A DNA stretch of 64,000 bases, taken from positions 72,788,001 to 72,852,000 of the forward strand of contig NC_086103.1 in the NCBI RefSeq assembly GCF_963921235.1. Reading direction: 5' to 3'. The notes beneath the pieces were generated by a model. It worked only from the letters and a program-made list of their open reading frames with translations. It did no database searches and was not told the DNA's origin. This DNA comes from Mobula hypostoma (taxonomy: Eukaryota). Within the stretch, counting starts at the first letter, position 1. The number at the start of each line of letters is the position of its first letter. Position numbers and translations under genes: made by a program. Positions 1-64,000 of the stretch are shown one piece after another.

Positions 1-642
1 GTGTTAGAGCCGGGAGGGATACAGCCGACACCCCGAGTGATGCCGGGCGCTGCTGGTTTTTGCAGATTAATGGATGTGGGGTGTGGGGGGGGGGTTGGTG
101 GTGGATTGACGGGGTGAGTGAACTTGGAGGACTGATCATTGCTGATCTGAATGGACTAAGAAACAAGACCAAAGCTCGGAATATCCCCAATCATTGCGGT
201 GAAGGTTTGGGTGCACAGTGGGTATGTGAGTAGAAAAATGAATCCCAGATCCAAAATGGCAAGAGAGGAGAATGATTTCAATACTCGAGATCACAATCGG
301 ATCTTCGTACCTTCCCTGCATGTTTCTGTATCAGTGACAGAACAGCTCTCTGAAATGTTACCGCTGGACTATCGGTTGTGTCAAAACTACAGAAATGCAA
401 TGCAATCACCACATCCTACTCAGGGTCAGCTGAGGGGTGGCTGTTTCAGGATGTGGGAAATGCCTAATAATATCCACATGCTTTTGAATACGTAGAAATT
501 TTCCGTAATATTCCTCAGATGCCGCCCGGCAGGTAAAATGGATCACATTCCCGTTGCTCGGGCAGGTTTCTAAACTGTAGGCACACCCGTCTGATCATCC
601 CATTCAGCGCCATCTGTAACTTTCTTTCCTGGATTCTTTCAG

Positions 643-990
643 GTCGAGTCGCCTTCGTCTCTGGGACAAACGTGCGAGGAGTCACGGGACAGTCGATCAC
701 ACTGCCGTGCCACTATTCTGTCGGAAAATATGTAAAAAGAGCGATGTGCTGGGGTCGGGGACAGTGCCCTTTAAGCGGCTGCGGACACGTGTTGATTGGA
801 ACAAATGGACACAGAGTAACTTCTGTAACATCCCAGAAATACAGTCTTGGTGGTAGAATTGCGGCAGGAGATGTGTCGCTCACCATAAATGATCTACAGA
901 GAGAAGATAGCGGCTGGTATTGTTGCCGTGTGCGGATGCCGGGACTGTTTAATGATCTGATAACGAATTTGAATCTCCGGGTTTTGGACG
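643..990 (+). CDS. TIM/HAVCR-family IgV domain exon, copy V1 (phase 1-1, 348 nt); its leader exon lies just upstream of the window
   Basis: Acceptor ttctttcag at 634-642 and donor GTAAGC at 991. Open frame GRVAFVSGTNVRGVTGQSITLPCHYS...MCWGRGQCPLSGC...GDVSLTI...DSGWYCCRVRMPGLFND...LRVLD. The six cysteines, CWGxGxC, YCCRV and the FG-loop xFND motif are TIM hallmarks. Bases 1-130 align to intron 1 of copy V2 from about 18351. Confidence 0.93.
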
Positions 991-1025
991 GTAAGCAGCT
1001 CAATATTACATGACTCTGTGTCAGA

Positions 1026-1330
1026 AATGGCGGCATAGCGGTGTAGATGCTAGTATATTTTGCACACATCTCCTGTGATTCTGGTTCGATCCCGAGCTCT
1101 TCTGCTTATTGTGCGGAAATCATATGTCCTTCCTTGCTTCCTCCAGTGCTCTGAGATCGCAAGAACAGGTTAGTAGATTAATCGGTCAGCGTAATCTACC
1201 TCTAATGTAAATTAACAGCAGGACAATGGCGGGGAGCTAAGTTTCCAAGGAAATATGGGGGATGTATCTGATGGGAATCTTGGGCAGCTGATATGGTCGC
1301 GATGGGCTGAACGGCCCTCCTCTGCCCCCG
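1026..1330 (+). mobile_element. Decayed tRNA-derived SINE in the intron after V1; the same insertion follows V2 (about 19142) and V3 (about 35680)
   Basis: A-box-like ggcggcatagcggtg and B-box-like ggttcgatcc, at the same position after all three V exons. Confidence 0.6.
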
Positions 1331-1779
1331 AGAACATAAGAAATAACACAATGAATACTGATTTATTGTTCGCTCTGTTGTATATCCAGTACAATGGATA
1401 ATGTGCAGGATAACAACGGCAGGACAGTACAATGTGATATGGACAAAGAGTGCATTGTCTGAGATTCTCTGGAGAGAATTGTTTTGTGTGTTGCATCAGA
1501 TATACAACACAAAATAATGGGCTTCGTGTGCCAATAACAGTGTTAATGCTGCTGTCGTAGGAGCATAACCAATAGAAACAGGGGTTGTCCACTGGGCATT
1601 TCTGGCTGTTCCACCATTCATTCAGAATGTGGTTGATCTTCTTTCTACCTCAGCACCATTTTCCATCATTGTCCTGTATCCCTTGACTCCATGTCCAGAC
1701 ATCTATCAATCTGTGTTTTGAACAAATATGAAGAATGGGCATCTGTAAACTAAAGGATCACGATCACAGAAAGATCTTC

Positions 1780-4700
1780 TTCTGCTGAGCTTTATAAGAT
1801 ACTAATTAGGCTGCACTGAGAGTATTGGCTACAGTTTTGGGCCCCTTAGCTCAGGAAGGATGTGTTGTCATTGGAGAGATTACAGAGGAGGTTCTCGGGG
1901 ATGATTACGGGATTCAAGGAGTTAACATGTGAGGAGCATTTGGCAGCTTTGGGCCTGTACTCACTGGAATTTAGAAAAATGTGGGAAGATATCATTGAAA
2001 CCTACAGAATGTTAAAGGACTAGATAAGGTGGATGTAGAGCAGATGTTTCCTATGGTGGGAGTATCCAGAACTATAGGGCACAGTCGTACAAGGGGGCGC
2101 TGTGAGCGGACCCCAATGCAAGACATAGACACTGAAGTACAAGGAACAGGACTAGGTTTGTCAAGAAAGCAAGGGAAGTGGGGAAGAAAGGACGCCGGAC
2201 ATGACACAGTCCCTGGACGAGACAAGGATTCAGGGCCTGGGCTAGAACTTGACTAGGAAAGTGGGACCAGGACAAGGAAAGCGGGCCAGAGACTGGACAA
2301 CGACCCTGAACCTGGGTCTTGACTCAGGCTTGGACCCCGGAACTAGGTGAGGATATGATGTGGCTACAGGACTGTACATGTCTTGGATTCTTTGAGACGT
2401 GGCTACAGGATTGGATATGGCTTGGGTTCTTCAAGGCTTGGGTATGGGCGCCAAGCCAGAGACTGGGCTAGGACCCAGAATCTGGGTCTTGACTCGGTCT
2501 CGGACTCCAGGACTAGGCAAAGACATGACTTGGCTAAAGGACTGGATGAGGCTTGGATTCTTTGAGGCTTTCCTGGGCAGGACGATGTAATCCTGGGCTG
2601 GGCAAGAACACAAAGCCCTGACTTGGTCTTGGGAGAACTGGACCACAGGGACTTGGTCTTGGCAGAACTGTAACACAGAACACAGATCCTCGGTAATCTT
2701 GGGAGACTGGAATGCAGAACACAGAGATGGTTCCCAACACCAGGTAGCAGCAAACGGCTGGACCTACCTAGCGAAGGCGTGGACACAGAGATGGTTCCCA
2801 ACACAAGGTAGCGGCAAATGGTTGGACCTACCTAGTGAAGGTGTTGGCATAGAGATGGTTCCCAACACTAGGTAGCGGCAAACTGCCGGACCTACCTAGC
2901 GAAGGCGTGGACACAGAGACAGTTCCAAACAACGAGAGACAGTTCCTTATCTAGACACAGCAAGGCTCCGGTCTTGCTCCAGCAGTAGAACTTGACAGTA
3001 ATACAGGTGCGGACACAGGCGTGTTGCAGGCAAGGCATCAGGAGGAAGGGAAAGGGAAGGGAACAGTCCAGCAAATGAAGCTGAACCCAGAAGCTATTTA
3101 TGTAGCCAGCCCAAAATGAGAATCAGGTGCCTCAATTAGAACACCCAACAGAACAAGGGAAAACCGGAAAACCTGGAATAAGAAATGATGGACCGGACTG
3201 TGAATGGAATGTGGACTTCACAGACTGGACCATGACAGTACTACCCACTCCCCACCACCACCACGGGAGCCTCCTGGCGACCAAACAAGCAATCCCAAAC
3301 TATGGACGACACGGGCGGGTTGAGGGCATTCAACAAGAGAGAACCCAGGATATCGAGAGTTGAAAGACAGTCTCTGTGTCGCTGGGTCCACGTCTGGCTG
3401 GAGTGTTCTGTCATACAAGGGGCGCTGGGAGTGGACCCAAATGCAAGCCACAGACACCGAGGTACAAGGAACAGGACTAGGTTTGTCAAGAAAGCAAGGG
3501 AAGTGGGAAAGAAAGGACGCTGGACATGACACAAGCCCTGGACGAGACAGGGATTCAGGGCCTGGGCTAGGACTTGACTAGGAAAGCGGGACCAGGACAA
3601 GGAACTAGGAACTAGGATCCTGGGCTTGGACTCTGAGCCAGAGACTGGACAAGGACCCAGAACCTGGGTCTTGATTCAGGCTTGGACCCTGGAACTAGGC
3701 AAGGACATGACGTGACTACAGGACTGGACGAGGCTTGGATTCTTCAAGGCTTTCCTGAGCAGGATGAGGTACTCCTGGGCTGGGCGAGAGCACAAAGCCT
3801 TGACTTGGTCTTGGGAGAACTGGAACACAAGGACTTGGTCTTGGCAGAACTGGAACACAGAACACAGAGTCTTGGTAATCTTGGGAGACAGGAACGCAAA
3901 ACACAGAGCCTTGGTCTGGAGAGACAGGAACATGGAACACAGAGCCAGGATCCCTCCTTGGGAACAGGGCATAGGGCCAGGACCCATACACAGAATGCTG
4001 AACACAACAAGATGGTTCCCAACACTAGGTAGCGCCAAACAGCTGGACCTACCTAGCGAAGGCGTGGACACAGAGACAGTTCCCAACACAAGTAGCAGCA
4101 AATGGCCGGACCCATCTAGCGAAGGTGTGGACACAGAGATGGTTCCCAAGACAAGGTAGCAGCAAACGGCAGCACCTACCTAGCAAAGGTGTGGACATAG
4201 GGACAGTTCCAAACAACAATAGACAGTTCCTTATCTAGACACAGCAAGCCTCAGGTCTTGCTCCGGCAGTAGAAATTGACAGTGATACAGGCGAGGTTGC
4301 AGACAAGGCTTCAGGAGGAAGGGGAAGGGAAGGGAACAGTCCAGCAAATGAAGCTGAATCAAGGAGCTATTTATGTAGCCAACCCAAAATGAGAATCATG
4401 TGCCTCAATTAGAGCACACAACAGAACAAGGAAAAACCGGAAGACCTGGAATAAGGAACGATGGACCAGACTGTGAACCAGAATGCGGACTTCACGGACT
4501 GGACCATGACAGGCACGGCCTCAAGACTGAGGGGTGATCCTTTAGAACAGAGGTAAAGAGGATTTTTTTTAAGCCAGAGAGCGGTAAATCTGTGGAATGC
4601 TCTGCCACAGACTGCAGTGGAGGCCAAGTCTGTGTGTATATTTAAGACGGAAATTGATTGTTTCCAGATGGGTCAGGGCACTAAAGGAGACGGCATCCAG

Positions 4701-4790
4701 GCAGGTGTATGGGGTTGAGCGATATCCAGGATTAGCCATGATAGAATGGTGAAGCGGACTCAATGGGCTGAATGGCCTCATTCTGCTCCT
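1780..4790 (+). mobile_element. Old CR1 LINE 3' fragment, split by the LTR element at 2083-4511
   Basis: CR1 ORF2 C-terminal similarity (aggttc...gggcctgtactcactggaatttagaa...gggcac|...tttttaagccagagagcggtaaatctgtggaat) and 3' UTR; the reading resumes after the insertion. Confidence 0.8.
2083..4511 (-). mobile_element. Non-autonomous Gypsy (Tf1/sushi-like) LTR element: two LTRs (2083-3237, 3409-4511) around a 171-bp internal region
   Basis: LTRs with TGTCAT...ATGACA termini (left start mutated to AGTCGT), 5-bp TSD GGCAC (2078-2082, 4512-4516), minus-strand PPT ggtggtggggagtgggtagtac, gag-start-like GTGGACCCAGCG next to the 5' LTR, and ~57-bp tandem repeats inside the LTRs. Confidence 0.85.
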
Positions 4791-4819
4791 ATGTCTTATA
4801 GTCTTATAGTATGTACAGT

Positions 4820-4940
4820 TCTGATGAAAGGTATTGGCCCAAGCCATCAACTGTACTGATTTCTATAGATGCTGCCTGGCCTACGGAGTACCTCCAGCAT
4901 TTTGTGTGTGTTGCTTGGATTTCCAGCATCAGCAGATTTT
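4820..4940 (+). mobile_element. Penelope-like element terminal repeat remnant
   Basis: ctgatgaaagg...gatgctgcctggcc...ccagcattttgtgtgtgttgct, the same motif as the 3' end of the Penelope element at 48300-48400. Confidence 0.6.
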
Positions 4941-5415
4941 CTTTTGTTTCTCATGTAAGTTCTGGCTGGCCTGTCTCAAGTTCTTGGTTCCTCAGGCAGG
5001 GAAAACAGCCTCCTTACATTTTTTTCTGCCAAGTTCTTGAAGGATTTTTAATGTTTTGTTGAAGCAGAAGAAAGTAAAATCCCAGTCTACTCAATATCTC
5101 CTCATTTAGAAAACCTAGCAATCCTGAATCATTATTGCACTCTGCCTATGGCATGTACATCCTTTCTTAGGTAAGAGGCCATAAGTGTCCAATATACTCT
5201 TGGGTGCTTTTGCCAAGTCATTTTACAAGTACAGCAAGACTTGCTCATTGCTGTATTCAAATTCTCTTGTAAATGATCATCGACTATTTGCACCTACATC
5301 AGACCTTGGTCTCTATAAACTTTAACATTATGTAATCACTCTCCATTTAATAACTAATTTACTTTTCTATTAATTGCACCAGAATAGATAAGGTTTAAAT
5401 TTTTTTCACATTGTC

Positions 5416-7440
5416 GGAACATGGAAACATAGAAAACCTACAGCAAAATACAGGCCCTTTATCCCACAAAACTGTGCTGAACATGTCCTTACCTTAGATA
5501 TTACTGAGAGTTACCCATAGTCCTCTATTTTTTAAAGTTCCATATACCTATCCAGGAGTCTCTTAAAAGACCCTATCGTATCTGCCTCCACCACTGTCGC
5601 TGGCAGCCCATTCTCTGCATAAAAAACTTAACCCTGACATCTCCTCTGTGCCAACTTCCAAGCACCTAAAACTGTGCCATCTCGTGCTAGCCATTTCAGC
5701 TCTGGGAGAAAGCCTCTGACTATCCACACAATCAATGCCTCTCATCATCTTATATACCTCTATCAGGTCACCTCTCATCCTTCATCGCTCCAAGGAGAAA
5801 AGGACGAGTTCAATCAACCTATTCTCATAAGGCATGCTCCCCAATCCAGACAACATCCTTATAAATCTCCCCTGCACCTTTTCTATGCTTTCTACATCCT
5901 TCCTGTAGTGAGGCGACCAGAACTGAGCACAGTACTCCAAGTGGGGTCTGACCAGGTTCCTATATAGGTGCAACATTACCTCTCAGCTCCTAAACTCAGT
6001 CCCGCGATTGATGAAAGCCAATACACCGTATGCCTTCTTAACCGCAGAGTCAACCTGCACAGCAGCTTTGAGTGTCCTATGAACTTGGACCCCAAGATCC
6101 TGCTGATCCTCCACACTGCCAACAGTCTTACCCTTAATACTATATTCCGCCATCATATTTGACCTACCAAAATGAACCACTTCACACTTACCTGGGTTGA
6201 ACTCCATTTGCCACTTCTCAGCCCAGTTTTGCATCCTATCAATATCTTGCTGTAAACTCTGACAGCCCTCCACACTATCCACAACACACCCCGACCTTTG
6301 TGTCATCAGCAAATTTACTAACCCATTCCTCCACTTCCTCATCCATGTCATAATAAAAATCACAAAGAGTAGGTGTCCCAGAACAGACCCCTGAGGTACA
6401 CCACTGGTCACTGACCTCCATGCAGAATAAGACCCGTCTGCAACCACCCCTTGCCTTCTGTGGGCAAGCCAGTTCTGGATCCACAAAGCAAGGTCCCCTT
6501 GGATCCCATGCCTCTTTACTTTCTCAATAAGCCTTGCATGGGGTACCTTATCAAGTGCCTTGCTGAAATCCATATAAACTACATCTACTGCTCTACCTTC
6601 ATCAATGTGTTTAGTCACACCCTCAAAAAAATTCAATCAAACTCGTAAGGCACGACCTGCCCTTTGACAAAGCCATACTGACTATTCCTAATCATATTAT
6701 GCCTCTCCAAATGTTCATAAATACTGTCTCTCAGGATCTTCTCCATCAACTTACCAACCACTGGTCTATAACTTCCTGGGCTATCTCTACTCCCTTTCAT
6801 GAATGAAGGAACAACATCCACAACCCTCCAATCCTCCAGAACCTCTCCTGTCCCCATTGATGATGCAAAGATCTCCTCCCCAACCTCCCACAATAGCCTG
6901 GGGTACATCTCATCTGATCCCGGTGACTTATCCAACTTGATGCTTTCCAAAAGCTCCCGCACATCCTTAATTTCTACATGCTCAAGCTTTTCAGTCCGCT
7001 GTAAGTCATCCTTACAATCGCCAAGATCCTTTTCCGTAGTGAATACTGAAGCAAAGTATTTATTAAGTATCTCTGCTATCTCCTCTGGTTCCATACAAAC
7101 TTTTCCACTGTCACACTTGATTGGTCCTATTCTCTCACTTCTTATCCTTCCTGCTAGCATTATAATCTTCTGGACTCTATCATCACCTAGTATTTTGAAC
7201 CTTTCATAAGTTTTTTTTTCCTTCTTGACTAGATTTACAAGAGCCTTTGTACACCATGGTTCCTGTACCCTACCATCCTTTCCCTGTCTCACTGGAACGT
7301 ACTTATGCTGAACACCACACAAATATCCCCTGAACATTTGCCCCACTTTTCTTACATTTCTCTGAGAACATCTGTTCTCAATTTATGCTTCCAAGATCCT
7401 GCCTGATAGCCTCATATTTCCCCTTGCTCCAATTATATTG
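5416..7440 (-). mobile_element. CR1 LINE, 5'-truncated and degenerate ORF2 (RT)
   Basis: Minus-strand ORFs with [41 protein letters not shown]; reverse-complement tail aaacatagaaaa at about 5430. Confidence 0.92.
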
Positions 7441-8389
7441 TATTCCATTTGTCATTTTCTTGCCCTCTCACTGAGCTTGTTTATATAACCTTGTAGCCTC
7501 TTCACATCCTGCTCTGTGCTCCCAAACCCACTTGGTCTTACACTGTTGGAAAATCCAAAACATATAACTTTTTCCCTCATATATTTCATTGCATCTCAGT
7601 CCTGAATGATGATGCCTTATTTTAAGATTCTGACATGATGATCCCTACAGGCAAAGCATTTCTTACACCTGCCCTTTGCAGCCCTCTCAGAATTGTATGC
7701 ATTTCAATCAGCTCTCCTCCTATTCCTCCAAGCTCTGCTGTGCGCTGAACATCTGTTTCCCTGGAATCAATGTATGAATATTTATTTCTTCTGATCAAGT
7801 TTTTTGTTTATCGGCCTATTGGCTTACTTAGCCTTCAGTGACCATGAACACAGACACCCAGATCCTTTGAATGTCCAATCACTCACCGTATAACAAAAAT
7901 CTGTTTTTCTTATATTCCTCCTGAAGTGGATCATGTCACATTTCACCACATTATATCCCATTCATTATGTCCTTATCTATTTAGCCAGACCTCCCTTTTC
8001 CATTGATTTCTCCTTACATTCTCTGTAAATCTCATGGTGTTAAATCTTGGAAATGTTGCCCTTGAGCTAAGTCTTTGATATATGTTACGCAGAGAAGAGG
8101 GTCCAACCCTGTGACTATGAAGCCCATCCACCTGCAGATTCACAACTCAAGCTTATTCCATCTGTTTTCTCCGTTAACCAATGCAGATTAGAGAATTAAC
8201 CCCGAAACAATGTGTCCTAATCACAGCTAACAGTGGCACTTTAAAGAACCTCCAATGGTCTAAATACTTAATATCCACCTGTTGTCCCTAATCTTTTCTA
8301 CAAGTTATATAAGCTTGAAGTAAGTGAATAAAATTCCATGACAAGCATGGAAAAACATAAAAATAATTTTAATGTTTCTTCTGTGACAC

Positions 8390-8470
8390 AGACAAGCACA
8401 CAGTTCTGTTAGCCACAAATAAGTGCTTTATTACACACCATGGAAATGATGTTGCTTACTTACATCTCTA
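8390..8470 (+). pseudogene. Decayed copy of the 84-nt stalk exon in the V1 duplication unit
   Basis: Aligns to 32676-32759 (agcaca...ccatggaaatga...ttactta). The acceptor tacag is changed to gacac, and the ccagg|gtcagt donor segment is deleted. Flanking introns also align to 32500-32940. Confidence 0.65.
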
Positions 8471-9152
8471 ATATCAATGTCTTTTTGTTTAGATAAACTG
8501 CAATGTAGGTGATAAATGTTAATAAGTATGCCTTGAAATCGATTTTAGTTGAAATGTTTATGTTTAGAACCTTAAGATTTGGTGAAGACATTTGCATAAG
8601 GCAGGCTGAGAATGTCTGCAGTAAAGTGAAAGTAAAACTTGCATTTTATAAATTGCCAATCTCTCTGAGCAGACATTGGGAACCTGTTTCCACGGACAGG
8701 GATGTGGTGATGATCAGATGTAGATCATTATTGCAGATTTATTAACTTAATTACCAATTGGTTAGGAATCGAGTTAATTTCTTGTTCATAAAAATAATCA
8801 AAGGTATGACAACACCAAAAGAACTTAATATGACCAAATTAATGGTACTGTGTCTGTTCACAGAATGAGCAACAAGGTAATCAAATCAGTGACACAAGTA
8901 GAAGTAATCCTGATTTCATCACCTTGCGGAAATCTGTCCAAAATGTTCTATGAAGAAACTCAGTGAGATGACAAGAACTTGGCAGATGGAAAACAATGAA
9001 GACATATGGGAGATCATCCAATTTAGTGCCAATCATGTAAAAATAGCTTTTCTTAAATTCTGAGTGATTGTGTGGTGCTGAAATTTATAAACAAGATGTG
9101 ATGATACACACATCTCTTCAGGTCACTGTGCAGGTGGAAATAATAAGTTACC

Positions 9153-12100
9153 AACTGTAAATCATTTAATCGAATCTGGTGTATTGTGTGTTATTTGGGC
9201 GGGGTGGGGTACATCACACAGCATCCACACAAACTGATTACCCAGTTTGGCGGGGCTGAGGGCTGTCTCCCTAGACGACAGCGAACCGAGCGACCCTGAG
9301 GCGGCCAGGGGGCTACATTGTGGGCTTTTGTCCGGGATTGGATCTACTGGTATGCTGTGTGGTTGCCCTGTTTAAATCAGTAATGTGAGTCTCTGTGGGT
9401 TATTTGCTGGTTATCGCTGTATGCGTGGAGGGTGAGGTCTTTGTTCGAGTTCAGACTAGCATTGACGAGTTGGAGGTGCTGTTGGGAGAGAGAGGAAAGT
9501 GTGGTCTGATTTGGAGGTAGTGTCTGTGAATGAATGTTCTAGCTCTGGCAGGCTCCGCCTGGCATTTGAGATAGTGTCCACCCCAAGAGGGGCAGTGGCG
9601 TGCGAGACGTAGGCGAAGCGGATCTCTCAGTTGTTAGATGAGTGGCAGTCCTTGGTTGAGGAAGAGCGACAGGGATTGGCTGAAAGTTTAAGTAGGCGGG
9701 CTGGTGACGGTGTTAGAGCTGTCAGGTTCACTTACACCGTAGTGACAGCTGTCAGTTATTTGAAAGGGGGGGGGAAAGTTTTCAGTGTGTCTTCTCTGGC
9801 TAGGAGGGCAACTAAATTGCTTGCAGTGCCAGGGGGATCACTTCAGGGGATCAGTTGTTCAGCTGATCAGAGAGGTGTCGGGAAACTTAGTGGAGGCCCA
9901 GTGGGGAACGGCTTGGAGTCTCTGGAGAAGCACGTTCCCAGCAATGTACCAATGAACTTCCGAAAGAAAAAGACCCTATTCCGGAAGGCTTAGAGGGACC
10001 ATGCCCCAGGGTGTCGTTATGGATAGAGTGAAGCGATGTTAAAGCCATCCTTGACCCCGGGGCGCAGGTCAAGTTGTTGTACAGTTCATTTTACAACCGG
10101 TGTCTGAAGCATTTACCCTTGACAACCGCAAGGGCACCAGAGATTTTGGGTACCAGTGCCAGTAGTTATCCAGAAGACGATGATTGGTTAATGACCCTGG
10201 AGTTCATGGAGGCATTGTCTGGGCACCCAGCGTGTCGAGTTGCTTCTGAGGACGTGTGTAGCAGCCTTGAGCCAGTAACGAATTTAAATGAGACCCAGCA
10301 GTGGTACGGCCTGGGGAGAGCAGCTGAGGGTGAGACCCTCTTAGTAGACGCTCCGAACTACCACGAGGGAGGGGAGTTGACCGCTGAAGACACCTCAGTG
10401 AGAGAGAGGTCGCGGCAACTGAACCCTGGCGGCATGGAAGATGAAAGCAGCGTGTGTGTGGATTATGTGACATGGTTTCATGTGCTGGATCTGAGGGGTG
10501 GATGTTGCCAGATCCCGAGGAGTGCAGCTGTTGAGCCAAAGACAGCCGTTATTAGTTCCCTAGGATTCTTCCGATCCGAAAAGATGCCCAAGGGCATATC
10601 TGGAGCCCCTGCATCCTTCCCGCGGGGCATGAGGATGACCATGGGGGAAGTGAAGGTGTGTGGAGTTTTGGCGTATGTGGATGACCGCCTAGAGCTTGGA
10701 TTTGCCTGGGGGGACTATGAGGCGAGCTAAGTGGCTGAGCCCAGGCGACCGAAGTGAAGTGTCAAATGTAGAGGAGTTTTTGGCCGGAGGAGTTTGTGCA
10801 ATGTGAGAAAAATGACCCGACATACCAGTTGAACTTCCTGGTGTTGGAACCGACGGTGGTGGACCTGGGAATGGAAACCCAGGTCGTCAATCTGAATGAG
10901 ACTCAGGGGAGAGAGAAGATTCACACCGCTGGACTGAGTGCTCTGAAATGCCAGCCGGAGACTGAGTGCCGCACTTGTGGGACGACCAATGCAGACTTGG
11001 AATTCACGCTCGTCAACATGGAGAAGGAGCAATGGAATTCCGAGCCGACACTGTGGTCATGTACTGATGAATTAATCCAGGGAGAAGAAACAATGACCCA
11101 CCTTTGAAGGGATCAGCAGAAACTCAAGAAGTTGATTCAGAAAAGACTGGAAGACTTACAGGTTGGGGAAGATCAAGGAAGTGTTCTGATTAAAGCCAAC
11201 AGAAAACCGAAAGCCCGGGGAGGGGATTTTGACTACACTCCCGAGGAGGTGAAGAAATGGAGGACAGATTTCGGAAAAGGGAGGCGGATGCATGAAAGGA
11301 ACCTGAAGATGACCATCGACAGTTTAAATGCTGGAAAGACTCAGAGTTGACTTGGAAGGCGTCATCAGGATGGAAAAACAGGAGGCTGAAGGGGTAGCCT
11401 CGGCTAAATGTTTCAGTTTGGAGAAACTCAAACAGCAGCTACCAATCGAGGGAATGAGGAAGAATACGGATTCGAAGGATGATGTGCTGGACATGTGGTA
11501 CACGCTGCCTTTCGCTAACTTCCCCGTCATTGAGGAAGAGACCTTTGGCCCTTCTCAGTTGTAGTAGGGAGGGCTAGCTGTGGGCAGTCTGAGTTACGGC
11601 AGGATCAGGAAGGAAAAGAAGCGGGGCCCCAGATACGGAACAGGGGGCTCCGAGTTGTAATGGTGGCCTGAGTGAAAGAGTACTCAGCAAGCAGGCCTGA
11701 GGTATCCCTAGAAGTGTCTGAGCCTTTAGGGTTTAGGTGAGGGGGTACCGAGGTCTCGGAGGATTAGGGAGCTCTCAGACAGGTTGGCCTATGTAGCGCC
11801 CGTGGACGGGCGGAAGGTCCATTGTTTGGGAAGCAATGTCACTGTGTGTAGCTGGATGGGTTTCTGTGTCTGTAGGACTGGTTGCCGAGTTATTTAGAAG
11901 TCATGAGGACATGACTTTATTTGGTGGGGGGAGAGTGTAAGGGGTTTCTTTTTTTATGTCACTGCGTAGTCTAATTGAAAGGGCTTCTTTGTTATGTTAA
12001 CTGCTGAGAAAGTCCTTCCCGTGCATGAGTGGGCCAGTGAAGGAGTGGAGCTTTGAGGCTATGACTCGAGAGGCTTCGACGAGAAGAGGCGGAGGACAAG

Positions 12101-15100
12101 CTAGCTCGCAGTTAGTTTTTACAATGTCTCCTGAGACGGTGATGTGCCTCTCATGTAAGATGTGGCAGTCTTGGGGGAACTCCCCTCTCCCACAGAGTCA
12201 CATCTGCCAGAAGTGCATACGGCTGGGCAATCTGGAAGACCGTGTAAGGAATCTGGAGCAGCACCTGAATGACCTTCGACTCATAAGGGAGAATGAGGCA
12301 GTCATAGATGAGAGCTACAGGGAGGTAGTCACACCTAGGCTGTCAGAAGCAGGCCGTTGGGTGACAGTCAGAGGGGGGAAAGCGAAGGTGAGCAGACAGG
12401 TAGTGCAGAGCACCCCTGTAGCCATTCCCCTGAATAATAATTTTACCATCCTGTATACTGTTGGCAGGGACGACTGACCAGGTGTGAGCCACGGTGGCAG
12501 GGCCTCCAGCACTGAGTCTGACCCTGTGGTGCAGAAGGGTGGGACGGAGAAGAGGAGAGCTGTCATTATTGAAGACTCTATAGTCAGGGGAGCAGACAGG
12601 AGATTTTGTGGACGTGAGAAGGACACCCGCATGGTTTGTTGCCTCCCTGGTGCCAGGGTCCGGGATGTCTCTGACTGGGTGCACGACATCCTGGTATGAG
12701 AGGGAAAGCAACCAGAAGTTGTGATACATGTTGGGACCAACGACATAGGCAGAAAGAGGGATGAGGTCCAGAAGTGTGAGTTTCGGGAACTAGGCAGAAG
12801 GCTGAAGAACAAGACCTCAAGGGTGGCGTTCTCAGGATTGCTGCCAGTGCTACGTGACAGTGATGGTAAGAATTGGAGGAGATGGCAGTTGAATGCGTGG
12901 CTGAGGAGTTGGTGCAGGGAGCAGGGTTTTAGATTTTTAGATCATTGGGATCTCTTCTGGGGAAGGTGGGACCTGTACAGATTGGATGGGTTGCACCTGA
13001 ACTCGAGGGGGAGCAATATCCTTGCAGGTAGGTTTGCTAGCATGGTTCGGGAGGGTTTAAACTAATTTGCAAGGGGGATGGGACCCAGAGCGATAGAGCA
13101 GTGAAAGAAGTGCATGGAGTAAAGCCAGATCTAACATATAGAGAGGCTTTGAGGAAAGAGAAGCAGAATAAATGGTGTAAAGACAGTAAGGTAGAAGGGC
13201 TGAAATGTGTGTACCTCAATGCAAGAAACATCAGGAACAAAGGTGATGAACTGAGAGCTTGGATAAATACATGGAATTATGATGTAGTTAGTGGCCATTA
13301 CAGAGACTTGGCTGGCACCAGGGCAGGAATAGATTCTCAATATTCCTGGATTTCAGTGCTTTAAAAGGGATAGAGAGGGCAGAAAAAGTGGAGGAGGGGT
13401 GACATTACTGGTCAGGGATACTATTACAGCTACAGAAAGCGGGGGTAATGTAGCAGGATCCTCTTTTTAGTCAATATGGGTGGAAGTCAGGAACAGGAAG
13501 GGAGCAGTTACTCTACTAGGGGAATTCTATAGGACCCCTGGTAGCAGCAGAGATACAGAGGAGCAGATTGGAAGGCAGATTTTGGAAAGGTGCAAAAATA
13601 ACAGGGTTGTTATCATAGGTGACTTTAACTTCCCTAATATTGATTGGCACCTGATTAGTTCCAAAGGTTTAAGTGTGTCCAGGACGGATTCCTGTCACAG
13701 TATGTGGACAGGCCAACCAGGGGGAATGCCATACTAGATCTAGTACTAGGTAATGTACCGGGTCAGATCACAGATCTCTCAGTGGGTGAGCATCTGGGGG
13801 ACAGTGACCACCGCTCCCTGGCCTTTAGCATTATCATAGAAAAGGATAGAATCAGAGATGACAGGAAAATTTTTAATGGGGGAAGGGCAAATTATGAGGC
13901 TATAAGGCTAGAACTTGCGGGTGTGAATTGGGATGATATTTTTGCAGGGAAATGTACTATGGACATGTGGTCGATGTTTAGAGATCTCTTGCAGGATGTT
14001 AGGGATAAATTTGTCCTGGTGAGGAAGATAAAGAATGATAGGGTGAAGGAACCATGGGTGACAAGTGAGGTGGAAAATCTAGTCAGGTGGAAGAAGGCAG
14101 CGTGCATGAGGTTTAGGAAGCAAGGATCAGATGGGTCTATTGAGGAATATAGGGAAGCAAGAAAGGAGCTTAAGAAGGGGCTGAGAAGAGCAAGAAGGGG
14201 ACATGAGAAGGCCTTGGCGAGTAGGGTAAAGGAAAACCCCAAGGCATTCTTCAATTATGTGCAGAAAAAAAGGATGACAGGAGTGAAGGTAGGACCGATT
14301 AGAGATAAAGGTGGGAAGATGTGCCAGGAGGCTATGGAAGTGAGCGAGGTCCTCAATGAATACTTTTCTTCGGTATTCACCAATGAGAGGGAACTTGATG
14401 ATGGTGAGGACAATATGAGTGATGTTGATGTTCTGGAGCATGTTGATATTAATGGAGAGGAGGTGTTGGAGTTGTTAAAATACATTAGGACAGATAAGTC
14501 CCCGGGCATGACGGAATATTCCCCAGGCTGCTCCACGAGACGAGGGAAGAGATTGCTGAGCCTCTGGCTTGGATCTTTATGTCCTCGTTGTCCACGGGAA
14601 TGGTACCGGAGGATTGGAGGGAGGCGAATGTTGTCCCCTTGTTCAAAAAAGGTAGTAGGGATAGTCCGGGTAATTATAGACCAGTGAGCCTTACATCTGC
14701 TGGAAAGCTGTTGGAAAAGATTCTTAGAGATAGGATCTATAGGCATTTAGAGAATCATGGTCTGATCAGGGACAGTCAGCGTGGCTTTGTGAAGGGCAGA
14801 TCATGTCTAACAAGCCTGATAGAGTTCTTTGAGGAAGTGACCAGGCATATAGATGAGGGTAGTGCAGTGGATGTGATCTATATGGATTTTCGTAAGGCAT
14901 TTGACAAGGTTCCACACGGTAGGCTTATTCAGATAGTTAGAAGGCGTGGGATCCAGGGAAGTTTGGCCAGGTGGATTCAGAATTGGCTTGCCTGCAGAAG
15001 GCAGAGGGTGGTGGTGGAGGGAGTACATTCAGATTGGCGGATTGTGACTAGTGGTGTCCCACAAGGATCTGTTCTGGGACCTCTACTTTTCCTGATTTTT

Positions 15101-16618
15101 ATTGATGACCTGGATGTGGGGGTAGAAGGGTGGGTTGGCAAGTTTGCAGATGACACAAAGGTTGGTGGTGTTGTAGATAGTGTAGACAGTTGTCGAAGAT
15201 TGCAGAGAGACATTGATAGGATGCAGAAGTGGGCTGAGAAGTGGCAGATGGAGTTCAACCCGGAGAAGTGTGAGGCGGTACACTTTGGAAGGACAAACTC
15301 CAAGGCAGAGTACAAAGTAAATGGCAGGATACCTGGTAGTGTGGAGGAGCAGAGGGATCTTGGGGTACATGTCCACAGATCCCTGAAAGTTGTCTCACAG
15401 TTGGATAGGGTAGTTAAGAAAGCTTATGGGGTGTTAGCTTTCATAAGTCGAGGGATAGAGTTAAGAGTCGCGATGTAATGATGCAGCTCTATAAAACTCT
15501 GGTTAGGCCACACTTGGAGTAATGCGTCCAGTTCTGGTCACCTCACTACAGGAAGGATGTGGAAGCATTGGAAAGGGTACAGAGGAGACTTACCAGGATG
15601 CTGCCTGGTTTAGAAAGTATGCATTATGATCAGAGATTAAGGGAGCTAGGGCTTACTCTTTGGAGAGAAGGAGGATGAGAGGAGACATGATAGAGGTGTA
15701 CAAGATAATAAGAGGAATAGATAGAGTGGATAGCCAGCGCCTCTTCCCCAGGGCACCACTGCTCAATACAAGAGGACATGGGTTTAAGGTAAGGGGTGGG
15801 AAGTTCAAGGGGGATATTAGAGGAAGGTTTTTTACTCAGAGAGTGGTTGGTGCGTGGAATGCACTGCCTGAGTCAGTGGTGGAGGCAGATACACTAGTGA
15901 AGTTTAAGAGACTACTAGACAGGTATATGGTGGAATTTAAGGTGGGGGCTTATATGGGAGGCAGGGTTTAAGGGTCGGCACAACATTGTGGGCTGAAGGG
16001 CCTGTAACGTGCTGTACTATTCTATGTTCTATGTTCTATGTTAGCAGTCGGTTGAATCATGTTACTGATAAGAAGATGTTATGAACCAATTGCGGTAGTT
16101 GTTATGTTTTTGGTGTATCTGTAAGATATTGTATGCGCGGTGTTTTCGGGGAGAAGGCGGGAGAGAGAGACAGAGGATGGACCAGGTGCTGTGAATCCGC
16201 TAACGGAGTCGGACCCCGAGCGGGGCGTTTGGAGAGGAGACGGAGACGGACTCGTGTGGAGCATCTGGTCGACCACCGTTGTTGGTCCCAGGCGGCCAGG
16301 CGAGGTGGTCCGAGGGGTCGCAGGGTGAAGAAGAAGGGTCCTGAGCTCCAACTGTTTGTGCACAAAGAGATTGAACTTTGATAAGTGTGACGCCTTTGAT
16401 TTTCCTTTTATATTTTATTCTCTATTAATTATATAGTTCCAGTAATATCTATAAACTGTAAATCACTTAATCGTATCTGGTGTATTGTCTGTTATTTGGA
16501 CGGGGTGGGGTACATCACACAGCATCCACACAAACTGTTACCCAGTTTGGCAGGGCTGAGGGCTGTTTCTCTAGGCGGCAGCGAGCCGAGCGACCCTGAG
16601 GCTGGCCGGGGGGCTACA
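9153..16618 (+). mobile_element. Degenerate Gypsy LTR retrotransposon with PNMA-like gag and protease remnants and no pol; partial 5' LTR 9153-9317, 3' LTR 11936-16618 interrupted by a CR1
   Basis: 9153-9317 matches 16455-16618 (both end GGGGCTACA). A degenerate tRNA-Pro PBS TGTGGGCTTTTGTCCGGGATT lies at 9319-9339. Also gag-like DEWQSLVEEERQGLAESLSRRA, protease-like [17 protein letters not shown] (about 10044), and PPT ggtggggggagag before TGTAAGGGG at 11936. Confidence 0.82.
12013..16040 (+). mobile_element. Near full-length CR1 LINE (ORF1 with Cys motif and SGNH esterase; ORF2 APE and RT), with several stops and frameshifts
   Basis: CLSCKMW..HICQKC, EDSIVR, LPGA, HVGTND, DGLHLN; then [39 protein letters not shown]; (ttctatg)n tail at 16020-16040. 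Confidence 0.95.
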
Positions 16619-17829
16619 CCATTTATTATTAGAAGCTTTGAACATTGAAGTAACAGAGTCGTACTGTAGTTGTACAGAGTCTTGGCAAGTCTGCACTGGG
16701 CAGGTCGTGCAGAGTTTTGGTTTCTTAACCATGAAGAGACATACCTGCCACAGAGAGAGAACAATGAATAACTGGAGTCACAGACAGCAATTCACACCAC
16801 CCTTCCCCCACGCTTCAATGTAGTGAGTGCTGGATATATTTGGAGAGTTCAAGATCAAGTCATTGTTTGAACACATCGGTGATCCATTTGGTCAGAATAT
16901 ATCTGAACAGCCCTTTGCATCAGTCAGCGTACAGACATTTATTCTCATCTGAAAATTGCTCACTTATCATTGTTTCTCATAAATTGGAGGCACAGCAATC
17001 TGAGACAGAATGAATATATATCTGCAGCCTGGATCTTTTTCATGGAATCAATTTGATCACTCTGTAAATCATTATCCTAATACTTCCATTCTTTGGTGTT
17101 ATGTTAAATTCTGTCTGCCTGATTTTTTTTTTAGCTTTAATGATGCAATATAAATCATTATCAGGCCCTACATTACATTTAATTACAGTTGTTCTGCGTG
17201 AAAAATAACTGAATACCCTGGCTCGTGCAAATCAGTCTTGTTCTGTTGTTTCTGTCCATCTCCTTCTGGCCATTATCATGGTTCATTTTCCCTGCTCATC
17301 CTTTCTCACACTCCATTCTTCCGATCACTTCCCCATCTCCCACTGACTCCCCACCTCCTTGATATCTCTTCTTCACATCTATCAGCCAGTCCCTCCCAAT
17401 TACTGGGGTCTGATCTTCATCTCACCTTTACCTGTGAGCTGCCCGGGAAGTGCACCAGACATCTGATGTAGGCAGGTCTGACCACAGCCCCAGTATCACT
17501 CCCAGTGTCAGTGCTTATTACAGCATGATTCAATAAAGTAAAACTGCGGCTACAGTTTGCAGTTCAGAGACTCTTGAGTCACCATTAAGCCTCTTCACAG
17601 TCGGACAGAGAGTGAAAGTACCTTCACTCCTCACCAACAAATGACCTTGACTCCAGTCTTGAACTAGGTTGACAGACCAAATTTAGACTGCCAGTGCAGA
17701 CCAGGCTAGAGTTAAAACAGAAAATAGTGGAATCACCCTTTTTGGGTCTCTTGATCTCTCGCTCACTCTCTCCTTCACCCTCCGTTCCCTTCACGCACAA
17801 AACATTGAAACGTGACACAAAGTGACAGG

Positions 17830-18211
17830 ACTCAACCAGACCAGCGACACAGTAGTTCAAACAGCCAGTAGGACGCTTGCCCACTTGCCCACTCGTGTTA
17901 CTGATGGACATTTCAGACACGTATTTCTGACGACGTAGCGTCACATCTGTGATCGGAAGAACTGTCTTATCAAAAAACCGGGAATGTAAGAAATTGAAGG
18001 AAATCCGTACGCGTTTAGACTTTGATGGTAACGCCAGGGAGGGGCTGAGTGTTTGATAACATTTGGCTCATTTTTCGGGGGTGTCGATGACAACACCCAT
18101 GTTCCTGTGGAAGGAACTCTTGTCCACGACGAGCCGGAAGCAACAGTTTAACTCGCAGCCACAGCATCTGCTGCAGCGACACGGACAGCGGCCGCCACAG
18201 TGTCCGGCGCG
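17830..18211 (+). promoter_or_regulatory. CpG-rich putative promoter and 5' UTR of TIM copy V2
   Basis: Local CpG enrichment in a CpG-poor background, TGACG half-sites (about 17928-17943), an ETS-like CCGGAAG (about 18135), directly upstream of the leader ATG. Confidence 0.55.
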
Positions 18212-18263
18212 ATGGCTGTTACCGGCGTTGTGGCTCATTTGACAATAATGTTTCTTCTGTTAG
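18212..18263 (+). CDS. Signal-peptide exon of TIM copy V2 (MAVTGVVAHLTIMFLLL+G)
   Basis: ATG in a good Kozak context (ggcgcgATGG), hydrophobic 17 aa, phase-1 donor G|GTACGT that joins in frame to V2. Confidence 0.88.
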
Positions 18264-18759
18264 GTACGTTACTGAACGCAGGAATTGAATTAGCTTGCTC
18301 AATCTTGTTGTTACAATTTCTTGGAATACAGTAATTGAGGTGGAGCTGGTGTGTGAGTCAGGGAGCCTAGACCCTGAGTGGTGCCGGGTCTGCCGGGTTT
18401 GAAGATTGAAGGGTGAACTGACGGGGCGAGTGAACTTGGAGAACTGACCAGTGCTGATCTGAATGGACCGTCGAACACCTGATCCTTGTGTATCCATGAT
18501 TATTGAGGTGAAAGTTAGTTTGGGAGCACAGTGGGTATGTGAGTGGGAAAATGAACGAGAGGCTGGATCTGTGATCAGAGATGTCCTTTCGATTCCCACC
18601 GGGCAGTTTGGGGATTTTCCGTAATATTCCCCCGATGCCTCGCAGCAGGTAAAATGGATCAGTTTCTCAATGCTGGGACGGGTTTTCAAACTGTGGACAC
18701 ACCCTCTTTCATCATCCCATTCAGCGCCATCTGTAACTTTCTTTCCTGCATTGTTTCAG

Positions 18760-19107
18760 GTCGAGTCGCCTTCGTCTCTGGGACAAACGTGCGAGGAGTC
18801 ACGGGACAGTCGATCACACTGCCATGCCGCTATTCTGTCGGAAAATATGTCCAAAGTGAGATGTGCTGGGGCCGGGGACAGTGTGATGTTATGAACTGTG
18901 GAGATGAACTGATCAGAACAAATGGAGACAGAGTAACTTCTGTAACATCCCAGAGATATAAACTTGGTGGTAGAATTGCGGCAGGAGATGTGTCGCTCAC
19001 TATCAATGATCTACAGAGAGAAGATAGCGGCTGGTATTGCTGCCGTGTGGAGATTCCGGGACTGTATAATGATCTGAAAACGAATTTGAATCTCCGGGTT
19101 TTGGACG
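18760..19107 (+). CDS. TIM/HAVCR-family IgV domain exon, copy V2 (phase 1-1, 348 nt)
   Basis: Acceptor ttgtttcag and donor GTAAGC at 19108. Six cysteines, MCWGRGQCDVMNC, YCCRVEIPGLYND. 98 of 116 aa are identical to V1. Confidence 0.93.
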
Positions 19108-20650
19108 GTAAGCAGCTCAATATTACATGATTCTGTGTCAGAAACGGCGGCATAGCGGTGTAGATGCTAGTGTATTTTCCACACATCTCCTGTGATTCTG
19201 GGTTCGATCCCGAGCTCCTCTGCTAAGTGTGCGGAAATCATATGTCCTTCCTTGCTTTCTCCGGTGCTCTGAGACCGGGTTTTGGACGGTAGGGAATTCA
19301 ATATTACATGATTCTTTGGTAGGTTAATCGGTCAGTGTAATCTGCCTCTAGTGTAAAGTAACGGCAGGACAATTGTGGGGAGCTGTTTCCAGGGAGATAT
19401 GGGGGATGTATCTGATGGGATTCTTGGGCAGATGATATGTTCTCGATGGGCTGAACGGCCCTCTTCTGCCCCTGAGAGCACAAGAAATAACATAATCAAT
19501 ACTGATTTATTGTTTACTCTGTTGTATATCCAGTAGAATGGATAATGTGCGGGATGAAAATGGCAGGACAGTACAATGTGATATGGACAAAGAGTGCATT
19601 GTCTGAGATTCTGTGGAGAGGAATGTTTTGTGTGTTGCATCAGATATACAACACAAAACAATGGGTTTTGGATGTTAATAACAGTGTTAATGCTGCTGTC
19701 ATAGGACCATAACAAACAGAAGCAGGAGTTGTCCATTGGACATTCCTGGCTGTTCCAACATTCATTATCTATGTGGTTGATCATCTACCTCAGCGCCATT
19801 TCCACCACTGTCCTGTATCTCTTGACTCCATGTCCAGACATCTATCGACCTGTGTTTTGAACAAATACAAAGAATGGGCATCTACAGCCTAAAGCTTCAC
19901 CACCACAAAAAGATCTTCTCATGTATGTCCTGGCTGGCCTTCCTTAAGTTCTAGGTTCCTCAATTAGAAAAGCACCTTCCTTGCATTTTGTTCTGCCAAG
20001 TCCTTGAAGGATTTAGTATGTCTTATTGAAGTTGAAGAGAGTACAGTTCAAGTCTACTCAATACCTCTTCATATAGAAACCCCGCCAACCCTGAATTTTC
20101 TTTGCACTCTGCCTATGGCAAGTGCAACCTTTCTTAGGTGACAGGTTTTCTTGCCCACTCACTGGGCTTGTCTATATAACCATGCTGCCTGTTCCTATCC
20201 TCTTCTGTGCTCCCAGTCCCACTTGGTTTTACACTGTTGGTAAATCTCCAGATATATCCTTTTGTTCCCTCATAAATTTCATTCCATCCCAGTCCTGAAT
20301 AATGACCCCTTATTTTGAGATGATGATCTCTATTCTTGATAGGCAACGCTTCTCAGACACCTACTCTTTCAAACCCTCTCAGAATTTTATGCATTTCAAT
20401 GAGCTCATCTCTCATTCTTCTAAGCTCTGCCTTCTCCTCAATGTCTGGGTAAAGAACAATATATATTTGCATGTGAAACCTTTTTCCTGGGTGTCTATGG
20501 AAATGTAGCTCATCAGCCCCTCACTAAGGTGCCACCGGATCCCACAGCAAGAAACCCACCTTTCTCTGGCTTTGTATGTCTAGGGTGTATATGACTTTGG
20601 TCCCACCAAATCCCTGAGGTTGGGATGCTTCACCCACCCAAACCCCGGTT

Positions 20651-22440
20651 TAGAAACATAGAAACATAAAAAACATACAGGACAATACAGGCCCTTCCGC
20701 CCACAAAGCTGTGCTGAACATGTCCCTACCTTAGAACTACCTAGGCTTTACCTATAGCCCTCTATTAATCTCCATGTAACCATCCAGGAGTCCCTTAAAA
20801 GACCCTATCGTTTCCGCCTCCACCACCGCGGCCAGCAGCCCATTGCATGCACTCGCCACTCTCTGCGTAAAAAACTTACCCCTGACACTTCCTCTGTACC
20901 TATGTCCAAGCCCCTTAAAACTATGCTGTCTCGTGCTAGCCAATTCAGCCCTGGGGAAAAGCCTCTGACTATCCACATGATCAATGCTTCTCATTATCTT
21001 GTACACCTCTATCAAGTCACCACTCATCTTCCATCACTCCAAGGAGAAAAGGCCGATTTCACTCAACCTATTCTCATAAGGCATGCTCCCCAGTCCAGGC
21101 AACATCCTTGTAAATCTCCTCTGCACCCTTTCTATGGTTTCCACGTCCTTCCTATAGTGAGGCGACCAGAACTGACCACAGTACTCCAAGTGAGGTCTGA
21201 CCAGGGTCCTATATAGCTGCAACATTACCTCTCGGCTCTTAAACTCAATCCCACAATTGATGAAGGCCAATGCACCATATGCCTTCTTAACCACAGAGTC
21301 AACCTGCGTAGCAGTTTTGAGTGTCCTATGGACCCCAAGATCCCTCTGATCCTCCACACTGCCAAGAGTCTTACCATTAATATTATATTCTGCCATCATA
21401 TTTGACCTACCAAAATGAACCACCTTTTTACTTATCTGGGTTGATCTCCATCTGCCACTTATTAGCCCAGTTTTGCATCCTAGCAATATCCTGTATGACA
21501 GCCCTGTATGACATTATCTACAACACACCAAACTCTTGTGTCATCAGCAAATTTACTAACCATCCCTCCACTTCCTCGTCTAGGTCATTTATAAAAATCA
21601 CAAAGAGTAGGGGTCCCAGAACAGATCCCTGAGGCACACCACTGGTCACCGGACTCCATGCAGAATATGACCCATCTACAACCACTCTATGCCTTCTGTG
21701 GGCAAGCCAGTTCTGGATCCACAAAGCAATGTCCCCTTGGATCCCATGCCTCCTTACTTTCTCAATAAGCCTTGCATGGGGTACCTTATCAAAAGCCTTG
21801 CTAAAATCCATCTACACTACATCTACGGCTCTACCTTCATCAATGTGCTTAGTCACATCCTCAAAAAATTCAATCAGGCTTGTAAGGCACGACCTACCTT
21901 TGACAAAGCAATACTGACTACTCCTAATCATGTTATGCCTCTCCAAATGTTCATAAATCCTGCCTCTCAGGATCTTCTCCATCAGCTTACCAACCACTGA
22001 AGTAAGACTCACTGGCCTATAATTTCTTGGGATATCTCTGCTCCCTTTCTTGAATAAGGGAACAACATCCTAACTCTCCAATCCTTCAGAACATCTCCCG
22101 TCCTCATTGATGATGCAAAGATCATTGCCAGAGGTTCAGCAATCTCCTCCCTGGCTTCCCACAGTAGACTGGGGTACGTTTTGTTTGGTCCCAGTGACTT
22201 ATCCAACTTGATGCTTTCCAAAAGCTCCAGCACATCCTCTTTCCTAATATCTACATTCTCAAGCTTTTCAGTCCACTGCAAGTCATCCCTACAATCACCA
22301 AGATCCTTTTCCATAGTGAATACTGAAGCAAAGTATTCATTAAATACCTCCGCTATTTTCTCCGGTTCCATACACACTTTTCCATTGTCACGCTTGATTG
22401 GTCCTATTCTCTCATATCTTATCCTCTTGCTCTTCAAGGT
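20651..22440 (-). mobile_element. CR1 LINE, 5'-truncated, same family as 5416-7440
   Basis: [35 protein letters not shown] on the minus strand; agaaacatagaaacat tail at 20651. Confidence 0.92.
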
Positions 22441-23437
22441 TTGTGTGAATCCTTTGTGATTTGCTGCCCCCGGCAATCGCCATTGGCAAGAAATAACAGA
22501 TCATACACTGCATACATTTATAAAGAAGTATATTTAAAAATGTCAACTTAAGCAGCCAGTTGTTAAAGGAAAGAAAAAAAAACAAAAAAAAGGCCTATTA
22601 TAGTTAAACAGTCACGTATGCACGGTGGAGCTCAAATCTTCCAAACGCTTTTGGTTTTTGATGTACCCACTGCACCTTCCTAACGTCACTCAAAATCCAT
22701 CTCAAACAAATGGGCTGTCCCTCACAAGTATTGGTCTTCCTTCTTGAAGCCATTTATCTGCACAAAACACCTTGTGGAATAGGAATGGCATCCTCAGCCA
22801 TCTTTCCTCCTGTCTTCTCCCAGCTCCCACCAACAAAGACTTCTCCGCCCAGTGTTCTCCAGAACCCCCTCCCAATTCCACCATCCTGATTGGCTGACAT
22901 CCTAAGCTGAACAACAAAGCTCTTTATCTCAGCTCAAACCCAAACAAGCTGAAAGCAGAACTGCTAAATTGAAATACCTACAGCATAGCAGTAAAAATCT
23001 TAAATAGGCTGTTAAACCTAGAATCAATATATGAACATTTATTTCTTTTACTCAAGTTTTTTTTATTGTGTATCTTCTTATTGCCTTACTTATTTTTCAG
23101 TGACCATGTACACAGACACCGAGATGGTTTCAATGTTGATTCACTCACCATATAACAGAAATCTGTTTTTCTAATGTTCCTACTGAAGTGGATCATGTCA
23201 CATTTCAACACATTATATTCCATTCATCATGTGCTTGTCTGTTTAGGTAGACCTCTCTTTTCTGCTGATTTCTCCTTGTATTCTCAGTAAATCTCACACA
23301 GACAGGTGAGGATCCATCATTAAATCTTAGAAATGTTGTCCTTGAGCTAAGACATTGTTATGTTATGAACAGAAGAGGTTCTAGCCCCATTACAATGGAG
23401 ACCAATGAATTGCAGCTTCCCAATGCAAGGATAACTT

Positions 23438-24060
23438 CAACACACACAAAATGCTGGAGGAACTCAGCAGACCTGTCACAACCACAGATTCGGCAGCGCA
23501 GTAGATACGGCAATTGTGCTGGTGAATATGCACATGTCAGCTAATTATTTCATTGTGATTGTATTTAACTCCACACTTATCATCATAGTGCAGTCAAGAC
23601 TTGGACACAGCACAGCAATGCTTCGCTGCCTGTTTGCATTTGGCCTTGCCTGAGAAATTGGACTGTTGAGTCAACTGACTCTGAAGACTAACGGTTTTCA
23701 TTTAATATTTAGTTGTTCTTTTCAGCCGCAGTGTAGGCTTCGTTTTCCATTTAAGAGTTTTAGTTAACAGCCCTGTTTGGCCTGGCACTTATTGTTTTCT
23801 TTTCCCTTTAACACTGTTCGCATTGCTGTCTGAATTATCGACCCGCTTCAGTGTCTCTCGCTCCGCACTTGGGCCATGTCCAAACTGTTGGTGATAAGGC
23901 CAGGCATCATCTATGGAAAAGAATACAAAACTAATTGACCCTGGTGATGGGTTTTGACCCAAAACCCTTTCCATAGATGCTGCCTGGCCTGTTGAGTTCC
24001 TCCAGCATTTTGTGTTTGTTGCTTGGATTCCAGCATCTGCAGATTTTCTCTTGTTTGTGA
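23438..24060. mobile_element. Inverted pair of Penelope terminal repeats with a 12-bp TSD, containing a nested solo LTR
   Basis: TSD caaggataactt at 23426-23437 and 24061-24072. The arm caacacacacaaaatgctggaggaactcagcag... has its reverse complement at about 23965-24022. The insertion is absent from the homologous site in the V1 unit. Confidence 0.75.
23474..23896. mobile_element. Solo LTR (423 bp)
   Basis: TGTCACAA...TTGGTGATA termini, imperfect 5-bp TSD agacc/aggcc; interrupts the Penelope repeat. Confidence 0.65.
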
Positions 24061-24314
24061 CAAGGATAACTTGTTTATTCTATCTCCGTTTTCTATGTTA
24101 ACCAATGCACAGTAGTATATTAACCCCAATCCAATTTGTTCTTATTGTGCCTAACAGTGGCAGCTTAAAGACCTTCTACTAGTCAAAATACACAATTTTG
24201 ACCTGTTGCCACTGACCTTTGCTGTAAGTTGTCTGAGCTTGATGTGAGTGAATAACAGTTTCTGACTAAGCGTTGACCAACAGAAAAATAGGTTTAATAT
24301 TCCTTGTGTTACAC

Positions 24315-24395
24315 AGACCAGCACAACAGTTCTGTTAACCAGAAGTAATTGCTGTATTACACACCATGGATATGATGTTGCTTATTTACATCTCT
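24315..24395 (+). pseudogene. Decayed copy of the 84-nt stalk exon in the V2 duplication unit
   Basis: accagcacaaca...ccatggatatgatgttgcttatttac aligns to 32676-32759. The acceptor tacag is changed to tacac, and the donor segment is deleted exactly as at 8390. Confidence 0.65.
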
Positions 24396-25496
24396 GATAT
24401 TAATGTCTTTTTATTTAGATAAACTGCACTGTCAATAATAAAGGTTAACAAGTGTGCCTTGAAGTTGCTTTTAATATAATTGTTTCTGTTTAGAACCTTA
24501 AGATTAAGTGATTAGGTGAAGATTAGATTTGTATAAGGACAGACTGGGAATGTTTGCAATTGAAGTCAAAAGTAAGATGTGCATTTTACAAAGTGCCTTT
24601 CTCACTGAGCAACAAATGGGAAGATTCTTCCACAGACAGGGATGTGGTGATGATCAGATATAGATCATGATTGTAGATCTTTTAATTTGATTAATTCTTG
24701 GGCAGGAATGGTGATAATTTCTTGTTCTTGAAAATAATCAAAATTGTGCCAATAAGGAAAGATCTTAATGTGACAATATTAATGGTGCTGTGTCTGTTCA
24801 TACATTTGCAACACAGTAAACAAATCCATCATGCAAATAGAAGTAATCCTGATTTAATCACCATGTGGAAGCATGCCCACAGGATTTTACAAACAAGCTC
24901 AGTGAAATGACAAGGTCTTGGCAGATGGAACACAATGAAGAAAAATAGGAGATCATCCATTTTAGTACTAATAATGGAAAAGCAGAGTTTAATAAAAACT
25001 CTGTGATTGGGTAGTGTTGAACTTTCAGAGTAACAAAGTTGTAGTTGTGCAGAGTCTTGGCATTGGTCCAGCAAATCCATTTTGTAAAAACACTGAGCTA
25101 TGTAACCACCAGCAGAAGCTCCTAAGTCCTCATCCGTGGGAGAGGACGGATACACCATGATGGCTACACCTGTGGATGGTTTGAAATACTGGCTCAGGAC
25201 ACAGGATTCTAGCAAGTTACTCTTGGTGGCCTGTGCCACAGCAGAGGTGATGGTTTTAGCTAGCTAACAAAGCATTGGCAAGAGTGCTCTGGGAAGGTAG
25301 TGGAGAGTTTTGGTTTCTAAACAATGAAAGAACATACTCGCCATAGAGAGAGAACAATGAATAACTGGAGTCACAGACAGCAATTCACACCACCCTTCCC
25401 TCACTCTTCAATGGAATGAATGCTCAATGTATTTGGAGGCTTCATGATAGATTCATTGCTTGAACACGTCAGTGGCCCACTTGGTCAGAATATATC

Positions 25497-25683
25497 TGTG
25501 ATGAGAGACCTTGACGAGGATGGTTAGCATCCAAGTACTGGAGTATCAGAGACTAGAATCAAGACATAGCCGCCAGTTAGCAGATCAGGTCTGAGTCTTT
25601 AAAGAGTGTATCAGCAATCAATATTCTGGAGAGTCAGCGTGTCCAAACCCCAGAAGCTCGTGTGGTCGGGTGCTATCATAACA
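25497..25683. mobile_element. 187-bp TG...CA element (mini solo LTR)
   Basis: TGTGATGA...TCATAACA with 5-bp TSD ATATC; the empty site is seen in the paralogous sequence at about 16895-16910. Confidence 0.7.
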
Positions 25684-26279
25684 ATATCTGAACTGCCCTT
25701 TGACCACCCGGTGTTCAGACAGTTACTGTCCTTGTCGAGAAACTGCTTACTTATCCTTGTTTCTCATAAATCGAAGGCACAGCAATCTGACACAGAGTGA
25801 ATATACTGTATATCTACAGCCTGGATCTGGGGCACTGAGCATCAGAATGCACCCTGTGTGTTCACACAGCAGCTGAACATTCCGGTGTGGGTGAATCTTT
25901 TCTGGTGCAGCACATCTGAGATTGTCACGTGGCATTCTCAAGGTGTTTAAATAACATGGAGAGATTCATTAATTCTAGTTGATTGACATGTTGAAAATAT
26001 GGTGATGTATACTGAGGTCCATGTTGGTCAAGCTGATGTCAAATCAGGCTTGGACATTGACTAATAATCCAATTTGTATTTTAGATTAGAAGTCACCTCA
26101 TGACTATGTAGCTCTCAGAACTGGAATAAAAACATCCCAAGGTGTTATTTTCAATAACAAGAAATTGTCTCCATTCCTGACCAATAATTAATCAAATTAA
26201 AAATCTACAATTGCCATCTACTGTATATCTATTTATATTATCTGGTACTTTCCTCTTTCTCTTGCAAACACTCAGAAAT

Positions 26280-26690
26280 CTGTAGTTAGAGTTCTTTCCA
26301 ATATGGAGAAGAACATATTGTGAGAACTAAATTTAACATACCATTGTGGAAGAAGTACAAATGGTGATGGGAAGCAGTACTTGGGCAGACGTTGCATTGC
26401 AGAAGCTGCATTGGTAGTTGTAAGAGGTGGACTGTGTAGAGATGGAGGCAGTATATTGAGCCTGGTAACTATAGAGAGGATGTACACCTGGAGAGATGAG
26501 AAAAATGTTAGGTCCTATTGGCAACATATTGATGATGGGGTAAATGACCCAGGATGGATGTAGAAGCTGGTGGGGTGGGGGCATGGAAGGTGATGTCACT
26601 GTCCTTGCCGCTGATATGAGGAGAGGAATGAGAGCACAAGTGAGGGGAGCAGAACTGTTACAGTTACTGACAGTTGGTGAGAAATAAGCA
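26280..26690 (-). mobile_element. Degenerate Penelope RT fragment
   Basis: The reverse complement resembles 46450-46790 (pyrimidine-rich Penelope RT coding sequence). Confidence 0.5.
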
Positions 26691-26699
26691 GTAAGAATA

Positions 26700-28082
26700 T
26701 TTGCAACTTACATGTATAATAATAATACCAGAAGAGATTAAAAAATCAGTATTTATCACTCTTCCTAAGAAAGCTGGAGCAATAGAATGTGAATTACATA
26801 GGACCATAAGTTTAATGAGTCATATCACCAAGATACTTCTACGAATTTTGATGACAAGAGCTAAAAGTAAGATACAAGCCGAAATAGGTAAGGAACAATG
26901 TGGTTTTGTGAAAGACAAAGGTACAAGAAACGTAATATTGATGTTAAGGATACTATCAGAACTAGCAATTCAAGTGCAGAAAGATTTGTTTCTTTGTTTT
27001 ATCAACTACACAAAAGCATTTGATAAAGTGAAGCACAGTGAGTTATTTGAAATATTACAGAAAACTCTAGATCTATATTCGAAAGATCTCCGCCTAATCA
27101 GAAATCTGTACTGGGAACAAACTGCCACTGTAAGAATAGATGTAGAAGTGAGTCAGTTTACAAAAATCAAGAGGGGCATTAGGCAAGGGTGTGTTTTCTC
27201 CCCTGATTTATCTAATGTGTACAGTAAAACAATATTACAAAAAATGAGACATCTTGGGAATCAAAGTTGGTGGTGAAAACATCAATAATTTCAGATATAC
27301 AGATGACGCTGTGTTAATTGCAAGTACGGAGGAAGAACTACAAAACTTAATTGATACAATTGTTGAAGAAAGTGCAAAAATGGGTCTATCAATCGCAAAA
27401 AGACAGAATGTATGGTGATATCCAAAAAGAAGGAGAATCCTATCCGCAAGCTGAGAATAAATGGGGAAGACATAAAACAAGTACAGAACTTTGGCTACTT
27501 GGGAAGCTGGGTGACATCAGATGGCAGGTGCGACTTGGACATCAAAAGAAGAATAGGGATGGAAAAAGACACCTTAACGAGAATGAAGTGTATACTTACC
27601 AATACTAAACTAGGCATGACAACCTGCCTCAGAGTACTACTGAAATGTTACATTTATCCAGTTATGTTATATGGCTCAGAATGTTGGACAATGTCTTGTA
27701 ACATGAGGAAATGAATTGTAGCAGCAGAGGTGTGGTTTTTGAGGAGGATGCAAAGAATATCATGGACAAAACGAATATCTAACGAGGATGTCATGAACAG
27801 AACATACACAAAAAGAGAAGTAATGTATGAGATCATGAAAAGACAACGTAACTTCATTGGACATGTGATTAGGAAAGAGGAGTTAAAATGCATGGTAATT
27901 ATGGGAAAGATTGAAGGAAAGAAAGCAAGAGGAAGACAAAGACAAATGATGATGAGGACAGCAGCCAGAGAACTGGAAATGAATACCAATGAATTGATCC
28001 ACTTGACCCGAAACAGGAGTGTGTGGGTCATGGCAGTCAAAGCTCAAACTGGGCATGGCACTTGATGATGATGATGATGATA
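26700..28082 (+). mobile_element. RTE-clade LINE, 5'-truncated
   Basis: RTISLMSHITKILLRIL, FINYTKAFDKV, GIRQGCVFSP, FRYTDD, YGSECWT; (gat)n tail at 28063-28082. Confidence 0.88.
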
Positions 28083-29457
28083 TTATATATATATATATAA
28101 TATAAAACAAGTAGTGCAGAATTAGAGAAGCAGTGTTCATGGATGGAGGAGGGGAAGAAGCTGTTCCCCTCCATTGAGTATGTGTCTTAAAGCTCCTGTA
28201 CTTCCTTGTTGATGGTAGCAATGAGATGAGGCCATCCCGTGGGTGGTGGGGCCACTTAATGATGGATGTTGCCTTTATGAGGAATCAGCTTTTGAAGATG
28301 TCCTTGATGCTGGGGAGGATGGAGTCAGTAATGAAGCTGGCTGAGTTTGCAACCTTCTGCAGATTTTTCTGATCCATGCTATGGTTCATTGATACCTGAT
28401 AGTGAAGTAACCAGTTAGAATGCTGTCCGTGGTACGTCTGTCATAATTTGCCAGTGTCTTTGGTGACACAGAAAATCTCCTCAAACTCCATTGAGATGGC
28501 AGTGCGCTTGGTTACAGCGGCTCTCGGATTGAACCAATCATGTAATTGTTTGTCCTTTCTGTCTTTTTTATGATCATAAGACACTACTGGACACTATGAA
28601 CACTGAGTACTGCATGACTACCCCACTAGTGAATTGCTGGATAGTGGGGGAGCTGGACTTGTTGCATACTGTACATCACCTGCTACAGCCACACAGGGAA
28701 GAAGGCATCAGAGGCAGTGCATGGTCCAATAAACTGTGCAAATGATTGTCTGACATTTTTCTTATAATCGCAAGTCCCTGCTGGAAATTGATAATGTGAA
28801 ATACTGCATTGGTTCATTAGCGAGAGCAACAGGAGGGCAGATGCGTGGCCTTGCTTGTTGTGTGAACCAGGTCTCGTACTGTGATGACTCCTGTTGCAGC
28901 TGGCCCGGGGAGGTGACGCAGGAGGCAGTGTAGGAGAGAGCAGAGATACGGCGGGCACACTAATGTTTGTGCTGGGTTGAAGCTGGCCCCCGAAGTCCGG
29001 CTCTCCTGTTGGTGCTTCTCGCTAGTGTTCACTCAGTGGAAGTCAAGCTGGATTGCTTTGGTTTGTGGCTGCACTAGTTCATGATGAGGAACTGCTGTGT
29101 GCTTGTTCTTGTGGAAACGTGGCTCCACGACAATATCGCATGAACCATCAATCTACAGGCCATGACACTGACTTGGGCTATATTATCTTTTTGTGAATGT
29201 TTACTTTTCTGAAATCATAACTACTGTATATGTCTTATACGTGCTGTGTGATGTGTGTGACTATTGGAACTGTGTTTTGCCACGTGGCTCTGGAGGAATG
29301 CTTCTTTATTTGGCTCTATATGTGTGCACAGTTGAATGACAATTGAATTTGAACCTGAAATACAGCCACTGACACTGATACTAGCATGGAAAGAGAATTA
29401 ACTGATTGGCAGGAGAATAAGAGTGGGAATAAATGGGGCCTATTCTGCTTGCCTTCT

Positions 29458-29658
29458 NNNNNNNNNNNNNNNNNNNNNNNNNNNNNNNNNNNNNNNNNNN
29501 NNNNNNNNNNNNNNNNNNNNNNNNNNNNNNNNNNNNNNNNNNNNNNNNNNNNNNNNNNNNNNNNNNNNNNNNNNNNNNNNNNNNNNNNNNNNNNNNNNNN
29601 NNNNNNNNNNNNNNNNNNNNNNNNNNNNNNNNNNNNNNNNNNNNNNNNNNNNNNNNNN
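29458..29658. other. Assembly gap (about 200 N, true size unknown)
   Basis: Run of N; the left flank is a CR1 fragment. Confidence 0.99.
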
Positions 29659-30989
29659 TCAGCACAAGTTTACTCCCAGTACAAATTGCTTTAACAGATC
29701 CAATAATAACTGTTTCTATATTGGGAATTTTAAAGGTTGCCTTGCATTTATTGTGGACTGCAGATAGGCAGGTATACTAGAGATTCTGAAACAAGCACTA
29801 TATGACTGTAGTTGAGAGATTTTAAACACAAACTAAATTGTTGACATTTGCCTGCCTAAGTTCGTTAAATTTTCTGTCACATTTTAATTATCAGGTATTT
29901 CATTTGCAATGACATGTTGATTCCAGTAATGTTTCCAATGACTTGAGTGGTGCAAATGCTTTTGTCATTGATCCTGATTTTAAACTTACTCAGAGTGACA
30001 GAGTTCCACGTCATGTAACAAACCAGCAAGAATGTTCTTTGTGATTGCCTGTGGCTTTTCAAATAATACTCCTCATTGTCCCATTTGTTGTTTATAGAAG
30101 TGAGAAACAATACACTGGCAATGGGTAAGAGAAATCCAGTGCAGAAGATCCACACCCTGTTGTAAATTGTCCAAGAGAATTGTAGCAGAAAGCGAGTCTG
30201 TAGGGAGAAAATGGTTTATTAATCTCACACGTTTAGCAAAAGTTGGAATAGATGCATGTTCAACATAGGATGTGCATTCCCTAACTGACCATCCAAGGAT
30301 ATTCAGCATTAGTGTAAAAGAAACAGAAAATATTGTCTCAATCACAAGTTTTAGGCTAAAATCCATTTTTTAGGTTATTGAGACCATTTGGTCTTTATCA
30401 GATTGTGTGACCAACTCCAGACATTGTAACAATTTAATCAAAAATCACCCAAAGTAGCTTTTTCTACAGCTGTGCAAAACCTGGAGACAATAAATCAGTC
30501 ATCTTAAAGAAAATGAGAAGTATCTTAGCTTTGAAATGGAGAAAGTGTTGGAAAAGGTACAGAATCAGTAATCACTGGGACAAGTGTGGATTGTTTAGAA
30601 ACATCCGGTGTGTCTTTGTTAAAGACTAATGGTGTCTAATTAATGTGACACAGTTTTTCAAGAGGTCGAATTATCACTGAGCATTTCATAATGTGCTACA
30701 TTTGCAAGTACGAGTAGCTTAGGTGCTCATCTTGGTTGGCATGAATGACATGGGCCTATTTCCATGCTTTATTACTCTACACTCAATTATAGGATTTTCA
30801 GCATGGTTAATATAATATAAAAGATAGTAAATAAGAAATAAAAACTGTAAATTACAGTAAGTATATATAAAACATTTAATTAAGTAGCGCAAACGGTGAG
30901 GGAAAGAATAGATCATATTTTCAAAATATACAGATGGTGTAAAACTTGGCTGCATTGAGAATCATGAAGTAGACAATAATGGACATCAG

Positions 30990-31745
30990 GAACTGGATGG
31001 AGGAATGGGCGATAGATGCTCAGAAGTGTGACGTGTTATATTTTGTGAGGAAAAGCAGATATAAACCAGATGGTTCTTATGAAAGTGAGAATAGTATGGA
31101 AATTTGTAACAAGCAACAAGAGACTTTCCACTGAAGATGGAATTTAATGCAGACAAGTGTGAGGTTTTGCACTTTGGCAGGACCAATCTTACACAGTGAC
31201 TGGTGGAGCAATGAGGATTGTGGTAGAACAAAAGGGATCTGCAAATACAGGTCCGTAATTCATTGTAAGTGCTGTCATGGGTAGATAGGGCCATAAAGAA
31301 AGCTTTTGCACATTGGCCTCCAAAAATCAATGTTATGTTGAAATTGCATAAGATGTCAGTGAGGCCTAATTTTGAGTATTGTGTGCAGTTTTGGTCACTT
31401 GCCTATAGGAAATATATAAACAAGATTGAAAGAGTGCAGAGAAAATTTTCAAAGATGTTGCTATACCTGGAGGACCTGAGTTATAAGGAAAGATTGAACA
31501 GGTTAGGACTTTATTTCCTAGAATATAGAAGATCAAGAGGAGATTGGATAGAGGTATACAGGATTCTGAGAGGTATAGATAGGGTTAATTCAAGCAGGCT
31601 TTTTCACCTGAGGTTGGTTGGGACATGGGTTAAGTGTGAAAGGTGAAAATTCTAAGGAGAACATGAGGGGAAACATCTTCACCCAGATGGCCGTGAGAGT
31701 GTGGAATGAGATGATAGTACAAGTTGTGTATGCAAGCTCAATTTC
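30990..31745 (+). mobile_element. Old CR1 3' fragments
   Basis: RPNFEYCVQFWS, ERLNRLGLY similarity. Confidence 0.75.
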
Positions 31746-31759
31746 AACATTTAAGGGAT

Positions 31760-32150
31760 CTTAGATGTTCCAGGTCAGGGGAATAAGAGTCCGACAAGAC
31801 CATTGTGTCCAAGCACCACAAAGAGTTTATTATGAAACACAGGCCCCCATCTATTGCCTTCTCTGAATCAGTAGTCCAGTCCATCCTGTGTATTGAGAAG
31901 TCATTGGGTCTCACAGATTTATCCAGTATGTCTGAAGTAAGCCTTGTCTCCATGAAACAGAGAATGTGACAATTCCTCATTTCCCTCTGATACAGTAATC
32001 TTACCCTTAGGTCCTCAATCTTGTTCTCCATCGACTGTACATTTGCTAACAATATACTGTGTAGAGTAAATTTCATGCCCTGATTTTTCACTCTAGCTTA
32101 GAGTCTTCCCCTCCTCCCTCTCTTCCAACCATGGCGATCTACCTTTGTCT
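31760..32150 (-). mobile_element. Rex1/L2-type LINE endonuclease fragment
   Basis: LLANVQSMENKIEDLRVRLLYQREMRNC..CFMET. Confidence 0.65.
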
Positions 32151-32675
32151 GCTTAAGGATGCCATACCTGTTTGCTTGAGAGTTAAGTCCGCTGAGTCCT
32201 TCAGAAGATTGTGAAACGACTCAGTCTTCTAGATGGTTCAACATGATGTTAAAGGGAAATTACAGTCTACGGACTGCAGTGAGAGTCATTCAGAAGAAGT
32301 ATATTTTGAAGTTTTGTAAGCCACCCGTAGCACATTGCCATTTTTCACTCATCCTCGCCAATAGAGTGTAAATAACTGGGTCCTCCGTAGAAATGCAATT
32401 GACCCAGCACTTACTGACTCCCAATTCAAAGACAATCTGTTTACTTCACTGTTTTATTTCTGTAACAAGAGCATTCCTGTGCATCAGCGCAAATTCAATG
32501 TTTTTTTTTTGCCTAATTGTGGGAATGAGAAAGGCACTTTGAACCTGCATATCCATCACACTTACTGGTTCTCCAGATCTAACCCAGCCCTCATTCAGTT
32601 CTACGTGAGTCATTGATTGAGAAAAATGAATGAGTTCACTGACATGAAAGTAAATTAACTTTTCTTCTGTTACAG

Positions 32676-32759
32676 GAACCAGCACAACATCTGCTTCACC
32701 CACAATTGAGTCCTTGTCTACAGACCATGGAAATGACATTGTTCCATTTACTTACCAGG
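32676..32759 (+). CDS. TIM mucin/stalk exon S1 (84 nt, phase 1-1): GTSTTSASPTIESLSTDHGNDIVPFTYQ
   Basis: Acceptor ttttcttctgttacag, donor G|GTCAGT, Ser/Thr/Pro-rich open frame that continues V in phase. Confidence 0.75.
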
Positions 32760-33899
32760 GTCAGTCTGCATCTTCCAGGCATTACAATTTATCTTCTAAA
32801 CAATGATATTAATGCTTCTTTATTTGTGTAAACTGCACAATTTAACTATCAATCTTCAAAGTGGACAAGGAGGCCTCGAAATTGCTTTCAATTTAAATGT
32901 TCATGTGTAGAACATTAACAATTATGGTGACTTTAACTTAGATAAAGTATTCTCTGGCCAGGTCTCTGTCGATCCCATGGTCCTTAATCTTCTAGATCAG
33001 CCTACTCTGAAGTACCTTGTCATTCGCTTTACTAAAATTGAAGTCAACAGCATCCACTCTCATTAATTAACCTAACACCTCCTCAAAAACCACATATAGG
33101 TAAAACATTTCCTTCCCTTTCTAGAGAAGGGGCTAGACTTGACATCTTCTTAGGAAATGAGGTGGGCAAGTGGTTGATTTGTTCAGTGGTGGGGGAGCAC
33201 TTTGTGATCAGTGACCATAATTATATTAGCTTTTGATATGATTCAATATAATGTCGTAAACTGGGGTCAGGCTTATTCTGATAGCATCAGACAGGAATTC
33301 TTAAAAGTTGATTGGTAGAGGCTGCTTGCAGGTAAGGGGACATCTGGCAAGTGGGAGGAACTTAACTGTGCGACAGGAAGACTTCAGCACCAGCATGTTC
33401 CTGTTACGGTGATGTGCAAGGCTGGTGAAATTAGAGAACCCGGTGATAATGGATATGGAAGATCTGGTCCAAAAAAAAGAAGGAGGCAAGTGATAGGTAT
33501 AGGCAGCTTACTTCAAGCAATTATAATATTGGATGTAGGAGAACACTGGGGAATGAAATTAGAAGGGGGCTACAAGATACCTCTGGCTGATAAAATAGAG
33601 GAGATTATCAAAGATTCCACAAGTATACTAAGAATGAAAAAGCAACTGGAGGAAGAATCATCCTTTCATGGATCACTGTGGTAATCTAAATTCTGAGTCA
33701 TGGTAAATGGGCGAGGTCTTCATTAGAATTGGTATCGGTTTATTTGTTGTCACATGTGTTTTTACAGTGAAATGCTTATTTTGCATACCGATCATACAGA
33801 TCATATAATTAGGTAATGTCGGGTCACATTCAAGACCCTGAAGGAATACATACAGTGTTTTCTGTCAGTATTTATTGTGGAGAATGACATGGAAAGCTA

Positions 33900-35200
33900 A
33901 TTGGAGCAAATCCAGTTAGCCTGTCAGGCAGGAGATGATACGTTTCATCACCAACCTCTCAAAGTACTTCATCACAGTGGATGTAAGTGCTGCTGGTTGT
34001 TAGCTATTCAGTCAGGTTACCACAATCTTCTGAGGCAACAATATAATTGAAGCCTTCTTGAAGCAGTTGCGTACCTCAGACTGTTCAAGCAAGGGTTGAA
34101 AGATATCCAGTCCGTTGATTAGCACAGGCAATTAGTACTTGGCCAGGTACCCCCTCTGGGTCAGATGCTTTTTGTGGGTTCACCCTCCTTCAGGACACTC
34201 TCATGTCTGCTTCAGAAACTGAAATCACAGGGTCATCGGGGGCTGTGGGAGTTTGTGAAGTTTCCTCAATTCTTTGAGAACCAAAGCAAGTACAGAAGGC
34301 ATTGAGCTCATCTGGGAATGAAACCGTGTTGTCATCTCTGAGCCCTGAAGAAGGGCCTGGGCCGAAATGTCAACTGTTCGTGTATTTCCATTGATGCTGC
34401 CCGACCTGCTGCATTCCTCCAACATTTTGTGTGCATTGCTTTGTCACCTATGTCACTTGGTTTCACTGTGTAAGATATAATAGCATTCAAGCCCTGCTGT
34501 AGCTGTCGAGCATCCCCCAGTGACTCATGCTTGATCCAGTTTGCCACTTCGCATGTGAGATGGCTTTCCAGAGCTTGTAACTGTGCACCTTGTATCTTAT
34601 TAGGCTACCATACCTGAGTGACACTGATCTACAGTAGCCCTCAGCAGACCGGGGAGCAAAAAGTTCATCCAGCACTTCTGGTTGGGGAAAACTCTAAATG
34701 ATTTTATGGGGACATGCCCATCTACAATTGTTTTAATAAACTCCGTCACCACAGTGGTGTATTCATTCAGATCTTTTGATGAGTCCTTGAACATGGCCCA
34801 GTCCACTGACTTGAAGCAATCCCATAGCCACAACTTTGCCTCCTGCAGCCACCTCTTTGTTGTGCTCATCACTGGAGCTTTGATCTTTAGAATCTGCCTG
34901 TATGCAGGTAGGAGAAGGACAACCAAGTGATCAGATTTCTCAAAATGTAGTCTAGGCATGGAACAGTAGGCTTTCCTAATTGAGGTGTAGCAGTGGTTGG
35001 GACCCCTGGTGCTGCAGGTTAAATGCTGACGATAACTGGGTGGAGATTTCTTCAAATAAGCCTGATTGAAATTCCGGACGATGATTGGGGTGGACAATTT
35101 CTTGCTTGGTGATGGCAGCAGTTAATATCTCAAATGCCTGGTGAAGGTCAGCTTTTGGTGACAGATTAGCACTGAAATAGCACCACAAGGAGTCAACTGT
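33900..35200 (-). mobile_element. Rex1/L2-type LINE fragments with a nested Penelope tail (about 34340-34440)
   Basis: SDHLVVLLLPAYRQ, DCFKSVDWAMFK, KSFRVFPNQK; ctgaagaagggcctgggccgaaatgtc motif. Confidence 0.65.
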
Positions 35201-35424
35201 ATCAAGTCTATTATGGAAAGGCCGGGACTGAAGAAAGCTGATTGCCACCACCTGTCTGAGGACAAATTTGAGAAGTGGGGGAGGTGTAAGCAGCTAACAT
35301 CCCAGTGAATAGTTAGAAATTTTCTATAGCATTCCTCAGATCCTGCCCTGCTAGTAATTCGATCTGTTTCTCAGTGTAGGGACAAGATTTCAGACTGTGG
35401 TTGTGCTCCCTCTTCCTGTGCCAG

Positions 35425-35643
35425 ACAGTGTTATCTGTAACACTGGACTGTTACTGGTTAGAACGAATGGGGACAGAGTAACATCCCAAGGCTATTATCT
35501 TGGTGGTAGAATTGGGGAAGGAGATGTATCACACACTACAAGTGATCTACAGAGAGGAGTTAGTGGCTGGTATTGCTGCCGTGTGGAGATTCTTGGACTG
35601 TTTAATGATCGGAAAATGAACTTGAATCTTCTGGTTTTGGACA
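35425..35643 (+). pseudogene. TIM IgV remnant V3: 5' third deleted, GC donor, remainder open and in frame
   Basis: RTNGDRVTSQ...LGGRIGEGDVS...SGWYCCRVEILGLFND...LVLD, donor A|GCAAG. The B-strand Cys and C-strand Trp are missing. The downstream intron is homologous to those after V1 and V2. Confidence 0.8.
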
Positions 35644-36199
35644 GCAAGCAGTTCAATATTCCATGTTTCTGTCTCATCAATGGTGGTGCAACAGTGTAGC
35701 AGTTTCTGTAACTGTCCCACAGATCCTGTGACCCAGGTTCAACCCTGAGCTCCGATGTTCCATATGAGAAGGTCACCTCGGTTCCCCAGGTGCTTGAGTT
35801 TCCTTCATTTACATGGGGAACATTTGTTTGGAGAGATTATATTGCTTTGATTGAATGAATAGTGCTCTTCTGCCTGCTGAAAACATATGAAGTAACATAA
35901 GGAATACTGATTCTGTCTTTGTTGTTAATTGCTGTACATGTAGTATGGATAATGCGCTGGGTAAAAGTGGCAGGATGCTACAATATAAAATGTACAATGT
36001 AATAGTGATCCCTGTAGTACCCATGAGTTACCATGATAATGTCAACGGCTCGTTAATAACAGAATGCATTTTCACTAGGACTTGACTCTAATCCTCACCT
36101 TGGAACATTCTCATTACTTATTTCAATCTCTCCTGGGGAAAAGCACTGAACTCAGAGGTAAAGGATGTAACAGACTCCTTGACTTACTGGTAATATCTG

Positions 36200-36800
36200 A
36201 CCAAATTAGTGGAATGCAGAAGCCCAAGGAAAATTGATTCCCTAGGAATTATGTATAGAGAGATAGGAAAAAGGCTGAAGAGCAGGACCTCCAAGGCAAT
36301 AATTTCTGGATTAATCCCTGTTTCACCTGCTAGTTAGAGCAGGAATAGGATGATAGTACAGATGAATGAATGGCTATGGAGCTAGTGCAGGGGCAGGGTT
36401 TCAGGTTCTTGGATCATTTGGAACCTCTTCTGGACCAGGGGTGACCTGAACGTAAAGGACATGAGGCACCTAAACTGGAGGAGAACCAATTTCTTGGCCA
36501 GGAGGTTTGCCAGTGCTACTCAGGATGGCTTAAATTAGTTTGGCCGGGGATTGGAACCGGAACACCAGGTCAGAAAGTGGAGGGATGCAGAGGAAGGTAG
36601 ATGCCAGGGCCAGTAAAAACAGGTAGGAGAAAAGTAATAGGCAGATGCAACAGATAGTTTGACGTGTGTGTAATTAAATGCTAGGGGTATTATGGATAAA
36701 GATGATGAACTGGAGCATGGATCAGTACATGGAATTATGATGTTCTGACCATTGCAGAGACTTCGTTGAGAGAAGGATAGGAATATGCTTAATTTATTTG
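36200..36800 (+). mobile_element. Old CR1 ORF1/ORF2 junction fragment
   Basis: Similarity to 12800-13320 (ggttcttggatcatt..., tgtgtaattaaatgctagg, tggaattatgatgtt). Confidence 0.6.
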
Positions 36801-37812
36801 TTTTGCCACTACATTGTGTGTTGAGGGACCTTGTTATAAGAATCATCCATTGTAACAATGATCAGAAAGAATCTCTATTTACCTACAAATAACCTTTATT
36901 GTCTAAACTAAAAAGCATGTGGGTTCACGAGCTAACTACTTGTCTGCACATCCACCAGAATTCCCACAGCCTCCATGAACAGTCAGTGAACGGAAAAGGT
37001 ACTACCAGCAAAAGGAGTCTATGCTGGCCAGGCGCTCCTCACGGTCCTGATCTCCACATGTCCGTGGGATCCGTCTCATCTGCAATTGTTGATCTCTGTT
37101 TGCTGGAGAGTTATCGCTGTAATGTGTTTGAATCGCCTGACTTTTATAGTGTACCTCATCAGTTGAACTGGTGGATCTCCATCCATTGGCTCAAGGTCAC
37201 GTGGCCCACCTGGGTCATCTTCTTACTGGTTCTAGTCCAGGGTTATAACCAACATTGTTTCATGTTTTTGTCCACCCCAGCCTTATGCATTTGTGTCTTT
37301 CAACTCTGACTGGTCCAAACCAGTTAAACTAGGTAACCCAAACATCACTTCTCTGGTAAATCTACCACTTTACATAATAAATAGCTACCCATCTGAGAAT
37401 GGTCTCAGGTTTAGCAGGTCATTAGCTGAAGCTCCTTGTGTCCACATTCAATTGATCTGATTAAATTACCACAGAGCAAGACTCAGTTCAGAGTTCATAA
37501 ATTGGGTGGGGGGGAAATAATGACAATTGGTTTGTCTACTTCTCCTGTCTTTGATTCATCCAAGTCCACTAATTTGTAGCCAGTAGTAGGCATGAGGGTT
37601 TAGTTTAGTTGGCCATTTTATTACTAAATTATTTGGTTTGGGACTACATTATGAGTTGAAGAGCCTGTTTATGTGCTGTACTGTTCTATGTTCTGAAACA
37701 TGGGTCTGGAAGTTTTGGCAAATTATCTCAATATCTGGGTAAGACTGTTTTTACACTCGATACCATCTTGTTCTGATTTCTGCACATTTCATTCTTACAA
37801 CTGTCATTACAG

Positions 37813-37871
37813 ATCTTACAACCTCTCCGTTTACATCTCCCAGAGATTCCAGTTCAACTCCACATTTACCT
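37813..37871 (+). CDS. TIM juxtamembrane stalk exon S2 (59 nt, phase 1-0): DLTTSPFTSPRDSSSTPHLP
   Basis: Acceptor cattcttacaactgtcattacag, strong donor GTGAGT, S/T/P-rich; supplies the phase 1-to-0 switch needed to reach the TM exon. Confidence 0.75.
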
Positions 37872-38399
37872 GTGAGTAAATACCTTTTTATCCAGAAGAT
37901 AAGTGTTATTAATCATAAAATTTCACTGAGAGGACAAGGTTATCTTTTTCTGCATTGCTTGTTCCAGAGTTGTATTGTACATGCATACTTTGACAATAAA
38001 ATAATCTTTGGAATGCCAGATCTTTAACATACACATAGACATCTGTTAGTCTCGTGAGACCATGGATTTGTGCCTTGGAAGGTTTCCAGGGCGCATGCCT
38101 AAGCAAGGTTGTATGGAAGACGGACAGTTGCCCATGCTGCGTCTCCCCTCTCCACGCCACCGATGTTGTCCAAGGGAAGGGCACTAGGACCCATACAGCT
38201 TGGCACCGGTGTCATCGCAGAGCAATGTGTGGTTAAGTGCCTTGCTCAAGGACACAACACGTTGCTTCAGCTGAGGCTCAAACTAGTGACCTTCAGATCA
38301 CTAGACCCACGTCTTAACCACTTGGCCACGAACCAACACCTTTCATAGAAAAAGTTAAATAATTGAAGAGATTGTTCTGAAGTGAAAGCAGAACTCTGT

Positions 38400-39100
38400 T
38401 TGGGTCATGGTGAAGGGAGGGGAGACCATAAGACCATAACAAGAGGAGGAGGACAGGAGCAGAATTAGAATTTGGCCCCTTAAGTCTGCAGCCTCTTGCA
38501 CCCTTACTAATCAAGAATATATTAACCTCCACTTTAAATGTATATATTTATATATATATTTAATATATACCATCTCTGACAATGAATTCCACAGATTCAC
38601 CACCCTACAGCTAAAAATATTCCCACTAATCTCTATTCTAAAGGGATGTCCTTTTTATTCTGATGTTGTCCCCTTCTTGTCCAAAACTCTTTCACTACTG
38701 GAAACATCCTCTCCATTTCCACTCTATTCAGACCCTTCCGATATTCAGTGGGTTTTAATGAGATCTCAACTTATTCTTCTAAACTTGCAGCAATTACAGA
38801 CCCAGAGCCATCAAACGTTCCTCATACATCAAGCCTTGCATTCCCAGGTCATTCTCATAAACCTCCTCTGGACTCTCTCTAATGTCGACACGTATTTCCT
38901 TAGATATGAGGCCCAAAAGTGCCCAAAAGATTCCAAATATGTTGACAAACACCTTATCAAGCCTCAGCATTACATCCTTGCTTTATATTCCAGTTCACTC
39001 GAAATAATTGCTAACATTATATTTCTTTCCTCATCACTAACTCAAACTGAAAGCTAAAATCTATGGAATCCTACATTAGGACTCTCATGTCTCTTTGCAC
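38400..39100 (-). mobile_element. Old CR1 3' fragment
   Basis: Reverse-complement CR1 3' UTR and ORF2 end (cacagattcaccacc, agatctcaacttattcttctaaac). Confidence 0.65.
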
Positions 39101-40925
39101 CCAACACTTCCAGTCAAGATGATGCCAGCAAACAGTGGCTTCTCAAGCAACATCTTGCAGGTAGCCAATCTCTTCAATTATTTAACTTGTTCTACAAAGA
39201 AGTAGAACTTTCAAAGTTCTGGCATTCCAAAGGTTATTTTATTGTCAAAGTAGACATGTACAATACAACTCTGATATTCGTCTTCTCCAGATAGCCACAA
39301 AATACAGAAAAACCATAGGTGTTGTTAAAAGAAAAGACATCAAACCCTCTCAACCCTTTGTTTCTGTCTTGATTGTTTTGGAGACTGTTAGAGCCTGTGA
39401 TGGGCTGTTTGGAGCTCGATCAGGTTATCTGGCATGTTGCAATCCTCAAATAGTACCCTGAGCACAGGTTACCTCATGCAGGAGACCAGAGAGGGGCCAT
39501 AATCAACTCCATTTTGAAGCATTGAGGGAGATTGAAGTATCATAGTGAATGTGGAGGAGGTCAGTGGTTGCTCTCCATGGAGGCCATGGATTGACAGTGG
39601 TTGGTAGCCAGCTCAGCAGCATTCGGAAGGCCTCAGATCAGCAGTGCAGTGGTCAGAAGGCCACAGGTCAGTGGCGCGGTGGTCACTCTACATGGAGGGA
39701 CTGAGTTCAAGCAGTCGCTCTCACGGTTCTGGTGGGAGGATATGCTCGAAATTCTGAGATGTATGGGATTATTAGTCAGTAATTTATTTTGCAGTCCTTC
39801 AGGTTTTTATGTTTTCTTGCTTCTTGCTAATTGGCCGGTTAGGGTTCTGGGTGGACAATGTGTTGGTTTTTGTATGAGGGAGGGGTTGGGGATTTGGTAT
39901 CTGATGTTCTTGATGTTTTTTCTGTGTTGGCGATCTCCTTTTTTGTGTGTTTGACGGGGTTAGAGGTTTGGTGCTGTTGTTGCTGTTTGTTTTTGCGGGG
40001 GAGGGGTTTGGCGGTGTGATGTTATTGTTACTGGTTTCTACATTGCATGGCTATCTGGAAAAGACCAATATCGGAGTTGTATTACATGAATACTCTGACA
40101 ATAAAATGAACCTTTGGAATGCCAGTAGTCACAGGCAGCCAACTGGAAAAGAGCCCTTTATGCCCATGCATTAGTATGCGTAATCAGTGAGTTTGCACCA
40201 GGGCTCAGTGCATGAAGGTGAGGTGAATCTGTTGAATTGAAGTGTTGAGGACTGAGCAATGGAGATACTTCATTTGTGTGTCAGGGTTTATTGTACAATC
40301 AATAATGCTGATAGCCACATGGATGGATATACCAGTATAAGATTTAACTTGGGAAATAATTCATCTTTCTCACAGTTTTTACATCCTTGGAACATTCTCC
40401 ATGATATTGACCTGCACAACTGACATTTCCCACTATTTCCTGAACATTCATCCAGCAGATCTGCTCTTCTGTAGATAATTTATGTCGGTCATCTCTAAAG
40501 TGCTTCTGATGGGTTCCATTACATTTCAGAACATATTACTGCTCCAGCTGTCTCACGTTCTCTTATTTGTCAACATTTTACAGCAGAAGTAGAAAATGAA
40601 GATCAGTTCTTCCAGCCCTACCATGGTGAACAGTTCACTATTGCCTTCTCCTAATGGCTCATTTCCATCTCTTTTTACAACCCTGTGTGACCACAGCCAA
40701 GCTGAGGAGGATCCTAGCCAGGATAAATCCATACAAAGCTGCCGGGTGCTGAGGGATTCTGTGCCCCAGCTAACAGACATCTTAATGGATATCTTTAATA
40801 TCTCTTTACAACAGTCCATGCTGTGCATGCAGACTTTAAGGAAGCCATGTCGGCATTATACAGTGCTCGCAATCCGCTCATTTTAAATTTAAAGCTGAGA
40901 AAATAGGTCTTGTTCTCTGTTTCAG

Positions 40926-41034
40926 GTTCCTGGTGAGCGTGTAAACAACCTGATTTTTCTGCTTTGCTGGACCGCTCGTGTCTCAGTTTTCGTCTCTTTT
41001 CTTTCCGTCACTGTGCTGCTTTGCAAGTGGAAAC
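40926..41034 (+). CDS. TIM transmembrane exon (109 nt, phase 0-1): VPGERVNNLIFLLCWTARVSVFVSFLSVTVLLCKWK
   Basis: Acceptor tcttgttctctgtttcag, perfect donor C|GTAAGT, 25-aa hydrophobic stretch followed by basic KWK. Confidence 0.8.
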
Positions 41035-41779
41035 GTAAGTGACAAATTAATATTTAATATTCAAAACATTTTGTTAAGATATTTATGTAAAGTTGCTCTT
41101 CACATGTGATGATGATATTTATTTGAAGTAAAATGCTTTATTTGAGCAAAGTAATTATGAAGGTTAGATATGTGACTCTCATGTTTCCTTCAGTGTAGAT
41201 AGGACCAGGGCTCTACTCAATAAAGTACTCCCGGTATCTGTGTGAAACTTGTAAACAGCTTATTCCCATTTCCTTTATTCTCTGGTCATAATGTATAGTT
41301 GTCCTGCTACACACATTTGTCTCCTCTCTGTCCACCTGTGTTCACACTTTTAGGGAACTATGAACTTACACATTCAAGTTTCGCTCTTCCTTCACAGTTC
41401 CCAGAGACACGGCATGGTTTACCAATCATCCCATCCACATTTCCTTCCAATTCATTAATATGCATGGGAAACACAACAGAACAGACAAGAAAGTAGAAGC
41501 ATTGAACAATCATTGCGGGCAAAAGAGATCTGAAAAATGAAAGAATGACATTCTATTTACAACTGTTTGAAGAGAGAGGAGCTGAACCAATGCATCTCCC
41601 CATGCATCTAACCATCCACCATCTTCTGACTGGACTGATACACTTTCAGACAATCTTAGAGAATCTGAAGCCACCTCCTTTCCCCCAGACACTGAGACCC
41701 ATCTCACATCTCCAACATTCATTCTTCAATGATAATTGACTACAGTGTTATTTCATACAACCATGGCTTACAAGGGAAG

Positions 41780-43790
41780 TCAAATCTAATGTAAGCAAAA
41801 GAGCGGGCAACAAAGAAAAAAATAGTGAGAAGATAGAGGATTGGGAAGCTTTTAAAACCCTTCAGAGAGCAACTAAAAGAATCAGCAGGATGGAAAAGAT
41901 GAAATATGAAAGCAAGATGGCAAACAATATCAAAGTGGATAGTAAAAGCTTTTTCAAGTATGTTAAAAATAAAAGACAGAAGAGAGTGGATATAGGGCCG
42001 CTAGAAAATGAGGCTGGAAAAATACTAACATGGGACAAGGAGGTAGCAGATGAACTGAATGAGTGTTTTCCATCAGTCTTCACTGTGGAATACACTAGCA
42101 GTGTGCTAGGTGTTGAAGGGTGAGAGGGAAGAGAAGTGAGTGCAGTTATTATTACAAAGGAGAAGGTGGACAAAAAGCTGAAAGACTTAAGGGTACATAA
42201 GTCACCCAGACCAGATAAACTGCAACCTAGGGTTCTGAAAGAGGTAGCAGTAGAGATTGTGGAGGAAATATTGATGATCTTTCAAAAATCATTGGACTCT
42301 GGCATGGTGCCAGAGGACTGGAAAATTGCAAATGTCACACCACTCTTTAAAAAAGGAAAAAGCAGCAGAGGGGAAATCATAGACCAGTTATCCTGACCTC
42401 AGTGGTTGGGAAGATGTTGGAGTCAATTGGTAAAGATGAGGTTATAGGGTACTTGGTGACACAGGACAAGATAGGACAAAGTGAGCATGGTTTCCTTAAG
42501 GGAAAATCTTGCCTGATGGATATGTTGGAATTCTTTGAAGAGATTACTCATAGGATAGATAAAGGGGATGCAGTGGATGTTGTATATTTGGACTTTCAGA
42601 AGGCTTTTGACAAGGTGCCACACATGAGACTGCTTACCATATTAAGAAACCATGGCATTACAGGAAAGTTACTGGCAAGGTTAGAGCATTGGCTGATTGG
42701 TAGGAGGCAGTGAGTGGGAATAAAAGGATCCTTTTCTGGTTGGCTGCCAGTGGCTACTGGTTTTCTGCAGGGTTTGGTGTTGGGACTGCTTCTTTTTATG
42801 CTGCATAACGATGATTTAGATGATGGAATACATAGCTTTGTTGCCAAGTTTGCAGATGATATGAAGATTGGTGGAGGGGCAGGTAGTGTTGAGGTAGCAG
42901 GAAGGCTGTAGAAGGACTTAGACAGATTAGGAGAATGGGCAAGGAAGTGGCGAATGAAATACAATGTTGGAAAATGCATGGTCATGCACTATGTTAGAAG
43001 TAAATATGCAGACTCTTTCCTAAATGGGGAGAAAATCCCAAAATCTGAGCTGCAAAGGGACTTGGGAGTCCTTGGGCAGAATACCCTAAAGGTTAACTTG
43101 CAGGTTGAGTTGGTGGTGAGGAAGGCAAATGCAATGATAACATTTTTTTCAAGTGGTCTGGAATACAAGAGCAGGGATGTGATGCTGAGGCTTTATAAGG
43201 CACTGGAGAGGCCTCACCTTGAGTATTGTGGACAGTTTTGAGCTCCTCATCTAAGAAAATATGTGCTGGCATTGGAGAGGGTTCAGAGGAGGTTCACAAG
43301 GATGACTCAGGGAATGAAAGGATTATCATATGAGGAATGTTTGATAGCTCTGGGTCTGTACTTGCTGGAATTTAGAAGGATGAGGAGGGATCTCATTGAA
43401 ACCTTTCGAATGTTGAAAGGCCTAGACAGATTAGATGTGGAAAGGATGTTTCCAATGGCGGGGGAGTTTAGGACAAGAGGGCACAGCCTCATGATAGAGG
43501 GGCATCCATTTAAAGCAGAGATGTGGAGAAATTTCTTTAGCCAGAGGGTGGTGAATTTGTGGAATTTATTACTACAGGCAGCTTTGGAGACCAGGTCGTT
43601 GGGTGTATTTAAAACAAAGCTTGATAGGTTCTTGATTGGCCACAGCATCAAAGACTACAGGAAGAAGGGTGGGGAGTGTGGCTGAGGAAGGGAAAATAGA
43701 TCAGACATGATTGAATGGCGAAGCTGACTCGATGGACCAAATAGCCAAATTCTGCTTCCATGTCTTATGGTCTAATGGTCTTTTTTTATA
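41780..43790 (+). mobile_element. Degenerate CR1 ORF2 and 3' UTR
   Basis: [44 protein letters not shown]. Confidence 0.9.
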
Positions 43791-44113
43791 GAACCAACAT
43801 GGCATTCTGACAGTCACTGAGACTACTCTGGTATGTAATTTGAGTGGAAAAAATTCATTTTTCTACTTATTGAGGTTTACTTCAATTTGATTACAAATGA
43901 ACATCAGTCAGTGAGTGGATTGCACAACATTACATTCTTTCTTCAGATTCACTGGTAAATATGCAAAGAAAGAACAATTTTGATAAAGATGTTTCCCTTA
44001 TTATGCAAAAGTGAAGTATTTGCTCATTATATCACCACGAACTGCAGTCTGTGTAGTTCAAGTACAGCATCTAAGGTTCACTCATCAGTGTTCTGCATTT
44101 TTGTGTCACTCAG

Positions 44114-44190
44114 GCACATCCTCCATCTGTCAGAACAGGAGCAGCACCAAGCCCGTGAGAGACTCCACACCCTTGCAGCAATCACTTTGA
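44114..44190 (+). CDS. Candidate cytoplasmic exon (RTSSICQNRSSTKPVRDSTPLQQSL* if terminal; internal donor at 44155)
   Basis: Good acceptor ttctgcatttttgtgtcactcag, open in phase 1 after the TM exon, GTGAGA donor option. No homology support. Confidence 0.4.
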
Positions 44191-46446
44191 TGTCCATGGG
44201 AAGGCCTTCCCATAGTGAACCAAAGATTGACTGCATATGTTGACTGAAATACCCATCCCAAGTGAGGGTGCAGGATCCAGAGTTAGTACCAAACTTTACG
44301 GAAAAGTTATGAACTGGAAAGAAAGCCTGAAATTTTTGTGTATGGAAACAATATCTTTTCTTCTGGACTGCTGCTATGTGACAATGTCATCAAAGTAATA
44401 AATCATTACATAACTGAAAAGTTCTGATGGCTTTCATCTGATCAATACTGACTTCAACAGGCATTTACAAATGTAAACGGCGGAAATGTACAAACACCAT
44501 TAAACTACTTGTACATGGCTGATGCACTCCAACTTCACGGCATGAAAGCATTTTTTGGAACTACAAATAAAACTGACCTTTTCTGGAGAGATGGCAACAC
44601 CACAGATTACAATGACTGAGCATATTGCTCCATCTATAAATTTGCGTTGAAGGTGAATTGATAAAGCCAGGAAAGTAACTGAAAATTGCCCCTCACCAAT
44701 ATGAATTGTGATGGAAAAATAGCAGAATGTCATATCAGAACTGTTTATTGAAATTCACAATGCTTCAGCCTGGATTGCCTTTTTGAAAATGGTATTTTCT
44801 ATTTTAGTATTTTCGATAGAGTTTTTGGATTATGTGCATGTATTATTTTTGATGTACTTACTTATCAATGAATGATATATGTCTTAAAAGACTTAATGGC
44901 GTTAATGAAGGAACTGAATGATTTGAGAATCATTGGCTTAATTTGGGTTGACAAACCTCAAAACGATGTGATGATGTTGGGAGTACTGAGATAATTCATC
45001 CTGGTTAGATTCTGGAGTGGATCTTGAGATGCATCCCTTATTCTGTATTATATTTTTGTCTTCTATTTGAGTAATCATACCTGACTTGTTGAATTTGATG
45101 TGCCTTATCAGGAGGGATGAGACCACAGAAAAATATGACTCTTTGCAGGCAGAAAACCGAGGCATGACTGTGATCCTGAGGAACCGGGGAGAATTGCATT
45201 GGACGGATGTAATTGGTTATGATAGTGCTGTTGTATAATAGGACACTGACAGTAATGTAACACCTGTGTAGCGCTTGTCTTATCTTGTGTGACTGAGAAA
45301 AATCAAATTGCTTCGTACTACACCAGGTGCTAGTGGGCCATCAGAAGCTCTAGGTATGGAAAGGAGGCAGTGAATAGAAAACACACGCTTCTGGGGGTAA
45401 ATTTTATTTATAGAAAATAGCAATGTATATAAAATATTTACATGAGAAAGAACAATTCAAAATTTCAACATTGCGTTTTAGCTTCCAAATCTCAGATATC
45501 AAATGGAAACCAAATTTCTTTTTAGTAAGAATCAGTGAGATTCATTAGAATTTCCTTTGTTACTCCATTTCTCTAATTAGATCTAATGTTATTCTCTATT
45601 CAAAGGTTTACAGACTAACACTTGCCTTTTTATTTATCCCTAGTTAGTTAGGAAGCTAATTGAATTCCTATTTTCAAGTATTATGGTTAACCTCAGTTTC
45701 AGTTCAGGTCAGTATATCTACAAATTCAAATTCAACCCCAAATATATATCGATACAGCTTAACTCTTTTCACAACAAATTCTCCAACATCACAACTTTTA
45801 AACTAAGTAAATCTCATTCAGTCCCTGATCAAAGTTCTTGCAAAAATAATTAGTTCTTCCATAAAATCAAATCAGATCCTCAGAAGGAAAAATAAGCTTA
45901 TACATCCAACCATATTAAATCTTCCACATCTTGAAGCATTCATTCCCGCGCTGGTTCCTCGATCTTGGGTGGCTCGCCATCCTGTTTCTTGGCTCATTGG
46001 ATGAAATGGTGGGTCATCCACTGAAAGTCCATTCACAATACATTACACAAAAAATAACTCGACCAAGTCTCTTGGTTTGCTTGCAATGTTGAATCAGATT
46101 CGCAGGTCCGGCAAGTGAGACAGGAGTTGCACTGACTTTGAATAGGTATTTTAATCATTTATTTACAAACAGTAAAAATACGACCAAACATTCATGTTCC
46201 CCAGTCACAGACACTACAAATCTCAACAAACACATGGACATTCGACAAACATACTTAAATAAAAGTGCATGCAGAGCATATCTTCCCAATCATCATGTGC
46301 ATCCTTGCCTTAAACAGAGGAAGAAGAGAGAAAGCCTCTTCCATGGCAATTTTATATACCCAGGATATTTGAAACTGGACCACCAGGCAGTTATCCAATG
46401 GGAAAAAATGCTGCAGCTCCTAAACTAACTAATCGCAATGGAGGCA

Positions 46447-48399
46447 TCCCTGTCTGTCCAGGTAGACCCATTGTTTCAGTTTGCTCCTACCCCACCGAAA
46501 TTATTTCTGCATACCTCGACACTGTTTTATCCACCCTTGTTCAATCCCTTCCCACCAATGTTTGTGACACTTCTCATGCTCTGGACATTTTCAATGATTT
46601 CAAGTTCCCTGGCCCCCATCGTCTTACTTTCACCATGGATTGCCAATCCCTATATACCTCCATCCCCCACCATGAAGGTCTCAAAGCACTCCGTTTACCT
46701 GTGGATTCCAGACCCAACTAGTTCCCCTCTACCACCACTCTCCTCCATCTAGCAGAATTGGTCCTTACTCTTAATAATTTCTCCTTTGGCTCCTCCCACT
46801 TCCTTCAAACTAAAGGTCTAGTCATTGGCACCCATATGGGTCCCAGCTATGCCTGCCTTTTTGTTGGCTTTGTGGAACAGTCCATGTTCTAAGCCTATAC
46901 TGGTATCCGTCCCCCACTTTTCCTTCACTACGTCGATGACTGCATTGGTGCTGCTTCCTGCACGCATGCTGAGCTCGTTGACTTCATCAACTCTGCCTCC
47001 AACTTCCACCCTGCCCTCAAATTTACCTGGTCCATTTCCGACATCTCCCTCCCCTTCCTTGATCTCTCTGTCTCTATCTCTGGAGACAGCTTATCTTCTG
47101 ATGTCTACGATAAGCCCATGGACTCTCACAGCTACCTGGACTATTCCTCTTCCCACTCTGTCACTTGTAAAAATGCCATCCCCTTCTCTCAATTCCTCCG
47201 TCTCTGCCACATCTGCTCTCAGAATTCAAGGATGAAGGAGATGTCCTCCTTTTTTAAAGAAAGGGGCTTCCCTTCCTCCACCATCAACTCTGCCCTCAAA
47301 CGCATCTCTCCCATTTCACGCACATCTGCTCTCATCCCATCCTCCCGCCACCCCACTAAGGATAGGCTTCTTCTTGTCCTCACCTGCCACCCCACCAGCC
47401 TCCGGGTCCAACAAATAATTCTCCACAACTTCCGCCATCTCCAATGGGATCCCACCACCAAGCACATCTTTCCCTCCCCCCCACCTCACTTTCTGCTTTC
47501 TGCAGGGATTGCTCCCCACGCAACTCCCTTGTCCATTCATCCCCCCCATCCCTTCCCAACGATCTCCCTCCTGGTACTTATCCTTGTAAGCGGAACAAGT
47601 GCTACACCTTCCCTTACACTTCCTCCCTCACCACCATTCAGGGCCCCAGACAGTCCAGGTGATGCGACAGTTCACCTGTGAGTCTGCTGGTGTGATATAC
47701 TGTGTCCGGTGCACCTGGTGTGGACTTCTATATATTGGCGAGACCGACGCAGATTGGGAGACCGCTTTGAAGAACAGATACGCTCTATCCGCCAGAGAAA
47801 GCAGGATCTCCCAGTGGCCACACGTTTTAATCCCACATCCCATTCCTATTCTGATATGTTAATCTATGGCCTCCTCTACTATCCAGATGAAGCCACACTC
47901 AGGTTGGAGGAACAACACTTTCTATTCCATCTGGGTAGCCTCCAACCTGATGGCATGAACATTGATTTCTCTAACTTCCATTAATGCCCCACCTCTCCTT
48001 CTTACCCCATCCCTTATTTATTTATTTATTTATTTGTTTATCTATCTTTCTTTTTTCTCTCTTTCCCTCTCACAATAACTCCTTGCCTGTTCTCCATCTT
48101 CCTCTGGTACTCCCATCCCCCTTTCTTTCTTCCAAGGCCTTCCGTCCATTGATATTCCCCCTTCTCCAGCCTTGTATCCCTTTTGCCAATCAACTTCCCA
48201 GCTCTTGGCTTCATCCCTCCCCCTCCTGTCTTCTCCTATCATTTCAGGTCTCCCCCTCCCCTCCCACTTTCAAATCTCTTACTGTATCTTTTTTCCGTTA
48301 TTCCTGACGAAGGGTCTCAACCCGAAACGTCAACTGTACTTCTTCCAACAGATGCTGCCTGGCCTGCTGCATTCCACCAGCATTTTGTGTGTGTTGCTT
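46447..48399 (+). mobile_element. Penelope-like retroelement (RT, GIY-YIG endonuclease and terminal repeat), 5'-truncated
   Basis: GRPIVS, FTMDCQSLYTSIP, GTHMGPSYA, YVDD; VIYCVRCTWCGLLYIGET; approximate 12-bp TSD aatc(gc/at)aatgga. Confidence 0.9.
48304..48336 (+). ncRNA. Minimal type I hammerhead ribozyme-like motif in the Penelope terminal repeat (helix I degenerate)
   Basis: CTGACGA-A-GGG-tctcaa-CCC-GAAA-CGTC. Penelope-like elements are known to carry minimal hammerheads. Confidence 0.55.
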
Positions 48400-51300
48400 A
48401 ATCATAATGGAAGTAACTTTCAACAATTAGAATAAGGCACACTGCACAGGACACGGAAGAAGCGAAAGTGATGATCCAACTCTCAGAGTAGTATGACTCT
48501 CATGAACTCCCAACTAAGTTATACATAAAACACGAGAGTACAATACCCAGTACTGTAAACCCAACAGTCACCTCCCAGTATACTATAGTGTCCACCAGCC
48601 TCCCTCTACTCTAAGAGGCCACCAGCCCCACCCTAGAGTGTAATAGCCAATGAGCTAGTCTCCCATTTAATTTGATCAACCAGATGTTACCCGACCCATC
48701 AGGAATGTAGATCCAGCATCCTTAACCAATAACCGTACAAGTGCCACTTTCCTTTGTGAGCAGGTAATCCAAGGCCATCGAAATCAGTCACTGCGACAGT
48801 CTGGCTGTACCATGCAGAGAAAGGCTATTACTCAAAACCTTCCTTCTTTTGAAATAGTCCTCTTACCAACCAGCGTAGGCAAGTGTTCATCCCGGGCACT
48901 AGGGTGGCATACATACCCCACCACATATCAACCGCACCACCCTGTGGAAACAACGGGTAGGGCTAGGAACTGCCTATCCAGTAAGTGCCATTCAGCTTCC
49001 AACAAGTGCCCAGCCTCAAAACACCATCTGGCATGGACACAGTCATCCCAGGATACTGTTCCTGATCAGACTTGCCATCCACCTTGCACGTTGTACCTGT
49101 ACTCAACACCCACACTCACACTCTGTCAGCTGGGAAGATCACATTAAGTGTCAGGGCATTCCAATTAAACAAATGGTATGTAGGGAAATTTCAGCCCTTA
49201 AAGCGCACACACCACCAGGGCTATTAAAGCTCAGGTCACTTAAGCCTGTTACCATTCTCTGGGTTGAGGGTGGTTGGAATAGACTACTCCCTCCCTGCTC
49301 CCCCAAAACAGAATGCCAAAACCCGAGAAGCTAGATCATTTCTCCCAACAGGCTTTTCTTTGCCGTCGAAGGGAGCGATATCAGTGGCATCCTTCTGTAA
49401 TATTGAAAGGATTTTTCATACAAATTCAACAATCTGACCCATTGATCCAGTGTGCAAATTCAAACGCTAACCACAGGAATGTATAACAGGATCTCCCACC
49501 ACAAATCAACGTTCACCACTTTGCCATTCTGTAATGCAGGGAGATACAAATACACTCACTCCTGATTAGTCACTGGATATTTAGAAAAGCCAAAAACGAT
49601 AAAACTACAAATGCTCAATTCCCTCTGAAATGTGGGCACCTCATACCTGGAATAAAGTTGCCCAAATTCCCACCAAATTTCAACTCAAATTTTATATGGC
49701 CAGTATGTAACGAGGCATCCCTAAATCAATTACCATATTAAAACACAATAAACATGTAACAGATTTAGAAAACAAGAAACAAAGAAGTAATGGATTAAAC
49801 ACAAAACATAAATCACAAAATCTGTGTTGTGCTCATCTTCTTTAACACTTCCTGTAGAACTGCAAAAACTTAAACCAGACAGTTAATTCAGAGAAGTAGC
49901 ACTTATCGGAGAACAACTGATTAGGAAAAAGCAACTGGGTGGGACCAGAGTCTCTTAAAGTTGAAGTCAACACACAGACACACAATGGGTTGTGAATCCA
50001 CCAACTACCCCCTCCCTACAACAATGGGATGTGAAGAATATATTAACCATCCCTGGATTGCTGCTGCTGGTGATCATTAGCAGGGAACCCTGAATGCAAG
50101 GCGAGGAAACTGGCAGATGACAAAAAGAACACTTATCTGCAGAGAACTTGAAGAAAGACCCTTCCCCCTCAACATTCTCCCTTTTTCGCTTTTCCATACA
50201 GAACTTCCTCCACTTTGCACTCGCCATTTACCTGCTCCTCTGGAACTCAGCTTTAAACAATGCTAAAAATATTTCTTTATGGAATATGCAAGATCTCCCA
50301 CTCCCCATCTGCTTATCTAACCTGGCTACGTGCACCCTGTTCTACATTCTCTAATCCTTGTAACGATAGAATCACTGTACTTACAGGATGACCAACAGCT
50401 ACCCCTTGAACTGGAAAAACTGCCTCCATTACCATGTGCCTCACCATTCCAGAAGTTACTCCAATGTCCTCTGGTGGGTTCCAACTATCATATTTCTGTG
50501 ATAAGAGGCTACTGACATAGAACTTTAGCATCCTTCTCTACCATGCTCCATTCTGCTTGGGGTTTTAAATTCCATTCGGTAAGAGTAGATACCTCAGTTT
50601 AACTCTTGCCAGAACCCAAATCCATAGTGATGCATTAAGCTCAGGGGAAGCAAGCAGTGATCTCAGGACATTATTGATGGCGTGTTGGGACAGTTGGCTC
50701 CCTGAGGCACCCATCTGTGTATTAGATAGAAACACTCCGGTACTCACCCCCCACCCCATTACCTCAACAATTTGTACCTGTCCCTAAACTCGCCAATTCC
50801 TTAGCAGAGTATTGTCTGAGCTCTGTTGTCTCAAAGGTGTCCTTTACACCGCCCCTACACATTCCTGAGCCTGTTCCCCCTCCCCCTCTTGAGAGGAAGA
50901 AGCTGCAGATTGAAGCCCCCACCCCCACGGCGGGTGTTGGAACTCGTAATTACTGGCCTGGCCTGTACTGTTTTGGACACAAAAGGGACAGGGCGATCAT
51001 TTCGAGGATTAAACGGAGGGGTCCACTCTACTCTCTCTCCCCATCATTTTCATCATCCATCCAGACATCGCCATCTCCCAGACCCAGAGTAGGACCATCG
51101 CCCCATCTCAACATGACTCAAGTCTTAACGGGATCAGATTCCCAGTTGGCCCTTCAGGCCCTCTTGAAATTCCTTTATTCGCCAGCAGGCTATCTGTATA
51201 TTCATATCTTCCAACTTCACAGCCCACTGTGAGCCATCAATAGTGACTCACTCAGAATAATACAACACTGACTGAGATCTTCCAATTCATTCTTAAGACT

Positions 51301-51862
51301 CACTACTGTTTTATGCTGATGCCTTACTATTGCTGCAAAAAGACAGAAAGCATCCCGCCGGCTCTCTTTCCTCCTGGGAAAACCCAGTGATTTAAGTATA
51401 GAAAAAATATGATGTCCCATTTCAACCCCAGTGAAATCTAACTGGTCTGACGGATTTACTGGCATCCATAACCCATTAGCAGGTTAGCGAGACTTCCAAA
51501 GCCTGCACTATTATTTGTCCACCCTGGTCTCTCTATCTCTCAAATGGAGAGTCATCTCTTTTAAATAACCTCTTAAAGAAATGTATTTCTGCTCAAAAAG
51601 CGAAACCCTGCTTGCAGCACCAAGTTTAATATTATATCAGGTACATGAGTCCAGCAAGTAAGACAGAAAATACACTGACTTTGAATGGATATATTAATTA
51701 GTTATTTACAAATAATAAAAATTTGACCAAACATTCATGTTCCCCGAGTTCAGATATTACAAAGCTGACTACTCAACAAACATACTTAGTTAAAAGTACG
51801 TGCAGAACATACCTTCCTAATCGTCATGTGCATCCTTGCCTTAAACAAAGGAGGAAGAGAGA

Positions 51863-53331
51863 ACATGCTTCAACTCCGCCACCATCGTTCCCGTGCCGAA
51901 GAAGTCTTCAGTGTCCTGCCTCAACGAAACCATCCCATTGCACTCACATCCATCATCATGAAGTATTTCGAGAGGCTCGTCATGAGGCACATCAAGACCC
52001 TGCTGCCCCCCTCATTGGGCCCACCGCAGTTCCCGTACCATCCCAATCGTTCAACAGACACGCCATTGCCATCACCCTCCACCTGGACAAAAAAGACACG
52101 TACGTTCGAATGCTGTTGATAGACTTCAGTTCAGCATTCAACACAATCATTCCTCAGAAACTGCTTGGAAAGCTGAGCCTACTGGGCCTGAACTCCTCCC
52201 TCTGCAACTGGATCCTAGACTTCCTGACTGGGAGACCTCAGTCAGTCCAGGTCAGAAGAGGCATCTCCAACACCATCATACTGAGCACGGGGGCCCCCCC
52301 AGGGTGTGTGCTCAGTCCACTGCTGTTCACTCTGCTGACCCATGACTGTGCTGCAACACACAGCTCGAACCACATCATCAAGTTCGCCAATGACACGACC
52401 GTGGTGGGTCTCATCAGCAAGAACGATGAGTCAGCATACAGAGAGGAGGTGCAATAGCTAACGGACTGGTGCAGAGCCAACAACCTGTCTCCAAATGTGA
52501 ACAAAACAAAAGAGATGGTTGTTGACTTCAGGAGGACATAGAGCGACCACTCTTCACTGTACATCGACGACTCTTCCATAGAGATCGTTAAGAGCACCAA
52601 ATTCCTTGGTGTTCACCTGGTGGAGAATCTCACCTGGTCCCTCAATACCAGCTCCATAGCAAAGAAAGCCCAGCAGCGTCTCTACTTTCTGCGAAGGCTG
52701 AGAAAAGTCCATCTCCCATTCCCCCATCCTCACCACATTCTACAGAGGTTATATTGAGAGCATCCTGAGCAGCTGCATCACTGTCTGGTTTGGAAATTGC
52801 ACCATCTTGAATCACAAGACCCTGCAGCGGATAGTGAGGTCAGCTGGGAAGAGCATTGGGGTCTCTCTTCCCGCCATTACAGACATTTATACTACACACT
52901 GCATCCGCAAAGCAAAAAGCATTATGAAAGACCCCACGCACCCCTCATACAAACTCTTCTCCCTCCTGCCATCTGGCAAAAGGCACTGAAGCATTCTGGC
53001 TCTGATGACCAGACTATGTAACAATTTCTTCCTCCAAGCCATCAGACTCCTCAATATCCAGAGCCTGAACTGACACCAACCTACTGCCCTCTACTGTGCC
53101 TATTGTCTTGTTAATATTTATTGTAATTCTTGCACTGTTTTGTGCACTTTATGCAGTCCTGGGTAGGTCTGTAGACTAGTGTAGTGTTTGTGTTGTTTTA
53201 TGTAGTTCAGTATAGTTTTTGTATTGTTTCATGTAGCACCATGGTCCTGAAAAACATTGTCTCGTTTTTACTGTGTACTGTACCAGTAGTTTCGATCGAA
53301 ATGACAATAAAAAGTGACTTGACTTGACTTG
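51863..53331 (+). mobile_element. Rex1/Babar LINE, 5'-truncated
   Basis: [64 protein letters not shown]; AATAAA followed by a (ttgac)n tail. Confidence 0.9.
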
Positions 53332-54222
53332 AAAGCCTCTTCCATGTGCAATTGTATATACCCAGGATATCTGAAACTGGATACCAGGCAGTTATCCAAT
53401 GGGAAAAGATCCTGCGCTTTCTAAACTAACTAATCACAACGGAAGCAAATTTTGACAGTCAGAATAAGGCAAACCCCCACAAGACAATGATTTAACAGAA
53501 CTAATTTCCTGTCATAGGGTAGAGATCTTGGACTCTACTCTCTGCCGATATCGTCTCACTAGAGCCGGTGCTCATTATAGCCGAAACTTCAATAAATGTT
53601 TTATCAATATCGTCTCTCCTCCCGGAGTTTCACCCTGAGGAGTTCCAATAAGTAGGGTAGAGATATTAACTACTAATTCCACTTTTAGCAGTTTATATCT
53701 TTAGTTAGTTTCTATAGTTTGCCGCATTTCTATCATTTGCCTACGCCTGCGTCAGCCACATCTTGTACTCATATAACTATTTTTTCAAGTTCTTTCTTTT
53801 TTGAATTCAGTAAACCTCATTTACACCCCTCCACAAGTGAAGCTTTCTAACATTGCATCTTTGGGTTTAACTAACCTGGGTTACAGTAACTTTAAAGATG
53901 ACCTGAAGAACCGCATTGTGTGACTGTGCTGTAGTGTACAGAGAGGAAGATTGAATCTTGGATGCATGTTTTAATCACCTGAGTTTATCACAAAGGCGAG
54001 ACATGCTTCTTAAGAACGGTCATCATGTCAATATGTGGAGGCTATTCTGACAACCTAATCAACCTAACCCTCACAGAATCAAGGTGCTCACTGTCTGCTG
54101 GGTGAGTCTAGGTGTATGGCAACATGGTTGGAATTAAAGGTGAAGCAGCAGTTGTGATGGTTCAATAAATACACATGAATTGCTGTTAGCTTTCTGTCCA
54201 ACATTCACATTTGATTTGAAAG

Positions 54223-54274
54223 CTGAGAAGAAACAGGAAGTGAATATTTCACAGCAAGACACACAACACCATTG
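54223..54274 (+). CDS. Alternative candidate cytoplasmic exon (52 nt, phase 1-2): PEKKQEVNISQQDTQHH
   Basis: Weak AAG acceptor, GTAAAG donor, open in phase 1; the phase fits the post-TM exon of mammalian TIM genes as recalled. Confidence 0.3.
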
Positions 54275-54754
54275 GTAAAGAGTGACTTCTATCCTGACCG
54301 AAATATTGTTATGGCATTGTAAAAACATTGTAAACTGCCTCCAGTGTAGATGAATGGCAGGGGAATAACAGGGAGCTGTGGGAGAAAGGTTCCATGAAGA
54401 TAGTGTGGAGTGCATCTAACAGGAACATATGGACAGATGATATAATCTCGATGTGCTGGATGGTTCTCTTCACTGCCATTTTCCAGCACTACCCCGTATC
54501 TCTGGACTCCATGTCCAAACGTCCATCAATCTGTGATTAAAACAAACACAATAACTGAGCTTCTGCACCACCCCAGAAAGCTCCTCTCATCTGTATCTCA
54601 ACTGGCCTATCCCAAGTTCCATAATCTTTCCTGACACCTACCCTGCCATTTTCTCCAATGTTTTTGTTTTGTTCTCCCGTTCTCCTAAGCTTGATATTAC
54701 AGTCACACTCGACTCAGTTTCTCCTCTTAGAAGAACCCACTAGCACAGTAACAC

Positions 54755-55868
54755 AATATGTGTGGGTGGAGAATTGGTTAGCAGACAGGAAGCAAAGAGT
54801 GGGAATAAACGGGACCTTTTCAGAATGGCAGGCAGTGACTAGTGGGGTACCGCAAGGCTCAGTGCTGGGACCCCAGTTGTTTACAATATATATTAATGAC
54901 TTGGATGAGGGAATTAAATGCAGCATCTCCAAGTTTGCGGATGACACGAAGCTGGGTGGCAGTGTTAGCAGTGAGGAGGATGCTAAGAGGATGCAGGGTG
55001 ACTTGGATAGGTTGGGTGAGTGGGCAAATTCATGGCAGATGCAATTTAATGTGGATAAATGTGAAGTTATCCACTTTGGTGACAAAAATAGGAAAACAGA
55101 TTATTATCTGAATGGTGGCCGATTAGGAAAAGGGGAGGTGCAATGAGACCTGGGTGTCATTATACACCAGTCATTGAAAGTGGGCATGCAGGTACAGCAG
55201 GCGGTGAAAAAGGCGAATGGTATGCTGGCATTTATAGCGAGAGGATTCGAGTACAGGAGCAGGGACGTACTATTGCAGTTGTACAAGGCCTTGGTGAGAC
55301 CACACCTGGAGTATTGTGTGCAGTTTTGGTCCCCTAATCTGAGGAAAGACATCTTTGCCATAGAGAGAGTACAAAGAAGGTTCACCAGATTGATTCCTGG
55401 GATGGCGGGACTTTCATATGAAGAAAGACTGGATGAATTGGGCTTGTACTCGTTGGAATTTAGAAGATTGAGGGGGGGATCTGATTGAAACGTATAAGAT
55501 CCTAAAGGGATTGGACAGGCTAGATGCAGGAAGATTGTTCCCGATGTTGGGGAAGTCCAGAACGAGGGGTCACAGTTTGAGGATAGGGGGGAAGCCTTTT
55601 AGGACCGAGATTAGGAAAAACTTCTTCACACAGAGAGTGGTGAATCTGTGGAATTCTCTGCCACAGGAAACTGTTGAGGCCAGTTCATTGGCTATATTGA
55701 AGAGGGAGTTAGATATGGCTCTTGTGGCTACGGGGGTCAGGGGGTATGGAGGGAAGGCTGGGGCGGGGTTCTGAGTTGGATGATCAGCCATGATCATAAT
55801 AAATGGTGGTGCAGGCTCGAAGGGCCGAATGGCCTACTCCTGCACCTATTTTCTATGTTTCTATGTTT
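54755..55868 (+). mobile_element. Young CR1 3' fragment
   Basis: [33 protein letters not shown]; ttctatg tail; nearly identical to the 3' part of 61588-63894. Confidence 0.92.
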
Positions 55869-56899
55869 CCCCGTGCTTTCCCTATGGTAAGTAAATCCTT
55901 TCTTTTGACAATAAACCAAAACTACAACAGAGAACAAGTCAAGGCCCCATATAACTGAAGTTTTGCTTCCTTACTCCTGCAGTGAAACTCTCATTAATCA
56001 AGGATAACCAGTCATTTGTACATACACGTTGGTCTGAATCATCTTGTGTACCATTTTGCTAAACTCTAACACTGCCCAGTCACTGACCACTAGGTTCAGG
56101 AACAGCTATTATCCTTCATCCATCAGACTCTTGAACCAGCGTGCATTACTTGACTCACCTCAAACTTGACTGCATTTCACAATCTATGAAGTCACTTTCC
56201 AGGGATTTGCATTATTTATTTATTTAGTTAGTAATACACAAAATGCTGGAGGAACTCAGCAGGTCAGACAGCATCAATGGAAAGAAATAAAGTGTCGATA
56301 CTTTGAGCTAAGAGCCTTCATCAGGACTTGAAAGGAAGGGGGAAGGAGGTGTGGGAGGGGAAGGAGTACAAGCCAGCTGAGGGGGAATGTATGTAGCTGG
56401 GTGGGGAGGGAGACGCTGTGGTAGTGAGTCTGGCTGAATACGTGGTCAGAGAGCCTGACAGCAGTGGAGATTACAAAGTGGAAGCAACATGAGGGGGTTT
56501 CACTGAACTCCCGTCTGTTATGTTTTGTAACAAGAAACTAATTCAAAGGAAGACACAGGGAGTCTGAAATACCTGTTTATTTACTTCATGCGAGGCAAAA
56601 ATGTATCATGTGGTACCGTGGTGATGTATGCAATTAACATACTTTTACATATAATCCATAATGAATTATTTAAGTGAACAAGAATGCTTAATCAAACAAT
56701 ATAGGTACGACATTACTCAAATATTAGTGACATATCAGATACACAACACCATGAAGTAAATGCTCGAAGAGTCTGAGGGCAACAGAGATCACAGAGGGGG
56801 AGCAATGAGAGAGGGTTTCACTGAACTCCCACAAGGAGAAGATTTAAACTTCTTCAGGGTAGGGTTGCCTTGAAGAGTGTGGACAGATCGCAGTTCTGG

Positions 56900-57700
56900 T
56901 ACAGCTTCACCTTGGCGTAGATGCTGTACTTGGTTGATCTCCATATGTTTCTCGTTGATCTGAAGGCATTTCTAGCTTTGCTGGGTCTGCCAGTGCTGGA
57001 TGTCGTTCTTGGTCCCACTATCCTGCCAAATGATGCTGTTCAGGTAGGTGAATCTGCCGGTGCTGGATAAGTCAAAGCCATATCATATGTCCTAACAGGA
57101 GGAGGAGACTTTACATTGAGGGTCATAGTCTCACTCTTTCTCTGGCTGACTCTGAGTCCAGCCTGTCCACCAAAGGAACACAAGTGGTGAGTTTCCTCTT
57201 GCCATGTGCTGGTATGTATGTGATAGTAATATAAAGTCATCTGCACAGTCAAGATCTTCTAAAGTTGAGAATAGTTGTTCACCTAATGCTTCTCTGCTTA
57301 TTTTTCGTTGTTTGCCTCATAACCCAGTCAATCACTAGGGTAAATAATATCGCCAACATCACAGAGCCTTGCCTGACTCCCGTCCTGACTTCAAAGCTCA
57401 AATTGCAGTCCGAACTGTGCAGGTGAAATTAGCATACAAACTCTGGATAAGCTGAACAAACAATTTTGGAGGGGATTCCATATGATCTGAGAGTTCGCCA
57501 GAGGCTCTCCCTGTGAATGCTATCAAAAGGCTTTTCAAAGTCCACAAAATTCACATACCAAACTGTTCTGTGATGTTACACAGCATGAAGTTCTGGTCAG
57601 TACAGCCTCTTTTCCTCTTAAAGGTAGTTTTCTCTTTCCGCAAGCACATATCGACAGTATCTGCAATCCATTGGACAATCACTTTGGTGAGAATCACTTG
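56900..57700 (-). mobile_element. RTE-clade LINE fragments
   Basis: KRKRGCTDQ, aaaagccttttgatagc-type RT segment and ggagtcaggcaaggctctgtgatg on the minus strand. Confidence 0.6.
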
Positions 57701-57734
57701 GCATTCCCTTCTTGGGGATCCTATTGTTTGGAAA

Positions 57735-60700
57735 GCGGCCAGTGCGTGAGTGGGCCAGTGAAGGAGTGGAGCTTTGAGGCTTTGACTCGAGAGGCTTCGA
57801 CGAGAAGAGGCGGAGGACAAGCTAGCTCGCAGTTAGTTTTTACAATGTCTCCTGAGATGGTGATCTGCCTCTCATGTGAGATGTAGCAGTCTTGGGGGAA
57901 CGCCCCTCTCCCGCAGAGTCACATCTGCCAGAAGTGCATACGGGTGGGCGATCTGGAAGACCGCGTAAGGAATCTGGAGCAGCAGCTGGATGACCTTCGA
58001 CTCATAAGGGATAATGAAGCAGTCATAGATGAGAGCTACAGGGAGGTAGTCACACCTAGGCTGTCGGAAGCAGGTCGTTAGGTGACAGTCAGAGGGGGGA
58101 AAGCGAAGGTGAGCAGACAGGTAGTGCAGAGCATCCCTGTAGCCATTCCCCTGAATAATAAGTTTACCGTCCTGGATACTGTTGGCAGGGACGACCAACC
58201 AGGTGTGAGCCACGGTGGCAGGGCGTCCGGCACTGAGTCTGACCCTGTGGTGCAGAAGGGTGGGACGGAGAAGAGGAGAGCTGTCGTCATTGGAAACTCT
58301 ACAGTCAGGGGAGCAGACAGGAGATTTTGTGGACGTGAGAAGGACACCTGCATGGTTTGTTGCCTCCCGGGTGCCAGATTCCGGGATGTCTCTGACCGGG
58401 TGCACGACATCCTGGTACGAGAGGGAAAGCAACCAGAAGTTGTGATACGTGCTGGGACCAACGACATAGGCAGGAAGAGGGATGAGGTCCTGAAGTGTGA
58501 GTTTCGGGAATTAGGCAGAAGACTGAAGAAGAGGACCTCAATGGTGATGTTCTCAGGATTGCTGCCAGTGCTACGTGACAGAGATGGTAAAAATTGGAGG
58601 AGATGGCAGTTGAATGCATGGCTGAGGAGTTGGTGCAGGGAGCAGGGTTTTAGATTTTGAGATCATTGGGATCTCTTCTGGGGAAGGTGGGACCTGTACA
58701 GATTGGATGGGTTGCACCTGAACTCAAGGGGGAGCAATATCCTTGCAGGTAGGTTTGCTAGCATGGTTCAGGAGGGTTTAAACTAATTTGCGAGGGGGAT
58801 GGGACCCAGAGCGATAGAGCAGTGAAAGAAGTGCATGGAGTAAAGCCACATCTAAATACAGAGAGGCTTTGAGGAAAGAGAAGCAGAATAAACGGTGTAA
58901 AGACAGTAAGGTGGAAGGGCTGAAATGTGTGTACCTCAATGCAAGAAGCATCAGGAACAAAGGTGATGAACTGAGAGCTTGGATACATGCATGGAATTAT
59001 GATGTAGTGGCCATTACAGAGACTTGGTTGGCACCAGGGCAGGAATGGATTCTCAATATTCCTGGATTTCAGTGCTTTAAAAGGGTTAGAGAGGGCGGAA
59101 AAAGGGGAGGAGGGGTGGCACTGGTCAAGGATACTATTACAGCTACAGAAAGGGTGGGTAATGTAGCAGGATTCTCTTTTGAGTCAATATGGGTGGAAGT
59201 CAGGAACGGGAAGGGAGCAATTACTCTACTGGGGGTATTCTATAGGTCCCCTGGTAGCAGCAGAGATACAGAGGAGCAGATTGGGAGGCAGATTTTGGAA
59301 AGGTGCAAAAATAACAAGGTTATTATCATGGGTGACTTTAACTTCCCTAATATTGATTGGCACCTGATTAGTTCCAAGGGTTTAGATGGGGCAGACTTTG
59401 TTAAGTGTGTCCAGGATGGATTCCTGTCACAGTATGTGGACCGGCTGACCAGGGGGAATGCCATACTAAATCTAGTACTAGGTAATGAACTGGGTCAGGT
59501 CACAGATCTCTCATTGGGTGAGCATCTGGGGGACAGTGACCACTGCTCCCTGGCCTTTATAATTATCATGGAAAAGGATAGAATCAAGGAGGACAGGAAA
59601 ATTTTTAATTGGGGAAAGGCAAATTATGAGGCTATAAGGCTAGAACATGCGGTTGTGAATTGGGATGATGTTTTTGCAGGGAAATGTACTATGGACATGT
59701 GGTCGATGTTTAGAGGTCTCTTGCGGGATGTAAGGGATAAATTTGTCCCGGTGAGGAAGATAAAGAATGGTAGGGTGAAGGAACCATGGGTGACAAGTGA
59801 GGTGGAAAATCTAGTCAGGTGGAAGAAGGCAGCATACATGAGGTTTAGGAAGCAAGGATCAGATGGGTCTATTAAGGAATATAAGGAAGCAAGAAAGGAG
59901 CTTAAGAAGGGGCTGAGAAGAGCAAGAAGGGGGCATGAGAAGGCCTTGGCGAGTAGGGTAAAGGAAAACCCCAAGGCATTCTTCAATTATCTGAAGAAAA
60001 AAAGGATGACAGGAGTGAAGGTAGGACCAATTAGAGATAAAGGTGGGAAGATGTGCCTGGAGGCTGTGGAAGTGAGTGAGGTCCTCAATGAATACTTCTC
60101 TTCGGTATTCACCAATGAGAGGGAACTTGATGATGGTGAGGACAATATGAGTGAGGTTGATGTTCTGGAGCATGTTGATATTAAGGGAGAGGAGGTGTTG
60201 GAGCTGTTAAAATACATTAGGACAGATAAATCCCCGGGGCCTGAACGGAATATTCCCCAGGCTGCTCCACGAGGCGAGAGAAGAGATTGTTGAGCCTCTG
60301 GCCAGGATCTTTATGTCCTCGTTGTCCATGGGAATGGTACCGGAGGATTGGAGGGAGGTGAATGCTGTTCCCTTGTTCAAAAAAGGTAGTAGGGATAGTC
60401 CGGGTAATTATAGACCAGTGAGCCTTACGTCTGTGGTGGGAAAGCTGTTGGAAAAGATTCTTAGAGATAGGATCTATAGGCATTTAGAGAATCATGGTCT
60501 GATCAGGGACAGTCAGCATGGCTTTGTGAAGGGCAGATCGTGTCTAACAAGCCTGATAGAGTTCTTTGAGGAGGTGACCAGGCATATAGATGAGGGTAGT
60601 GCAGTGGATGTGATCTATATCGATTTTAGTAAGGCATTTGACAAGGTTCCACACGGTAGGCTTATTCAGAAAGTCAGAAGGCATGGGATCCAGGGAAGTT

Positions 60701-63700
60701 TGGCCAGGTGGATTCAGAATTGGCTTGCCTGCAGAAGGCAGAAGGTGGTGGTGGAGGGAGTACATTCAGATTGGAGGATTGTGACTAGTGGTGTCCCACA
60801 TGGATCTGTTCTGGGATCTCTACTTCTCGTGATTTTTATTAACAACTTGGATGTGGGGGTAGAAGGGTGGATTGGCAAGTTTTCAGACAACAGAAAGGTT
60901 GGTGGTGTTGTAGATAGTGTAGAGGATTGTCAAAGATTGCAGAGAGACATTGATAGGATGCGGAGGTGGGCTGAGAAGTGGCAGATGGAGTTCAACCCGG
61001 AGAAGTGTAAGGTGGTACACTTTGGAAAGACAAACTCCAAGGCAGAGTACAAAGTAAACGGCAGGATACTTGGTAGTGTGGAGGAGCAGAGGGATCTCGA
61101 GGTACATGTCCACAGATCCCTGAAAGTTGCCTCACAGGTGGATAGGGTAGTTAAGAAAGCTTATGGGGTGTTAGCTTTTATAAGTCGAGGGATAGAGTTT
61201 AAGAGTCGCGATGTAATGATGCGGCTCTATAAAACTCTGGTTAGGCCACACTTGGAGTATAGTGTCCAGTTCTGGTCACCTCACTATAGGAAGGATGTGG
61301 AAGCATTGGAAAGGGTACAGAGGAGATTTACCAGGATGCTGCCTGGTTTAGAAAGTATGTATTATGATCAGAGATTAAGGGAGCTAGGGCTTTACTCTTT
61401 GGAGAGAAGGAGGATGAGAGGAGACATGATAGAGGTGTACAAGATAATAAGAGGAATAGATAGAGTGGATAGCCAACGCCTCTTCCCCAGGGCACCACTG
61501 CTCAATACAAGAGGACATGGCTTTAAGGTAAGGGGTGAGAAGTTCAAGGGGGATATTAGAGGAAGGTTTTTAACTCAGAGAGTGGTTACATAGAAACATA
61601 GAAAACAGGTGCAGGAGTAGGCCATTCGGCCCTCCGAGCCTGCACCGCCATTTATTATGATCATGGCTGATCATCAAACTCAGAACCCTGCACCAGCCTT
61701 CCCTCCATACCCCCTGATCCCTGTAGCCACAAGGGCCATATCTAACTCCCTCTTAAATATAGCCAATGAACTGGCCTCAACTGTTGCCTGTGGCAGAGAA
61801 TTCCACAGATTCACCACTCTCTGTGTGAAGATGTTTTTCCTAATCTCAGTCCTAAAAGGCTTCCCCTCTATCCTCAAACTGTGACCCCTCGTTCTGGACT
61901 TCCCCAACATCGGGAACAATCTTCCTGCATCTAGCCTGTCCAATCCCTTTAGGATTTTATACGTTTCAATCAGATCCCCCCTCAATCTTCTAAATTCCAA
62001 CGAGTACAAGCCTAGTTCATCCAGTCTTTCTTCATATGAAAGTCCTGCCATCCCAGGAATCAATCTGGTGAACCTTCTTTGTACTCCCTGTATGGCAAGG
62101 AAGTCTTTCCTCAGATTAGGGGACCAAAACTGCACACAATACTCCAGGTGTGATCTTACAAGGCCTTGTACAACTGCAGCAGTACCTCCCTGCTCCTGTA
62201 CTCAAATCCTCTCGCTATAAATGCCAGCATACCATTCGCCTTTTTCACCGCCTGCTGTACCTGCATGCCCACTTTCAATGACTGGTGTATAATGACACCC
62301 AGGTCTCGTTGCACCTCCCCTTTTCCTAATCGGCCACCATTCAGATAATAATCTGTTTTCCTATTTTTGCCACCAAAGTGGATAACTTCACATTTATCCA
62401 CATTAAATTGCATCTGCCATGAATTTGCCCACTCACCCAACCTATCCAAGTCACCCTGCATCCTCTTAGCATCCTCCTCACAGCTAACACTACCGCCCAG
62501 CTTCATGTCATCCGCAAACTTGGAGATGCTGCATTTAATTCCCTCATCCAAGTCATTAATATATATTGTAAACAACTGGGGTCCCAGCACTGAGCCTTGC
62601 GGTACCCCACTAGTCACTGCCTGCCATTCTGAAAAGGTCCCGTTTATTCCCACTCTTTGCTTCCTGTCTGCTAAGCAATTCTCTATCCACATCAATACCT
62701 TACCCCCAATACCGTGTGCTATAAGTTTGCACTCCAATCTCCTGTGTGGGACTTTGTTAAAAGCCTTTTGAAAATCCAAATATACCACATCCACTGGTTC
62801 TCCCCTATCCACCCTACTAGTTACTTCCTCAAAAAATTCTATGAGATTCGTCAGACATGATTTTCCTTTCACAAATCCATGCTGACTTTGTCCGATGATT
62901 TCACCGCTTTCCAAATGTGCTGTTATCACATCTTTGATAACTGACTCTAGCAGTTTCCCCACCTCCGACGTTAGGCTAACCGGTCTATAATTCCCTGGTT
63001 TCTCTCTCCCTCCTTTTTTAAAAAGTGGGGTTACATTAGCCACCCTCCAATCCTCAGGAACTAGTCCAGAATCTAAAGAGTTTTGAAAAATTATCACTAA
63101 TGCATCCACTATTTCTTGGGCTACTTCCTTAAGCACTCTGGGATGCAGACCATCTGGCCCTGGGGATTTATCTGCCTTTAATCCCTTCAATTTACCTAAC
63201 ACCACTTCCCTACTAACATGTATTTCGCTCAGTTCCTCCATCTCACTGGACCCTCTGTCCCCTACTATTTCTGGAAGATTATTTATGTCCTCCTTAGTGA
63301 AGACAGAACCAAAGTAATTATTCAATTGATCTGCCATGTCCTTGCTCCCCATAATCAATTCACCTGTTTCTGTCTGTAGGGGACCTACATTTGTCTTTAC
63401 CAGTCTTTTCCTTTTTACATTATCTATAAAAGCTTTTACAGTCAGTTTTTATGTTCCCTGCCAGTTTTCTCTCATAATCTTTTTTCCCCTTCCTAATTAA
63501 GCCCTTTGTCCTCCTCTGCTGAACTCTGAATTTCTCCCAGTCCTCAGGTGAGCTACTTTTTCTGGCTAATTTGTATGCTTCTTCTTTGGAATTGATACTA
63601 TCCCTAATTTCTCTTGTCAGCCACGGGTGCACTACCTTCCTTGATTTATTCTTTTACCAAACTGGGATGAACAATTGTTGTAGTTCATCCATGCAATCCT

Positions 63701-64000
63701 TAAATGCTTGCCATTGCATATCCACCGTCAATCCTTTAAGTGTCATTTGCCAGTCTATCTTAGCTAATTCACGTCTCATACCTTCAAAGTTACCCCTCTT
63801 TAAGTTCAGAACCTTTGTTTCTGAATTAACTATGTCACTCTCCATCTTAATGAAGAATTCCACCATATTATGGTCACTCTTACCCAAGGGGCCTTGGTTG
63901 GTGCGTGGAATGCACTGCCTGAGTCAGCGGTGGAGGCAGATACACTACTGAAGTTTAAGAGACTACTAGACAGGTATATGGAGGAATCTAAGGTGGGGGC
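57735..64000 (+). mobile_element. Near full-length CR1 LINE (same family as 12013-16040), interrupted at 61588-63894 and running off the window end
   Basis: Esterase ORF1 and long ORF2 pieces of 474 aa and 426 aa; the 3' end resumes at 63895. Confidence 0.95.
61588..63894 (-). mobile_element. CR1 LINE nested antisense in the preceding CR1
   Basis: 400-aa RT ORF on the minus strand, tail acatagaaacatagaaa at 61588, direct repeat TGGTT at 61583-61587 and 63895-63899. Confidence 0.93.

Follow-up and report, generated by a model that had tools for sequence, protein, structure and literature searches.

Two intact IgV exons with intact splice sites lie upstream of a single stalk, stalk and transmembrane series at this locus of Mobula hypostoma, which raises the question of whether both serve as heads of one receptor or whether one of them is a spare. 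The original prediction took the former view and proposed a variable-cassette locus in which the V exons share one set of constant exons, as in the protocadherin and UGT1 loci. The window, that is, the whole 64-kb stretch of contig NC_086103.1 that was analysed, contains one complete TIM-family gene of six exons, encoding in order a leader, one IgV domain (V2), two short Ser/Thr/Pro-rich stalk segments, a transmembrane segment and a short tail (Table 1). The last of these exons lies beyond the range of the original prediction (643-41034). When the six exons were joined, the product was identical at all 242 residues to XP_062908825.1, the public M. hypostoma model named "TIMD4-like", which has one isoform and a name without an isoform label. 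The annotated CDS of this model spans 25,979 nt, equal to 18212-44190, and the 5' UTR extends back to at least ~18089, where the DNA preceding the leader aligns with the N-terminal extension of XP_072120703.1. The constant exons have good splice sites, and the exon phases along the gene are 1,1,1,0,1. A tblastn search of the whole 64 kb using six ray TIM proteins as queries, with both tail types represented, detected no second transmembrane or tail exon, and the leader exon of V2 is the only one within the window. The anatomy described in the original prediction was thus confirmed in respect of the two intact V exons, the single intact constant series and the phases that chain into a complete type I receptor. 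The gene is nevertheless ordinary and already annotated, which corrects the notion of a dedicated shared-constant system. We consider it probable that the window holds this one ordinary TIM-family gene together with a remnant duplicate of its 5' part lying upstream, in which V1 is a spare exon.

Table 1. Features of the window, in order of position (position 1 is its first base)
Feature	Position	Strand	Remarks
V1, IgV exon of the upstream orphan cassette	643..990	+	CC' loop type PLSGCGHVLIG; open frame, ag/gt sites, six Cys
Minisatellite-rich repeat block	2084..4512	.	V1 unit only; self-BLAST; tandem periods of 30, 36-39 and 64 nt
Old LINE fragment	5418..7346	-	Common to both units (V2-unit copy 20655-22431), 84.5% identical; RVT_1 E = 1.4e-15
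Dead stalk exon 1 copy, V1 unit	8392..8471	+	~75% identical to 32676-32759; 1-nt deletion, stops in all frames, no donor
Young LINE insertion	12018..15848	+	V1 unit only; 94.3% identical to 57739-61587; RVT_1 E = 5e-33
3' end of duplicated unit 1	17036	.	End of homology; matching end of unit 2 at 25828
Leader (signal-peptide) exon	18212..18263	+	Starts with ATG, ends in phase 1; residues 1-18 of XP_062908825.1
V2, IgV exon of the annotated gene	18760..19107	+	CC' loop type DVMNCGDELIR; splice sites, frame, TIM IgV matches
Dead stalk exon 1 copy, V2 unit	24317..24397	+	In the V2-to-stalk-1 intron; ~75% identical to the real exon; defects in common with the V1-unit copy
Assembly gap	29458..29658	.	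Within the 13.6-kb V2-to-stalk-1 intron
Stalk exon 1	32676..32759	+	28 codons, Ser/Thr/Pro-rich, phase 1/1
Dead V relic, psiV3	35290..35683	+	Distal piece of intron 1 plus the last 60% of a V exon (35433-35642)
Stalk exon 2	37813..37871	+	Phase 1/0
Transmembrane exon	40926..41034	+	Phase 0/1; arginine within the hydrophobic stretch (…LLCWTARVSVFV…); sole transmembrane exon of the window
Last coding exon	44114..44189	+	Short tyrosine-free tail and stop codon

V1 and V2 are internal exons of 348 nt each, in phase 1/1. Both have an open frame, encode all six TIM cysteines and are flanked by ag and gt splice sites, the AG acceptor being preceded by a polypyrimidine tract. The two exons agree at 89.4% of nucleotides and 84% of residues, and V1 is 91% identical to the V domain of a paralog in the same cluster, XP_062908826.1. 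V1 matched the V-set family with E = 3e-17. The best PDB matches of the V exons were mouse TIM-1 (2or8; E = 8e-32) and TIM-4 (1e-31), and the V domains are ~50-55% identical to the IgV domains of these two proteins. An assignment to pIgR or CD300 was rejected because TIM gave the best match, pIgR reaching only 4e-13. By these matches, V1 and V2 are TIM-type IgV domains. A tRNA-like stretch follows closely on the V exons, but a tRNA scan made no call in it. Both exons keep the FG-loop Asn-Asp, as GLFND in V1 and GLYND in V2, aligned to WFND of TIM-1 and TIM-4. This Asn-Asp belongs to the metal-ion-dependent ligand site in TIM-1, TIM-3 and TIM-4, and phosphatidylserine is bound via the metal ion in TIM-1 and TIM-4. 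The annotated IgV domain retains the six cysteines and the FG Asn-Asp and has a putative binding function of this kind; TIM-1 and TIM-4 are phosphatidylserine receptors (PMC7098104). The remainder of the annotated gene has the TIM layout of a Ser/Thr/Pro-rich stalk (48 residues, of which 20 are Ser/Thr and 6 Pro), a single hydrophobic transmembrane stretch and a cytoplasmic tail of 27 residues, and its product is predicted to be a type I receptor. The transmembrane arginine and the tyrosine-free tail suggest adaptor-coupled signalling.

The mammalian TIM family comprises HAVCR1/TIM-1, HAVCR2/TIM-3 and TIMD4/TIM-4 and forms a tandem cluster, which includes pseudogenes in mouse. The ray locus shares with it the six-cysteine IgV domain, the FG Asn-Asp, the type I architecture, the Ser/Thr/Pro-rich stalk, the single transmembrane segment followed by a tail, and the tandem clustering. 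In contrast to the mammalian genes, the ray gene has a transmembrane arginine, a short tail without tyrosine and a very short stalk, far below those of TIM-1 and TIM-4 in length, and the ray locus has an upstream orphan V cassette as well as V and stalk relics in its introns.

Self-BLAST and sensitive self-alignment revealed how the orphan cassette is related to the gene. Two duplicated units align from at least bases 1 and 18340 through 17036 and 25828, with the homology stopping at 16899-17036 in one and 25684-25828 in the other, and their introns differ by 14.1% mismatch and 0.020 gap events per nt. The interval 991-18211 consists of LINE reverse-transcriptase ORFs, the minisatellite and the duplicated intron; the description of these 17 kb between V1 and the V2 promoter as transposable elements plus duplicated intron, with no transmembrane exon, therefore holds. 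The sequence thus shows that ~8.8 kb of the 5' part of the gene was copied in tandem. The copied stretch began in promoter-proximal DNA, ran through the leader, the V exon and a stalk-exon copy that was dead by then, and ended ~1.5 kb farther on. The upstream copy, which bears V1, afterwards gained the minisatellite and LINEs. Since the 5' part only was duplicated, V1 never owned constant exons. That V1 has constant exons of its own that were missed, which the original prediction had named as a finding against it, was rejected on the tblastn result. The leader exon of V1 would be expected just upstream of base 1, outside the window.

The relics in the introns point to a longer history. Both copies of stalk exon 1 run into stops and have lost the donor, and one has a 1-nt deletion; the observation that the stalk-exon copies of the V1 and V2 units are broken whereas their V exons are preserved was thus correct. 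Because both units carry the same defects, the stalk-exon copy was dead before the duplication. A further relic, psiV3, had been overlooked and lies between stalk exons 1 and 2. It lacks the acceptor and the first ~46 codons, has lost another 9 nt farther downstream, and carries GC in place of the donor GT. As the position of psiV3 makes clear, even the "constant" series is a patchwork. Together with the dead copies of the stalk exon, this truncated V exon between the stalk exons shows that partial duplication and deletion occurred repeatedly as the locus took shape. The cluster is a case of ordinary birth-and-death evolution, like other clustered immune receptor genes. With the V-type families KIR/LILR, CD300 and teleost NITR, DICP and PIGRL it shares tandem duplication, exon relics, gene-conversion-like mosaicism and pairs of similar-headed receptors with adaptor-coupled versus tyrosine-motif tails, whereas the head in the ray is of the TIM type. 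The locus is a clean example of how partial tandem duplication can give an immune receptor gene a spare exon for its binding domain.

The rate of change of V1 and its intactness point in different directions. V1 evolves ~2-3 times faster than V2, at a pace close to that of the introns, and conservation between the units is no higher in the V exon than in the flanking intron (89.4% vs 88.3%). The dN/dS of V1 against V2 is 0.5-0.7, and the end branch of V1 on the tree is ~2x that of V2. With psiV3 as the reference, 13 of 17 polarisable changes fall on V1, a count that is based on 191 usable nt and may be biased in that psiV3 may sit closer to the V2 type. V1 has another residue in place of a lysine that all of 20 other elasmobranch V domains share. 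No protein containing V1 was matched among database proteins of 63-432 aa; that the annotation contains no model with V1 counts for little, since this depends on which tissues were sampled for RNA. Against the reading of V1 as a relic, its frame is open, neither splice site has been lost and the six cysteines are all present, and it departs from the consensus at only 3 columns conserved at >=85%, as annotated V domains do. The probability of V1 being intact under neutral decay at intronic rates is roughly 0.007-0.06, which makes its survival mildly improbable. Collectively, these results suggest that V1 is most likely a spare exon that is slowly decaying or, at best, occasionally used.

Alternative or tandem use of the V exons is possible, the V1-to-V2 and V1-to-stalk joins both being in frame. 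The main competing explanation is that V1 functions as an added N-terminal domain: transcripts from the upstream leader would encode a leader-V1-V2-stalk-TM protein of ~358 aa, while the downstream promoter would give the annotated form with one V domain, so that one gene would produce one-headed and two-headed receptors carrying two CC' loop types. The duplication reached ~1.1 kb upstream of the leader, and V1 therefore probably inherited a promoter. If this promoter fires, a product with two IgV domains would be expected, with no either/or choice of V exon, because the V2 acceptor is intact; the two exons share phase 1/1 and have near-identical, strong splice sites.

Models of this form exist in other rays. 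XP_072120703.1 of M. birostris has two tandem V domains in the same A-then-B order of loop types, with the junction peptide that a V1-V2 join would give, and XP_059846115.1 and XP_059846116.1 of Hypanus sabinus, named "pIgR-like", have two TIM-type V domains and alternative leaders. The V domains in these models belong to the same family, are 84-94% identical to V2, share its exon phase and meet at the peptide …LRVLDG/RVAFVSG…, as in the prospective V1-V2 join; the Hypanus model also has the same type of transmembrane segment and tail as the annotated M. hypostoma gene. Multi-V mRNA of the TIM type is real in frog, where a bullfrog RNA contig of 1585 nt contains an uninterrupted 464-aa ORF with four TIM-type V domains, and amphibian models carry 3-5 such domains. 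However, the V-V proteins of the other rays are computed models, the annotated M. hypostoma product has a single V domain, and the public annotation of this species contains no two-V isoform or protein. A leader exon, a second promoter and 17 kb of LINE-rich DNA separate V1 from V2 in M. hypostoma, unlike in the two-V models, and the rate of V1 is near neutral and above that of V2. We therefore regard a functional V1 as a possible but unfavoured explanation, and a decaying spare exon as the preferred one.

A broader generalisation is more doubtful still. Ray TIM loci may contain small leader-V arrays upstream of one stalk and transmembrane module, yielding one- and two-headed receptors, with two CC' loop types maintained by selection and the remainder of the V exon homogenised through gene conversion. 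If this were true, the phosphatidylserine-receptor head would be diversified in the germline by promoter use and tandem exon inclusion, and for the window this would imply transcripts in which V1 is spliced onto either V2 or the stalk. Were V1 to be found in transcripts, TIM receptors would join the families that vary the ligand-binding head through exon arrays, and the route from a single-V TIM to the multi-V "pIgR-like" proteins modelled in rays and frogs would be open to study at an early stage.

The assembly gap could in principle conceal coding material, either a leader-V cassette or constant exons belonging to V2, in which case V2 would have been joined to the wrong partner and the public model would be chimeric. 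The gap may be of any length, and the V2 unit resembles the V1 unit as an "orphan" type with a dead stalk copy. The gap lies in the V2-to-stalk intron, however, so no reading frame crosses it, and it is bordered on the left by a LINE fragment (29379-29454) matching copies at 42670-42745 and 62631-62689, such fragments being the usual cause of gaps. Self-alignment of 25400-32700 revealed no V-flanking intron or leader beside the gap, the only matches being LINE fragments and the terminal part of the duplicated unit. The exon order and length across the gap are as in XP_062908826.1 and in XP_072120514.1 of M. birostris, with nothing missing, and the CDS span of 26.0 kb is close to the 24.1 kb of the former. 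The simplest history requires no concealed cassette, and we consider hidden coding material very unlikely.

In protocadherin and UGT1A loci the variable exon is a first exon with a donor but no acceptor, and the promoter-proximal exon alone joins the constant exons. The ray locus resembles them in having more than one variable unit upstream of one constant set, the units differing on the presumed ligand face: V1/V2 substitutions cluster in the CC' and FG loops. In contrast, each ray cassette comprises a leader exon and an internal V exon with an acceptor. The V acceptors match that of the stalk exon in strength, so skipping V2 would need special regulation, and choice of exon by promoter proximity is not expected. 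The paralog XP_062908826.1 differs from the annotated gene in stalk 1, in the transmembrane segment (Ile for Val) and in the tail (Leu for Gln), and must therefore own separate constant exons. Of the original prediction, the anatomy stands, in that an intact V cassette without constant exons lies upstream of a complete gene, but the analogy with protocadherin and UGT1 does not. A system in which each leader-V cassette is chosen by its promoter and spliced alone to the single stalk and transmembrane set, skipping downstream cassettes, is the most improbable explanation, for although one constant set, two intact V exons, an in-frame V1-to-stalk join, the loop-concentrated substitutions and the differing leader exons of the Hypanus isoforms are consistent with it, the window has just two cassettes and the annotation joins only the proximal one (leader 2 and V2) to the constant exons.

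A literature search found no published account of such a TIM cluster in cartilaginous fish, and for TIM evolution outside mammals it gave nothing relevant beyond a general review. The short-tailed TIM with the transmembrane arginine adjoins the paralog XP_062908823.1, which has kept an EENIY tail like that of TIM-3 and TIM-1, in what looks like a pair of activating and classical receptors. For cartilaginous fish, such a pairing likewise seems not to have been described.

The best-supported reading of the locus is of a known kind: one gene of an immune receptor cluster, accompanied by exon relics and a partial copy of its 5' part. The protein encoded by V2, the downstream of two TIM-type IgV exons, was searched against 1.8 billion protein representatives, which led to annotated ray proteins, and a second protein search retrieved three Mobula hypostoma proteins. 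The CDS span of XP_062908825.1, a "TIMD4-like" model named without an isoform label, is 25,979 nt in GCA_963921235.1 and equals 18212-44190, and the six exons spliced in the table below encode this protein exactly over its 242 residues; V2 and the constant series (stalk 1, stalk 2, TM and tail exons) are therefore a gene already in the public annotation. The exon phases originally predicted (1,1,1,0,1) were correct, and the claim of a single intact stalk/TM series was borne out by tblastn: six ray TIM proteins, covering the two kinds of tail, matched a single TM exon and a single tail exon across the 64 kb. The two V exons likewise hold exactly as predicted in coordinates, frames and splice sites, each with a pyrimidine tract, an AG acceptor and a GTAAG donor. 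V1, the upstream exon, and V2 share 89.4% of nucleotides and 84% of residues. Both were assigned to the V-set, and their closest solved structures were by a wide margin mouse TIM-1 IgV (E = 8e-32) and TIM-4 (1e-31), with TIM-3 and TIM-2 ranking below and pIgR far weaker. The six TIM cysteines and the FG-loop Asn-Asp are present in both. TIM-1 and TIM-4 are phosphatidylserine receptors (review, PMC7098104); no publication on cartilaginous-fish TIM genes turned up in our literature search.

Coordinates of exons, exon relics, repeats and the assembly gap in the window
Feature	Position	Remarks
V1 exon	643-990	348 nt, phase 1 at both ends, open frame
CC' loop, codons 42-52	766-798 (V1); 18883-18915 (V2)	
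Minisatellite block	2084-4512	upstream copy only
Old LINE	5418-7346; 20655-22431	in both units
Degenerate stalk 1 copies	8392-8471 (V1 unit); 24317-24397 (V2 unit)	
LINE material	about 9100-16680	upstream copy only
Young LINE element	12018-15848	within the LINE material; 94% identical to 57739-61587
Leader exon	18212-18263	spliced in six-exon model
V2 exon	18760-19107	348 nt, phase 1 at both ends, open frame
Assembly gap	29458-29658	201 N, inside the 13.6-kb intron from V2 to stalk 1
Stalk 1 exon	32676-32759	spliced in six-exon model
psiV3	35290-35683 (exon remnant 35433-35642)	between the two stalk exons; overlooked in the original prediction
Stalk 2 exon	37813-37871	spliced in six-exon model
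TM exon	40926-41034	spliced in six-exon model
Tail exon	44114-44189	spliced in six-exon model; outside the range originally predicted
LINE endonuclease ORF	58869-60293	long, open
LINE reverse-transcriptase ORFs	60313-61593; 62156-63358 (minus strand)	long, open

Self-comparison revealed that 18340-25828 has a second copy upstream, which runs from base 1 (and past the window edge) to 17036; the match is broken by three blocks confined to the upstream copy. Without these insertions the duplicated unit is ~8.8 kb long and contains ~1.1 kb 5' of the leader, the leader, a V exon, an old LINE and a degenerate stalk 1 copy. As predicted, the stalk copies are broken while the V exons are kept, and since their defects are common to both units, stalk 1 was dead before the unit was duplicated. 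V1 therefore belongs to a tandem duplicate of only the 5' part of the gene, and it never had its own constant exons. A third V copy, psiV3, retains the 3' part of intron 1; a single deletion took its acceptor and first ~46 codons, a further 9 nt are missing and its donor GT is GC. V copies without selection do decay at this locus, and the position of psiV3 between the stalk exons shows that the constant series, too, was pieced together by earlier deletions and partial duplications.

Several minor features accompany these units. Both dead stalk copies retain a pyrimidine tract and AG (8380-8392 and 24305-24317); it is pure conjecture that a soluble V-only product would arise if V1 or V2 were spliced to them, the frame running on for 10-26 residues to a stop. 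The V1-unit minisatellite (3658-4002) resembles, as protein, the final ~110 residues of M. birostris XP_072120702.1, which has the leader of the present gene, a V one cysteine short and no TM; the end of this model looks like repeat sequence, and it may represent an orthologue in decay. A ~40-nt local duplicate of the V2 exon end and intron start (…GGGTTTTGGACGGTAGGGAATTC…) lies at 19265-19310, about 160 nt 3' of the true donor, and is missing from the V1 unit. The young LINE copies (57739-63358, 12018-15848 and 54761-55866) are 94-96% mutually identical, which suggests a recently active non-LTR family.

Evidence that V1 is under selection is mixed and weak. Several signs suggest drift. The exon is not better conserved than its downstream flank (89.4% vs 88.3%), and set against the intronic blocks as a whole (85.9%) it is only slightly better conserved (Fisher p = 0.08). 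The dN/dS between V1 and V2 is 0.5-0.7, and the CC' loop holds 16 of their 37 differences. Loops like that of V1 (PLSGCGHVLIG, A-type) and like that of V2 (DVMNCGDELIR, B-type; G/DVMNCGDELIR-like across the type) are each seen repeatedly in both M. hypostoma and M. birostris, and stingrays have related forms. When ray V domains were placed on a tree, the six of A-type grouped together with 99% support, which is lost once the loop columns are removed, the domains then tending toward species grouping; the pattern suggests that a loop polymorphism was retained while gene conversion acted around it. The terminal branch of V1 is about twice that of V2. Of the 17 changes that could be polarised against psiV3, an imperfect reference, 13 fell on V1 (8 non-synonymous, 5 synonymous), and these amount to ~6.8% over 191 nt, near the per-lineage intron rate. 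V1 has another residue in place of a Lys shared by all 20 other V domains in the comparison. Signs of maintenance are the lack of stops and indels, the intact splice dinucleotides and the six cysteines; if V1 decayed neutrally, with substitutions and indels at the intronic rates, it would stay this intact with a probability of about 0.10-0.18 x 0.07-0.33, or 0.007-0.06. Selection, gene conversion from working paralogs or luck could each account for it.

If V1 is used, a V1-V2 tandem is the likelier form, though its existence is doubtful. The V2 acceptor is as good as those of V1 and the stalk exon, so V2 inclusion is expected in a transcript starting at the V1 leader, which would yield a two-V protein with the in-frame junction …LRVLDG|RVAFVSG…. 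The M. birostris model XP_072120703.1 has the same junction and the same A-then-B loop order, and H. sabinus XP_059846115/6 are leader-V-V-stalk-TM models whose TM and tail are of the type found in the present gene and which differ from each other in leader exon. In a frog, at least, a single mRNA does carry TIM-type V domains in tandem: four of them lie in an uninterrupted 464-aa ORF on a 1585-nt contig derived from RNA. Against this, V1 was not found in any database protein of 63-432 aa, which counts weakly against its use in M. hypostoma. An ATG-started open stretch in intron 1 (18581-18651, MSFRFPPGSLGIFRNIPPMP…) has a match in H. sabinus, where it is the alternative first exon of XP_059846113/4, isoforms with no signal peptide; the equivalent stretch of the V1 unit (498-535) hits a stop.

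It is quite improbable that the assembly gap conceals more than repeat DNA. Being intronic, it is crossed by no reading frame, and its final 76 left-flanking bases match LINE copies elsewhere in the window, repeats being the usual cause of assembly gaps. The protein encoded across it misses nothing relative to the paralog XP_062908826.1 or M. birostris XP_072120514.1, and the paralog's CDS span of 24.1 kb is similar to the 26.0 kb of the present gene. Variable exons of protocadherin and UGT1A loci are first exons that lack an acceptor, so that none but the one next to the active promoter is joined to the constant exons, whereas here every cassette pairs a leader exon with an internal V exon that has a good acceptor, making exclusive choice of V very unlikely.

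The observations behind the original prediction stand, and its reading of variable cassettes on a shared constant region is supported only in part. The cluster has more than one constant region: XP_062908826.1, on the same chromosome with the next accession and the same exon plan, has its own constant exons, since it differs from XP_062908825.1 by six changes in stalk 1, TM Ile for Val and tail Leu for Gln. The third gene is the neighbouring paralog XP_062908823.1, whose TM differs and is plain and whose tail ends in EENIYQISE, its EENIY being like the tyrosine motif of TIM-3 and TIM-1. With near-identical heads, XP_062908825.1 and XP_062908823.1 look like the adaptor-coupled and the classical member of a paired-receptor set. 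The TM of the present gene has an arginine within its hydrophobic stretch, and its 27-residue tail has no tyrosine. Read-through of the stalk 1 donor (32760-32797) would give …GQSASS…LSS, akin to the longer stalk (…ASSAGTPEGILSS…) of classical-tail paralogs, and the two gene types therefore seem to differ in where the stalk 1 exon ends.

What the first reader, a model, noticed from the sequence alone, without database searches (positions are those of the whole stretch)
40926..41034. Arginine within the TM helix: a possible activating, adaptor-coupled TIM
The TM reads LIFLLCWTA-R-VSVFVSFLSVTVLLC. Mammalian TIM-1, TIM-3 and TIM-4 have uncharged TM helices. A TM Arg or Lys is the hallmark of activating receptors that pair with FcR-gamma, CD3-zeta or DAP12 (for example FcalphaRI, GPVI, NKp46, LILRA). 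All candidate tails found here are short and lack tyrosine, which is consistent with this. Together with diversified V heads, this resembles a paired-receptor system. I cannot tell whether other fish TIMs already show this residue.
Basis: partly seen in the sequence, partly recalled or inferred. Interest (0 to 1): 0.7.

Follow-up and report, generated by a model that had tools for sequence, protein, structure and literature searches.

The report
Ray TIM receptor with membrane arginine
The stretch is the real transmembrane exon of an already annotated devil-ray TIM immune-receptor gene, and its buried arginine is kept in every shark, ray and skate copy examined, next to twin genes with the same binding head but a tyrosine tail, which points to an untested "activating partner" branch of the TIM family that mammals lack.

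Summary
Window 40926-41034 (+) is a clean exon (AG|...|GTAAGT, phase 0 to 1). It is the transmembrane (TM) exon of a six-exon gene whose product equals RefSeq model P0178 (Mobula hypostoma "TIM-4-like", 242 aa). Arg199 lies inside a 25-residue hydrophobic span. The tail has 28 residues and no tyrosine.

The arginine is not private to this copy. It is invariant in 12 of 12 predicted R-type TIM proteins from 9 elasmobranch species: 4 sharks, 1 skate and 4 rays.

Several of these species also have a Y-type TIM with an uncharged TM and a conserved EEN[IV]Y tail. V heads cluster by species, not by TM type. In M. hypostoma the R and Y heads are 85% identical; in Heptranchias they are identical. This is the pattern of a paired-receptor family.

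Adaptor coupling fits the published rule for FcR-gamma partners (a TM arginine in the N-terminal part of a type I receptor), but it is not shown. One 2014 survey found no FcR-gamma in sharks; cd247 (CD3-zeta) is expressed there.

TIM-type proteins with a basic TM residue also occur in frogs, gar, bonefish and lungfish. I found no paper describing this.

Other notes of this scan touch the same locus. Verdict: a new variant of a known kind, of moderate interest.

The parts
18212..18263 (+). Leader exon (MAVTGVVAHLTIMFLLL + first base of a Gly codon), ends in phase 1
   Evidence: tblastn match to P0012 and P0001 N-termini. ATG and G|gtacgt donor seen. Part of the exact P0178 model.
18760..19107 (+). 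IgV exon V2 (TIM-type head, 6 Cys, FG loop PGLYND), phase 1-1
   Evidence: PDB phmmer gives TIM-1/TIM-4 IgV at E 8e-32 to 7e-31. Sequence and splice sites. Pfam V-set E 3.5e-18.
32676..32759 (+). Mucin/stalk exon 1 (GTSTTSASPTIESLSTDHGNDIVPFTYQ), phase 1-1
   Evidence: tblastn to P0012 and P0015. Splice sites.
37813..37871 (+). Mucin/stalk exon 2 (DLTTSPFTSPRDSSSTPHLP), phase 1 to 0, which sets the frame of the TM exon
   Evidence: tblastn to P0015. cag|AT...CCT|gtgagt. The two mucin exons together hold 26 S/T/P in 47 residues.
40926..41034 (+). Transmembrane exon, the finding itself: VPGERVNN-LIFLLCWTA-R-VSVFVSFLSVTVLLC-KWK, phase 0 to 1; Arg199 codon CGT
   Evidence: Arg invariant in 12 of 12 elasmobranch R-type sequences. 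Modelled as a helix over 184-227.
44114..44191 (+). Tail exon (R)TSSICQNRSSTKPVRDSTPLQQSL plus TGA stop; no tyrosine
   Evidence: tblastn to P0001 and P0015 tails, E 1e-5 to 2e-6. Sequence and stop. Exact match to the P0178 C-terminus.

Best explanation
The exon encodes the membrane anchor of an R-type TIM receptor. This is a type I protein with a TIM-type, probably phosphatidylserine-binding, IgV head, a short mucin stalk, a TM helix with a conserved arginine towards its outer side, and a 28-residue tail without signalling motifs. Most likely the arginine docks onto the paired aspartates of a disulfide-linked ITAM adaptor dimer of the FcR-gamma/CD3-zeta family. Ligand binding would then signal through the adaptor. 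A sister Y-type TIM with almost the same head signals through its own conserved EEN[IV]Y tail. Shown here: the gene structure, membrane placement of the Arg, its invariance across elasmobranchs, and the paired R/Y architecture with heads homogenised within lineages. Inferred: adaptor association, which adaptor it is, the activating outcome, and the ligand.
For: The gene model is complete and equals RefSeq P0178. R is invariant in 12 R-type sequences from Mobula hypostoma (2 genes), M. birostris, Hypanus, Hemitrygon, Leucoraja, Scyliorhinus canicula, S. torazame, Mustelus and Heptranchias. Around it are further invariant helix positions (L-9, V+3, F+7, T+11, WK). R-type tails are short and poorly conserved: 4-24% identity between Mobula and the skate or sharks. 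Y-type partners in the same lineages have no charged TM residue and an invariant EEN[IV]Y. In the V-domain tree the R and Y labels need 8 changes, no fewer than shuffled labels. The R and Y heads of S. canicula and of Heptranchias form starred sister pairs. Within M. hypostoma the R paralogues are 85% identical in V but 97% in the TM exon, and R versus Y is 85% in V but 25% in the TM exon. P0177, P0178 and P0185 lie on the same 189.7-Mb chromosome record. Published rule (PMC1440944): all known FcR-gamma partners carry a TM Arg in the N-terminal TM segment, whereas type I DAP12 partners carry a central Lys, and the FcR-gamma Asp is at TM position 6. The FcR-gamma TM sequence was checked against the PDB. 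In sharks the Arg is residue 6 of a 21-residue span. cd247 is expressed in bamboo-shark T cells (PMC11372145).
Against: All comparators are computational gene models. Akula et al. 2014 found no FcR-gamma homologue in shark data (PMC4016189); the only hint of one in this genome is an unchecked scan note. In rays the hydrophobic span is longer, so the Arg sits at position 10 of 25, less clearly in the N-terminal segment. An Arg 5-9 residues deep can also snorkel to the outer headgroups without any partner. The skate tail (SIYWLL) and one Hypanus isoform tail (VNYIYL) contain ITIM-like tyrosines, which is unexpected for a purely adaptor-dependent receptor.
Confidence: 0.55

Rival explanations
1. 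It is a non-signalling tethering or decoy TIM, in the manner ascribed to mammalian TIM-4. The head binds ligand and the short tail does nothing. The conserved Arg serves another role: snorkelling to set helix depth, controlling ER exit or turnover, or lateral association with a non-ITAM partner.
For: The tail is short and motif-free. An Arg 5-9 residues from the outer boundary can reach the headgroups (inference). FcR-gamma was reported absent from sharks (PMC4016189). Nothing here demonstrates an adaptor.
Against: The Arg and several other TM positions are invariant across the shark-ray split, while the tail and stalk drift to 4-40% identity. This suggests a specific helix-helix contact, not mere anchoring. 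The R/Y pairing with homogenised heads is the pattern of activating/inhibitory receptor pairs. Neutral anchors do not need an energetically costly Arg.
Confidence: 0.25
2. It is adaptor-coupled, but through a DAP12/DAP10-type dimer and not through the FcR-gamma/zeta family.
For: In rays the Arg is at position 10 of a 25-residue span, near the centre, like the DAP12 Asp. Rodent DAP12 and DAP10 do accept Arg partners (Ly49, NKG2D) (PMC1440944). FcR-gamma was reported missing in sharks.
Against: The Arg-bearing DAP12/DAP10 partners cited are type II proteins. All type I partners of human DAP12 carry Lys, and K-to-R cut assembly to 15%. In sharks the Arg is at position 6 of 21, matching the FcR-gamma/zeta Asp depth. 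The presence of DAP12 or DAP10 in elasmobranchs was not checked.
Confidence: 0.12
3. It is a gene-model artefact or a decaying gene: the exon is open by chance or is no longer expressed, and the Arg has no function.
For: There are no transcript data. The locus is full of LINE debris, a half-V relic lies in an intron, and a TE fragment abuts the exon.
Against: All six exons are open with consensus splice sites and compatible phases. The exon is 97% identical in a paralogue and in M. birostris. It is recognisably conserved in skate and sharks, with the Arg invariant.
Confidence: 0.04

Closest known systems
Mammalian TIM family (HAVCR1/TIM-1, HAVCR2/TIM-3, TIMD4/TIM-4)
   Same: The IgV head matches the solved TIM-1/TIM-4/TIM-3 IgV domains at E 1e-31 to 1e-22. 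It has six cysteines and the Asn-Asp of the FG loop. It also has a mucin stalk and type I topology. The Y-type sister genes keep an EEN[IV]Y tail motif like TIM-1/TIM-3 (the mammalian motif is recalled, not tested).
   Different: The TM helix carries an invariant Arg and the tail has no tyrosine. To my knowledge mammalian TIM-1/3/4 have uncharged TM helices (recalled). The stalk is very short (47 residues).
FcR-gamma-coupled type I receptors (FcalphaRI, GPVI, NKp46, LILRA/PIR-A, OSCAR)
   Same: Type I Ig-superfamily receptor, a TM arginine towards the extracellular side, and a short tail without motifs. This matches the rule in PMC1440944.
   Different: The ectodomain is a TIM IgV, not C2-type LRC or FcR domains. 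The Arg is deeper (position 6 in sharks, about 10 in rays) than position 3 in FcalphaRI. There is no NxxR-type motif in elasmobranchs. Association with any adaptor is untested.
CD300 and TREM paired receptors (single IgV, lipid-binding, activating members with a charged TM)
   Same: A single V-type head, a lipid or phosphatidylserine-type ligand class expected for the head, and clustered genes with activating-type (charged TM, short tail) and Tyr-tail members that have similar heads (PMC12447643 for CD300A/C, listed).
   Different: The V family is different: CD300 (CMRF35-like) scores only E 6e-4 against this head, versus 1e-31 for TIM. The charged residue is Arg, not Lys or Glu. The Tyr-tail partner lacks a canonical ITIM.

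Membership tests
TIM / HAVCR family | IgV domain with sequence homology to TIM-1/3/4 IgV | tested here: met
   phmmer against the PDB: mouse TIM-1 E 7.9e-32, TIM-4 1.3e-31, TIM-3 about 1e-23. The next family, pIgR, scores 3.6e-13.
TIM / HAVCR family | Six conserved cysteines and the Asn-Asp metal/phosphatidylserine-binding pair in the FG loop | tested here: met
   V2 has C at all six aligned positions and ...CCRVEIPGLYNDLK..., aligned with WFND of TIM-1/TIM-4. C40, C53, C59, C64, C111 and C112 are invariant, and N121 and D122 are nearly invariant (90% or more), in 17 elasmobranch sequences. Lipid binding itself was not tested.
TIM / HAVCR family | Ser/Thr/Pro-rich mucin stalk, single TM, type I topology | tested here: met
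   26 of 47 stalk residues are S/T/P. Leader helix 3-15 and a single C-terminal helix 184-227 in the model. KWKR lies on the cytoplasmic side.
TIM / HAVCR family | Cytoplasmic tyrosine motif (TIM-1/TIM-3 type) | tested here: not met
   The tail KWKRTSSICQNRSSTKPVRDSTPLQQSL has no Tyr. TIM-4 also lacks such a motif (recalled), so this does not exclude membership. The Y-type paralogue P0185 has EENIYQISE.
Adaptor-coupled activating immunoreceptors (FcR-gamma/zeta class) | Basic residue inside the TM helix of a type I receptor; Arg in the N-terminal segment | tested here: met
   R199 lies within the 25-residue span, and only 15 hydrophobic residues follow it. In sharks it is residue 6 of 21. The rule is from PMC1440944. 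In rays the position (10 of 25) is less clearly N-terminal.
Adaptor-coupled activating immunoreceptors (FcR-gamma/zeta class) | Short cytoplasmic tail without signalling motifs | tested here: met
   28 residues in Mobula and 9-13 in sharks, with no conserved Tyr. Exceptions: skate SIYWLL and Hypanus isoform X3 VNYIYL.
Adaptor-coupled activating immunoreceptors (FcR-gamma/zeta class) | Physical, Arg-dependent association with an Asp-bearing ITAM dimer; adaptor-dependent surface expression and signalling | not testable with these tools
   This needs co-expression and co-immunoprecipitation. Background only: cd247 is expressed in shark T cells, FcR-gamma was reported absent in sharks in 2014, and an unchecked scan note mentions a gamma-family adaptor in this genome.
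Paired (activating/inhibitory-type) receptor families | Members with near-identical ectodomains but alternative TM/tail modules, encoded in one cluster | tested here: met
   V identity between R and Y is 85% in M. hypostoma, against 25% in the TM exon. The R and Y V exons of Heptranchias are identical. V domains cluster by lineage, not by TM type. P0177, P0178 and P0185 are on the same chromosome record.
Paired (activating/inhibitory-type) receptor families | Inhibitory partner with a canonical ITIM | tested here: not met
   The Y-type tail EEN[IV]Y[QNS][IV] has Asn at -2 and does not fit [SIVL]xYxx[IVL]. It resembles the TIM-1/TIM-3 tyrosine motif, whose sign of signalling depends on context.

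The most novel reading that the evidence does not exclude
The TIM family was originally a paired-receptor system. An Arg-TM, adaptor-coupled phosphatidylserine receptor and a Tyr-tail receptor sharing one head already existed in the common ancestor of jawed vertebrates. The pair survives in sharks, rays, gar, basal teleosts, lungfish and frogs, and was lost on the way to amniotes or mammals. Elasmobranchs would then couple it to a zeta-like adaptor that predates FcR-gamma.
Probability: 0.25. Interest if true: 0.75.

Novelty: new variant of a known kind. Interest (0 to 1): 0.55.

Why it matters
In mammals, TIM receptors are studied as checkpoint and phosphatidylserine or virus-entry receptors that signal, if at all, through their own tails. 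A conserved Arg-TM branch with the same head would mean that, in most non-amniote vertebrates, recognition of dying cells or enveloped particles by TIM heads can be wired to ITAM activation. It would be balanced by a Tyr-tail twin, as in the CD300, TREM, SIRP and KIR systems. That gives a concrete, testable model for how paired receptors arise (heads homogenised, anchors ancient). It also offers a probe for which ITAM adaptors exist in cartilaginous fish, a point on which the literature is negative for FcR-gamma.

Tried and rejected

2. DNA of orthologous TM exons for codon or dN/dS analysis: the look-up of encoding contigs returned no DNA for P0177 and P0043 (files too large) and had no record for P0187.

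3. Homology of the elasmobranch R-TM module to the Arg-TM segments of frog, gar and teleost TIM-type proteins: an HMM of the module scored about 0 bits on all of them. Common origin versus convergence stays open.

4. The R-TM module on other ectodomains: region-restricted word searches with the Hypanus and S. canicula C-termini found only TIM-type proteins. These searches reach only close relatives.

5. A copy of the TM exon, or a Y-type TM/tail exon, elsewhere in the window: none found.

6. A purely hydropathy-based scan did not flag the exon, because the Arg lowers the score. The other hydrophobic ORFs it listed have no homology support.

7. An S/T/P-rich exon scan alone was not decisive. 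The mucin exons were found by homology.

8. Literature: six searches for TIM members with a charged TM in fish or sharks found nothing relevant. The library does not hold most subscription journals.

9. A direct search for ray FcR-gamma or DAP12 was not done.

Full report
**What is at the coordinates**

Window 40926-41034 (+) follows a pyrimidine-rich tract ending in cag and is followed by gtaagt. In frame 1 it reads VPGERVNNLIFLLCWTARVSVFVSFLSVTVLLCKWK, plus the first base of an Arg codon. The stretch is single-copy in the window. It is not part of the LINE fragment that ends just upstream of it.

**The gene it belongs to**

A phmmer search with the neighbouring IgV exon V2 against 1.84 billion representative proteins returned TIM-type proteins. 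Laying the best of them on the window with tblastn, and then inspecting the splice sites, gives six exons on the + strand:

| Exon | Coordinates | Phase |
|---|---|---|
| Leader | 18212-18263 | ends in phase 1 |
| IgV V2 | 18760-19107 | 1-1 |
| Mucin 1 | 32676-32759 | 1-1 |
| Mucin 2 | 37813-37871 | 1 to 0 |
| TM | 40926-41034 | 0 to 1 |
| Tail | 44114-44188, TGA at 44189-44191 | starts in phase 1 |

- The phases fit only in this order. A V exon cannot splice directly to the TM exon, because that frame gives an immediate stop.
[quoted passage not shown] The gene is therefore already annotated; the arginine is not.
- The head is a true TIM IgV. It scores E 8e-32 to 7e-31 against solved TIM-1 and TIM-4 domains, has six cysteines, and keeps the Asn-Asp of the FG loop.

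**Is the arginine in the membrane?**

- R199 has nine hydrophobic residues before it. Only fifteen follow before KWKR. Fifteen residues cannot span a bilayer, so the span must include the Arg.
- An AlphaFold2 model built on a 17-sequence family alignment gives one helix over residues 184-227, with block-mean pLDDT 76-84 over residues 191-220.
- In the shark orthologues the hydrophobic span is exactly 21 residues, from Pro to [QRK]WKC. The Arg is residue 6 of that span.

**Is it conserved?**

Yes. R-type sequences were found in these species:
- Mobula hypostoma (two genes, P0178 and P0177) and M. birostris (P0179).
- Hypanus sabinus (P0015, P0001) and Hemitrygon akajei (P0175, P0176).
- Leucoraja erinacea (P0031).
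- Scyliorhinus canicula (P0187), S. torazame (P0043), Mustelus asterias (P0042) and Heptranchias perlo (P0099, P0197).

- In the alignment the Arg is invariant in 12 of 12 sequences. So are a Leu nine residues before it, Val +3, Phe +7, Thr +11 and the WK at the inner boundary.
- Between Mobula and the sharks the TM exon keeps 36-50% identity. The stalk keeps 23-40% and the tail 4-16%.
- A private variant or a sequencing error is therefore excluded.

**The partner genes**

Several of these species also have a Y-type TIM:
- P0185 (M. hypostoma) and P0180 (M. birostris).
- P0183 (Hemitrygon) and P0184 (Hypanus).
- P0186 (S. canicula) and P0155 (Heptranchias).
- P0039 (Chiloscyllium) and P0189 (Cetorhinus), two further shark species for which no R-type model was retrieved.

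These have an uncharged TM helix and an invariant EEN[IV]Y near the C-terminus.

- A maximum-likelihood tree of the V domains groups sequences by lineage, not by anchor type. The R and Y labels need 8 changes, as many as shuffled labels do.
- The R and Y heads of S. canicula and of Heptranchias are well-supported sister pairs.
- In Heptranchias the V exons of the R and Y genes are identical, while the leaders differ by one residue.
- In M. hypostoma the R and Y genes are 85% identical in V and 25% in the TM exon. The two R paralogues are 85% identical in V but 97% in the TM exon.

Ancient, orthologous anchors combined with heads that are repeatedly homogenised or re-duplicated are the hallmark of paired receptor families. 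P0177, P0178 and P0185 lie on the same chromosome record. No Y-type anchor exon lies in this window.

**Mechanism**

Feng, Call and Wucherpfennig (PMC1440944) showed that receptor-adaptor assembly is focused on one basic TM residue facing an aspartate pair. They also reported:
- All known FcR-gamma partners carry an Arg in the N-terminal TM segment.
- Type I partners of human DAP12 carry a central Lys.
- The FcR-gamma aspartate is at TM position 6.

I confirmed the FcR-gamma TM sequence, and its alignment with CD3-zeta, against the PDB. An invariant Arg at position 6 of 21 in a type I receptor with a short, drifting tail fits the gamma/zeta class best.

This step is inference. Points against it:
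- Akula et al. (PMC4016189) found no FcR-gamma in shark data in 2014.
- In rays the hydrophobic span is extended, so the Arg sits at position 10 of 25.
- The skate tail and one Hypanus isoform carry ITIM-like tyrosines.

Points in its favour:
- cd247 is an expressed T-cell marker in bamboo shark (PMC11372145).
- An unchecked note of this scan reports a gamma-family adaptor elsewhere in this genome.

**Beyond elasmobranchs**

TIM-type predicted proteins with a basic residue in the TM helix and very short tails also occur in:
- Several frogs (N[IV]IRGI and FFR[VI] types) and Xenopus laevis.
- Spotted gar (isoform X2) and the bonefish Albula.
- A lungfish, where the residue is Lys.

An HMM of the elasmobranch module does not score on them, so common descent is not shown. 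The feature is thus not peculiar to this ray. I found no paper that describes it.

**Limits**

- All comparators are gene predictions.
- Other notes of this scan cover the same TIM cluster.

**Verdict**

The paired-receptor reading is well supported by comparative data. Adaptor coupling is plausible (about 0.55) but untested. This is a new variant of a known kind, of moderate interest.

Noticed in passing
window 643-990 (+): A second intact TIM-type IgV exon (V1; phase 1-1, six Cys, good splice sites), about 80% identical to V2. Its leader is not in the window. Homology with the region upstream of V2 places the leader about 100 nt before the window start. What V1 splices to is open. Two-V gene models exist in Hypanus (P0001) and M. 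birostris (P0180).
   Followed up: partly
window 35454-35642 (+): A half-V relic (3' half of a TIM V exon with a 3-codon deletion and altered residues) lying in the intron between the two mucin exons of the gene.
   Followed up: partly
window 18581-18640 and 498-530 (+): A short ORF just 5' of each V exon (MSFRFPPGSLGIFRNIPPMP) matches the odd, signal-less N-terminus of Hypanus isoform X2 (P0015). It may be an alternative first exon or an annotation artefact conserved between genera.
   Followed up: no
P0031 (Leucoraja) and P0154 (Hypanus isoform X3) C-termini: Two R-type models have tail tyrosines that fit the loose ITIM pattern (SIYWLL, VNYIYL). No counterpart was found in the Mobula window. 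An Arg-TM receptor with an ITIM-like tail would be unusual.
   Followed up: partly
P0022, P0027, P0040, P0049, P0067, P0082, P0086, P0093, P0132, P0142, P0147: TIM-type predicted proteins of frogs, Xenopus, gar, bonefish and lungfish also carry Arg or Lys inside the TM helix, with very short tails. The frog motif GN[IV]IRG resembles the NxxR motif described for FcR-gamma partners in Xenopus FcR-like genes (recalled; that paper, PMC2413239, was listed but not read).
   Followed up: partly
window 40596-40886 (+), 41860-43700, and much of the rest: LINE reverse-transcriptase debris fills the introns, and one fragment ends about 40 nt before the TM exon. There is an N-run (assembly gap or masked stretch) at 29458-29658.
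   Followed up: no
P0176 (Hemitrygon akajei) versus window 44189-44260: In Hemitrygon the stop codon of the tail exon is replaced. The model reads on into sequence homologous to the Mobula 3' UTR (RCPQEGLPIVKQRLTTYGD versus *CPWEGLPIVNQRLTAYVD), adding 25 residues.
   Followed up: no
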